DNA of 64,000 bases from Leucoraja ocellata (GCA_036785375.1 JAWMAR010000152.1:2232001-2296000); one strand, 5' to 3'; shown: positions 1-64,000, counted from the stretch's first letter. Notes: generated by a model from the letters alone, not told the origin. Translations and numbers: made by a program.

Positions 1-351
1 AACAGTTATATTAATCATCCACTGTTCAAATACCTTCCGTTTGGATTTAGAGTAGGGCCTTTAGTGACTACATCTGGAGAATTCTATTTGTTTCAAAGTT
101 TTCTGTCACTGCCAGGTAGAAATGTGAAATCTTTCTGGCTGCTTTTAGATTGTATTTATAAGTTTTGGTTGTTTTTTTGTTCCAGAGCTATTTCAAATTC
201 CTGACCGTTATCTAACCTTAGCTTGGCTCATCCATATTCCCCTGATTACTGTACAGATTCTCCTTTGTAAAATCATGATTTCAATGTACTTTGCTTTTGC
301 AGTTATCTTCATTGAATTGGTAACACAAAAGTCCAACAATAATTTAGTCAT

Positions 352-450
352 AGGTAGACACAAAATGCTGGAGTAACTCAGTGGGACAGGCAACATCTCC
401 GGAGAGGAGGAATGGGTGACGTTTCTGGTCGAGACCCTTCTTCAGACAAG
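352..450 (-). mobile_element. Short Penelope-terminus element with minimal hammerhead core
   Basis: TSD aatttagtcat at 341-351 and 451-461. The minus strand reads gtCTGAAGAagggtctcgaccaGAAACGTCacc. Confidence 0.75.
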
Positions 451-719
451 AATTTAGTCATTCTTGGTCCTGAATTTAGACATCATTAATTTAATGACAA
501 GACCATTTGGTCTTAAAGGCACTTTATATTTCTGAATGAATATTGGGACATTGTTGAAATTATTTCAACTATTGCATTGATTAATTTAATTTAATTTGGA
601 AATGGGTAGTTTCAGTTATTGAAAAGCAAAGAACTCCAGATGCTGTAGGTCACAATGAAGTGCTAAAATAACACTGTCTGCTTCCAGCAGAGCTGCTCAT
701 TAGTCCCAGTCCTCTGTAC

Positions 720-945
720 CCTCCAATTCATTTTCATTAGCCTGCATTTTTGTCCTATTGCCACTTATCTATACTAAGGGATAATTTACTGTGGCTAAAT
801 AACCCATCAGAGTACCTTTGGGATGAGAGGAAACCCAGTCATGTACAAACTCAATTATATATATATTTTTTTTAAAGCCTATTGTCAGAATTGAACCTGG
901 ATTGCTGGAGCAGCAGCCTACCTGCTGTACCACTGTGCTGCCTGA
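720..945 (-). mobile_element. Degenerate tRNA-derived SINE (HE1/V-SINE-like)
   Basis: The reverse complement resembles the SINE at 5811-6098 (gcagcacagtggtacagcaggtag...ccaggttcaatt). Confidence 0.55.
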
Positions 946-1091
946 ACTGTAGCATTTTATTTAAAACCAAATGGATCCAACAGAATTGGTGGGTGGGAGA
1001 GTGAAATTGTAAATTAAGTTTACCCTTTGATTGCCTGGCTGATTTATTTTTCTGAGCTTTCTGATTTTAAACCCTAATCCTTTCTTTTCAG

Positions 1092-1816
1092 GTGATAAAC
1101 ACATACGCCTCAACCTATCCGATGTTCACTTTGAGATGAACTCCAGTTTTGAGAAGGATGTAGAGATGATGGCTCCTCACCCCATGGACCAGAATTTGGG
1201 CAGTGCACTGTCCTATCTAGGAACAGAAGCAATGAGGCCTCCGAGGCTGCCCATAACCAGTTGTTTGCCGGAGATCACGCCTGTGATCAGTGCTGTCTAC
1301 TCCCATGTACATCCGATCCACAGCCGAGCTGAGGCACAGGGAGGGCGAGAGGCAGCAGAAGGTCATGAAGACGTGCCAGAAATTATGAATTCTAGAGCAA
1401 AAAATCAACTGGTTGAGCTTGGGGTGTCTCCAAGCAATGGTTGTCATGATTCCACAGATACAGAAAGCAGCCATGAAGACAGGAATGCCCATGCTTTTCC
1501 TAGTAACTATGTCACAAGGCAAAGCCCGGCCTATTCCAAAGAGGACCCAAAGGCACAGGAGCCTCCATCATCTGCCAAAGCAGCTCAAAGCTCAGCCAAA
1601 GAGGTCCTTAGAGTCTTAAATGAAGATGGAGAACAAGTTAAGGCTTATAATTGTAACCACTGCCGGGTTCTCTTTCTTGACCATGTAATGTTTACCATAC
1701 ACATGGGTTGCCATGGATTCAGAGACCCTTTTGAGTGCAACATCTGTGGCCACCACAGCCAAGATCGGTACGAATTCTCCTCGCACATTGTTCGAGGAGA
1801 GCATAAAGTGAGTTAG
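1092..1816 (+). CDS. IKZF4: Ikaros family zinc finger 4 (Eos), last coding exon with C-terminal dimerisation zinc fingers
   Basis: Acceptor tttcttttcag ends at 1091. The frame reads (G)DKHIRLNLSD...EITPVISAVY...SPSNGCHDSTDTESSHED...SPAYSKEDPK...CNHCRVLFLDHVMFTIHMGCHGFRDPFECNICGHHSQDRYEFSSHIVRGEHKVS*. The C-terminus and SPAY.KEDPK motif match Eos, and synteny with RPS26 and ERBB3 supports it. Confidence 0.95.
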
Positions 1817-4800
1817 AGAGGGCCACATGGACTACACTTTTCTACTCCCCTTGCACTGACTTCATCTAAAGAAGGAGGTGTTCTTACCAGGGTTGGACAA
1901 GATCATTGTTTTCAGGGATTAATCTACAGAATAAACGAGGGTTAAATTCGGCTCCAAATAAAACTAAGTGTACTCCATCTGGATTTTTTTGTTGCATCTT
2001 TAACAAAAATATGCTTAATTAAATTCTATTTAGTTGAATTTCAGAGGAGGAAAAATCCATATTTCTGGGGGCCCAATTTTACAGTTAATGACTTATGGTA
2101 CCTTTTTTTCCAAGCACTGATTTATCTGTAATGTATATAAGGCAGTATAGGTGGATTTAATGTAATAGGGATGAATTCAAAATGAGGCTTTAATTCCTAT
2201 CAAAGCTCCCTAATTAATGGACTTCAACTATTTTATCCTTCTAGATAATTAAGTGTTCAACTGTTCTTTAATACTAAAGACCTTGTGTAACTTTAGAAGA
2301 GAATCATCCAGTGGAAACTACTGACCCTTTTAGTGTCGTATGAATTCTTAACCTAGATAAGTAGCAGTAATTTATCCAAATGACATGCATCAAAGAAAAC
2401 TACCTATGTTTATGCCTTTGTGGAATTTGTCTTTGAAGTTTGATGTTTTATAAATGCCCATCTTTTTTAATCATTAATGAGGTTAGTTGAACTATCTAAA
2501 CATCTTGGCATTTTGACATTTTTTTATGGTGAAATAGATGATGCCTGTAATTGTTTTCTTAAAACTAGTTGGAAAAACTGTGGATTAATCCCAGACCATT
2601 GTGACTTGGCTATCAGTTGCACAATTAGGGTGTCCAGCCAGATTCTGTGAAAGCATTTTTGGGGAGGGAGGGGTGAGCACAGGCTCAGTGGTAATTTATT
2701 GGCAAGAATAACAGAAGAAATTTAAAATAACAGAAGATTTTAACTGCTTCAGTTTGATGATGCCCAATAATGTAGTAGTGAATGTGCCTCCTTTGTCACT
2801 GTGGTTACAAATTCATATCCTGTCAATGGTTCACATGTACTTGCCTACTGAAAGTCTGGTTGAGTTTGGCAAATTCTGGGTTGAACCAATGCACCATCTA
2901 GTTCTGTGTCAAATGACCAGCCTGTATGCTGAGCCACTGACTACCCTGGCACTATGTAGTGTAATTAAGCCAGAGTCGTCAGTGGGTGTGAAAATGGGAT
3001 TTGAGGAACTATTATGGTGAACTCAGACAATTTATGAAATTAGTGTCATAAGCAATCCAAACTACCTCGTTCTAGCTGTTGGATCTAATAACTACCATGA
3101 CGCAACATTGGCTGATGAGAGGCTTTGAATTGGTGGCTAATGGTGACTTTCTTATTCCCCTTCCCCTCACCAAGCTGTTTGAAGATGTCACAGTGTCACC
3201 AACCACTTAGAAAGTGTACACAAATTGAAATGCTCAGTCTTACTGGTGCATGATGGTGTCTGTTGTTCAGTACTTTCTGTGCTTGAAAACAGTGCCCCGT
3301 CTGCATAAAATGTTGACTTTTGGCCCAACAGTACAGTTTCTGTGTATACTTTCTGAAGTTCAAACCTTCTCCAAAGTCAGGATTCCAATCCATTAACTAT
3401 CACATGCATGTTGAGTTTCTTTAGTTTTTTTTGGCTGAAACACTGCAGTGCTTCTTACTCTGTGGGAAGAGGTAGCCATCTGTGTTCATGCTCACCAACA
3501 CTGGAGCAGCATTTGTCCAAGAAGCTGTGATGAAGTCTGGGTGTTTATCTAGGAATATGCAGTTTTTAAAACTTTAATCATATAATAAATACTTTTACTT
3601 TGGACCAAATGAGGTTTACAGGCAGAAGGTTAATATATTTTAAGCAATTAATGTGTTCTTATCTATTAAAAGGACTTTTCCAGATGTTGACTTTTAAATA
3701 GTGTCTGCATTCATATTTATAATTTAAAAATTCTGTAGCATAAAAACTTCACACTCCTGTGGTTGTAGGTTCATGTCCCAGGCTCGTGCATATTGGCCAC
3801 GTTAATGGTGAATAATAACTAATTCTCATTCTACTGACTGGATATGATCTATGATGAGAGTTGGATATTTTCAGCTGCTCCACTGTGGTGAGATGCAGGA
3901 AATAATATTTGGTGCTGGGCTTTGAGGGGAGGGTAAAATATGAAGAGAACTGGGAGGAGACTATTCTGCTTGTCTTTAGTAAAGGATGTTGGATGAAGGG
4001 GCACAGCCATTATGGAATGCAAGAGTTTATTCAGGATGGGTTTTATGGAGTTAATAGATTTTTGTAAAGTAGGAAACCCAGTGACATCTTCAGTTTGCAA
4101 GACATCAGTGCAAAGTCTAGATTATATTTTTTTTGAGGAGGAGAGGGGCTTCATGGATTGTAGATTTTTTTTGTCCAACCCTAAGTTTTTTTTTTTAAGA
4201 TTTTCAGTTATTTAATCTCTTTTGAACTGACACTTCTAGAATTATTTTCTGATTTTATTTAAATTATCTTTGCACATTAGTTTCTAATGCACACATATGT
4301 TGCACACTGTTCGGGCAGCTTGTTAGCTTCCTATTTCTTCTGCAGAGCCAAAGTCACAGTTCATTTTCTTCTCGTTCCAGTTATGTCAAACACACCTTTT
4401 TTTAATTAAGATTTAATACTTAAATCTGTGCAAATTACATTTATTTAAAATCTACTTTAAGGAGCCCTGCTGCATTAGTAGAAATATGTACCCCTGAGCT
4501 CTGATACAGTCTTGGGTTTCTGGTCTCTGAAGGAATGGGTCTGACTGCAAATTAGCAAGGGAGAGCTTGAGTCCCTCTACTGCTGCCGCCCTCTAAGCTG
4601 TTGGGACAGAAACCAGGGAAATTAAATTTATTGTTCTGTATCAGTTCAGTTAGACGCAAAGGTAGCAAGCTTTAAATTGTTAATACGATTAAAAAAATCA
4701 GAACAAGTTGCTGCTTGTGGAAATGAAGACAGCAGGTTGCTTTGAACTGCAGGAAATCCCAGCCAGTGCTGGTGGATGATGGTTCAATGTAGGAGATGTT

Positions 4801-5810
4801 TGTGCTTAAGACTGTAAATTCATCTTCCCCACAGGCCTTTGATGCACCTTTTTTGTGTGCTTGCTCTTGTCGCTTAATGGTACTATTGTTTTGCAAATTA
4901 AGTGTTGCGCTAAACTTGCAATCCTACTGCAAAAGGCAAGAATGGTCAAGCATTTACAAAAGGGGCACGTCTACCCTCAGAATCAACATATTTGGATGTT
5001 TGGAATCTGGGCGCATTGTCAAGGCTGACTTGAGCATCCTTTCCAAAATGATTGTATAATGTGGCGTAAAGGTGGAAATCCTGCACCAAACCAGCAGTCC
5101 AGTAAGTGTCCGAATCAGGTGATGTACATTTGGGCTAGATTCGCATTTTGCCCCTAAGAATCGGCAGCCTTCACCCAATGTCAGTTATCCAGTAAAGTGG
5201 CTCCCTGTAGCTGCCATCTACAATGTGAAAGAAACCCATTTTTCAAGTGTGACTATTTTTAATTTATCTCATTGTAATCTTGAAGCACTTTCAAAATGAT
5301 CTTAACCTGAAACAAATATCCTTTGTGCCTTTAATTATAGAGCATTGTAATATGTTTTGTATTTGTAATCTTAGTGTATTTTTCAATCCTACGTGGGACT
5401 ATGGATCATAAATCATTGATCTAGTTAACCCCACCTAGTCACACTGATATGACTGTCTCCACCAGAGATAAGCAGATGCAATTCTATTATTCTTTAATTA
5501 AAGGGACCTGGTTGAATATGTGTTTCCCACAAAAAAGATTTCTGATTGCGAGACAGTGCCTTGCAGCATCATTTTTGTTTCTATATTGAAAGTATTCAGA
5601 GTTGCGCAAACCATTATGAACAAAGTGTTTCTCAAAACCATTGCTTCGACACTGTGATAAATCTTGGCTTCAGTGAAGATAATCTGCATCTTTTTGACCT
5701 TGTAAGTAACTGCTGTGACCTTTCAGCAGGCTTTTTCCCTGTTTTCTAAAGCATTTTGTACTGTCTTGCACATCTGAATACACATCAAGGAATCTTGTCA
5801 TTCAAATCCT

Positions 5811-6098
5811 GGGCGGCACAGTGGCGCAGCTGGTGGAGCTGCTGTCTCACAACGCCAGAGACCCGGGTTCAATCCTGACTGTATGCAATTTGCACGTTCT
5901 CCCTGTGATTCCTCTGAGTGCTCCAGTTTCCTCCCACATTTCAAAGACATTTGTTGGTTAATTGGCCCTCTGTAAATTGTCCTCCAATATGTAGGGAGTG
6001 GATGAGCAAGCGAGACAACATAGAACTATTGTGAATGGGTGATTGATGGTCAGCGTGAGCTCAGTGGGCAGAAGGGCCTGTTTCCATGCTGTGTCTTT
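5811..6098 (+). mobile_element. tRNA-derived SINE (HE1/V-SINE type) with CR1-like 3' tail
   Basis: A-box-like gtggcgcagctgg, B-box ggttcaatcc, central ggttaattggcc and tail gggcagaagggcctgtttccatgctgt. Confidence 0.85.
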
Positions 6099-9000
6099 TT
6101 TTTAAAACTACCCTCGTAAAATGGTGATAAAAATCTCAATTGGCCTTTTGATTTTGGAGATAATTTGAAGATCGTGGAGGATCTCTGGATAGTGAGCTTA
6201 TTTGACGAGTGCATGTATTGAGTTCATGAGTGACTTGTATGTTGCTGCACATACATGGATTTGGACTGTGGTGAATATATGCAAGGGCTTTTTGAGTTCA
6301 TTTGCAAAAGTATGAATGTAAAGCCATGAGTTTTATCCAGCTTTGCGAAATGTAAAGGAAATGATCAGAAACAACCAAGCTCCCCCCCCCCCCCCCCCAA
6401 CTTAGTCATGAAGTTTGTTTTTAATGAATCGTTAAAGAAAAACTACTTATTAACACAAGATTTGGGCATTAATTGGGCTGTTGGTTTGATGAAGCACTTC
6501 GGTCTCCAATGTTAAGACCTTCAATGGAATGAAACACTGAATTTTGCACAAGGAGATTTCAATCTCTGTCTTTCCTTATTTAAAATATGTATGTTTAACA
6601 TCAAGATTCTTTTTGGTAGATGCGGCATTTTGATTTTGGCAAGCTACTTCTATATTTAACTTCTCTGTATGCCTATGAGGTTTATTTTGCTGTTGAGAAT
6701 TTTGTATTGATACTCTTGGAAAAACAGCAATCCAATAAAATGATGAATGTGCTTTCAAGTTGTGAAAAGCTATGTCATCCAGATTGCAAGGTATGTTTGG
6801 GGCATTTGTAGCCTTCATAGATGCACAGAAATACATTGCATTATTATTATTCTTGGTTTTTGTTTCTTCTTCCTATGCCTATTCCCACTACTAAGGAGTC
6901 CAACTTCATGTATATCCCAGTTGAATTTGTGCATCAGAAATCTTGGAAGTTTGCAATGTACTTAAAATGTCTCTGATCAGCCTGAGAAAGTCCTGGCATG
7001 GGTAAGAATCAAGACTAGGAAGTGAGCTTGGCAGTCAGTTGCTTCATACTTGTCGCTTTATTTTAAGGTATTAATAATTTGGGTAATTGTCTTTCGAGTG
7101 AAAAATATAATACTTTAAAATTACCAGGGGCTTGCTGTAGATTAACTGGTGTGAAGCCAACCCTTGCAGTCCAAACTAGTTTCAGGTGGATAGAATGATG
7201 CTCGAGTCACTCAACTATTGCAGATTTTGTTTGCAAATCATTTTTGCACTGACTTTTGTCAGTGATCTTAGTTCTTTTCCTGGCCATGTTCTTTTTAGCA
7301 CTATAGATTCCACCTTCCACCACCCCCCCCACCCCCCTTTCCAGCCTTCGAAGAGGCCATTTGATGTGTTGTGACCTTTAATGTATTGTAGAGTGATGGG
7401 TACTGGGGAGTGAATTATAAGACAATAATATCTGCTCAGATGACAGAATGAAGAGTGTATTGTTAATCTCTACTGTGCGAACTCAGCAAGGTCATTACCT
7501 TAGGTTCCACCTTCTGTGTTAAAGCTTTGTATTATATGTAGAGTTTATGTCATGTTATAGTGTTTTTGTTTTCAAAGTCTGATTTAATCTGATCCTTTAA
7601 ATGTAGGAAATTTGAAATGCAGATATTTTCAGATCCAACGGTAATTTGGAAAAACTATACAATGTGGCAGGTGCCAAGATACTTTGGTATCTGACTGCTG
7701 GAAGGTAATGCATATTACTATTTATTATGTGTTACAGCAATTCCATCCCAAACCATTATTCATCCCTAACCTTTCCAAAGAGCATTGTATATTATGCTGA
7801 GCAAGGCACCAAAAATATAGTTTGAAATTCCTCAGGTATTGTAGTCCCTTACTCTTGTGTAGTAGTTGAGGGTTTTTTAAACCTCGGGCCATTATCAATG
7901 ATGTAAGTGATTATATTAGATTGCTTGGTGCACACTTTTTATAGTTTATTTTTCCATTAACTCTTCTCGGCCCGCTCTCTATCTGTGTGCAGCCTCAAGG
8001 GAGACGAGGAGTTGAGAATGATACTGTTCTGATACAAAAGTGGTGCTTCTGCTATTCATCTACACATCAAACCCTCAACGTGAATGCAGTTTCTGACCCT
8101 CTTCTGGCAAGAACAACCAGGCTATGGGTGGAAAAAGTGAACTTTAAGGTTGGAATAGGGCAAAAATAAATCTTGGTATGGGGAGAAAAGAGGAAAGAAT
8201 TGTTTTTTTTAATTGATAAATGATGTAAATAAAGCCACCGATCAACAGCCAGTTTATAACTGCCTTGTGATTGTTGCTACTGCAACTGGCATTTCCCCCA
8301 TATTTAACAACTACCATAGTTTGCTGGCCATTTTGTAAATTAGTCAATACTCTGGGGAGCAAGGTTTTCCAATTGCTGCAAAAAGAATCTTTTTGGAATT
8401 AAAAACTTTTCCCTTTATACTTATCAGTGTTTGATCCATAAATTGATACAGTGTACATTATTCAGCGCCTTGCTGCATTAAACCTGTAAATAATCTTAAA
8501 GAACAGCCCAATTGAGCAAAGAGGACAAACATCGATCACTGATAAATGAGAATTGCAGAAACACCCTGATTTTTAAATTAGATTGTGGTTCAAATTGTTG
8601 AATCCCACCTACATGCTGTACACTTTGGTGAAAACATAAACCACTGGATATACACAGCAGGTCTGGCAGCACCAGTGGAGAGAGGAACAGGTTGATTTCT
8701 TTCATTAGATCTATTTTATCATCATTTAATTTTGATGAAACGTGGTCAACCTAAAATATTAACCCTGTTCCTCCCTCAACATGTGTTGCCAGACCTGTAA
8801 AGCATCTCCAACATTCTTTGTTTTGTTTATATCTCAGATTTCCAGCATATGCCGTCTTTCGTTTTTTGATTGCTGTATTCTTTAGCCTTGGACCTGTGCG
8901 TGAATTGGATCAAATTATGAGTCTTAATGCATGCATAAGAGCCTGAAGCTTGTATCTAGAATCACTTCCTCAGTTTTATGTGAAAAGAAATTTGACATTT

Positions 9001-10644
9001 TGGAATTGTAAGTTGGAATGGGTGCTGGAACCTCCTAAGGAAACTCAAATGACATAAAATTGAAAAAAAAAACAAGCAGTGTTTAAAGGGTATATCAATA
9101 AAATATAGACGGTAAGTCATTGAAGGTCACTTGTAGATGTTGCTGTAGTCCCCGATGGACAAAAACTTGATGTGTGAGCTGAACTAAAAGTCATGATGTT
9201 GGTAGTTTTATTTTGCCAAGATCTAGTACTTCCAAAAAGTAATTTACACCTGACAGAAAACGATTTTATAAATTAGTGATTGAAGACCAGGGACCCCATC
9301 TTATTACACTGTCACCCAGTGACAACTGCATTCTGCTTAAATAATTCAATAAAGCAGAAACTGTTCTGTAAAGTTGGCTAACCATTTGGAGGTAGAGTTC
9401 CTCTAAAATAAATAGTTCCCATAAGGTGACTTTTGCCTCGCGCGTTCTAAGGATTTCCGCAATTGGGTCCAGTCAATAGTGTGATCATCAAGCCTTGATT
9501 GCAAAACAAAAAAAGGCATCCATTTACCGTGCAGTACCCCAAACCTTTTCATTTGTAGCATTTTAAATGAAATTATTCCTTTCGTTTAGCGCCTTGTTTG
9601 TCAACCTACTGACTGTATGTCTGTATTTAGTTTAGGAGAAGGGCAAAATAGGGACACTGTATACTGTGACTGTAACCCTATGTTAACCGAACAGGAAACG
9701 CAAATAACGTCCGCTGTTATGTGTGTGCGTGTGTGTTGCAGTAAATATGAATTGTCACCAATTTTAATTTTGCTCTCGTTTGATTGGAGGTCATAAAACA
9801 TTGTGAAACGAAAAATAAATCTGTGGTTCTATCTGTGTTTCCTTGGAGCACTAGTCTTTGTATAAAGGATGTCTTTTTATACAAGAAAGTGTTTGATTTC
9901 TCAAATAATCAAGCTTCTGCAAGTCACGCACTCGCGATCTAACAACTTGAATCATTTTCGATCAGCTTTCCAAAGCACTTTGTCAATATTTAAAGCTGGT
10001 GCGGTGATTAGTGGTTGTTTCGCTGAATTACTTAACTTGATAATCGATCACTTCTATAGTCAGTTGATTATTATCAGAATTTGTCATTGTTCACTTAAAA
10101 CACCAAAAATGCTTTTATTCGAAATTCCTTTTTAAATAAATAATCCTGTAACATTTATAAATAATTTTCAAAAACTTGTTTCATTTTGGAGGAAAAATTA
10201 AATTTTAGCCATGGCTTAATAGCTACTCTTAATTTCACACAATCTTTTGGATTTGTGACTCATAAAATGTTTATATAGTACTTTTAATATGAAAAAAACT
10301 TCCAAAATATTTCACAAACAGGAAAATAATGTTGAGGGAAGTGAAAATCTAACACTGGCTGAATGGTAGATCAAAGGGATGTATCTTTAAGAGTTGTTTT
10401 TTACTTTTTTGCTAATTGAAACGCGAAGGATGATAGTGCGACATTTGCTTATTTCCTGATGAACGATCTGGTCTTCCCTCTGCTTAATAAGGCATTGGGG
10501 AAAATAGCTGTACCCTGAGCTTAATGTACCTGCTCCAGCAATAGTGCTAGCATTGGAAGTCAGTTTAAAGAAATAAATAAAATGTAGCAGAAAGGTTTTT
10601 TTTTTAATTAATTAAATCTTAATAATATGTAACAAGGCAGAATA

Positions 10645-11060
10645 GCCATTCTCTAATCTAAAAGATGTTAGCGAGCTATCACCTTGAACTGCTGAAGTCC
10701 TTCTGGTCGAGGTACTCTCACAATGATTTTTGACAGGTAGGTTCTAGAATGTAAAGCATTGAAGATTAAGGTACAGAGACACATTTCCAAGTCAGGATGG
10801 TGTGAAATTTGGCTGGGAGTCGAGGCGGTGGAGTTCTCATGCACCTGCTACTGTTGTGCTTTTTGCACAGTCAAGTTTGTGAATATTGAAGGTTTTGTTA
10901 AGAAGTCTTGGCAATTTGCTGCAATGCATTGTGTAAATGGTACACATTGCAGCCATAGTGGAGAGTGTGAATGTTTAAGCTACTGGTTGGGATGTCAAAC
11001 AAATGGGTTGCTTTGTCCTGGTTGGTATCAAAATGGGCTGTAAACTGTAACTGCACTTGA
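10645..11060 (-). mobile_element. Old LINE 3' fragment, same family as 18838-19500
   Basis: Sequence resembles the 18838-19500 copy; clade not determined. Confidence 0.4.
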
Positions 11061-14000
11061 TTTCCTTTTTAGCCTACTTTTTTTTTTCGAAGAAGCCCTC
11101 CACATTTTTGATGACCTAAAAATAATGTTATGAGAGTTCAGGTAAAGCTAATGTCACACAATGCATTTTCACAATGTATTCAGCAAGCTAAAAGGCTTTT
11201 ATTTGAAATGTATTTGTTTCGTCTTAAACCAAATGTTAGTGAACCCAAATCTGTAGCATAAAAATCAGCTCAAATTTCCAAGTAGACCGTATGCCATGGA
11301 AACACTCGCACTGTTGCGGTAAGGAATGCTTATGCATTATGACAAAGTGTGTCATAATGGCAGCTCAACTCTGAATCTGGCTGTTTTGTACCTCACTTGG
11401 CAGAGTTCAGTTTTAGCATTTGGTACAAATGATGCAAAAGTTGAATTTCTGCAGCTGATATCCTTCATCTTCAGAGTGGAGAAAACAAAGTACCCAAACT
11501 ACCTAACTTAAACAACAAAACAATCTGTTTGTAATGCATGCTTTATCTGTGCTGAGTAGCGTCTCAAATGTCTGCACACTTGTAAGTGGTTTTCTGCTTT
11601 ACGTGAAAAATTTAACCTCCATTCACTGCTATCCCTTTAAAGTTGCTATCTGAATGAGTGCAGTGCAATGCTGTGTGGAATATAATCCTTGTGCCTCTTC
11701 TCGGTAGAACTCCTTTGATTTTCTCCGTGCATCTGAGACTATTGCGAGTATGTTCTGCAGTCAGCATCAAGCATGCTGTCTAATGTGAGAGAAGTAAGGT
11801 GCATCACAAGTGTACAATTTTGAAGCATTTCTCCACTGTAATTTCCCCAAATATTGTATGTTGCTTCACTGAAATCTCGACTCTTCCAAGGTATACTTAT
11901 CTTGAATTGAAGAACAGTACACTTTGTGCTACAGTCCAAAAACTGACCTTTTCAGGTTTCAGCAGAACTGTTTAGCACTAAAAGAATTTGCATTACAATC
12001 CAAGAATTGTTAGAAAATTTCACAAGCAATTATATTTTGTCAGCTTTATCCTGGTATCTTAGTTTCTAAAGGTTTAAATTTAAATGTACTGACAATGTTT
12101 AGGAGTTCTTTCCTTCCCCTCTGCCTGGGTACAACATACATGCAAAGTGCATTTATCACGCCCTGCACTTGCATATACTTCCTTCCCAGATCATGTAAAT
12201 GGCCTGGGAATGCTTCAGGACATTTCAAGACCTTGGGATGTTCAGGAAGATCAAGCAGCTGTAGGTTTCTCAGACCTGTAACAGCCTCTGGCTTCTGCCT
12301 GATGGTGGGGGTTTGTTAACCTAACACGGCAGACATTTTTTTACTAATGACTAACATCCAATCTTTGGCCTGCCTCAAAACTCTTAGGATTTTGTGGAAC
12401 TTCCCAGCATAAACTTTTTGTATGCCCTCTTGTGCTAAATTGCCCACCAAGTGTTACCATTGAGAACTAAACCCAAAGGCTGGGAACTCCCTGACTCATT
12501 TAAGAGGCACCCTTTGGCCTTCTGCAAGTGCTGGCCAGGACGTGCCCCAATGCCCAAGCAGTATTACAGTCGGGGATAATTTCCACATTTTTCCCCAACC
12601 CACGAGCTTGCTGTCCATATACAAGGATTAAGAACATTGGACTTCCTTGTTATTCTGAGGAGCTTGCTAAAAAATAATTGTCCAAGTTACCCTTTTGTGT
12701 TCCAGCTCCTATCGTTGAAAATCAAGGAATAATATGTTTTGTATTTTGCACCATTCACAGTCTTCCTCCATGTTTAGGATCGAGGTAGTTGGCCAGCTCT
12801 GTCTGTGCTCAATTTTGAGTTTCACAGCCCTAAATGGAGGGCATGGAAAAGCTGAATAAATGTTGTTTGCTCACTTGATTTCAGTGATAGGATACCTTCA
12901 AATGAATCTCATCATCTTGCTGGACAGTCAAGTATTAAAGAGCATTTAGACCTGGATGATGTGAGTGTGATTTAATGGTAGTGTTTCACCTTTTGAGCTG
13001 GTGAATTACTTTAAAGCAAATTGGTACACACATAATTTTTCTGTGTTTGTGCCAATCTTCTAAACATGCGCAGTATTGGCAAAGGATGCTGTTTTTGTGT
13101 CTCATCCTTGAGGGCAACCAGGGATGCAATGTGTGGTGATTACAAGGTTGTGTTTCTGGATTGAAGACTCAGCAATTTAGGGGCACTGTGAAAGACCATT
13201 ATAATTTATACCCCAATTAATATAAAATGCAAATTCCTCTTTACACCCTGCTTTTGTGTTCAGAAACTGGTCAATTTTAGAATATGGTGCACAGGATTTG
13301 AGGCTTGCCTTGAAGTATATTCCTTTCAGTGGTTGAAATTATTTATTTTAACAAATGATGACATTTTCATTTGCAGTGGGGAGAATGTGAGACATTTTAG
13401 TTGTACACAACAATTTGCATAGAAAAAAAATAAAATGTGGAAATGCTGGCAACCTAAAGAAAACCACAAATGGTACAAATGCAGGTCGATGGACCTAACT
13501 TTATCTTTTTAGATGCCGACTCGCCTGCATATTGCCACTATTTTCTACTTTTAATTTTGCTGTGTGTTTGTGTGGACTGCTTAACAATATACTTCACTAA
13601 CCTAAAGAAGAAGCCTCCGTTGTTTGGAGGGAAAAACATTATATACACCGAGTATGTGAGCTAGATACATGCTAAAGTGGAGTATAACTGCATGTCTTAG
13701 GCTATTTAGAGAAATTCTCAGAAAATGCCCACTTCTGATAAAGATGGAGGTAAGCCCCAGTCCCTCAATTTCAATTTTTTTTTAAATAAAAAAAATAACA
13801 TGCACATATTATATACCTCATGAAAATGTGAATATGACATTAATGATAAACTGACTTCTGGATCGACTATCAATTATAAATAATCGCATTTGTTGTACCT
13901 TGCTGATTTGATTTTTGCAAGCAGTTTTTTAACCTGTAGGTGTACATTTTGTTTAGTTTGAAACTGTTAATTGGTCTGAGGACAGTAAAATGTAATCTTA

Positions 14001-14749
14001 ATAACGATGTGCTGCCTCAAAAAAGCTGACCCATAGCGTGTTTAAAATGCGTGAATCTTGTGTTTTTATACAATGTACGGAATTCCAAGTGCAATACTCC
14101 ACTGTCCCTCTTTACAGTAGTTTTCTTGATGGACTTATTCGTATACGTTTGTGTGTAAGTACGATAACAGACCATTATTGTCTTGACTTTTTTTCTCCTG
14201 TGATCAATATGAATTGCATTATGTTGCTTTTAAAAACTGCTCCAGAGCCTTTGTACATGTATTATAATAATTATATATATTTGTGTACTGGAGAAAAACT
14301 ACTGTAAGTTTTGTACTGTCATGGCTGAAGGTCTACTAAAATAAACTTGAGAAACTCAGGAACCCGTTGACAAGTTGGTTATTTTCAAAATCACACAACA
14401 CCGGTGACTTTATTTTGTATAAATATTGCCGGATAGATATCCACATATGTACCATAATTGCAAGGAAGCTTTTAAAAAAAAAAAAAACTTGAACAATCTA
14501 ATAAAGATCTTTCATACACGGTGCGTTTCACATCCCAGCAAGTGGCAAAGCATTTCACACATTTTGTAGCATAATCAGTGTTGGCACACAGGCAAATGCG
14601 GCTGCCAATATGCGCGCAAGGCCAGCAATGAGATAAAAGAGTATACCGTTTATATTGGGTAAGGGAATTTCTTGCATTTACATAGCGCTTAATGATGCCT
14701 CTTAGAAACATTCAATTTGCTTCACACAAACTGAAATGCTTTGGGAGCA

Positions 14750-15085
14750 TTCCCTCTTGCAGCAAATGCAGTCTGCATTTTGCGCACAAGGTACCACAAA
14801 CTGCAAATGAGATAGCTAGTTAATTTGGTTTTGATAGTGTCGATAATAGAATGTTAACCAGGACACTGGAGAATTTATCCACGCTCCAGATAAACCTGTG
14901 GAACCTTTTATGTCCACCTAAGATTGCAGTTTGTGTAACAACTCATCTAAAATATGCCATCTCTAACTATACAGCACTTCCGCAATACCAAACTCAACTT
15001 GTCTTAGATAATGTGCTTGAAATGGGGATGAGATTTAACTGGAAGGTTTCTGACTTGGGAGTTTTGCCATTGAACCTCATGCTGT
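14750..15085 (-). mobile_element. Deu-domain SINE relic (AmnSINE1/SacSINE1-like)
   Basis: ccaggacactggagaa...cttttatgtccacct...ctcatctaaaa...cagcacttcc resembles the reverse-strand Deu domain and the copies at 57750 and 63660. Confidence 0.55.
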
Positions 15086-16212
15086 CATGTTGGGAGAGAC
15101 TGGAAAACAACTGCTGCTACGACACAGTAGACAAAACCAGCCTACATTACATGTTTTGGTTCAAATGAATCCTCCCTCAACATAACTGCACCTAATGCAG
15201 TGTGATTGAGAAAGCTATAGCAAACGGCAATTACCAGACGGCATGCATTTCTGCATTTATTTTAATCAATTTTAGCCCAAATTTGAATTTGTGTTGATAT
15301 TTTAAATGTAATTGTCAGTGTACGCTTGTGAAAATAAGGAATGATGAGATTTGTACTGATTCAGTTTGACCCACATTTAAATGTGTGTGGAGCTAAATTT
15401 CAAGTTCAAGTTTAATGTTTTCCCTGCTGGTGTAAACCCAGAAATGAAGTTTGTTCAGCACCAGTCCAGTTTCTAGTGAGTCCACAGCACAAAATAGCTG
15501 ATGAACTGACCATTTCAATTCAACGACAGTTGTAAAAATAGTCAACTTGAACAAGGTGCTTGACAGATATAATTGGACAAAGCAAAAATTACCTTGTTTT
15601 TAGTGAAAAACACCTCACCGAGCTATCTGACTATGTCGAAAGTTGGTTATTCCTTTTTTCACCCATGAAGACCATCACCTTGATGAGCATAAAGATCGCT
15701 TGTTGAATCCTATCTGTTGTAGGCTGGGCAGTGGATCAATTCCTGTCACTTCCAACTCCACATCACCTTAAACCTTGTAAATGGAAAAGGATAATGTGGG
15801 AGGCCATCACCAGCACTATCACCAAATTGACATTAGCAGTCTTGGGTTCTAATACAGAAGAGAATTGTCTCTTGAGAACATTTAGCATCCAGTCCAGACT
15901 GAAGCAATTGAAGGATCTGGCAAGAAAAGGAATAAATGAGACTGATAAATTGCTGCAGAACTTCAGTCCAACTTCAGTTAACTTGGCATGAATGACACAG
16001 TAGTGTAGAAGAATCTCAAATATACATTGAACCAATATGTCTGCTTTGGAGGAGTTGATTCGGACGGTTTATTTAAAGAAAAAAACTATCCAATCTCAAG
16101 TTTCCCAAATGCCAGTTTAGTATAATTACAATGGTTAAAATAAGGCTTTGATTTATGTACTTTATGGCTTACAATTTATCAATGAAGTGTGGTCGCTCTA
16201 TAATGAAAGACA

Positions 16213-16309
16213 GTCAGAAGAAAGCTCCCGACCCAAAACATGACCTGTCCATGTTCTCTAGAGATGCTGCATGAGCAGCTGAGTTACTCCAGCACTTTGT
16301 TTTTTAACG
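16213..16309 (+). mobile_element. Degenerate short Penelope-terminus element
   Basis: gatgctgc...gctgagttactccagcactttgt. TSD taatga(a/c)agaca at 16201-16212 and 16310-16321. Confidence 0.65.
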
Positions 16310-17624
16310 TAATGACAGACATGAGTTTTAAAGACATGTCCCACATTTCAATCATTCTCCAAAAAGAAAGTACAAAGGGGGTGGAGTGATTTAAGTGTTA
16401 CTTAACATTGTTTTTTAATAAAATTTTAATTAAAAACCTTGTTACTGGGTTGAGTAATGTTGGGGGCACTAAACCCTACAGACCAGAAGAATCACAGATT
16501 TAATCCTTGCGAGATAAAATTGGTTGGATCAATTCCATGGTGGAGAGGATTGTGGAAGGAACAAGGTTTGGGTCATGACTAAACAAGACTTGCATTCTTC
16601 ACCATCAAAGAGGTAACAACAGCACCAAGCCTTAATTTCAAACATGAAAGTATATTGTGTTGCGATCCTTCCAAGATGTGAGATTTTATGATGCATTTGC
16701 TGAGTTTTAGAAGATTTAGTGGATTAGCAAAGGGCTTGAAAGGGTTAATTGAAAGCCCAGCGAGCCAAATTTCAAACTGATTTACACAGAAATACACATG
16801 AAGACTTGCGGTAGGGTGGTTGATTAACATCTGTTATTGCAGTTGGATGTGTGCAACCTGAATCTTTACTACCCCTGCGTACACCAGACCATAATGTTCA
16901 AACTGGCTCATTGATGTGGTGGCTGGTTTCAACTTATCACGATATTTATCAAAGTTTGACATTTCCACCCAATCCTAGTACATAATATGCACTCTTCTCA
17001 CCAAAAATGAAAAGCACCAAGTAGTTACCGCAGCAGTTATTATTGCAGGTATTATTGTCAATTAACTGTTTTTGCGCAATTGTCTGACCGATTTGTGGGG
17101 AGGGATTTTTTTCAAAGGCTGCAGTACATCGAGAACTGAAAAATAATACCTTGACTCCGTTAATTATGTTCGAGATAAATAAAGAGAATCCAGGTCCAGA
17201 TCGGGCAGGTGCCAGGTTCAGTTCTGCCTCCTGAATGAACTGACCTCAGGATAGCAATCGGGGACATGCTGTTAGTTCATTTCAGGGAGCTGGATTATTA
17301 AATAGAGTTTCTACTGCTGATCACTACACAGTAACCCAAGTTGGGGAAGAAACATCTTAAGACTTTTGAACATTTAATTATTTTTTTTGCCAGAGTAAGA
17401 ATGGCAATAATTAGATCGCATATTATGTTATTTCTGGTTTCTTTCCTGAAGGATAGTGGTCATGAGATGTGGTTTGGGCATCTACTGTCCTTGGATGCCT
17501 TGCCTCGATAGTCATTCATTGAGTGTGCCTGAAAGGTGTCGTAGGTCTGTCCCAACTAGTCATTAGGCAGTATTTTGCAAACATATACTTGGCAGTAAGG
17601 AACACTGGCGTGTCATCAGAAACT

Positions 17625-18050
17625 CAAACCCCAGCTGAGTTTATCCCATAGCCTTGCAGAGGGTCTCCAGCAGCAGTCTCCATCCGGCACGGCCTGCGGA
17701 CTTTGGAAGCCGCCGACTCCAGTAGGAGGGGGCTGACTCTGTGTCCACGCCGCTGAGGACGTCCCGCAGCCCCGATGTCGGACTTACAACACCCCAGCGA
17801 GCGGTCCTGAACATCGGGCTGCCCGTAGCGGCAACTGCGGAGGGCACGGGGAGGCCCTGACCACGGGGAACAATGGAGGAAGAGACTGACTTTGGTGCCT
17901 TCCCACACAGTGGGAAACTTTGATTCTGCTGTGTGGGGATGTTTTATGTCAAACCCTATAGTGTGTTGTGTCCCTTTTTTTATTGTATGGCTCTATGGGA
18001 ATTTCATTTCGCTGTGCCATCTGGCACATGTGATGAATAAATCTATCTTG
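17625..18050 (+). mobile_element. GC-rich non-autonomous repeat with LINE-like 3' tail (unclassified)
   Basis: CpG-rich block in AT-rich DNA. Its 3' part (gccttcc...cacagtg...ggatgtttt.atgt...aataaa) is shared with 35390-35635. Confidence 0.45.
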
Positions 18051-18837
18051 TAGATTGGGGCCCAAAATGGGACCACATCTACCATACACCATTTAGTTAC
18101 CAGTTGAACAATAGGTACAAAAATGGAAGGTTGATAAAATTGCGCATACTTACTCATGTAGGCTTAAAAATCTGAAATTAATGTATTATTTTTCTTAAAG
18201 CTCAAAAAATTATATGTAAAATATGGTGAAAGAATAAATGCACCTTATATAAACTATGTAAGTTTAGAAAACTTTTATTTCCTTCCTGTAATTATTTTGA
18301 TCCATTAAAAAAAATACAGAGATGAAATGAAACCGATTTGATTTTTTTAATTTGTTGTATTGTACTTTGGTACTTGCTCTGTTTAATTGCAGCGGAATAA
18401 TCTTGCAGCAGACAATGGTTTAGTCACAGATAAATAACAAAGTGCTGGAGTAACTCGGATATATTCAGTAGAGTGATAAGAAATGCCGATGAACAAAGGG
18501 ACCTTCGGCTTCAAGTCGACAGTCCTGTGAATTTGGTAACATAAGTAGATCGAGTGGTGAAGAAACACATGGTATGCTTGTCTTCATAGGCTGGGGCATT
18601 GAATATAAAAGTTGCCAAAGGCCCGTTTCTGTACTGCAAAATTCAATGACAATTGCTACTGAAAGGCAACAGGACTAGGAGTTAAACAAATGAGTTAATG
18701 CTTTACAAACTTAATTACAATTAAATTCTTTAAATTCATTATCTTCCCTCAAAAAAATGTTGTTCACATTATGAAGTTCTTGAATTCCTCTACTTTCCGT
18801 ATTAGATTTGTAACATGTATATGTACTTGGTTTTATT

Positions 18838-19500
18838 TTTGTGGGATGTGGGCATTGGGAAGATCAGCATCCATTGCCCATCAGAAAGTAGTGATGATAC
18901 ACTGCATTGAAGTTGTGCAGTGCTTCTGTGAAGGCAGTCCCACAGTACATTGAGTAGGGATCTCCAGGATTTTGACCCAGTGACGGTGAAAGAACAGGTC
19001 AACATCGTGTCCAATTTGGAGGAGAGCCTGCTGTTGGTGATGTTCCTGTGTGCCAGCCAGAGGGACCAAGCCTTGGGTTTGGCAGAAGGCTTGAATATTT
19101 TTAGATACCAAAGAGATCTCGGGATATGTGGCGCTGTCAACCATGATCAGAGCAGGCATGATGTTCTTCCTTGTTTATTTCTTCTGTTCACAGTGAGTCT
19201 CTGCAATACATTTTATAGATGGTGCACATTGCAAACAGTATTTGCCAATAGTTGAGGTGATAAATATTTAGCCAGGTGAATGAGGTGCTATTTAAGCAGG
19301 CTATTGTGTCCTGGATGGCATTGTGGTTATTTGGACCTGCATTTACCAATGCAAAGGAAGATTTTTTTTGTTCTACTGATGTGCCTTGTGGAAGGGATTT
19401 TGTGGGGGTCTGGAATTGAAGAGGATCATGATGGTTACAGGTCAAGGGTAGGTAATTAGTGATCGCCTTGTTGGTGATGGGCATGGCTTGGCCCCTTTGC
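18838..19500 (-). mobile_element. Old LINE 3' fragment
   Basis: Contains gatctccaggattttgacccagtgac and resembles the copy at 10645-11060. Confidence 0.4.
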
Positions 19501-20034
19501 AGCACGTGGACTTTAACAATTATCAGTCTAAGCCTGGATGTTACAGGTGTAGAAAACCCGACTTCAAGTGGTTTACGCACTTTCACACATTTAATGTGTA
19601 TAAGCGCTGTGATTTACATTTCTCACTCTTGTCTCGCAGGGGTGTTTTGAATGTTAACTGTCTGCACTAAGTGAAGAATAATTATGCTGGAAATAGTTTG
19701 AAACTATTTTGGTATACTTGTGATTGTTACTGGTACTAGCCTCCAGAGTTTGAAAATGTAAAGTGGTTTGATCAGTTTTATGTGACTGCTTGCTGCTGAC
19801 TAGAAATGTTTCCTTTTGCTCCATATACCAGCAAATTAGCAGCACTAACTGTCTCTTCCATTTACTTATGTTTTGGGGTTTTTTAAGGTGGAAATTGACA
19901 GATGCTTGATTAGAAAGGGTGTCAAAAGTTATGAGGAGAAGGCAGGAGAATAAGGTTGAGAGGGAAAAATAGATCAACCATGATTGAATGGAGGAGTGGG
20001 CCAAATGGCTTAAATCTGCTCCCATGACTTATGA

Positions 20035-20539
20035 GGTAGACAAAAGCGCTGGAGAAACTCAGCGGGTGAGGCAGCATCTATGGAGCGAAGGAAATAGGCA
20101 ACGTTTCAGGCCGAATCCCTTCTTCAGACTGATGCAAGGTGGGGGGGTGGGATGAAGAAAGGAAGAGGAGGAGTCAGAGGGCTGAGGGAGAGCTGAGAAG
20201 GGGAGGAGACAGCAAGGGTTACCGGAAATTGGAGAAATCAATGTTCATGCCGCTAGGGTGCAGACTGCCCAAGCGGAATATGAGGTGCTGCTCCTCCAAT
20301 TTCCGGTGGTGCTCACTCTGGCAATGGAGGAGGCCCAGGACAGAGAGATAGGACAGGTTTGGAATGGGAGGGGGAGTTGAAGTGCTGAGCCACCGGGAGA
20401 TCAGGTTGGTTATTGTGAACCAAGCGGAGGTGTTCGGCGAAACGATCGCCAAGCCTACGCTTAGTCTCACCGATGCAGAGCAGCTGACATCTAGAGCAGC
20501 GGATGCAATCGATGAGGTTGGAGGAGGTGCCGCACCCAT
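20035..20539 (-). mobile_element. 5'-truncated Penelope-like element (GIY-YIG C-terminal part and terminus with hammerhead core)
   Basis: Minus strand encodes ...LSVLGLLHCQSEHHRKLEEQHLIFRLGSLHPSGMNIDFSNF. Perfect 15-bp TSD tcccatgacttatga at 20020-20034 and 20540-20554. Confidence 0.85.
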
Positions 20540-21149
20540 TCCCATGACTTATGAACTTGTTTTATTCCCCGACCCAAAACGTTGAGTGTCCATTTCCCTC
20601 CACAGATGCTGCCTGACACAAAGTTTCTCATGCACTTTGCAGAGAGAAAAATAGTTAGTTTTGGATCAATGACCTTTCACCAGAGGTAGAGGGAAAAACA
20701 GGAAATAGCACTGTGCTTCTGTAAGAGCTGTTCAAAGGGTTTGTCACTTTTATGCCCTTTGGCTTTATTTCTTCTTGTTTTGGAAGAACAGCCACACTGC
20801 ATTGGGAGCTGGCCTGCACGGTACAAAACACAGAAACTCCCAGGTGTCAGCCTGCAGGACTAGCTTATTGTATTTATAGACACGAGTGAGCTTACCCCCA
20901 ACAGTTGGGTCGCACAGCCACAGTTTTGTCGGCTGTTGTTTCACTGAGTGTTTACACTGTGAAATGGCACCGTTGAGGAAGATCCACCTGTGTTCTTGCA
21001 GTGTGACAATGGCCAGTCCAACTTGGTTATTTTTAGTGTTGCCTCCAGAGGGCCCTGTTTCATAAGAAACACAAGTTGCTATATATATAAAATGACAAGT
21101 GCGTTCTTGTTTGACATATAAACCACTATGCTTTCGTCCTATGCCATAC

Positions 21150-21720
21150 TTTAGGATTGAGGATTTTGGTTCTGGAGTATCTGATGAGGTTATTCTGGGG
21201 ACTACAGATAGTTCCACATGTAGGGCACAAGATGCCCGAGTTTATTTTTTTTGGGGGGGTAGTTTGCAAATTGCTGTGCTGCTTTTTCCCGTTACATGGG
21301 GCTTCTGCATGCTTCTGCATACTAGATCACAGTGGTGTGATCTAGGTTCTGGCTGGATAACTCAGATGCACTCACCTCCACCATTTTCCAACAAGAGGAA
21401 GAGTTTTGGAGTAAGATGTGCTCTGGGGCCTCCCCAAATGTCTGTCTGCCTGCCTCTGTTCATGGGCCAGGTGTTCGTGGAATCCCAAGTGCTCCTTGAC
21501 TTTTGAGCGGTCTTGGCCCAGAGGTTCCCAGCAGTCAGTGGGGATGTTGATACTTTTCAAGGAAGTTTTGAACAAATCCTTGTTTTTATTTTACTCTATT
21601 CGCCTGGTAATTTCCTTCATGGCGCTCAGAATAGAGCGTCTATTTCAGGAATCTAGTTTTGGGCCGAAAGACAATGTAACCTGGGCAAAAGTTGCCAATT
21701 GAGTTTAGCTTCAGCCTCAT
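21150..21720 (-). mobile_element. Decayed RTE-clade LINE 3' fragment
   Basis: Minus-strand peptides SLKSINIPTDCWEPLGQDRS and CPTCGTICS resemble the RTE ORF C-terminus. Confidence 0.45.
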
Positions 21721-21784
21721 AATTTCTGCTAACTTTCAACAAGGTTTTACCACCAGATGTATCTTTCCCTCCCCTTGCCTCTCT

Positions 21785-22550
21785 CATAGAAACATAGAAA
21801 CATAGAAATTAGGTGCAGGAGTAGGCCATTCGGCCCTTCGAGCCTGCTCCGCTATTCAATATGATCATGGCTGATCATCCAACTCAGTATCCCGTACCTG
21901 CCTTCTCTCCATACCCCCTGATCCCCTTAGCCAGAAGGGCCACATCTAACTCCCTCTTAAATATAGCCAATGAACTGGCCTCAACTACCCTCTGTGGCAA
22001 AGAGTTCCAGAGATTCATCACTCTGTGTGAAAAAAGTTCTTCTCATCTCGGTTTTAAAGGATTTCCCCCTTATCCTTAAGCTGTGACCCCTTGTCCTGGA
22101 CTTCCCCAACATCGGGAACAATCTTCCTGCATCTAGCCTGTCCAACCCCTTAAGAATTTTGTAAGTTTCTATAAGATCCCCTCTCAATCTCCTAAATTCT
22201 AGAGAGTATAAACCAAGTCTATCCAGTCTTTCTTCATAAGACAGTCCTGACATCCCAGGAATCAGTCTGGTGAACCTTCTCTGCACTCCCTCTATGGCAA
22301 TAATGTCCTTCCTCAGATTTGGAGACCAAAACTGTACGCAATACTCCAGGTGTGGTCTCACCAAGACCCTGTACAACTGCAGTAGAACCTCCCTGCTCCT
22401 ATACTCAAATCCTTTTGCAATGAAAGCTAACATACCATTCGCTTTCTTTACTGCCTGCTGCACCTGCATGCCTACCTTCAATGACTGGTGTACCATGACA
22501 CCCAGGTCTCGCTGCATCTCCCCCTTTCCCAATCTGCCACCATTTAGATA
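21785..22550 (-). mobile_element. Young CR1 LINE 3' fragment
   Basis: ORF 21981-22532 reads RDLGVMVHQSLK...LYRVLVRPHLEYCVQFWSP...RRLRGDLIETYKIL...RTRGHSLR. (CATAGAAA)n tail at 21785-21808. Confidence 0.92.
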
Positions 22551-23040
22551 TCCCCTCTGCTCCCTTTATAGCATTCCCTATGGACATTTCCCTTCACAAT
22601 TCCGTAGTCCACTTTTTCATCATCACGAAATTCTTCCCTTTATTGCACTGTCCATTGTAACTGCCATACAACACCTATCCTTTCCCTTCCCACCAACCAA
22701 GGACATAAACAGTCCTTCTCAGTGAAGCAGTGATTCACCTGTATTTCTTCCAGCCCAGTGCACTGCATTCAATGTTCACAGTGTGGCCTCCTATGCCTTA
22801 TAGAACCTGAATGCAGATTGGGTGGCTACTCTGCAGGACTTCTCTGTCCAGTCCACATAGACAACCTGGAGCTTCCATTTACCTGTAATTTTAACTCTAC
22901 ATATCCCACTCCCTTTCTGAGCCATGTTTCTGTCACCTCCTGCACTAACCTAATGAGGCCCAGCTTGAAGAACAGCATCTCATCTGTATGGGCATGTTGT
23001 AGCCTTTGGGACAATATTGAATTCAACAATTTCAGATAAC
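22551..23040 (+). mobile_element. Old Penelope-like GIY-YIG fragment
   Basis: Decayed HCIQCSQCGLLCL and ..LKNSIS..NIEFNNFR parallel the 31917-33278 element. Confidence 0.6.
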
Positions 23041-23217
23041 TTGCATTTAGTTTGTATTGAAACTAGCCAGTTCTGCCATTAAGTTCATTCATCTGTAATG
23101 GTAGTTCAACTCTTCCTCTCTCCTCAGACACTGCTTGATCTAATGGGCATTTTCAGAATACATTTGGTTTAAGGCCTCAGCAATAACTCTGACCTGCGTT
23201 TCGCAGCTTCTCTATGT

Positions 23218-23301
23218 CCCCTTTTATTCTCTTTCTCTCAAACTACCCTCATTCAACTCACCCAGAATGAGGGTAGTTTGAGAGAAAGAGAATAAAAGGG
23301 G
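23218..23301. repeat. Perfect 37-bp inverted repeat with 10-nt spacer
   Basis: ccccttttattctctttctctcaaactaccctcattc (23218-23254) and its exact reverse complement (23265-23301). Confidence 0.95.
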
Positions 23302-23999
23302 TTCTGTTCTGTAAACAGTAGAATACATTGTAATCCTGCCTTGCCCTATCCAAGATATGTGTGTTGTTCAATCTATCCCTTCCTTGCCCTTTCTGCAACT
23401 TAAAACTAATTTGTCTTTTCATTTTTTCCAGTTCAAACGTAGGATCATTGACCAGAGATGCTAACTCAATTTCCCTTTCTATTAATTCAGCATGGTCTGA
23501 GTGTTTCCAATAATTTTTGTTTTTATTTTAAATTCCATTCCCTCTCCATTTAATTCTGCTCCTGTTCCTGACCACTGTCTCAAACTGAACCAGACTGTCT
23601 GGAAACTTGGCATTTGATTTGAACTCTGGCCCCATTGCCACCACCTTACCAAGAGCACAAACCTAAACGCATCCAGCTCCCTGTGACCTTACTTGTGCTC
23701 AGAATCAATCACCTCCCATCATCCCCAGCACCACGTTAGCCATATCTCAGTGTTAACATTGTCAGCCTTGGGAAAAGAACACCTTGGAAATCATGGGTGA
23801 AGAGGGCAACAGAAATTACATTGTTCTAATCTCTTGCAGTTCTAGTTCTTATCCATCTCTGGCTTCTTGACCATCCTGTGTGTTAATGTACTATTAGTGG
23901 GTGCGGCTCTTAACACAGTTCCTCAACCTTTCTGCCTCCACGATTACGGTGCACTTGATTCTATTTTTGTTCAAACTAAAGATGGGCTCCATCTCCAAA

Positions 24000-24363
24000 T
24001 GCCTTCAAGACGGAGGCGGGGCGTTTGACGCAACGTGACCCGTGCTTCCACTGATTGACAGCCCGTGTCACGTGACGACTGCTGACGCGCGCTGCTCGCT
24101 GGGTAGCGGCCCCTTCACTGGCCCGCCGCGGCGTCGCGCTCCGCCGCATGAAGTAGTTCCCGGTGTTTACAGACGCAAAAGGGCCGAGTGGCGGGAGCGT
24201 TGTTGAGCCGCCACGGTGGATCATGGCGGCGGGGCAGCCGCTGCCGTGATGTCGGTGCTGGATGTGGCATTGGGGGTTGTTTCCGCCAGTTGCGGGGCCT
24301 GAGCGCGGAAGTATAAAAGGCGCGAGCGCCTGCTTCCGTTTCTCTTTGTGACTCGTGTTGAAG
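24000..24363 (+). promoter_or_regulatory. RPS26: RPS26 CpG-island promoter and 5' TOP leader
   Basis: CpG-rich ~24000-24680. E-box GTCACGTGAC at 24067-24076, YY1-like CATGGCGGC at 24222-24230, ETS/GABP CGGAAGT abutting TATAAAA at 24312-24318, and pyrimidine tract cttccgtttctcttt at ~24333-24347. Confidence 0.85.
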
Positions 24364-24366
24364 ATG
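24364..24366 (+). CDS. RPS26: 40S ribosomal protein S26, coding exon 1 (ATG only)
   Basis: aagATG|gtgagt; an ATG-only first coding exon is the vertebrate RPS26 structure. Confidence 0.9.
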
Positions 24367-25965
24367 GTGAGTGTCCGTCTCGCTGCTTCGTCCCGCCGCC
24401 GCCAGCGTCGCCCCCCGCTCCCCGTCCAGCCCTCGCCCTCCCGCTTCCAACACCCTTCTCTCCTCTCATCGACCCCTGGGAAGCGGTGGTCGAAGCACGG
24501 AGCCGTTTGCGGGCCGAGGCCTACAGGCCGGGCCCGGCCCAGGAGCCTGCCTGTCTCCCCGCGGGACAGGGCCGCCTTGCGCGGGCACCAGGAGGCGGTT
24601 TGCTGGGTGGGGACACCGTCTGTCAAATGCACTGCAAGCCAGCCAGCAGAAACGACCAGAGGGCTGATGTTACATTTTGATATGATATAACTTGAATTTA
24701 CTCACCATTGGAGACATCTTGTAGTTCGAAGCGAGGAACCGCTTCCAAAAAGGCCTTTGTATATTTGGAGCCCTGTTCCACAATCTGTGCCTGTTTTTAA
24801 CGTTAATATGTAATAAAATCATTAGAGGCAGCTGAAAATGTGAATATATGGAATCCATAGGTAGACTGGGGCACACAGTTTTTAACTTAAGAGCTTTTAA
24901 TCTCTAAGAACAGAAGCAAGAAATACTCAGCAGGCCAGGCAACATCACAATCACGATAATGCTTTATTAGCCAAGTATGTTTTGCAACAAACGAAGAATT
25001 TCATTTGCAAAGTCAGTCATACAATAAAAAGCAATGGAACGCACATCAATGGAGAGAGAACTATTCTGGAGAAACAAATCTATTCAAGTCTGCATTGAAT
25101 ACAAGTCTACTTAGAAGCAGTTCTCTCTTAAGTAGATCTATTCATTAGATCCTTAATCCCCAGAATAGTGCATAGTTTTGTTAATCTGAGTCAAGTCTCC
25201 AGAGCAATGTGAATTTTTGTGCAAGGAGGTGGTATACAACTGGTTTGAAGTTGCATTTTGGTTACCATTTCTAATGTTCCTGTAAATGAATAGTTGTGCA
25301 GGAACTGCAGTTGTTGGTTTAAACCGAAGATAGACGCAAAAATCTGGAGTAACTCAGTTGGTCAGACGGCATCACTGGAGAAAAGGAATAGGTGACGTTA
25401 GTCAGGGAATAGGGGTACAAGAATTCAGCCCCATGTCAAATATCCTACACTAACACAGGTGAAGAGCAATGTCAATTTGATGTGTTTGTCAACCTAGCAT
25501 GTTGTATGTAGTGTTAGCACAGAGGCTAAATTACGATGCTAGGGAGTGTTGTGGAGCACTGCTCCAAGAACATTTTTGAATCCTGTGACAATAAGAGAAA
25601 TTAAATTCAAATGATTATATCTGGATGTCTTTTTTTTCCAATAAATTTGAGAAACACAGCTGGTAGATTGTTAAACCCATCTGATTTGTTAGTGTCCTTG
25701 AATAAAAGTCTGCCATCTTCACCCCAGGGTGGTCCTATGTGTGACTTGAGGCCTATGATTGTTGTTCATTTTTAACACCCTCCACGACTCGAGGGCACCT
25801 TGAGTGGGCAATAAATCCTGGTCTAGCCCGCATTGAATACAACAACAAAAAACGATTTTAATTTGAGAACCGATAACTACAATGTATGGTTTATCCAATC
25901 TGATTGGTGAGCATGCAGAATGGCATTTCACTGTACCTCAGTACATTTGACAATTATAGAACTAA

Positions 25966-26232
<267 letters not shown>

Positions 26233-26286
26233 TGAAAAGCTTGGATTCTGCTGTTGATTGTTTGCTGGTCCTTTCTTTGTTTTCAG

Positions 26287-26417
26287 CATATGTGCTGCCC
26301 AAGCTGTATGTGAAGTTGCATTACTGCGTCAGCTGTGCCATCCACAGCAAGGTGGTGAGAAACCGTTCTCGGGAGGCTAGGAAGGACCGAACTCCACCAC
26401 CACGTTTCAGGCCAGGA
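26287..26417 (+). CDS. RPS26: 40S ribosomal protein S26, coding exon 3
   Basis: tttcag|(A)[43 protein letters not shown]|gtaagt; 131 nt. Confidence 0.97.
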
Positions 26418-26439
26418 GTAAGTATTGAAAGGCTGTCGG

Positions 26440-26608
26440 GCTCTTTGAATTGTGTATTGTTGATGTCTTTATTATTTATTTATTTTGTCGATATTTTTTG
26501 TTTTGTTTCATTCTGCTTACATGTTTTTTTATACTGTTACTAAATTTTGTAAGGTGTCCTTGAGACTCTTGAAAGGCGCCCATAAATAAAATTTATTATT
26601 ATTATTAG
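26440..26608 (+). mobile_element. L2-type LINE 3' tail in RPS26 intron 3
   Basis: gtaaggtgtccttgagactcttgaaaggcgcccataaataaaatttattattattatta resembles a fish L2 3' end. Confidence 0.6.
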
Positions 26609-27197
26609 TAAATAAACCAGTTTAAGACCAGACATTCCAACGTTGATTAGTCATTGACCCTAATTGCTTGTGATATTGGGTTCCATAGTGGTGGTTCTTC
26701 AGAGTTGCTTCAACCAAGGTATCTTAACTGGTTAGAAGATGCACCCTGGGTGTTTGGGAGGGTTCAAGTTACATTTATTGTCACATCCACCAATGCTGGT
26801 GTTGGTTGGATAACGGAAAAGATGAATGAAATGGAATCGCATTCCTTGACTGCTTCAGAATGCCTGAGTAGCCAGTTGTTTTTCCACCCCTTTCCTGGCT
26901 AATGTGCAGAGACACCTAGATTCCAGGTTGTGTGTTTTAAAAATAGTGACTGCTGCTTTATGAGGAGGGGAGAATAATGTACATGGAGATTAGCGATGTA
27001 CAAAAACATGTGTGCTCAGTTTACATTAATGGCAGGTGTGCAACAGAACAGTAAATATCTCAAATTTTATTACCTGTTGAATGTTTGCTTTTGACTTGTT
27101 TTTATGTTCAGCCATGGATGCCTGTTTCTGAGTGGCATTCTTTGTAGCAAACTGCTTTCCACAGCAGCTGACATTTTTCTTTTTTTCTCCATTCCAG

Positions 27198-27236
27198 GCT
27201 AACATCCCACGTGGACCTCCTCCCAAACCTATGTAA
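27198..27236 (+). CDS. RPS26: 40S ribosomal protein S26, coding exon 4
   Basis: ttccag|ANIPRGPPPKPM*. The spliced CDS is 351 nt, giving 116 aa. Confidence 0.93.
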   Translation, partial: ANIPRGPPPKPM

Positions 27237-27267
27237 ACATTAACAAATCCTGTCATTTGGTTTGAAT

Positions 27268-27273
27268 AATAAA
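27268..27273 (+). terminator. RPS26: RPS26 polyadenylation signal
   Basis: AATAAA 31 nt after the stop codon. Confidence 0.8.
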
Positions 27274-28004
27274 TATGTTGGACCACTGAAATTTATTTGG
27301 ACCTTATTTTGATGTTTGGATCAATGAAAGCTGCCTACATGATGCAGTGAGATGTGGATTTCACTGTTTTGCTGCTTATATTTGCAGTGTCACTGCTGCT
27401 CAAACTTCACTGATGAGCTATCAAGGTTTTTGCATGGAAGGTTTTGTGGAAGCTAGCAAAATGGAAATTCTGTTTAGCTTCCTGGGGGACTATCTGTACC
27501 AGATTATGTCTATTGCTTTGAAAAACTTTCAAAGCAAAAAAAAAGGGATTTTCTCTATCGAGTTATACTTAGATTTGGCCCGCATGACTATTATTAACAC
27601 CATACAGACACTATATAATAAGCCCACTGCTAGAATTAAAGTTAATGGATATTTATCGAAGAGTTTTTCCTCTGGAAAGGGGTTCAAGACAGGAGTGTGC
27701 ATGGTCACCATTACTCTTTGCATTATATTTGGAACCACTAGCTCAATATATAAGACAAAATGAAGAAATAAAAGGTATTACTATTCAAGGGACTGAACAT
27801 AAATTGGCCTGTTATGCGGATGATATTTTGATTTATTTGGGGTAACCAACAAACTCTCTACCTAAATTGATGCAATCACTGGAACAATACGGTCAACTAT
27901 CAGGATACAAGATTAACATAGGTAAAACACAATTGCTTACATACAACTACAGCCCATCAGGAGAAGTCAGAAGTAGGTACCCTCTGGCATGGCAAGCAGA
28001 ACAT

Positions 28005-28142
28005 AGAAAATAGGTGCAGGAGTAGGCCATTCGGCCCTTCGAGCCTGCACTGCCATTCAATATGATCATGGCTGATCATCCAACTCAGTATCCTGTACCT
28101 GCCTTCTCTCCATACCCCCTGATACCCTTAGCCACAAGGGCC
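28005..28142 (-). mobile_element. CR1 3' end inserted in the L1
   Basis: Nearly identical to the CR1 terminus at ~21800-21945. aacat duplicated at 28000-28004 and 28143-28147. Confidence 0.85.
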
Positions 28143-28534
28143 AACATCTCAAATATTTGGGGATCATTGTACCAAGGGATCTTACAGAACTATCAGAATG
28201 CAACCATTCACCTATACACCAAAAAATTAAGGACGATATAGCTAGATGGAGATATTGTCAATATTAAAGAGAACACTCGTCATTCCTGTACAAGCGATCA
28301 TAGCAACCTACAAGGCTATAAATGCTATTGAAAATCCTTCGGTAAAATTGACTCCTAAAATATGGAAAACAGTCATAATAGAGTATAATTTAAAGGAAGG
28401 TATTACAATCCTTAAATGGTGTGCATATGACACAGACTTTACTCCTAATAAATTAGATAGTAGGTTTAAAGAGTGGACAGTTAAAGGCAAAACTGCTCTT
28501 TGTAACATAATGAAAGAAGGAACACTTAAGTTTT

Positions 28535-28838
28535 TTTAATTTTATTTTTATTAGACGTACAATAAGTTACAGTAATACACACCACATATCTTATTACATT
28601 TGTTGTACCCCTTCATTTTTTGAGCTTTAAGAAAGATAGAAATAAAAGAAGTGAGGAAAGTGAGAAAGTCGTGAAAGTGTTGGAAAAAGAAAGCCCATTA
28701 GAGAGAGAGAGTTAGGGAAGAAAGTTAAGAAATAGACCCTAGAAAAGAAAGAAAGAGAAACAATCGCTCTATTATAAAAGAAACTCCGCAAAAAGGGATA
28801 TACCAACCATATTTTTCACCCCCCGTTACCAGATCCTG
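28535..28838 (-). mobile_element. Poly(A)-tailed retroposed fragment (probable L1 3' UTR) inserted antisense in the L1
   Basis: 13-bp TSD acacttaagtttt at 28522-28534 and 28839-28851. AATAAA and an A-rich tail are on the minus strand. Confidence 0.75.
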
Positions 28839-29639
28839 ACACTTAAGTTTTGAAATGCTTAAAGAAGAATTCCTGTTTAGAAAAACAAGACTTCTATCGA
28901 TACTTACAGATGCGGAACTATGTTAATAAAAATGTTAAAAATATAACGGAGTCGGGTATAAGATTATTTAGGAAAGCGTATAACTCAAATACTGGTAGTA
29001 AAATTATTTCATGTATGTATAAAGAGTTATTGAATCTTAAATCACACTCAACCTTATGTATTAAAATGAAATGGGAGAAGGAAGGGGGGATAATCATATC
29101 TGAGGGAGAATGGACAGCAATATAGAGGTGTCAATGGAAGTGTACCAGCTCATAAAACTGGAGAGAGTTTAGTTGAAAAAGCCTGATACGGTATTTTATT
29201 ACGCCTTCTCAGAAATCCCATTATGGTCGGAATTCTCCAGTTTGTTGGAGAAAATGCGGAAATTTAAAGGCAGACCATTACCATGTTCTCTGGGATTGCC
29301 CTGTTATTAAAGATTTTTGGAGAGAGTTACATGATGCCTTACCTTTTAGATGTCATGTGCCCCTGGAGAGTAAGACCACGTTTTTTGGACTCATACCTGA
29401 AGACTGGTGGAAAAAAGACAAATACTTACTGAATATATTGATGGTAGCTGGTAAAAAAGATCTCACAAAGAAATGGTTATCACAGGAGAGCCCAACTCTG
29501 AATGCATAGATGGACATCACAATGGAAATTTATAAAATGGAGTAAATAACAGCATATGTTAACTTTAAACTGGATTTATTAGCCTACATCCCAAAGACGT
29601 GGTTTGTTGGTAGGTTAATTGGCCACTAAATTGCCATGT

Positions 29640-29950
29640 GAATGGTACAATCTGTGTACAATCTTTAAGGTATGTTATTAAGGTGCAATAATAAAGGTGC
29701 AATATAGAAAAGTGCAAATAGCATACTGCAGACATCGAGTTAAAGTTATTTTGACAGTCAGTTGGTCTTTGTGTAATGTTCATGGAATTTTCTTGAGTGT
29801 GTTGAGTAGTCTGATGGCCTGAGAGGAAAAGCTGTTTTTGAATCTGGTGGTTTTGCTCCGCTTGCTGTGGTAGCGCTTGCCGGATGGTAGGAGGGTGAAC
29901 AGTTTGTGTACTGGGTGGGTGGTGTCTTTGATGATATTGGTTGCTCTCTT
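29640..29950 (-). mobile_element. Rex1/Babar LINE 3' fragment
   Basis: Minus strand reads NIIKDTTHPVHKLFTLLPSGKRYHSKRSKTTRFKNSFSSQAIRLLN. Confidence 0.8.
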
Positions 29951-30139
29951 GTCATCTCCCCCCCCCCCCCCATATCTTCCCCCCCCCCCCCATCTCCATG
30001 CCAAATTGCTGATGGTAAGAAGACTCCTGTTCATCTAGACTACGGCGATTGTGAGAACGGTGATCTCTGACTACAGGCCGATCTTGAATTGCATGTTATC
30101 TAAATGGTGAGACATGCAAGGGTGTCCTGCTGTGTGATT

Positions 30140-30965
30140 TCTAATGTACAGTTACAGCAAGTAATTAGGAAAGCTAATAAAATATTAGCATTTATGGGGA
30201 GGAATTGACTACAATAGTATGGAGATTATAGTTAAATTATGTCAGCATGGATGAGACCATGAACAGTGGTTGAGAAAATTTGGCACACTGGCCTTCATCA
30301 GTCAGAGTATTGAGTATAGAAGTTGGAAGGTTATGTTACAGTTTTTCGTAGTTTAGAGGTACAGCACGGAAACAGGCCCTTCGGCCCACTGAGTCCGCAC
30401 CGACCAGTGATCCCCGCACACTAGCACTATCCTACACACACTAGGGACAAGTTGCACTTATACCAAGCCAATTTACGTACAAACCTGTACATCTTTGGAG
30501 TGTGGGAGAAAACCCATGCAGGTCACGGGGAGAATGTACAAACTCCGTACAGACAGCACCCGTATACAGGATCGAACCCAGGTTTCTGGCGCTGCAGCAA
30601 CTCTTCTGCTGCATCACCGTGCCTCCTACAGTTTTACAAGGCCACAGTTGGAGTATTGTATTCAGTTTTGGTCATCCTGTTATTGGAAAGATGTTGAGCT
30701 GGAAAAGATGCAGAAAAGATTTATGAGGATGTTGCCAGGTCCCGAGGGTCTGAGCTTTTGAGATGTTGAGCAGGCAAGGAGGATGAGGGGTAGTCTTATA
30801 GAGGTGTACAAGAGCATTAGAGGAATAGGTAGGGTAAATGCAGTCTTTTACCCTGAATATGAGAACTTGTTTACACAAATGGTGGTCGATGTATGGAAAT
30901 AGCTGTCTGATGCGGTAGTTGAGATGGGTACTATCACAACATTTAAGAAACATTTCGACAAGATG
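30140..30965 (+). mobile_element. Older CR1 fragment(s) interrupted by a SINE
   Basis: RPQLEYCIQFWS...LEKMQKRFMRMLPG and a CR1-type 3' region. Confidence 0.7.
30346..30626 (-). mobile_element. HE1/V-SINE-type SINE inside CR1
   Basis: Reverse-complement SINE with TSD tacagtttt at 30337-30345 and 30627-30635. Confidence 0.85.
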
Positions 30966-31254
30966 GTAGATGGCATTCCTGCTTGCCACTTGGGTGCCCA
31001 TTTACTCATTCTGTTTGTTGGTATTCAATGTATGTATACTATGATTACAGACTCCTGATTTGGTTGCAACCTTATTTTTGTCCGCACATGGGACAAAGGG
31101 CTAGCACAGTGGCACTGCTGTAGAACTGCCTCAGAGACCCAGGTTCGATCTTGACTCGGAGTGCTGTCCGTGTGGAGTTGACTGCATGGGTTTCCTCCAG
31201 GTGCTCGGGTTTCCTCCCATGTCACAAAGACATGCGGGTTTGTAAGTTCATTGG

Positions 31255-31842
31255 TTCTACTGCAGTTGTACAGGGTCTTGGTGAGACCACACCTGGAGTA
31301 TTGCGTACAGTTTTGGTCTCCAAATCTGAGGAAGGACATTCTTGCCATAGAGGGAGTGCAGAGAAGGTTCACCAGACTGATTCCTGGGATGTCAGGACTG
31401 TCTTGTGAAGAAAGACTGGATAGACTTGGTTTATACTCTAGAATTTAGGAGATTGAGAGGGGATCTTATAGAAACTTACAAAATTCTTAAGGGGTTGGAC
31501 AGGCTAGATGCAGGAAGATTACTCCCGATGTTGGGGAAGTCCAGGACAAGGGGTCACAGCTTAAGGATAAGGGGGAAATCCTTTAAAACCGAGATGAGAA
31601 GAACATTTTTCACACAGAGAGTGGTGAGTCTCTGGAACTCTCTGCCACAGAGGGTAGTTGAGGCCAGTTAATTGGCTATATTTAAGAGGGAGTTTAATGT
31701 GGCCCTTGTGGCTAAGGGGATCAGAGGGTATGGAGAGAAGGCAGGTACGGGATACTGAGTTGGATGATCAGCCATGATCATATTGAATGGCGGTGCAGGC
31801 TCGAAGGGCCGAATGGCCTACTCCTGCACCTAGTTTCTATGT
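31255..31842 (+). mobile_element. Young CR1 LINE 3' fragment
   Basis: LQLYRVLVRPHLEYCVQFWSP...RVVSLWNSLP. TSD ttcattgg at 31247-31254 and 31843-31850. Confidence 0.92.
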
Positions 31843-31916
31843 TTCATTGGCCTCTGTAAATTGTTGCTGGTGTGTAGGGAGTGGATGTAGGATAACAAAA
31901 CTAGTGTAAATGAATG

Positions 31917-33278
31917 TTACACAAAAGTGCTGGAGAAACTCAGCGGGTGCAGCAGCATCTATGGAGCGAAGGAAATAGGCAACGTTTCGGGCCGAAACCC
32001 TTCTTCAGACTGATCGGGGGCGGGGGTGGGCGGGGACAAGAAATAAAAAGGAGGAGGAGCCCGAAGGCTGGGGGATGGGAGGAGACAGCAGGGGGACTGA
32101 GGAAGGGGAGGAGACAGCAAGGACTAACAAAATTGGGAGAATTCGATGTTCATGCCCCCAGGATGCAGACTCCCCAAACGGAATATGAGGTGCTGTTCCT
32201 CCAATTTCCGGTGCTGCTCGCTGTGGCCATGGAGGAGACCCAGGACAGAGAGGACGGAGTGGGAGGGGGAGTTGAAGTGCTGAGCCACCGGGAGGTCCGC
32301 TTGGTTATTGCGGACCGAGCGGAGGTGTTCGGCGAAATGATCGGTCTCACCGATATAGATCTGCTGACATCTAGAGCAGCGGACGCAATAGATGAGGTTG
32401 GAAGAGATGCAGGTAAACCTCTGTCGCACCTGGAACGATTGCTTGGGTCCTTGAACGGAGTCGAGGGGGGAGGTAAAGGGGCAAGTGTTGCATCTCTTGC
32501 GGTTGCAAGGGAAAGTGCCCGGGGAGGGGGTGGTACGAGAGGGAAGGGAAGAATTGACAAGGGAGTTATGGAGGGAGCGGTCTTTGCGGAAGGCAGATAT
32601 GGGGGGAGATGGGAAGATGTGGCGAGTGGTGGGGTCACGTTGGAGGTGGCGAAACTGACAGAGGATTACTTTTTGTATGTGACGGCTGGTGGGGTGAAAG
32701 GTGAGGACTAGGGGGACTCGGCCCTTGTTGCGAGTGGGGGGATGGGGAGAGAGAGCAGTGTTGCGGGGTATGGAAGAGACCCTGGTGCGAGCCTCATTTA
32801 TGGTGGAGGAGGGGAACCCCCGTCCCCTGAATAATGAGGACATTTCAGATGTGGAACGCCTCATCCGTGGAGCAGATGCGGCGTAGACGGAGGAATTGGG
32901 AGTAGGGGATGGAGTCCTTACAGGAAGCAGGGTGGGAAGAAGTGTAGTCCAGATAGCCATGGGAGTCAGTGGGTTTATAGTGGATGTCAGTCAGAAGTCT
33001 ATCACCTGCAATGGAGATAGTGAGGTCAAGGAATGGTAGGGAAGTGTCAGAAATGGTCCAGCTGTATTTGAGTGCCGGATGGAAGTTAGTGGTGAAGTGG
33101 ATGAAGTCAGTCAGTTGTGTGCGGGTGCAGGAGGTGGCACCAAAGCAGTCGTCGATGTAGCGGAGGTAGAGGTCAGGGGATGGGGCCCTGGTATGTATTG
33201 AACAAGGATTGCTCGACGTAACCTACAAATAGGCAGGCATAGCTGGGGCCCATGCGTGTGCCCATAGCTACGCCTTGT
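31917..33278 (-). mobile_element. 5'-truncated Penelope-like retroelement (partial RT, GIY-YIG endonuclease, hammerhead-bearing terminus)
   Basis: Minus strand reads QGVAMGTRMGPS, RYIDD, YKPTDSHGYLDYTSSHP, CNRKRCNTC and SSNLIYCVRCSRCQQIYIGET. 15-bp TSD tagtgtaaatgaatg at 31902-31916 and 33290-33304. Confidence 0.92.
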
Positions 33279-34610
33279 AAATGTGTAAATAGTGTAAATG
33301 AATGATCGATGGTCTGTGATCTTTCAGTCAATTATGCTTTTAGGTAACTTTTCGTTTGGAAGCCTTCGGCTAATTTATTCTACTAAACAATTGGTCTAAA
33401 TTTTGCTTTCATTCATTCATTCTGATCCTTGTGGGATAGATGGCGTACAACTATTTCCTAGATTTCCTAACAACATTCAGCTTAACCGATCGATTGTGTC
33501 CCTATCTTCAATCACAGGCTGATTCCCCTGATCAGAACCGTTTTAGTTTCTCCCTGCACTGTTAATCCAGAACTAGCCACAAGATGGTGCTTAAGAGCAA
33601 CAAATATCCCTCCCGTCAATAACACAGACAGATTGGAAAGACACTATCGCATCTGCTTCCACCACCACCCTGGACCACACAGTCCAGGTACCTGCTGCTT
33701 TATGTAAGATAACAAAAACTTGTCCAGTACATCTCCTTTAAACATTCCCTAACAGTCCTCTCCTGCAGCTTCCCTATTACTGATATGAGGCACGTCAACC
33801 TATAACTTCCTGGATTATCCCTGTTTTCCTTCATAAACGAACAACATTGGCTAATAATAATAATATATTTTATTGTCATTGCACATCAGTGCAATGAGAT
33901 TTAGTAAATCAAGGCTCCAGCAATCTCTCTTGCCTCTCGGGCCCTGGAATCATTAACTAACGTCCTTCAAGAGACCCAACGCCACTTCCTGCTTGATCTC
34001 AATGTGCCCTACACCCCATGCTGATCTCATCCTTGGTCAATACCGATACAAAGTACTCATCCTTGCTAACTCCTGTCTAATAATGTTATAATCGTCTTTA
34101 CCCCAAGGTCCAGACTTACCTTTATTCATCACTATCTCAACATTTATCACTGTTTCCACAATGCTCTCCACTGAAACACCAGTCATCCGGTCAGCATTAT
34201 TCTGTGACACAATGTCTGGAATGAGCCCCCCCCCCTCCTCAAATTGAACTATTCACATGCTGTTTCAAGAAAGCCTCTTGGATATATCTGCCAAATATTG
34301 CCCTATCTAATCCACTTGCACTGAGCAAGTCAATGATCCAGTCAATGTTGGGGAAACTAAAGTCACCCATTATGACCAAAGATCCTATAGGATCTTTGAT
34401 TATGACAACCCTGTTGCTTTTATGTCTTTCTGTAATCTGTCTACACATCTGTTCCTCTGTCCCAGTGTCTATAATCCTATCAGAGTGATTGCACCTTAAG
34501 TATTTAGAATTCTACCCATATCACCTCAATGAATGAACCCTCCAGTATGTGACAATCTCCCTGATTAGCAATGCAACTCCTCCACCTCACTTACATCTCA
34601 CACACTTACA

Positions 34611-35342
34611 TCCCCATTATAGCCCCATTTATATCAACAGGTCGATGGTTGAAAGGGTCAAGAGCTTCAAATTCCTGGGCGTGCACATCTCTGAAGATCT
34701 TTCCTGGTCCGAGAACACTAATGCAATTATCAAGAAAGCTCATCAGCGCCTCTACTTCCTGAGAAGATTACGGAGAGTCGGTTTGTCAAGGAAGACTCTC
34801 TCTAACTTCTACAGGTGCACAGTAGAGAGCATGCTGACTGGTTGCATCGTGGCTTGGTTCGGCAATTTCAGCGCCCTGGAGAGGAAAAGACGACAAAAAG
34901 TAGTAAACACTGCCCAGTCCATCATCGGCTCTGACCTTCCCTTCCATCGAGGGGATTTATCGCAGTCGCTGCCTCAAAAAGGCTGGCAGCATCATCAAAG
35001 ACCCACACCATCCTGGCCACACACTCATCTCCCTGCTACCTTCAGGTAGAAGGTACAGGAGCCTGAAGACTGCAACAACCAGGTTCAGGAATAGCTACTT
35101 CCCCACAGCCATCAGGCTATTAAACCTGGCTCGGACAAAACTTTGATTATTAATAACCACTTTCTGTTATTTGCACTTTACCAGTTTATTTATTCATGTG
35201 TGTATATATTTATATCATGGTATATGGACACATTTATCTGTTTTGTAGTCAATGCCTACTATGTTCTGTGTGCTTAAGCAAAGCAAGAATTTCATTGTCC
35301 TATACAGGGACACGTGACAATACACTCACTTGAACTTGAACT
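34611..35342 (+). mobile_element. Rex1/Babar LINE 3' fragment
   Basis: VERVKSFKFLGVHISEDLSWSENT...KKAHQRLYFLRRL...FYRCTVESMLTGCIVAWFGN with a (CTTGAA)n tail. Confidence 0.88.
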
Positions 35343-35389
35343 TCTGAAACATCCAAACCCTGGAGCTGCCAGTCATGCCATTACTCGCT

Positions 35390-35635
35390 AGCAAGTATCT
35401 GTAATGGCTGCAACAGCTGCGGGAGCTTCGATCGCCCCGAATGCGGATGGTTCGACTGCCCCGACCGCGGGAGAAAAGGAGGGAAGAAGATAAGACGTTA
35501 TTGCCTTCCATCACAGTGCGCTGTGGCGGATGTTTATGTTAATTTTTATGTTGCGTGTCTTGTTGCTTTTTTGGTATGACTGGCAAATCAAATTATTTGC
35601 ATGTTTTACATACTTAGCTAATAAATGAATTACAA
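35390..35635 (+). mobile_element. GC-rich non-autonomous repeat related to 17625-18050
   Basis: Shares its 3' segment with 17625-18050 and contains internal gccccga repeats. Confidence 0.45.
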
Positions 35636-35883
35636 TTGTAGTCCCATGCATTCCTTGTAGTTCACCCATAACACCCCTTGCATTGAAATAAACACACTTC
35701 AGCCCTTGGTTTTGTGATCCATATCTGAAAGCTAGTGTATAAGGGAGATCGTGGGCAGAAATCCACAGCCTGTTAACGTGCTTTCTCTTCATTGGGTGAA
35801 AAGATAGTAGGCTAATCTCTTTGTAGAACTGTTTAAACTATGCAACATATGGAAGATTCATCTTTGGTCCTTGGCTGACCGAC

Positions 35884-36166
35884 ATGAGAATGAAGGGACT
35901 GAAGTTTAGGGGTAACATGAGGGGGAACTTCTTTACTCAGAGAGTGGTAGCTGTGTGGAATGAGCTTCCAGTGAAGGTGGTGGAGGCAGGTTCGTTTTTA
36001 TCATTTAAAAATAAATTGGATAGTTATATGGATGGGAAGAGAATGGAGGGTTATGGTCTGAGCGCAGGTATATGGGACTAGGGGAGATTATGTGTTCGGC
36101 ACGGACTAGAAGGGTCGAGATGGCCTGTTTCCGTGCTGTAATTGTTATATGGTTATATGGTTATAT
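35884..36166 (+). mobile_element. CR1 LINE 3' end
   Basis: FFTQRVVAVWNELP...FKNKLDSYM with a (GGTTATAT)n tail. Confidence 0.85.
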
Positions 36167-37252
36167 TAGCTGAAGTATGATGGAGAATACACAGCTTTCA
36201 CCCCCTCCTGTCTTCATACACCTCAGTATGGAGGGTATAAAATTAATTGGTGTTCGCGACCCTCTGTCTACTGCCCCCTCCTGGTACGTGCGTGTGTATG
36301 CATGAGGACAGGTTCAATTGAACGCGAGACAGTACCAAAGATCACAAGATTAAGTAAAACAAGACACAATGTGCTGGATCAGACAGGGTCAGGCAGCATC
36401 TCTGGAGAACATGGATAGGTGACGTTTCGGATCGAGACTTGTTCAAACTGATTGTAGAGATGGGGGGGGGGGGGGGGGTGAGGAAGAGAAAGATGGAAGA
36501 GAGGGGGTGGGTGGACAAAGCATAACAAGTTCCTCGTCTTTATAAGATTAAGTAATCCAGTTTGAAACAACACCTTTTGGACAAAATGGGAACAACGAAA
36601 GATTAGCGGGAAGATTTTAAATGACGGTGTTAACAGCGTTTTATAAATAGCCCATTACTCGCCCATAAATGATTTACTTCTATTTTAGATTTTGGGAAAA
36701 ACGAAATATTTTCAAAGCATATTATTGATTGGTACGTATTTCATACAATCTGCAATACCAACGTGTGTATTAGCGTCTTGCGCTCACGATTGCTGTAACT
36801 CCGCCCCGACACGAGATGGACTATGAGGTGGCTAATAAACTGTACGGCTCAACTTTGACAAAGTGGGATTTCACTAACACACGCGTTGTTTTATAATGTC
36901 ACCAAACTCATACTTTAAACACAATCTGGTTGATGTTCGGTTCCTTAAATGTGTTCAAATAAAAACGATGCGTGCATCTTGGGCATCAGTGTGGCTTCTC
37001 ACCTTCCTGGTGATGTGATTTGGCTTCAGAAGGTGGAGCCAACCCCATGTGTCATATCAGCGAGAAACTGCCGAGAGCGGAGCGCAGAGCAACAAGTCGA
37101 CTAGCAATCAGAAAGTTTGACTGAAAACATTCTCAACATTTCCAAACGATTTAACAATCTCGTGGGTTTTATTTAATTTTAAAAAGTACAAGTCATGGAG
37201 CTAATTTCATAGAAGTGACTCAAGGATACGAAGCCAATCTGGAAGGGAGAAG

Positions 37253-37319
37253 ATGGACATTGTGCAGGTGTTGGGCATATACTTGCTCTGGGTTCTGCGT
37301 GGCGTTGCCTCTCAGTCAG
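37253..37319 (+). CDS. ERBB3: Receptor tyrosine kinase erbB-3, exon 1 (signal peptide)
   Basis: aagATGg MDIVQVLGIYLLWVLRGVASQS plus 1 nt, then donor gtgagg. This is a hydrophobic signal peptide with a QVLG motif as in ERBB3 and a phase-1 intron as in ERBB genes, directly downstream of RPS26. Identity rests partly on synteny. Confidence 0.8.
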
Positions 37320-38115
37320 GTGAGGTGGCTTGATCTTTCTTGGTCTGTCTTTTAAGTTACAAAAGTTGTCTACAATTTGTGTAAAACTTTATCTCAAACT
37401 AATGTAGTACTTATTGTGGGAATCAATACAATTTCTTCTCATGGAGGCCCTCCGGTGACAACCTCCCCCCCATTTCAAGACGGAAACGGAGAGCTATAAA
37501 AGCTTGTTTGTTTTTAGTTTCTTTGCGCAAGACGGGCGATAAAGTGAGGTTGCTAAATGGGAGTGGTTCAGGTTGCGAGAAGGTTGACTCGTTTGGCACT
37601 GAACACGTTAAACCGAATGTAAAAAACAGGTCAGCGAGTTCGAGCGGAAAGTGCATGCGTGAGCAAGCACTGAGCCCAGGACAGCGTCCGCAAGTCCCCG
37701 CGAACTTTCTTTTTGCCGCCTTTCTTTCCTTCGTTGGTTTGTTTGGAGAGCAAACTTGGGGCGTGATATCAATATCGGAAATCACAGCCAGACTCTGCAA
37801 AGCTACAAGACTTTCAGCTAATGTTTAGTCTTGTTTGACCCACTGACAGAACTGCAGTAAGCTTTGACTGAGGGGGACGTCAAACGTGATGGGTCCCAGT
37901 AAAGCCAGCCCCCACGTTATTTTAAGGTTTAACTTCTCTAACACGTCCCTAAAAGTTTGAAACGGGGCAACTTTGCCACACGAGCAGACACCAAAAGCTG
38001 GGGGTTGAAATGGGAGTCATAAAGGAGCGAGGAGATGTTTAGGGAGAATTTCTGAGCATCTTAATTCAGTGATGGACTTGTTGTTACGAGGATGGTGAAG
38101 AGGAGATTTATTCTG

Positions 38116-38272
38116 TTTAAGAAGGAACTGCAGATGCTGGAAAATCGAAGGTAGACAAAAGTGCTGGAGAAACTCAGCGGGTGCAGCAGCATCTATGGAG
38201 TGAAGGAAATATTTCCATCGCTCCATAGATGCTGCTGCACCCGCTGAGTTTCTCCAGCACTTTTGTCTACCC
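38116..38272. mobile_element. Palindromic Penelope-terminus element
   Basis: 61-bp arms at 38150-38210 and 38211-38271 (2 mismatches, no spacer). TSD agatt(t/c)attctg at 38104-38115 and 38273-38284. Confidence 0.8.
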
Positions 38273-39377
38273 AGATTCATTCTGACTGAAATTTCCTCTG
38301 TGACGGTTTGCCCGAAATCCCTCGGCAGTTTCGCATGCCACGATTCCCCTGGTCGGGTGTATTTTTTAAGAGTCACGTTCGCATGCCACCAGTAATGTTC
38401 TACTTTATGCCAGTGACTCGGTCCCTGACCTTTACCAGACTGTGGTCTCACTGGGGAAAGGGGAGTCGGGTTTGTTCAATCCGCCGCAGAAGGCGGAGAC
38501 TCGCTGAATGAATAGAGAGAGGGCTGAGGAGCTTCCAAAAACCACACTCTGTTACCGAGCTCCAGAGTTTAATTTACAAGTTGTCAAAGCAGCTGTAGGT
38601 TGTTTGGACATTCTCTTCATTGTATGAGAGAGAGAGAGAGACTGGTGTTTGCAAATCGCCTCCTCTGTGTTTGGCACTCACGAGTCATTAACCTTGCGTG
38701 ATCAGACGCTATATAAATGCAAATCTTGCAGCCTATTGGAATACTCATGTTTAAAGATCAATTATTCATTTCTTGTGTCTTTTAACTCTGTCGTCCCCTT
38801 TGCCCCCCGCCCAAGAATGTCAACCATTCCCATTATTTTTAATCTGCATTGATCGCTGGAGGCATTACTGATTTACATGTTGCTGCCAAAAAGGCGGACA
38901 GTCCCTTGTACAATGGATCAGTAGATTCTGATTTGCTTGTTACAGATTGCAGAGATTTGTGGTTTTAACCATTTCTCAGCGGCCCTGCTCCTTTCTGCTG
39001 CATGTATCAACAGCCGCTGCCCCAGTTACACTGCTAGGTCTGTCTCTGGAAATAAAGTCAAAGTTTCCACTTGGAATTTTCCTGCCTGGTAATATATTTT
39101 TCTTTCAGGATCCGTGACTTCTTTTCGGCATTGCAAACTAAATCCCTTCCCCGTGTCCCTTCCATCATCGTTGCCAGGAATAAGTGCATAGGAGTCACGG
39201 ATATTGAAACATTCGTTTGCCCGCTTACTTCATCTGCTATCTCTGGGCTCGAGTGCTCCCGTTCCGCAGACATTGTCCCACTCAGTCTTGATACTTCCAT
39301 TATAAAATGTGTATGTGTTTCAATGCTCGTGTGGCCCCTCGTGTCCTGTATTTGTAACCAGCACTACATTTGTTTAA

Positions 39378-39489
39378 GGTAGACAAAAATTGCTGGAGAA
39401 ACTCAGCGGGTGAGGCAGCATCTATGGAGCGAAGGAAATAGGCAACGTTTCAGGTTGAAACCTTTTCTTCAGAAGTAGTTCCTCCTTCG
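39378..39489 (-). mobile_element. Short Penelope-terminus element with hammerhead core
   Basis: TSD acatttgtttaa at 39366-39377 and 39490-39501. Minus strand reads CTGAAGAaaaggtttcaacctGAAACGTT. Confidence 0.78.
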
Positions 39490-39648
39490 ACATTTGTTTA
39501 ACTTTGGTCTCCCAATGACGGCTCTGCCTCCAGTTGTCTCGCCTTTACTTTCCAGACTTCTCTCCGTCAAAACCTCTGTTCCCCTCCAACTCTTTTCCTC
39601 TTTAGGGTCTGCATGGAACCAACCACCCAATTACTCCTGGACAGTTAT

Positions 39649-39937
39649 GCCCCTGTCCCACTTAGGAAACCTGAACGGAAACCTCTGGAGACCTTGCGCC
39701 CCACCCAAGGTTTCCGTGAGGTTCCCGGAGGTTTTTGTCACTCTCCCTAATGGTCGAAAGTGGTCTCCGAGTAGTCGAGCTTCTTCTATGTTCCGCGATT
39801 ATTTCAAAAAATTCAAAACCGGCCTCGACTAAAAATAGGTTGCCGTTTAAAAAATGGGTAATTTTTTAGTCGAAGCCGGTTGCGATACTAGTTGAAGGTG
39901 GTTGCCAGAGGTTGCAGGTAGTGGAAGGTAAGACCTC
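39649..39937. mobile_element. Possible MITE/DNA-transposon fragment with internal inverted repeat
   Basis: Begins gcccctgtcccactta and is CpG-rich. 19-bp inverted repeat at 39817-39835 and 39863-39881 (1 mismatch). The second terminus is not visible. Confidence 0.4.
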
Positions 39938-40508
39938 CCTGGTGGAATAAAACTGGGTGAAAAAAAAGTCTTCTGTGAAGTGTGCTAGGACATGTCCCAC
40001 CACAAAGGTGCTTTGTGGATGGAACTCGTTCCCACTTTAGTCAGTAACAACTGGTCACAATTGTGAGATTTATGGACTAGTTATCTCCCTTCAAACCTGC
40101 TCGACCATGTATGTTACATCCTACTCCTCCTGCATCTTACATATTCACCTGGTAGACATAAAGTGCCTGAGAAACTCAGTGGGTGCGGCAGCATCTATGG
40201 AGCGAAGGGAATAGGCAACGTTTCGGGCCGAAACCCTTCCGCTACTATCCAACAAAACAACGGAGCAATATCACTGAGCATCTCTTTAACATCACATGGC
40301 ACTCGGTGTAAGCAAGCAGGAATGTGGGTAGGCTTGCTTTTTGTTCAACTGAATTCACCGTGCCAAGTGTTCTGGAGGCACCAAACAAATACTGCAATCA
40401 CCTTTTCCCCCCTCTGCCTCACTTTCTCTCCCCCTCTCTTGCTCTTTCTCCCTCTCTTTTAACTTTCAAGAGAGAGTTGGAGTTTTCAACAGAGCGTTAG
40501 ATTTAGCT

Positions 40509-40715
40509 AGACAAAAATGCTGGAGAAACTCAGCGGGTGAGGCAGCATCTATGGGGTGAAGGAAATAGGCAACGTTTCAGGTCGAAACCCGGAAGGGTTT
40601 CGTCCCGAAACGTTGCCTATTTCCTTCGCCCCATAGATGCTGCCTCACCCGCTGAGTTTCTCCAGCAATTTTGTTTACCTTCGATTTTCCAGCATCTGCA
40701 GTTCCTTCTTAAACA
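40509..40715. mobile_element. Palindromic Penelope-terminus element inserted in a CR1 3' end
   Basis: Long inverted arms. Perfect 12-bp TSD ttagatttagct at 40497-40508 and 40716-40727. Confidence 0.85.
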
Positions 40716-40868
40716 TTAGATTTAGCTCTTAGGGCTAAGGAAATCAAGGGATATGGGGAAAAAGCAGGAAGTGGATACTGATTTTGGACGATCAGCCATG
40801 ATCATATTGAATGGCGGTGCTGGCTCAAAGGGCTGAATGGCCTACTCCTGCACCTATTTCCTATGTTT
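40716..40868 (+). mobile_element. CR1 3' end
   Basis: gatcagccatgatcatattgaatggcggtgc...tggcctactcctgcacct matches the other CR1 termini. Confidence 0.8.
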
Positions 40869-43800
40869 CTACCCCATTCAGCTATTCCATTATTGCGATT
40901 CGGCCAATGTTTTACACTATTCCAGATTGAAATGCTGTCTTGCAGCATTCTGCTGTTTTGCATTTGGTGTTGTTTATTGTTGTCTCTACCGTTACCTGTT
41001 TACTGTGAACCTCATGTGAACGAACAAGGAATTTTGTTACACCCTGGTATATTTAACAAAAAACGAATCTTAATCTGAATCTAAGAAAACCATCCTCCAT
41101 TTTTTAACCATAATTTGACTTGTCCAATTTAAATGTAGATTAAAAACCTCTATGATTAATATCTCACCTCTGTTACATGCACCTCCTAATTTCCTGATTT
41201 ATTGTCCTGCCCAATATCACCACTACAATTTGGTGGCTCATAAATAGCGCTTACCAGTATTTTCTGCTTTTGTTTCTGAGCTCCACCCAAACCGAATTCT
41301 AATTCTACATCATGTCTGCTGAGCCGAGATAATTAATCGACCTCATTGCGAATGCTGCAGACATTTGTAATACAGCACCTTTAAGTTTGCTGCTCTTAAT
41401 AGTTTCCTGTACTTTGACCTCCATTGCTGTTTGCCTTTTGTTTCTGCTCGCCTTTGTTATCTACATTGAACTCACTAGTTATCTGTTATTTTGGTGTGCA
41501 AGGATTGTGATACATGGTATGATTTGCCTGGATTGCACATTTTTCACTGTATCTCAGTGCACGTGACAATAATGAACCAAGACTATGGTTCGCTATAGCC
41601 CCCCACAATATTCATCAGTTACCATTTGTAGTTTACTTTGATTTGTCACAATGAAAAGGGAGAGTTTTTTCTAACAGTTTGATGAAAGATTTGGACTATT
41701 ATGGGGCAATTCCTTGAAATATGAGTTTTTAGGATAACACAGAACCAGTGAGAATGGTCGTTGTGGACCCGATGGGCCGAAGGGCCTGTTTCCATCCTAT
41801 ATCTCTAAACTAAATGTAAGATTGAATGAGAGGGATTCGCAAATCCAGATGTAACTCCAGGTAAAGAGGGCTCTCAGTTTGGGAATCTGCACCTGAATGT
41901 GTGTGAGATGAATCATTGCACTAATCTGTTTATCTACATCATTACTGAGAAGGTAAACAAGAGCGAGGAACAGATGTACAGCCAACAAAGACAGTCACAT
42001 AGAGCCGTGAACTGAGCCAAGGCTATCTGGCCTTTCAGCTGCAGATAACTTGACTGGGGCATGAGAAACCGATTTGCAAGCCAAGTGTAGCTAGAATCAA
42101 ATCCACATCTATGAGCGCATATTGCATGAGAAGGAAAAATAGAGGAATTAATGCAGGTGAACATTGATAGTGGCATTACAGAGGCTTTAGATTGACACAT
42201 GGATAGGCAGGAAATGGAAGGATATGGATCAAGTGCAAGCAGAGGAGATTAGCATAACTTGACATCAGGTTTGGCACAGACATGGTAAGCTGAAGGGCCT
42301 GTTCCTGTTCTATGTTCTATAACCCTGTTATTTACATTGTACTCTGAGGCTTGGTAGATGACGATTTGCTCCCGTGCTGACCACAGTCAGAGATCATTTC
42401 TCTCAACACCTACGTTGCCAATTTCCTTCACCACATGATCTTCCCTACATATCTCTTTTAGATTGACTGGAGTCACTTGTGACCCGAGGCACCAAAGAGC
42501 GCTCCCTTTTGCACTTCCGCCATCTTCTCTGTGTGTGGCTCTGCTGAGGGAAGTGGTCACACTTCCAAGGGTTTCCACTCCGAAGCTTGAGTGGCTGACT
42601 GGCGATTTTGACCGAATTTCGGCCCTGCCCCTTGTACACGCACAGAATAGCTTTCGGAAGAAGGAGGCAGTGGCTGATTTCTCCCAGATCCTGTCCTGAA
42701 GGCGGGGGAGAAATTGGCCTTTACTCACTTCAATTCTGAAGAATGAGAGGCGAGCTTAGTCTTGGGATAAGGGAGCAGTGATTTAGGATTGAAATGGGGG
42801 GAAATTCCTTTCAGTGAAGCTGGTAGTTCAGTTCAGTTTCATTAATTGTACCGTGTACCGAAGTACAGTGAAAAGCTCTTTGTTGCATGCTATCCAGTCA
42901 GCAGAAAGGCAACACGCATGATTAATGTGTATTTGTGTGAGGTGTGAATCTTTGGAATTCTCTCCCAGACTCTGGCTGTGGAGACTCAGTCATTCAACGT
43001 ATCCATGGCTGCTGCAATAGATTTTTGATGTTGTGAATTGGAGGACAAAGGAAGATGGGCAGGAAAGCGGGCTCGACACTCAGGATCAGCCTTTGATCTG
43101 AGAGTCATGCAGCCCAGAAACAGGCCCATCCTGTCCATTAAGTACCCATCCAGTCCCAAACCAAACCGTCACCCATTCTTTTACATCCTTGGTATAAACC
43201 AGCATCTGCAGTTCCCTGTTTCTATGTACACATCTACACTTGTTCCTTAGTCTTCTATGACTTGGTGATTCAAGTGCTTCTCCAGATGCATTTTAAACGT
43301 AGTGAGACTGCCTCAGGCAATGTGTTCCAGATTCCAACCACCCTCTGCATGAAAATAATCTTTCCTCAGATCCTCTCTAAACCTCTAACTCCTCACCTTA
43401 AACCTAGGCCCTCTGGTTGTAGATGCCTATACCATGGGATGGCAGAGCAGGAGCAAGGGGCCACACTGCTTCCTCCACCTGTTTCCGACACGATGGTGCC
43501 CCGGGGGGGGGGGGGGGGGGGGGGCGGGTGGTGGTGAAAGGCAGCCTCAATCTTCAGCCACATGCTCATTTGGACAATGCAATTCACCCCCTGGGCCATT
43601 TGAAGGCCAACTTGCTTAATGTCGCCAAGAATTGATGCTTCCTGAGTCATTTTCTTCTTGGCAAATGGATCCAATCCATATTTGACCTGGGATTCTGCCC
43701 GTTGGGTGCAAGAAGACCATTCTGGTTTATCTGTGGTTGCGAATGTCTGAAGGTAACATTGATACCATTGATTGAATTTTATCTGTGTTAACTGTAGCAT

Positions 43801-44209
43801 GATCTCACTCTGCTATTTGGACTGGGTCAGGATCCAGATTTAAGATTGTGAGAAAAGATCTTTTGGTTAAATTAGATCAAAACAATTGTACAGTGCTTGT
43901 TTAAGACTTTAGTTTTAATCCCATTATGTTGATCGTCTTTTGTGTTTTTGAACAGAAAAATCAAAGTTTGTTCCAGCCAAATGCCCCAGTAGGTTTGGGA
44001 GGGGGTGGCAGGAGGCGGGTCCTTCTGTGAGTGGTGTGCCAGAGCTTGCAACTGTGAGAATGCCACGGCTGCATTTGGTGCATCCATAGTTGGGATAGTC
44101 AACATGGAAACAGGCCATTCGGCTCATTATGTTACTGTCAGCAAACTAGCATCTATTTACAGTAATCCAATGATTCAACATTAGTTTATTGCACTAATGC
44201 CATTTAAAA

Positions 44210-44455
44210 ATATATATAGTTTAGAGATACTGCGCAAAAACAGACCTTTTGGCCCATTGTGTCCATGCCGACCAGTGCACTAATACTTTCCTACACACTA
44301 GGGACAATTTAACATTTTACCGTAGCCAATTAACTGTACGTCTTGGGAATGTGGAAGGGAATCCGGAGCACGTGGTGGAAACCCACACGGTCACAGGGAG
44401 AACGTGCAAACTCCGCACAGACAGCACAAGAGGTCAGAATTGAACCCAGGTCTCA
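44210..44455 (-). mobile_element. HE1/V-SINE-type SINE
   Basis: cctacacactagggacaa...acccacacggtcacagggagaacgtgcaaactccgcacagacagcac...gaacccaggtctc. Confidence 0.8.
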
Positions 44456-45037
44456 AATGTTTCAAATCTGACCTGCCAATGCAGTCACACGTCCTGGTGG
44501 CACATTGGTTTTTGGTCACTGCTGCTGATATCAGTTTCTTTTAAATTTCAGATTTATTTTATGAACTGAATTTAAATTATCAAACTACTGGGGTGGGAAT
44601 CAAATTTGTACTTCTAGTTCAGTGGTCGCGTAATTCGGCCAGAATTCCACCATGTGCTAAGTCAGAATGTGGCTTAGGGGAAGCTGAAGATGTTTCTGAA
44701 CGCGTTGCTGCTGCTGCCCTGTCTCTGGTGCAGACGTCAGGATTCAGGAGATGCTGTGGGATGAACCTCCCTGAGGGGCTTCATGTAGATGGCGCACACC
44801 ACAGTCCCAGGGCGGGATGTGGACTCCAGCACTTGGAGCACCGAACTAGCAGGTGCTCTGTTCTGGATGTTTCGACCTAATTCAGGGTTGCTCCAACATT
44901 CCTGACTTGACCCCATTGATAGTGGAGTGGCCTTGGGACAAGTGCCCAGTCATTTGCCTACTTTTGAATCCTTTGACACTGTATCAGGAGATGTGTTGCA
45001 ATGGGTCCCACTGGGCCCTTTCCAATACTGAGAAGTA

Positions 45038-45312
45038 GGCGGCACGGTGGCGCAGCGGTAGAGTTGCTGCCTTACAGTGCCAGAGACCTGGGCTCGATCC
45101 TGACTATGGGTGCTGTCTGCACAGAATTTGTACCTTCTCCCCATGACCTGCATGGGTTTTGTCAGGGTGCTCTGGTTTCCTCCCACATCCCAAAGACGTA
45201 CAGTTTTGTAGGTTAATTGGCTTCTGTAACTTGTCCCTAGTGTGTAGGAGAGTGCTGGTGCACAGGTGATCGTTGGTCGGCATGAACTTGGTGGGCTGAA
45301 GGGCCTGTTTAA
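45038..45312 (+). mobile_element. HE1/V-SINE-type SINE
   Basis: ggcggcacggtggcgcagcggtagagttgctgccttacag...ggctcgatcc...gggctgaagggcctgttt. Confidence 0.85.
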
Positions 45313-46049
45313 ATGAAACTAATACAAAAGTGGAGAGAAACAAAAAGTGCTGGAGTAACTCAGTGGGTCAGGCAGCAACTCTGGAGAAAAGGGTTGAGTG
45401 ATGTTTCGGGTCGGGACCATTCTTCAGACTTTAGTGGGATTGGTCTGCAGTCTGATTTTGTCCAGCATGGCCAACGATGGGCTGAATGGCCTTGTTTTGT
45501 ATTTTTTATTCCAATAACTGATTTGTATTTGTATAGGGGGGGGGGGGGAGGGGGCAAAGTCTGTTAATGAAAGCACGAGCATCATTCCTCGTTTACTCGG
45601 GGTGCTTTGGCACTAGTCTTGGTGCTTTTCTACCACCTGAATGAAATTCTAAAAGCTGCTTTGATGCCCCATGAATGAATTCCAACTAACACAAACCTTG
45701 CACAGACAAAAGCACCTGCGATTATTTTCCCATTTTCTACTTGTTCTTTTAAGTGGAACAGCGCTAATTTGTTTTGGCTGTAACTTGGACTCTCTTCTTG
45801 CAGCTGTACATGTCGTTCAGTGCCAGTGAGAATGAAACAATCTCGTTGGAAGAGCAAGTCTGACTTGCTTTTCAAAAAAAAAATCCAGTTTCTCTTCCCC
45901 CCTCCAAAGGTGCTGAGACACACACAAAGATACACGGCTCTGTCCCGTGTGTCCAGTGAGCAGACGGGTATTCAACACAACCCCCCAAGCAAGCAGATTC
46001 TGCTTGGCAGCCGAGCCCATTCCCAGCCTCCAAGAGCAGACGCCATTTG

Positions 46050-46230
46050 GATCTCCCAAACCCACTGTCCCGAGTCCGATGTCCAGCTCGATGCAAGTTG
46101 AGGTGCAGAGGATGCTGTCTTTCGTTAAACCGAGGCCACGTCCGCTCTCTTGGGTGGACGCACTATTTTAAGAGGGAAAACCTCCTGATAGTCTTAGTAA
46201 TGTTTAGCCCTGAACAATCAAAGTCCGACC
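46050..46230 (+). mobile_element. Deu-domain SINE relic
   Basis: gctgtctttcgttaaaccgaggcc...ctctcttgggtggacg resembles the Deu core. Confidence 0.5.
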
Positions 46231-48442
46231 CGGTCATTGTTGCATTGGCGATTGAGGGAGCTTGCTGGGCAGGTTCATTCGCTTTAAAAGTATTCCATTG
46301 GCTATGAAGCACTTGGGGGTTTCTTGGAAGGGATGCAAAAGGCGCTGTGCAAATGCAGGTCTTTATTTTCACGAACCAGGGCCAAGGAAAGGGGGCGATT
46401 GCAAACGGGTGACGTGGCTTCCCTGACCACGCTTTAATCTGCTCCTTCATCATTCTATCCCCGTCATTTAATCTTTATCCAAATGCGACGCGTCCCGGTG
46501 TTCGGCACAGTAACTGGCGTAAACATGCTGTCTCATTTTACCGAAGGGCATCGACTAATGTTGCCGTGGTGAAATATGTGAAAAAGCACAGAGGCTGTTT
46601 GTTGCCATACATTTGTTTTTGCATCGCTGGTTTAAATGTTTATGTTTATAGACCATGTAGCCCTGACACGTTTACCCACCAAGAATTTTTGGAAAGCCTG
46701 AGGCACAGATAACGTTAAAGTGAAATCGTGTTATTTAACTTGGACTGTGAGCACTGGAGTTGCGAATGCCTTAAATTGACATGCCTTCAATTAAAGCAGA
46801 TTGGTGAAATTCTTTCCCCTTCACACAGTCCTGCAACAGACGCCTGCTAAAAGCAATTCAATGTTGTGTCTGGTAGCTCCTGCGGGGGCAAAAGAAAATG
46901 CAGGATAAATATCCTGCGTATGACAGGGAATCATATTATATGAAATTTCCCTCCCTCTTTCCACTGTGAAGAAGAATTTTCTTGGGAATATTGGGGCCCA
47001 ATAGTAATCCTTTCAAAACCATCACTGTGGAAGGTCAGGAAATTCTCTGATGTTTGGGGGATCTTGTGCATAAATTGGGGACATGATTTGATTGGGGTCA
47101 ACACTTAAAACAACTATTTTGGCTGTCAGGTGCTCTGGGACATCACAAAGGCAATGTGGAAGCAATGCCAGTGAGCCTCTCCTTCTAGTCCAGGGTCCAG
47201 AATGCCAATTGCAACAGCCCTGAGCTGAAACATCCTGGTACAGTACAGAAAATGAAGCTGGGTCTTCCCAATCTGTCTGTCCAACAAGCCTGCGCCTGTT
47301 TACTCTGTGCCAAACAGTGCAGTTGGCGTGCAGCAAACTGATGGTGTACTTCCTTCTCCTGCCCTGGTGAGATGAGCGGGCCAGACCTCAAAGAGTTAAA
47401 GTACCTGCAGAACTGGATTGAAATATTTGTGCCCAGGGTGTGTCTGTGTGAATCAGTTGGAGACCAATCTGACTGGGCGTTGCTCTTTTACACAAGGTGC
47501 TATTTTACAGATTTTTCAAGCACCTCTAATAAACCCCAGTTTCGCCGCTCTCATTAATGGGAGCTGAGCTGAGCTGAGCTAGGCTTCTGACATGCCGGAG
47601 AGACTTAGCAGAGTTGACTGTGATGTCCTTTAAATGGCATTAATTTAGAAACCCAGCAGGCACTTAAACTTCACAAGAGCGTGATCGTGATGAACAGGCA
47701 TGTGATTGTCAAGCTCTTGATAGAAACGTTTGTTTTAATATCAACCTAAATGCTTGAGGGGCGGAGGTTTCATTTATTAAGTAATCAGATCCTGGAAATC
47801 TGACATTGGAAATCAGAATATGTTGGAAATGCTCAGCAGGTCAGGCAGCATCTGTGGAAAGAGAAACCATTCATTCGGACTGGACTGAAAGTTAACTCTC
47901 TTTCCACGGACGCTGCCTGATCTGCTGATTGCTTCCAGCATGTTCTGTTTTTATTCCTGCTAAATAGTTATTAGTCATAAAACAAATCATCAGGTTATAA
48001 TCTCATTTGTGTTTGTGGATCTTGTGGTGTGTCATGTTTCCCGCCACCATTACAAGGGTGACTACACTTCACTGGGTGTAACGGGGTTTGGGATAATTCA
48101 GAAAAGTAAAAGGTTCTGTAGCAATGCAATTCGCTGATGATCCATCCAGAAATGTATCAGAAGTTACTGTGATGAGGAGTTGCCAGGACCAGTTGCTTTT
48201 GCAAGGCGTACAGTTAGGGGTCCCCTATTGGCTTCAGCCAATGTACCAAAGGCCTTGAAGTGTGTTCAAATTGGCCAGGGTTTCTGCTCCACACTGGAAA
48301 TTGAGTGACTAATAGGTGAAGGCAGGTTTAGGCTAGCCTATAACAAATAGGTGCTGGAGGAACCCAATGGGTCAGGCAGCATCTGTGAAAAGAATGAACA
48401 AACAACGTTTTGAGTGGATCCAAAACATTCTGTCCATTTAAT

Positions 48443-48690
48443 ATGAACCTGAGGGACTACTTTTTCACACAGAGGTTTGTGCACTCATGGAATGAATTGC
48501 CAGAGGAAGCAGTTGAGGCAAGTACCATAACAACATTTAAAATACATGTGGACAGGTACATGGATAGGAAAGGTTTAGAGGGATATATGGGCCAAATACA
48601 GGCCGGTGGGACCAGTGTAGATGGGGCATCTTGGTCGGCAAGGGCAAATTGGGCCAAAGGGCCTGTTTCCATGCTGTATGAGGCTATGAC
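48443..48690 (+). mobile_element. CR1 3' end
   Basis: FFTQRFVHSWNELPEEAVEASTITTFKIHVDRYM and tail gggcctgtttccatgctgtat. Confidence 0.8.
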
Positions 48691-50294
48691 TCTATTAGGT
48701 TAGACTCTGATGCTCTCCAGAACGTGGACAAAGAGGGGGCAGCTGTGAAAGACAGCTGTGCCCACTGAGCTGTCCTGTGCCTTCTTGGGTGGGGCGGTGT
48801 GATTAAACATTCTATATTTAAATGGAAACTTGCTGGATGCTCCCAAACTTTTTGTGGAATGAATGACCTTCAAAGAACCATAACTTTTAACGTTAATGGC
48901 TCTTTGATCTGTGGCTGCTATGGTAACTTGGTCCCGAGGTAAACATGCTTTGAACAGCCTGTTTTGTACTCCGAGTTCCTGGTCGAGGACTTTGTCTGTC
49001 TCTATTGCCGATAACACACTCCGAACTGCAAGCGGCATAGAGATAACTATTCTTCCCATTTGATGAGCTTAATTTTTATGATGTTTACAAATGCAAGAAT
49101 TAGAACATAGTAACATGAGGTGGCCACTTGCCTCATAGCTGGTCTCTATGTTTTCCACATATCCCAAACTCTCTTTGGTTAACAATAATTTATCAATCTC
49201 AGATTTAAAATGAGAAAATCTGCCAGAGGAACTCAGCTGGACAGAAATGGACAGATGATGTTTCACGTTGAGACCTTTCCTCTGGACTCCCACTTGTTTT
49301 TTTCGCTCTAGATTCCAGCATCTGCAGCCTCATGTGTGTCTCTTAAAATGAGCAAAACAGATTACAGGTTTGGACCCTCGCTGCAGCTGAAAACTCTAGG
49401 CTAACTCTTCAAACAATATTAAGACAGGTGTATTTTTTTTACTCTCAAAAGATGAGATGTTAAAATGTGTCCTTGTTCACTGACCTGGGCAGGTATGAGA
49501 GATCTGATGATGCCATTCAAAGTCTTTTCCCAATGTCCTCGCAACAGCCACCTGTTACTACGAAGCATTCTGGCACCTCCTGTATGGGATAAGAATAAGA
49601 AGTAGTTTCTTTATCAAGCATTCCCTCGAATAATGTAGAAACATTTATCTTTAATTTACTGATGTTTCTCTGTGTTCGTGTAATCAATTGCCTTCATGTC
49701 CTTTCGTACATGAAATATTATAATACTTGAAAATTACAGTAGAAGTGAGAAGTGCTTATTCAATATATTTCCAACTATGGACCTCAGTGAGTCTTTTTAG
49801 CCTGAATAATTCCTGCCAGCCTAATTCGGTGCTGTCTAATCCCATTGCCTGACCTGTAATTCCTCCACACAAGTGTCTCCATTGGAATGTGTGCTTGCTG
49901 ATTGACATTGATGGCTATAAAAGAATGATGCCGTCATTCTGCACAAATGGGGAGCTGCGTCCGTTTTCCATCAGTGGTCGGGTGCAGCTATCTGAGTGCT
50001 TCTATTTCTGTGTGGAATGGAATGCAAAGCCAAGCGTTCTGTTGAAGGGACAAGTCTCTTTATGCTGGCAGGCACAGAGCGTGCTTTCAGATTTCAGTCC
50101 TCCCCTAGGACTCTCTTTCTTTTCATTATTCCCTATCCCAGATACTCTTTCCTGCCATTAACTTTGCTGTACAATTCCGGGTTTGTTGGTCTTCTAATAA
50201 TTTGCCCAAAGAGTTCATTGAACCCTTGTTCAAGGGTGAGGCTGGGCAGCACGTACCCGAGGGTGGCACGCACACAGCTTGATCCTGTACTTGC

Positions 50295-50355
50295 CTGAAT
50301 GGCACTCGTGCTAAAGTTTAACATTACAGTCAACTTCAGCACGAGTGCCATTCAG
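50295..50355. repeat. 24-bp inverted repeat (1 mismatch) with 13-nt loop in ERBB3 intron 1
   Basis: ctgaatggcactcgtgctaaagtt-taacattacagtc-aacttcagcacgagtgccattcag. Confidence 0.9.
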
Positions 50356-52509
50356 CCCCTCAGCCATACTCCACTGACGGATTCTGTACCTCGCTTTCAC
50401 ACTGATCCTTATATTGCCCCCATATTCCATTGCCCCAGCTTTCATCGGCTAATACCACAGGCTGGAATCCAAGCCAGGAGTTTTGTGTCGGGAGTTATGT
50501 TGTGCAAATGCTTTTTTTTTTAACGCCTGGAATCTGGATTTGGGATGAAAGACTTCTCTCCAGAAGAGAGGGTTGACATATGAAGAGAAGCTGAGCAGGT
50601 TGGACCTGTATTTAACTTCAGATCATTACCACAAGCTGGGTTGGGTGGACAAGGTGGCTTTAAGGGGAGTGAGTCTTAAATGTGGAGAAGATGGGTCAAA
50701 AGGGAAAAAGGTTCAGGAAGGGAATTCCACAGCCCAGGCAGATGAAGGCATGACTGCCAGAGCCGGATGAAAATCCAAAAAATTGCAAATGCTGGAAATC
50801 TGAAATAAAAATGAAATGAAAAAGAAACATCTAGCAGGTCAGGTAGTTTTGTGGAATAAGAAACAGTTAACATGTCAGGAGTGGATCTCATTATCAGAAC
50901 GAATCAATGGTGGAATTATTAAACTTTGATGTTGCAACTACATTACTGGACTAATAACGCAGAAGCCTGGAGAACTATATGACGGTATTGTATAGTTGTT
51001 TAATTGCACTCTGCTAAATCTGGCCTCTGGACTTTGCCCAGCTTCAATCATTCCAACATTGGCAACCGCCCAGGCCCCAAACTTTGGGCTTCCTTCCCTA
51101 AATCCCTCTGCCTCTCCCCGTCTTTTAGGGACACTCCTTTAAACTTATCTAACTAGGTGAACGTTTGGTTATTTGGCCTAATGCCTCCCTATGCAGTTCT
51201 GTATTGATTTTTTTCTTGTCTGGTAACTCTCCTGAGAAGTCCCTTGAGATGTTTTGTTGAAGTCGTTAGATTGTAAAAATTGTTATCTCGGCAGTGAAAC
51301 CTGCAAGAATTAGTTGAGGAAAATATTTTTTATTGCACAGTTCCAAACAACACTCTACTTTTATGCTTTATAATGTGATACCGTGTTTTATTATCTTAAT
51401 AGTTAAACAGTAAACTTCAGGAGAGTTTTGTTTAGTTTCTGGCAACTTGCCTTGAGATAAATATTTGATGTGTTCACTTGGATTGTTAGCATCCACCTGT
51501 CCTGTGAGCTGTGTAATGGAGGGATAAGGGTCTAGGTTCAGAGCCTGGTTACAGTGCAAACATCCTGCCATGCTATTATGTTTGTATCTCATGATGCAAA
51601 CTCTTCCCAATTCAAACCCTTACCGCTGACTCTGACCATACTTATCATGGTAAACGTTGAAAAAGTCTGTTGACTAAATAGCCTCCAATTCTGTGGTAAA
51701 TGATGGACGTTGTGGTAGATTTGTTGTCTTGGGATTTTAAGAAGCTTTAAAAAAAGACACCACGACTACTCGGTATCATGTGAAGACACGTGGGACGTGT
51801 AGCATCCCTGTATTATATTAGGATGTCATCAATCTTGGATGGGGTGCCACATACACTCATTGTCTGGATTCCCTAATGAAGGATGCCCATTTGTACAAGG
51901 TACTGGGCTGGGTTTGTCCTCTCGGGCAGGAAATTGGCCCTCTCCAATGCGCTTGACACTCAACTTTCCTCTGACCTGGCAGGGTAAGACAGTCACCCGT
52001 ATCAGAAGGACTCTGGCTCACCAGCACTGTCTCGACGACAATTGAGGATAGACAATAAATGTTGGCCTTGCCTGTGATGCCCAGTTCTCATGAACTAATT
52101 AAAGCTGTGCCTATGTGCCATGGCACAGCTCGGTAATTCCTGGAAATGAGACATCTCTACACAGTCATGCAGCTGGGGGTTGGGTGGCATCTTCTCACTC
52201 ATGCCCACCCTTTTGTAATGTTTATTAGCTGCCATGAGTTAATAACCTGGAATTGGCGACATGAATGATAGCGATTACTCCACATCAAATACCCCTTCTC
52301 CCATTGAACCCTTACCTCCCAGTAGGTTACCAACTGGCATCTTAAGTCATCGGAGGCACTATTTATATTTCCTTGCACTTGTAATAAATGCCAACAAATT
52401 TGGGTAATTGTTTCCAAGGCAATTAGCTGTCCCGATGATATCACGTGGGACAAATACAGACCGTGACGGTGTGGAAAAAGGCAACTGACTGCCTGCTGCC
52501 TAACACGCG

Positions 52510-52705
52510 AGATGTGGTAGCACAGGGGTTATGATAGTAATTCCCAATGCCAAGTCTGATGATTGAGTGACACAAGTTCAAATCCCACTGTGGCAGCTGG
52601 GAAGCTTAAGTTCAGTTACTTAAAAAAACCCAGGAATTTAAGAAACTCATATCAGGAATAGTGACTGTGATTCTACCAGATTGGATGTGAAACTGTTAGT
52701 TTTAT
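52510..52705 (+). mobile_element. Second tRNA-derived SINE family (degenerate)
   Basis: B-box agttcaaatcccac. Related copies at ~54750-54860, ~59785-59900 and ~44540-44640 (minus). Confidence 0.5.
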
Positions 52706-54327
52706 CCGTGCCTGACTTGTCTGCCTGACAGTACGGCTGTGCTTTATGAACCACCAGTTTAACCTTCTTCTTCTTCTTGTGTATGGTGTGCACAGCATAA
52801 GGTTGTAGGACAACTTGTTCTATTAGATCTTATTTGATTGTGCACGTCGAGTTGATTACATTCGTCGAAACAGGGCGGACCACATGAAGGTTGCAATCTC
52901 CCACCCCAGGTTAACCTTGAGCTCCTGGATCACTGAGAGGTGGGGGTGAGCTGGGTGCCCAAGACCCTTTGACCCCTGAAGCTCCTCTGAGGGTTTTAAG
53001 CTCTTCCTTCCGTTTCTTTTGTTGCGTTCCCCATATGTCTTAGCAGGAGGCCACTCGTCTCCTTTACCCGCTGCTTCATTTGATAAGATCATGGCTGATC
53101 TGATTGTGACCTAAACTCTGCATTCCTGCCTACCCCTTGTGTATCAAGCATCTATCTATCCACAGATCCGTATAAGAAATGGGCCTCTGTTTGTGCTTTT
53201 TAAAATGTTAAAACATGATTATTGTGCCTTCTTGATGCTGTTTTAAAAAGTACGTCAAAGATTGCAAAGTTCACGAGTGCCAGTTGAAAAACGTCATTCT
53301 ATCTCCCTCATTTGACTGTCTCAGGAGCAGCAGAATTTTCTGATCAAATTTCTCAGCGCTGCGAGCACTTAGACGTATACCTCATCAGACAACTCTTAAA
53401 GCTATAGTAGTCAATGCCACCAGCACCCTTCAAGTGACTGGAGAGCAGTGATCACTTCAGCATAGCTGGCTGCTCCCTGGTGGCAGGGTGTGTGTTCCTG
53501 GGTTTAATGACAGGAATATGTTGGGGCAGTGGGTCATCCTGGTGAGGGTCAGCTCATCCACAGGAGTGATGCCCTCAGTTCATTGTATTTCAAAAATAAG
53601 GGACGGGATAATGCTTTGGCGTAGGGTCAGAGAATTTTCCTTGGAAGAACAAAATTCCCTGTTCAGCCTGTTCCTGTGGGCTAAAGTAAAAGTGTTCGAA
53701 GTCTGTTCTGTTACAGAGTGTCAGTCACGTCCCTGATGCAGCAGTGATCAGCGACCTCTGGGATGCGGTTTACATCTGAAGATAGGACCTGGTGCGCTCC
53801 TGAGGGTAGGGAATCGAGAGTGAGGGTGACTGGGTGCATTGGGAGTTGGTGGCGGCTTCTTTTACACCCTTATACCAATTCAAGGATACATCTAGATGGG
53901 AACTTACTCTCTGTAAGGACATTAATACACTTTGCAAACACCCTCACTTTGCACAAGATGGGTATTTAAATGGCAGTTTTGATGGCAGCAAAGTGTTTTA
54001 AAATGGAAGGAAGGAGAACAGGCTGTAGAGTGAGGGGAGAGCATGTGTGGTGCAGTCTGCCTATGACTGATTCATTTTTTTAAATAATATTCAGCTTGAG
54101 CGTTATTAAAAACTGATTTTTTTTCCTGGGTGAACAATGCCTGTCATTATTTAGCCCAACTTGGTTGAAAATGTCACAGGAGACGGACTTTGGGTGTTGC
54201 ACTAATGTTGACGTCATCTGAGCAATCTGAATGCCAGAAAAACAACCTCGTACCAATCAGTATTAATGACAAGAAACCTGCGCAAAATTACCTCACACTG
54301 TGTCAACACATTTTCCACTTTATAACC

Positions 54328-54458
54328 AAGAAGGAACTGCAGATGCTGGAAAACGTTTCTTCAGACTGAAGAAGGGTTTCGGCCTGAAACGTTGCCTATC
54401 TCCTTTGCCCCATAGATGCTGCTGCACCCGCTGAGTTTCTCCAGCACTTTTGTGTACC
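54328..54458 (+). mobile_element. Short partly inverted Penelope-terminus element with + strand hammerhead core
   Basis: CTGAAGA at 54366-54372 and GAAACGTT at 54386-54393. TSD ttccacttt(a/g)taacc at 54313-54327 and 54459-54473. Confidence 0.82.
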
Positions 54459-54908
54459 TTCCACTTTGTAACCCCTGGATTTCCAGCTCTACATACAGAA
54501 GGGTTTCTTAGCGAAGGACTATTCCAGCATGATCAAAAGATGGGAGAGAATCTGTAAATTAATCAAGTTTTTTTCCACTGAATTCTGAGGAGCGGCAGTT
54601 TCAGGGATTGTGAATTCGCATTTCAGTCAAGGCTCACCCTCCAAGGAATGCTGCTCTATCCGAGCTGGGGGATCATCTGTTCTCTCAGATAGACATAAGA
54701 TATTGCCTGGTGCTGCTTTGTGGGGCAGGGTTCCTTCACTGCTGTCTCGGGTATGTTAGTGGCAATCCAGAGACTGAGTTTGAATCGGACCACAGTGGCT
54801 GTGGAATTTAAATTTGGTTAATAATCCAGAATTAATTGGTGATGACCACGTACTGGATTTGTGCGGATATCTGCTATTCTTGCCCAGTGTGGCTGATAGT
54901 GAGGAATG

Positions 54909-55122
54909 TAGAAACAAGGAACCACAGATGCTGGTTTACAAAGGAAAGACACAAAATGCTGGAGTTACTCAGCGGGTTAGGCATGTCTCTGGAGAACATG
55001 GATAGTTGACATTTTGAGTCGGGTCAGACTGAAGAAGGGACCCGACCCAAAACATCACCTTTCTTTTTTCCACAGAGATGCTACCTGATTCGCTGAGTTA
55101 CTCCAGCACTTTGTATCTATCC
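54909..55122. mobile_element. Older palindromic Penelope-terminus element
   Basis: tgctggagttactcagcggg...ctgaagaagggacccgacccaaaacatcacc...gctgagttactccagcac; possible 7-bp TSD aggaatg. Confidence 0.7.
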
Positions 55123-57749
55123 AGGAATGGTGGGTTTGCCACATGAGGAGAGATTGAGTGAACTGGGACTGTATTCTCCAGACTATATGGAAGAATGCAT
55201 GCAGTGAGAATGTTTGTGTTTGGCTCAGAAGTCTAGATATTCCTCCCTTCACCCACGCTGAGAATTTCTAGACTTCATTGTTTTTAATTTTATATTTCCA
55301 GCATGTGCAGATTTTTCTTCTCCGATTACATACTTGCTTTTGAAGTGAGGGGAAATGTCGAGTGGGAAAATAACTGGTTTCTGAGCCGGCTCTCCAGCTT
55401 TGTTGGCTCACTGAGATGGTGTGGACAGATGAACTGGGCAGGATACAATGCAGTTTATGCTTCAATGTTTCGTCACCAATGCGTTTTCTAGCTGTATCAG
55501 TCTGTCTGAGCGGACGTTTTTCTTCAGACTGCTTTCCCGTTAAGATGCCGGGCATCTGTGATAGGTATTAGCCAAGAGCCCACAATACACTGTGGTGTGG
55601 ATATCTCCCTCTGACCGTTACACTGAGTTTATTGTCTGGGAAGGCCTCATGACACCGGAGTGACTGAAAGCAGATCGTCTGTTGCCGTGAAATCACAATG
55701 GTGTTTTGTACTGAACGTGACTCACCCTTCAACCCTGAAGTTAGAATTTCTGCACCCTGACAAGTGAAGAAATGGTGTCTACCAGTTTTGCAAACTGCAT
55801 GTCGCATCAGTGTTTATAATCTACAGTATGCAGACTGTATGAATAATCCAGATGAACGAGTGTGGCTCTCATGCTGAGTGGTGTAACCCTCAGTTGGTAT
55901 TGTCTGGTATTGCCTGATATTGTTTCTTCCCGGGTGAGCTTATAGTTGAACAGTATCCCAGAGTGGGCGTTTGGAATTTGGGTCGACTTCCACAGGGGGA
56001 GTTTATGGTTAAAGGGGGGGGGGGGGGTAGTGGTGAAGAAGGATAGAGGTGCAGAGAAATGGGACAGATCAAGGATAACACGGCGGAGACCTGGGACAGT
56101 TCAGAAGGGCTAAATGGCAAGTTTGTGTTGTTAATGTTCTTGAATCAGGAGAAAATGATGGAAAGTGAAGGGTATATAATTGTGAGCTTTTAGGCTGCAT
56201 CTCTGGAACATGTGGTTGGGTGACGTTTTGGGCCCGGACCCTTCTTCAGATTGATGATACAGACTTCAGACTTGTAAGTTACAAGGACGTACTAAAGTGG
56301 CAGTAGGTGTGGCAAAAGAACAAGTCTTTCATCCTCATATCTAAGAGGCATTCTTTGTTCCCGGGAGTGTGTACCGGAACTGCAGATTCCAATAGGCTAC
56401 ATGATGAAGCCCATTGAGTCACACAGTGCCAACCATGTATGACCAATTGCCTTTTATCTAGATTGCACTGACTGATTTTTTTCTAAAAAGACAAAAAGAC
56501 AATCGAGAATTCTGTGCATGGCTGGGGGAAGAACTCCCAGTGTGATCTGTCAGGGAGAATAAAGGTCATGACTGTGTCTCAATTAGCATAACACCAACAG
56601 CCCATTTGTTTCGACTTCAACACATCTCCAGCCCTGCTCAATGTTTCACTGTGGAGTAGGTCTTCACAGCACTGACAACGAACCTTCCATTTTTTTTACC
56701 AATGCGTTGTGGCTCTGAGCTCAGCAGTCAAGAGGCAAATTCTCTCCCTCCCATCCTCTTCCACAAGATCACTTGTCAGGTCAGTAAACCCAGAGAGTCA
56801 CTTGGACATTGAGGGAAAGACACGTACAAAGTATAGAAGGAGCAATGAACAAGGAGCTGCAAATGCTGGCTTAGATAAAAGGACACAAAGTGCTGAAGTA
56901 ACTCAGCCGGCCAAGTAGCATCTCTGCAAGTGTCCCGACCCAAAATTCAAGTTCTCTATTTGATCTTCTAAATTACTCCAGTACTCCGTGTCCAACTTGT
57001 ACAAAGTAATTGTGTCAGTTGTCCTTCGAGCTTTGGGGACACTCCCAGGTAAGGTATAGCACAATCATAGCATCTCAATGAAATAAGCGCTTCTTCCAAC
57101 ACTGTTCTTGTGAAGTGGGAACTCCTACATCTGAGCACGCCTGTTGTACTGATGTAAGCTTTCAACTTCCCATGTTGTTCCCATGAATGACATTCATGAG
57201 TCTCGTGTACAATGAAACACAATAGGACATTCGCCTTATCCAAAGAGTAGTTAGAAGGTGGAACTCGCTCACAGTGGTTGAGGCACATATGCATTGAAAG
57301 GGAGACTGAACAACCATTTGAGGGAGAAGGGGATAGAGGGCAAGTTGAGAGATTTAGATAAGGAAAGATGCTCAAGTGGAGTATGAACACCACCATAGAC
57401 TGGTTGGGCCAAATGGACCATGCCATATATCCTGCGTAATTCAATAAATTATACTCTGCTTTATGCTATGAGTTTACAGCCACAAATTCAACATATCGCT
57501 GCCCATTTCTCTGGGCGGCATCTCAAAAGGATTTTGTCTCTGCTCTCTGCAACACACTGTGTGCCTTAAGTGTGGGTTCAATCTAGCAAATCAAATCCTG
57601 AAATAAAACAGCAGATTTAGGATGGAATTAATTGTCCAGATGTGTAGAGTTAGACTAATGAATGCTCTGAGGAGCATAAATATTTCTGAGCAATTTGAAG
57701 AATGGCAGTGAGCATCATTTGTCAGAAGATCTGTGCATAGTAAAACAGA

Positions 57750-58155
57750 AAAAAGGGACTTTCATTTCTGTCACACTTTTCACTTTTTAAGGTCATATCA
57801 CAACTAATCATGTATAATCACTGTTGTAATGTAGCCAAGCTGAGCACAGCAATCTCCCACAGACAGCAATGTGCTAATGTCCAAATTACCTGCTTCATGA
57901 TTGCTAATTGAGGTTTAAATCATAGACCAGCACAGTCTGTAAATTCCCCTGCATTTTGCAGAGCACCTTGGTTTAACATCTCATCTTCTTGGCTTGCTGA
58001 TGACGTGGTAGTCCTTCGGCACTACCCTTCCAGTGTTGCAGTCATTCCTCAGTGCTACGCTGAAGTGTTAGTTGATATTTTTAAGCTTGAATCTCGGGAG
58101 TAGGTCTCAAACCCACAACCTTTGAACTTCAAGGTGAGAGCACTGCCACTGGGCC
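57750..58155 (-). mobile_element. Deu-domain SINE relic
   Basis: ttggtttaacatctcatc...cctcagtgctacgctgaagtgttag...aacccacaacctt...gagagcactgccactgggcc. Confidence 0.6.
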
Positions 58156-58519
58156 ATCATTTTGAAGATTTGACTAGCTGCAGCCCTAGAGTTAGTATGT
58201 CATAGGGAGAAGCATTGCATAGCTTTCCTTCACATCATGGAAGTGGGATTAAGTTGAGGAATGGATTACATTTTAGGGTTGTGGATGCAGTAGACTTCAT
58301 GGAATAAATTGTCTTTCATTTCTTTTCTTTGCTAAAGCAAGTAAAGTCATGAGATGCTGATGAAAGTCAACCTTGATCAAGTGATAAATATTAGCACGTT
58401 CTCCTCCGAGCCAAGATGTTGCTTCCAAGCCCTACTCCAGAATTTGAATCTGGGAATATCTGGGTGAATCGCAACTGCTTACTGACTAATACTGATTCTG
58501 CCCCACATGAGGAAATAAT

Positions 58520-58810
58520 AGAGAGGGTAATAGAATGGGTTGGTTATGGGGGCAGGTTTTAAGGAGCACCACAATGGAGGAAACCGAGGGGAAGAGGTTT
58601 AAAAAGGGAATTCCAGAGACGGCTGTTAGTGGTGGAAGAACCAAAGTCGAGGGATGAGCAAGCGGCCTGAATTGTGGGAGCACAGAAATCTTGTAGGGTT
58701 GTAGATTTGGAGAGAGTCACGTCGACAGCAAGTGCAAAGCCACAAAGGCATTTCCACAATAGAATAAATAAATGGACACAATATAATATTAATGCTGAGA
58801 GAACCATTGC
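58520..58810 (-). mobile_element. L2 LINE 3' fragment
   Basis: Minus-strand ...RLWNSL.KPL motif; related to 62895-63270. Confidence 0.55.
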
Positions 58811-60036
58811 ACTTAGAACAAGTAGACTTCCTTTTGTAAGATGGTAACTGACACTATTTTGATCAAAAACTGTACTTTTATTTCCGCTTTAAGTAGCAGC
58901 AACAGAAATCCTAGGTTTGAATCCAGCCCAGACTGCTGGGATAAGGACCTGTCTTTGACGACTTGTAAAGTTTGAGGTGACGTGACCTTAATATACCTAT
59001 ACGCTGTACACGATGGTGCAAGTTTTGCCAATGTCACACCAAGAGGCTTTGCAGTGTCATAAACAAAGAGAAATGCCCGATTGTATGCTGTGTTTTAGGG
59101 GATCTCCTTAAAGTAAGAGCTAGTGTGGACAAGCTAAATTTTGATTTTGTGTCTTATTGAACTGTATTGGTGTTGATATTGGAGATCTAAATCATTCCTT
59201 AGCTTCAATATTAGCTCCTTTTTCGACCAGACTCGGCCACTGTGATGGTGGTTGAATAGCAAGACTCATTGTTTAAATGCTCCCTTGTTCACAGATTTCC
59301 ATTGTTCCTCCAATGCTGTCTCCTTTTTGCTGGTGGCTTCAGCTATTTTTGCTTCCAAACCAGTTTCTTTCCGCTCTACAGTGCAGCCTTTGGGCACAGG
59401 AAATTGTGGTCTTGCATCTTTTTGTTCTCCCTCTTTCACTATTTATCACTTGTTAATGATCAGCGGTCCCAATTTAAACTTTCAAATGTTTTGGCGGCCT
59501 GGGTGTAAGAAGTGAGATGGTAATGAGGCCTTTTTATCTCAATAGCCCGCATTGTTGGACCTCATAAATTCTTCTAATGAGTTATCTGTCAACTATTTCA
59601 TAAACAGCACAAAAAAGGAAGCCAACTCTGTCGTAGGTTTTGCAAGCACATTGGATAAAACCACATTGTCAGGTTTGGGATATATATCAAATAAGAGCAT
59701 ACATTTCCGCTGAAATCTTTGGTTTAAGGTTTAGTATGAAGGAGGAAATTAAATAGTTTTATGTATGGCTTTATTGTGGCGCTGCACTGGTGTGGAATGT
59801 AGTGGGTTAAGTGACTGGAAAAGTAATTACAAACTTGAGAATCGAGTTCAAATCTCACCACAGCAGCTTGGGACTTTACATTCAAATAATTATATATCCA
59901 ATGACCCAGGATTGATTCTGGTGACACAAGAGACTGCAGATGCTGGAGTCTTGAGCAAAAAACAAAATGACGGAGGAACTTAGCGGTTCTCTGGTGCTGT
60001 CTATGTGAAGTTTGTACAAACAAGTAACTGCAGATG

Positions 60037-60324
60037 TTTAAGAAGGAACTTCTTAAACATCATCGCTCCCCCTCTCCAACACCGAACGGTCTGTCCTCAA
60101 CAGAGCTCTTACCTTTGTCCCCCTCCGTCCCCACCTCAATGAATTCCGCGCCCACCACGACTTGGAGCGCTTCTACCGTCGCCTCCGCCTCACAGCGTAC
60201 TTCCATGGGAAGGAGTCCTCACCCCCCACTGACGACCCCTTTTTCCGTCTCCAACGCACCCCCTCCTCGTGGAACCCCCCTCGTGGCCAATTTCCGGCTT
60301 TAGAGCTTTTCATCTCAGCATCTG
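60037..60324 (+). mobile_element. Penelope terminus joined to Penelope N-terminal ORF fragment
   Basis: LSNTERSVLNRALTFVPLRPHLNEFRAHHDLERFYRRLRLTAYFHG. 16-bp TSD caagtaactgcagatg at 60021-60036 and 60325-60340. Confidence 0.75.
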
Positions 60325-60545
60325 CAAGTAACTGCAGATGCTGGTTTACAAAGAAAAAGACACAAAGTGCAGGAGTAACTCAGTGGGTTAGGCAGCGTTC
60401 CTGGAGAACATGGATAGGTGGTGTTTCGGATTGGGACCTGATCTGATACAAACCCGAATCCCAACCTGAACAGACACTTATCCATGTTCTCCAGAGATGC
60501 TGCCTGACCCGCTGAGTTACTCCAGCACTTTGTATCTATTTTTGT
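60325..60545. mobile_element. Older palindromic Penelope-terminus element (target of the 60037-60324 insertion)
   Basis: acaaagtgcaggagtaactcagtggg...gatgctgcctgacccgctgagttactccagcactttgt. Confidence 0.7.
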
Positions 60546-62744
60546 TCTCTCTGTGACTTGCGTAGGTTTCCCTTGGGTGCCCCAGTTTCCTCCAACATCC
60601 CAGAAATGTGCAGGTTAGTAAGTAACATTTTGGGCAAATATTTGGTATAGAAGGTGGGCAGCATGTGAGCCCTTTTACCTCTTCATTGATGTGTACTGCA
60701 CAGTCTGACTACAAGCTTAGTTCTTTGTCTTCTTGGACTGCCCAATTCCAGGGTTCAGAGGTATCAGATCAGGTCAAAGTGGGACTCACAGACTGTGCAG
60801 GTGACACAGGAGTTGACTGATGGGGAGGGTGGGTGCTGTTGCCCAGATTGTTGCGCACTCCTGCTTGTTTGGGCTTCGGTTCCACTTACTGATGTTTTGG
60901 ATCAGGAGACTTCAGCACACTGTTCACTGCTGAACAATTGTTTGTCATGATGTGGCTCAGAACAGTGGGTCCGTTTCAGCTTGGCTAATGAATGTAGCCA
61001 TCATCATATCAGCACAATGGTCAGGCTGGAGGGAAGTGTAGAAGTTGGGGAGTAGGAGATGAAACTAACAAATATTCCATGTTTACCTTCTTCTCTTGCA
61101 CAATTGCTTACTTGATGCATCTACGAACCAGAACTAGGGGAATATTTGTGTAACAGGAAAATTAAACATTTCCAGTCAATTGATATGGATGTGGCTAAGA
61201 TCTGAACGTGGAGCCAGGGGAAGGCACAGAATAGCGTTAACAGCTGCGGTGTGCCAGGACATTTGTGTTAAGCAGCTTGCACACTACACTGTGAATTGTT
61301 TAATTGTTGAATCCAGAAAATGCCTGCGGGTGACTCTGTCCAACTTTGCCAAGTGGTCAGAGATTATGGCTCCTCTCCTCAGAAGCAGAGTAGATAAGTT
61401 GGAGGCTGATAAAGTATTCGGCCTCAAAGCCTGACAAAGCCGGGTTTGTCCGATGTGCCAATTCACAAAGGGCTACCTCTGGTTTCTCCCTGTGTGAAGA
61501 CCATTGTTTCTGAATAAAGACCCTGATTATACTGCCATTAGCTATGGCAGTTTGAGGGGCCTGTGGAATCTGACCTTTTGAAGGCCGAGTACTGCTGAAA
61601 AGGCAGAGCTAAAGAGTCAAAAGGCTTGGATTAAAACGGGCCCCATCCAGCTGCAATGGATTGTGGAGTTTAACCCTTGGAACCCTCTGATGAAGGGGGA
61701 AAATGTTGCAAAGTAGGTGGGGTGGAGACGGGAAGGGAAAGACAATGAACCACACAGCTCAAAACTGGCGATGGACACTTGTTGTGACCACATGAGTTTT
61801 CCTGTGACCACTTATTTCATCCGAGTGATTCTCTTTCCTCCCACGTCCCAAAGCCAGCAGGTTGTTTGGTTAATTCACCTCTGAAAATTACTCCAGTGTG
61901 TAGGTGAGTTAGAGAATCAAAGGGTGGAGAATAATTGATGGGAATGTGGGGAGACTAAAATGAGTTTGGATAGCATTGGTGTAAAAATGGATGCTTGATG
62001 GTCAGCACAGGTTCAGTGGGCTGAAAGGCCTGTTTCCGTGCTATAACTTTGTGACTTGCTCCTCTATGCCCCACCTCCTCAACCACGTGCTGTGTCACTA
62101 AGCATCTCCTTGTCAGCATTGGAAAAGTGGGTTGGTCCGAGTGTAGCCAGATCAGGATTGTGGCCAGTGTGGCATTAGAGGTATACCAGGCTTGCTGCTG
62201 TGCCTGCCAACACACACCATCCAATCCCCTCCCTTGGAGGATGGCCACATAGAAGTATTTGAGTCACTTAACCGTCAGTAGTTACATGAGGGGAGGAGCA
62301 AGGAGATGCACTTTCCCATCGGCGCAGAGAATTCGGAATCCCTGTGGCTATTTTTCCATGTTTCCGGGTGCCTAGGGCGAGACCTCGCATGTCAAGCCTG
62401 TGCCAGTGAGCTGCCGTCTTTCAGTGTGGTTTGTTTGCCTGTGGAGTGCAGGAATGTGTACTTTGGTTGAGGTGTATAAGTGGGTCCTGCTCTGCTCCAG
62501 TAGGTAGAATAGGCCAACTGTATTGTGCTGTTGCTTGGAGAGGAGGCTTTTCCCTTACCGAAGCAGATGTGAAGCCAACTTGCTCTGTTTGAGCACTTTA
62601 ATACTAAACAAGGCATGGGAATCTTTTTCCGCTTGGGCGAGGACTCTGTCGTATCAGTGCTATCTAGCAGCAGAGTAGAAGCTGGAAACGGTGTGATAGT
62701 TCTATGCTTGGCATGTTGGCATACCTGTGTCACCTACAATAAAT

Positions 62745-62835
62745 AGATACAAAGTGCTGGAGTAACTCAGCGGGACTGGCAACATCTCTGGAGAGAATGA
62801 ATGGGTGACGTTTGGGTCGAGCCCCTTCTTCAGAC
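62745..62835 (-). mobile_element. Short Penelope-terminus element
   Basis: tgctggagtaactcagcggg...gtgacgtttgggtcgagccccttcttcagac. Confidence 0.7.
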
Positions 62836-62894
62836 ATAAGTTGCAGATTGGTACATGCAGTATCAATATGGTATAGAAGTGCCGTGCCTGGGTA

Positions 62895-63270
62895 ACACTA
62901 TTAGGTGAAAGATCTTAGGTGCTTCAAACATAGCTTATATTTCTGTAGCTCCTGTAGAAAACACATGCCATTGTATAATTGATTATCAAACATAATTCGA
63001 CATTGAATCTCATGCGGAATATTGCGATTAGTGAACAAAAGCTTGGTCAGTTTGGAATGTTTTAAAGAGGTGAAAGCAGTGGAAAGGTTGAGGGAGGGAA
63101 TTCCAGAACTCGGGCCCAGCCGGCTGAAGGCACGATCACCAGTGGTGGAGTAATTAGCTTTGGAGAAGGACATGACACCAGAGTTGGAGATTTGGGGGCT
63201 TTAAAGCTAGAAGGGGGTACAAAAACATGAAGGAGTGAGATTGTAGAGGGATTGGAAAACGAGGATAAAA
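62895..63270 (-). mobile_element. L2 LINE 3' fragment
   Basis: Minus strand TTGDRAFSRLGP.(W)NSLP motif. Confidence 0.6.
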
Positions 63271-63439
63271 ATAATAGGTTTGGTAGTATTATTTGACTGG
63301 CTGGCTGCTCTTGCTCACACTGATGATTTTAGGGCATTCAGATCTGAGAGCAGTGCACCTATCTGCTATCCCAATGAAAGGTAGAGATCTCTCACAAATG
63401 AAAAGATAATCCGTTCCAATGATGTTAACTTAAAGACAG

Positions 63440-63660
63440 TAGAAACAAAAGGTGCTGCACATGTAAGAGTCTTGAGCAAAACACAAAGAGCTGGAGGAAC
63501 TCAGTGGGTCACACAGCATCTGTGGAGGGAATGGATCAGCACCGACTCGGGTCGGGACCCTTCTTCACACTAAAAAATGGTCCTGATCTGAAACATGGCA
63601 TATCAATTCCCTCCACAGATGCCGCTTGACATGCTGAGTTGCTCCAGCAGTTTGTTTTTA
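63440..63660. mobile_element. Older palindromic Penelope-terminus element
   Basis: gctggaggaactcagtggg...gcatctgtggagggaat and attccctccacagatgc...ctgagttgctccagc. Confidence 0.65.
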
Positions 63661-63912
63661 ACTTGAGGATAGTTGTTGAACAGGACACTGGGGAGAACTC
63701 TCTTTCTCTTCTTAGAAGCAGCACCACAGAATCTTTTGCATCCACTTGAGAGAACAGGCAAGGAGTTGAGGTAGCATTGGATGTCATCTGAAAGACGGCA
63801 TCCCCAACAATGCAACACTTCCTGAGCACTATTGTGGACTGAAAAGCCCGATTTTTGCAGTGAGATTTGAATGGACAATCCTGTCTGCCAACCACCACTG
63901 AATCATAGCTGA
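63661..63912 (-). mobile_element. Deu-domain SINE relic
   Basis: caggacactggggagaactc...atcttttgcatccacttgagag...gtcatctgaaagacggcatc. Confidence 0.65.
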
Positions 63913-64000
63913 GATGAATCAAATTAAACTGCCTTTGTAAGCGTCAAGGTGTAATTGCAGCCACTCCTCCCCACCCTACTGCTACTGAAAGAGTTGTGAT

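What the first reader, a model, noticed from the sequence alone, without database searches (positions are those of the whole stretch)
352..63660. Dispersed ~100-210 nt Penelope-terminus units with their own 11-16 bp TSDs, several carrying a minimal hammerhead ribozyme core
Seen: about 20 copies of one ~95-nt motif (e.g. 352, 16213, 20035, 25300, 31917, 36362, 38116, 39378, 40151, 40509, 45339, 54328, 54909, 56195, 60325, 62745, 63440). The motif is the 3' terminus of the RT/GIY-YIG Penelope element at 31917-33278. In element sense the best copies read CUGAAGA-stem II (GGG...CCC)-GAAACGUH, followed by a conserved GCUGAG...CCAGC hairpin. At least six ORF-less copies have clean TSDs (341/451, 16201/16310, 38104/38273, 39366/39490, 40497/40716, 54313/54459), so each was a separate insertion. 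Known: Penelope-like elements carry minimal type I hammerheads with a palindromic ACGU stem III that are proposed to act as dimers. Inference: this may be a non-autonomous, ribozyme-processed short retroelement family (retrozyme/SINE-like) mobilised by the Penelope RT/endonuclease, with at least two subfamilies (GUC- and GUU-cleavage types). Stem I looks only about 2 bp by eye, so activity is uncertain.
Basis: partly seen in the sequence, partly recalled or inferred. Interest (0 to 1): 0.7.

Follow-up and report, generated by a model that had tools for sequence, protein, structure and literature searches.

The report
Run-off stubs of a Penelope retrotransposon
These short repeats are real, separately inserted copies of the ribozyme-bearing end of a very active, known kind of jumping gene, not a separate mini-element; most stop just in front of the ribozyme while full-length copies pass that point, so they likely mark where the element's uncut RNA begins.

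Summary
Observation confirmed: 26 arms of the motif in the window, all six claimed TSDs real. The unit is the end of the pseudo-LTR of a young Neptune-type Penelope-like element (1217-aa RT/GIY-YIG ORF, tandem copies in the genome): minimal hammerhead, hairpin, optional 40-nt tail. About 410 loci per 1.26 Mb.

The retrozyme/SINE reading is not supported. Every subfamily has ORF- or 3'UTR-linked long members, short copies have no diagnostic changes, 72 of 573 arms keep the core, and 5' ends pile up at -7..+10 from the hammerhead's C3, about 30 nt upstream of the cut site (+28).

It is not ordinary truncation either. First-pass copies stop there in 42 of 61 cases, near-full-length copies reaching the same sequence in their 5' pLTR in 3 of 53 (p=6e-13). 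So it is no intrinsic RT roadblock. Likeliest: RT starts internally 95-135 nt from the RNA 5' end and runs off; long copies need a continuous (circular, multimeric or strand-transferred) template. No RNA start or cleavage was shown. The scan has noted this family and the run-off reading before, here and in other genomes.

The parts
31917..33279 (-). 5'-truncated copy of the autonomous Neptune-type PLE: RT C-terminal part, Cys linker, GIY-YIG (frameshifted, with stops), pyrimidine-rich 3'UTR, terminal unit; TSD about 15 bp at 31902/33290
   Evidence: (96% to full-length L071)
31975..32014 (-). Minimal type I hammerhead motif of that copy: C3 at 32008, extra A after A9, stem II, GAAAC-GUU; predicted cut between 31981 and 31980; 2-bp stem I; YAG/Inr-like hexamer at 32009-32014
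   Evidence: sequence; pair counts
352..450 (-). Short unit, GUC type, intact core, 99 nt between TSDs 341/451
16213..16309 (+). Short unit, old, core decayed, TSD 16201/16310
20034..20530 (-). Longer copy: endonuclease end, 3'UTR and unit with intact GUU core; no TSD found
25300..25406 (-). Unit starting at about +22, with tail; no TSD found
36358..36543 (-). Longer copy with pyrimidine-rich 3'UTR, TSD 36346/36544
38116..38272 (.). Head-to-head two-arm insertion, both arms starting at +31 (3 nt past the predicted cut), one arm with tail; TSD 38104/38273
39378..39489 (-). Short unit starting at -1, preceded by inverted tail fragments; TSD 39366/39490
40151..40241 (-). Short unit starting at about +5; no TSD found
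40509..40715 (.). Head-to-head insertion, arms starting at +8 and +5, one with tail; TSD 40497/40716; folds as one long hairpin
45338..45430 (-). Old short unit starting at -3
54328..54458 (+). Short unit with intact GUU core, preceded by an inverted tail piece and a short palindrome; TSD 54313/54459
54913..55122 (.). Old head-to-head insertion, one arm with tail
56192..56250 (-). Decayed partial unit
56848..56926 (-). Decayed arm with tail
60325..60541 (.). Old head-to-head insertion, one arm with tail
62744..62836 (-). Short unit, GUC type, core with a 1-nt loss in stem II
63478..63659 (.). Old head-to-head insertion of the most diverged cluster

Best explanation
The short units are separately inserted copies of the pseudo-LTR end of an active Neptune-type Penelope-like retrotransposon, and they are likely run-off products of its own uncut RNA: the element's RT would start inside the RNA at one of two sites (+91 or +130 from the hammerhead's C3), copy 95-135 nt and fall off the RNA 5' end at about -7 to -3. 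Shown: identity with the pLTR and tail, two 3' end classes, TSDs, the 5' pile-up upstream of the ribozyme, and that near-full-length copies pass the same sequence. Inferred: internal initiation (by analogy with the Anolis element in vitro); that the pile-up is an RNA 5' end, perhaps a transcription start at an initiator-like hexamer; that head-to-head copies arise when both ends of the break prime a cDNA and the two are joined; and that long copies come from a second, continuous template class (ribozyme-made circle, multimer, or strand transfer through the repeated unit). The hammerhead is kept by the autonomous masters and rides along passively in the stubs, where it decays.
For: Full-length elements are [3'UTR-unit]-tail-ORF-3'UTR-unit (L071, L072, L074), so the 40-nt tail is the sequence after the 5' pLTR, as in PAc where RT starts at two internal sites that bound the tail (PMC11167929). 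In a 1.264-Mb position-picked sample, coverage by >=90% copies rises from 7 at -8 to 52 at +10; per-nt stop rate 0.049 in -12..+11 against about 0.002 upstream. A fresh 200-kb set repeats it: 12 of 15 young arms end in -12..+11. Tail-bearing and tail-less copies stop at the same place, so the stop depends on position, not length. Near-full-length copies: 50 pass, 3 stop, of 64 distinct loci (8 end before the unit, 2 inside it, 1 chimera; 6 duplicates of 70 dropped) against 19 pass, 42 stop on first pass; Fisher p=6e-13; age-matched at >=95% identity 8 pass, 21 stop, p=3e-10, and p=3e-6 against only the 24 passes with a unique junction. No diagnostic column and no excess of short-short neighbours in any of 5 clusters. 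98 of 102 inverted loci are head-to-head. In long copies -4..-1 is conserved as YAGU across subfamilies with different UTRs. D. virilis Penelope has an internal Inr/DPE promoter in its pLTR (PMC2377424).
Against: No RNA start was seen: in 6 distinct runs laid in two calls no place with many molecule starts, and no sense-strand template-switch junction among the listed loose ends (lists were cut). A cap-like extra G before A(-3) was 17 of 24 in the discovery set (p=0.007, three positions tested; 15 of 22 on re-run) but 3 of 6 in the pre-stated replication sets, and almost none of these copies had a TSD to show the G is untemplated: not replicated. 5' ends spread over about 18 nt, not one base. 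Simple run-off from a start at -3 predicts that full-length copies also end there, and only 3 of 53 do, so a second template class must be added. The same YAG after a pyrimidine tract also fits a splice acceptor, as in D. virilis where the intron ends at helix I and the start lies 121 nt upstream. 26 of the 50 passes ran off the fetched stretch, so duplicates among them cannot be excluded; the full-length set is the top-scoring 70 of 150 listed hits, not a random draw. Internal initiation is shown only for a Poseidon element.
Confidence: 0.6

Rival explanations
1. First-pass roadblock: the template is long, but the initiating RNP stalls at the front of the hammerhead domain (RT tethered to the ORF-start RNA, or a host protein such as a splicing factor on the pyrimidine tract/AG), and complexes that escape once are processive thereafter.
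For: The stop abuts a conserved pyrimidine tract plus YAG; ends are spread over about 18 nt; it needs no second template class; stop rate is also raised over +12..+61 (about 0.009 per nt).
Against: A sequence-encoded block should act again at the 5' pLTR, yet 50 of 53 pass. A tether predicts a length-dependent stop, but +91 and +130 starters stop at one position. The predicted stable stem spans about +2..+41 and would be met at +41.
Confidence: 0.17
2. Non-autonomous but uncut mini-element: some short copies are transcribed from an internal initiator-type promoter or by read-through and are re-copied in trans, SINE-like.
For: Very high copy number (410 loci in 1.264 Mb); cluster 2 has only 1 long member of 28 and cluster 4 has 8 of 68; non-autonomous PLE derivatives exist (MRC1, PMC8557442).
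Against: No diagnostic columns or short-only neighbourhoods (84-nt resolution only); youngest short copies are 99-100% identical to the ORF-linked pLTR; stubs lack the downstream ORF-start RNA that PAc needs (PMC11167929); 5' ends are not inherited as one fixed base.
Confidence: 0.13
3. One reading: ribozyme-processed retrozyme-like family whose ends are set by hammerhead cleavage.
For: Core is invariant in all 5 cluster majorities, with U-A/U-G covariation at stem I pair 1. A minor group of ends lies at +25..+37 (9 arms at 7 loci, against 2 loci in +12..+24; p=0.09), including window 38114-38272.
Against: 50 of 79 young arms end upstream of or at the front of the core, with the cut site uncut inside them. 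72 of 573 arms intact. Not tandem. The hammerhead fold is predicted 6-14 kcal/mol above a fold that pairs the core away. Cervera 2014 saw no monomer and low dimer cleavage for such motifs.
Confidence: 0.07
4. Ordinary random 5' truncation of full-length elements.
For: Copies that pass -12 end at scattered places out to -1986; most PLE insertions are said to be 5'-truncated.
Against: A roughly 20-fold jump in stop rate over 24 nt, repeated in a fresh sample and absent on second pass.
Confidence: 0.03

Closest known systems
Minimal type I hammerheads in pLTRs of metazoan PLEs (Cervera and De la Pena 2014, PMC4209133; parts 1-2 of 4 read)
   Same: Same core, extra base between 9 and 10.1, G10.1-C11.1, palindromic 15.2-16.2; thousands of dispersed single motifs and close opposite-strand pairs were already ascribed to truncated PLEs, including fish Neptune elements.
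   Different: Helix I is 2 bp here (as in D. virilis) rather than 4-5; the parts read report no shared 5' boundary of the dispersed copies and no cartilaginous fish.
Poseidon of Anolis carolinensis, PAc (Frangieh 2024, PMC11167929; parts 1-2 of 4 read, supplementary figures not seen)
   Same: Two 3' end classes bounding a tail that is the pLTR-ORF junction; both strands primed; uncleaved RNA is the main substrate.
   Different: Different clade; here the hammerhead lies about 165 nt upstream of the ATG; the parts read do not describe genomic run-off stubs or a first-pass/second-pass difference.
EN+ PLEs of the Neptune/Nematis type: pLTR, partial tandems, inverted 5' copy, one-sided 30-40-bp tail, solo pLTRs (PMC8557442, PMC3846280; passages)
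   Same: ORF layout, Cys linker, tandem and head-to-head structures, tail, long TSDs.
   Different: Solo pLTRs in the rotifer were put down to recombination or deletion; here many have their own TSDs and a shared 5' boundary, at about 320 loci per Mb.
Non-LTR retrozymes of animals (PMC7229834, passages; bioRxiv 10.64898/2026.07.22.740005, parts 1-3 of 5)
   Same: ORF-less, pLTR-derived, type I hammerhead, dispersed monomers also counted.
   Different: Defined as tandem repeats with a hammerhead in each unit and circular RNA; these units are single or inverted, uncut, mostly dead and collinear with the autonomous pLTR.

Membership tests
EN+ PLE, Neptune/Nematis type | Single ORF with RT and C-terminal GIY-YIG | tested here: met
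   L072 1217 aa: RVT_1 E=7.9e-5 at 703-870, GIY-YIG E=0.012 at 1121-1155, both under Pfam's curated cut-offs; the broken window pieces alone gave no Pfam hit
EN+ PLE, Neptune/Nematis type | CX2-5CxxC linker motif before GIY-YIG | tested here: met
   seen in the translation; feature named in PMC8557442
EN+ PLE, Neptune/Nematis type | pLTR by partial tandem, optional 30-40-bp tail, head-to-head inversions | tested here: met
   three hits 3946 bp apart on C300
EN+ PLE, Neptune/Nematis type | RT tree placement in Neptune rather than Nematis | not tested
PLE minimal hammerhead | Conserved core, extra base 9/10.1, G10.1-C11.1, palindromic stem III | tested here: met
   all 11 core positions invariant in 5 cluster majorities; stem II pairs 79-97% in 62 long copies
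PLE minimal hammerhead | Helix I of 4-5 bp | tested here: not met
   two pairs (90%, 85%), then two mismatches (13%, 8%), then two weak pairs (75%, 70%) in long copies; like the D. virilis 2-bp variant
PLE minimal hammerhead | Self-cleavage as dimer or with protein | not testable with these tools
   folding predicts an alternative stem 6 kcal/mol more stable in the master
Non-LTR retrozyme | Tandem units each with a complete hammerhead | tested here: not met
   units are single or inverted; the 66-bp tandem arrays seen lack the CUGA half
Non-LTR retrozyme | Unit ends set by ribozyme cleavage | tested here: not met
   main 5' ends at -12..+11, cut site at +28
Non-LTR retrozyme | Abundant circular monomer RNA | not testable with these tools
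   runs laid were poly(A), single-cell or contig data
SINE-like non-autonomous family | Own lineage with diagnostic changes apart from the autonomous partner | tested here: not met
   0 diagnostic columns, neighbour test not significant in 5 of 5 clusters (low resolution)
SINE-like non-autonomous family | Separate insertions with TSDs | tested here: met
   TSDs mostly 10-16 bp
SINE-like non-autonomous family | Own promoter or head unrelated to the partner | tested here: inconclusive
   unit is collinear with the pLTR throughout; an Inr-like hexamer is present but no start was shown

The most novel reading that the evidence does not exclude
The genome holds about a million fossil strong-stop products of a Penelope-like element: linear, uncut RNA can give only the 95-135-nt stub, and whole-element and tandem copies come from RNA that the hammerhead has cut and closed into a circle (or from a retrovirus-like strand transfer through the repeated unit). 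The ribozyme would then be the switch between abortive and productive copying, which would explain the tail, the partial tandems and why PLEs keep a weak hammerhead.
Probability: 0.25. Interest if true: 0.7.

Novelty: new variant of a known kind. Interest (0 to 1): 0.4.

Why it matters
As an object it is ordinary: pLTR ends of a known retrotransposon class with a known ribozyme motif. Its value is as a record of mechanism. How Penelope-like elements make tails, tandems and inversions, and what their hammerhead is for, is open (PMC11167929, PMC4209133). It also explains a large share of this genome's short repeats without invoking a new element.

Tried and rejected
Genome-wide DNA search of the unit returned nothing because common words are skipped: no count from it; copy numbers are extrapolated from sampled stretches on large contigs (about 1.1 million loci, rough). 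Rfam: only hairpin-like chance hits, no hammerhead. The look-up of sequencing runs: no RNA holder listed among indexed runs. Spliced-template model: no GT..AG joint ending at the YAG among listed RNA joints (lists cut), TSD-bounded stubs often keep bases upstream of the AG and share no common first exon: rejected as the main source. Cap-G signature: hint in discovery, not replicated. Tail/no-tail pairing in inverted copies (45 mixed, 26 tail-tail, 4 none of 75): tail calls were noisy, not used. Monomer folding z-scores showed no excess structure. Lunse et al. 2017 on dimer cleavage was not held; known only from a review passage and reference list. Supplementary figures of PMC11167929 could not be seen and may bear on genomic 5' ends.
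Full report
Numbering. Positions are counted in element sense from C3 of the hammerhead core (0); the predicted cut lies between +27 and +28. In the window's ORF-bearing copy C3 is 32008 on the minus strand. The genome is 3.44 Gb.

1. Observation. The motif is at all listed places; 26 arms in the window. All six TSDs hold, against a chance rate of 8 in 300. Five of 26 arms keep the full core. Two of the six TSD copies are head-to-head doubles and two carry inverted tail pieces. Rfam finds no hammerhead.

2. The parent element. A 113-aa RT piece from the window finds 36,125 candidates in the genome, the best 150 at 97-100% identity. Twenty long-ORF loci were fetched; four hold the whole ORF, three of them as [endonuclease end, 3'UTR, unit]-tail-ORF-3'UTR-unit. 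The ORF is 1217 aa from an ATG about 72 nt after the unit, with weak RVT_1 and GIY-YIG hits and a Cys linker typical of Neptune/Nematis. Hits 3946 bp apart show full tandems. The 40-nt tail on many short copies is the sequence that follows the 5' unit. 3' ends fall near +90 and +130. In the Anolis element PAc, RT starts inside the RNA at two sites that bound the tail, needs ORF-start RNA downstream, extends both target strands and uses mostly uncut RNA (PMC11167929).

3. Census. In 1.264 Mb (window, 200 kb beside it, 1 Mb at round-number places on large contigs) there are 577 arms at 410 loci; 102 loci are inverted, 98 head-to-head; 72 of 573 arms have an intact core, 47 GUC and 25 GUU. 279 near-complete arms fall into 5 k-means clusters 7-22% diverged; each has members continuing into a pyrimidine-rich UTR (16/61, 12/66, 1/28, 20/56, 8/68) and tblastn hits to the endonuclease upstream (6, 3, 1, 16, 3; a few are inversions or jumps). 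Short copies show no diagnostic column and no short-only neighbourhood. So no separate lineage is visible, at 84-nt resolution.

4. The 5' boundary. Among copies >=90% like the master, coverage is 7 at -8 and 52 at +10. Of 98 arms with unit identity >=88%, 37 end after +11 (including tandem-array units), 42 in -12..+11, 19 pass; stop rate 0.049 per nt against about 0.002 upstream. A fresh 200 kb gave 12 of 15 in the window of the stop. TSD-bounded single copies end between -7 and +8, often with microhomology or a few extra bases. Both 3' classes stop at the same place. This is 20-35 nt upstream of the cut site, so cleavage does not set it. A smaller group at +25..+37 (7 loci against 2 in the 13 nt before; p=0.09) may be cut RNA; window 38114-38272 belongs to it.

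5. The deciding test. A search with the ORF N-terminus (4967 candidates, 150 listed) gave 70 loci, the top 30 as returned and 40 more taken down the list. After dropping 6 duplicates: 50 run through the 5' hammerhead into the previous unit's UTR, 3 stop in -12..+11, 2 end inside the unit, 8 end before it, 1 is a chimera with an old unit. Against first-pass copies p=6e-13; age-matched p=3e-10; using only 24 passes with unique junctions p=3e-6. The stop is thus not a property of the sequence. It also means full-length copies are not simple run-offs from a start at -3. Seen afterwards: 5 of these copies end at +80..+89, just past RT start 1, against 0.5 expected (post hoc, and three have complex junctions), and 2 at +111 and +119; a circle copied once round would give this, but their 3' ends could not be fetched.

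6. The ribozyme. All 11 core bases are invariant across cluster majorities; stem II is 4-5 bp; stem I is 2 bp with U-A/U-G variation, then two mismatches. An alternative stem pairing the core's purines with +29..+41 is predicted 6 kcal/mol more stable in the master and 7-14 in two window copies. Such motifs cleave poorly even as dimers (PMC4209133) and need protein in PAc. Short copies decay with CpG loss (25%); core sites change slightly less than others (7.0 vs 9.3%), which I put down to ascertainment but cannot exclude as weak selection.

7. What lies at the boundary. Long copies of all subfamilies have a pyrimidine tract then YAGU before C3. This fits an initiator (consensus recalled) with A at -3, and equally a splice acceptor, as in D. 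virilis, where the intron ends at helix I and the start is further upstream. An extra G before A(-3) was enriched in discovery (17 of 24) and not in replication (3 of 6). RNA reads showed no start pile-up and no spliced joint there; they are dominated by dispersed copies and the tissue is unknown.

8. Mechanism. Best reading (0.6): internal start at +91/+130 on linear RNA whose 5' end is near -3, run-off, integration with a 10-16-bp TSD; two such cDNAs primed from both ends of the break give head-to-head doubles; a minority class of continuous templates gives long copies and tandems. Rivals: first-pass-only roadblock (0.17), uncut SINE-like recopying (0.13), ribozyme-processed retrozyme (0.07), random truncation (0.03).

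9. Known and new. Dispersed minimal hammerheads from truncated PLEs, opposite-strand pairs, tails and solo pLTRs are in print. I found no paper describing a shared 5' stop at the hammerhead front or a first/second-pass difference in nine searches; subscription papers and Lunse 2017 were not available. Papers seen: bioRxiv 2026.07.22.740005 parts 1-3 of 5; PMC11167929 and PMC4209133 parts 1-2 of 4; PMC2377424, PMC3846280, PMC8557442, PMC7229834, PMC6765202 passages only. Earlier scan notes report the same family in this genome and the run-off reading in other genomes; I had stated that reading before the first look-up, and these notes are not independent evidence.

Verdict: real, a variant of a known kind, not a new element; moderate interest as a testable record of PLE replication.

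Noticed in passing
L057:861-1947 and 3947-4316; L058:961-1173 and 5560-5833; L134:7629-8086: Tandem arrays of a 66-bp unit running from the GAAAC half of the hammerhead to the hairpin end, lacking the CUGA half; minisatellites born from the pLTR end.
   Followed up: no
L071:3248 (element +19), runs X23 and X24: 228 and 187 reads end here in a loose sequence that looks like a template-switch adapter (recalled), implying antisense RNA 5' ends or RT stops at the end of stem II; reads over the 3'UTR and hammerhead lie mostly on the antisense strand in these two runs. May be an artefact or one expressed locus.
   Followed up: no
L209, L223, L179, L174, L225, L182, L229: Near-full-length copies whose 5' ends lie just past the two RT start sites (+80..+89, +111, +119).
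   Followed up: partly
L194-L198: A duplicated locus in which a young tail-ORF is joined seamlessly to an old, 75%-identical unit, suggesting insertion into or recombination with an old stub.
   Followed up: no
L162:6834-7253: A copy running from +1 to +189, into the ORF start, paired with an inverted piece of the endonuclease region; a further-downstream RT start.
   Followed up: no
L101:1053-1183 and L164:4521-4600: Endonuclease C-terminus joined almost directly to the hammerhead, skipping the pyrimidine tract.
   Followed up: no
window 23217-23302: An unrelated perfect inverted repeat of about 38 bp per arm.
   Followed up: no
window 31500-31850: The ORF-bearing copy sits at the 3' end of another repeat with several copies in the window (21797-21842, 28000-28043, 40824-40869), resembling a CR1/L2-type LINE end (recalled).
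   Followed up: no
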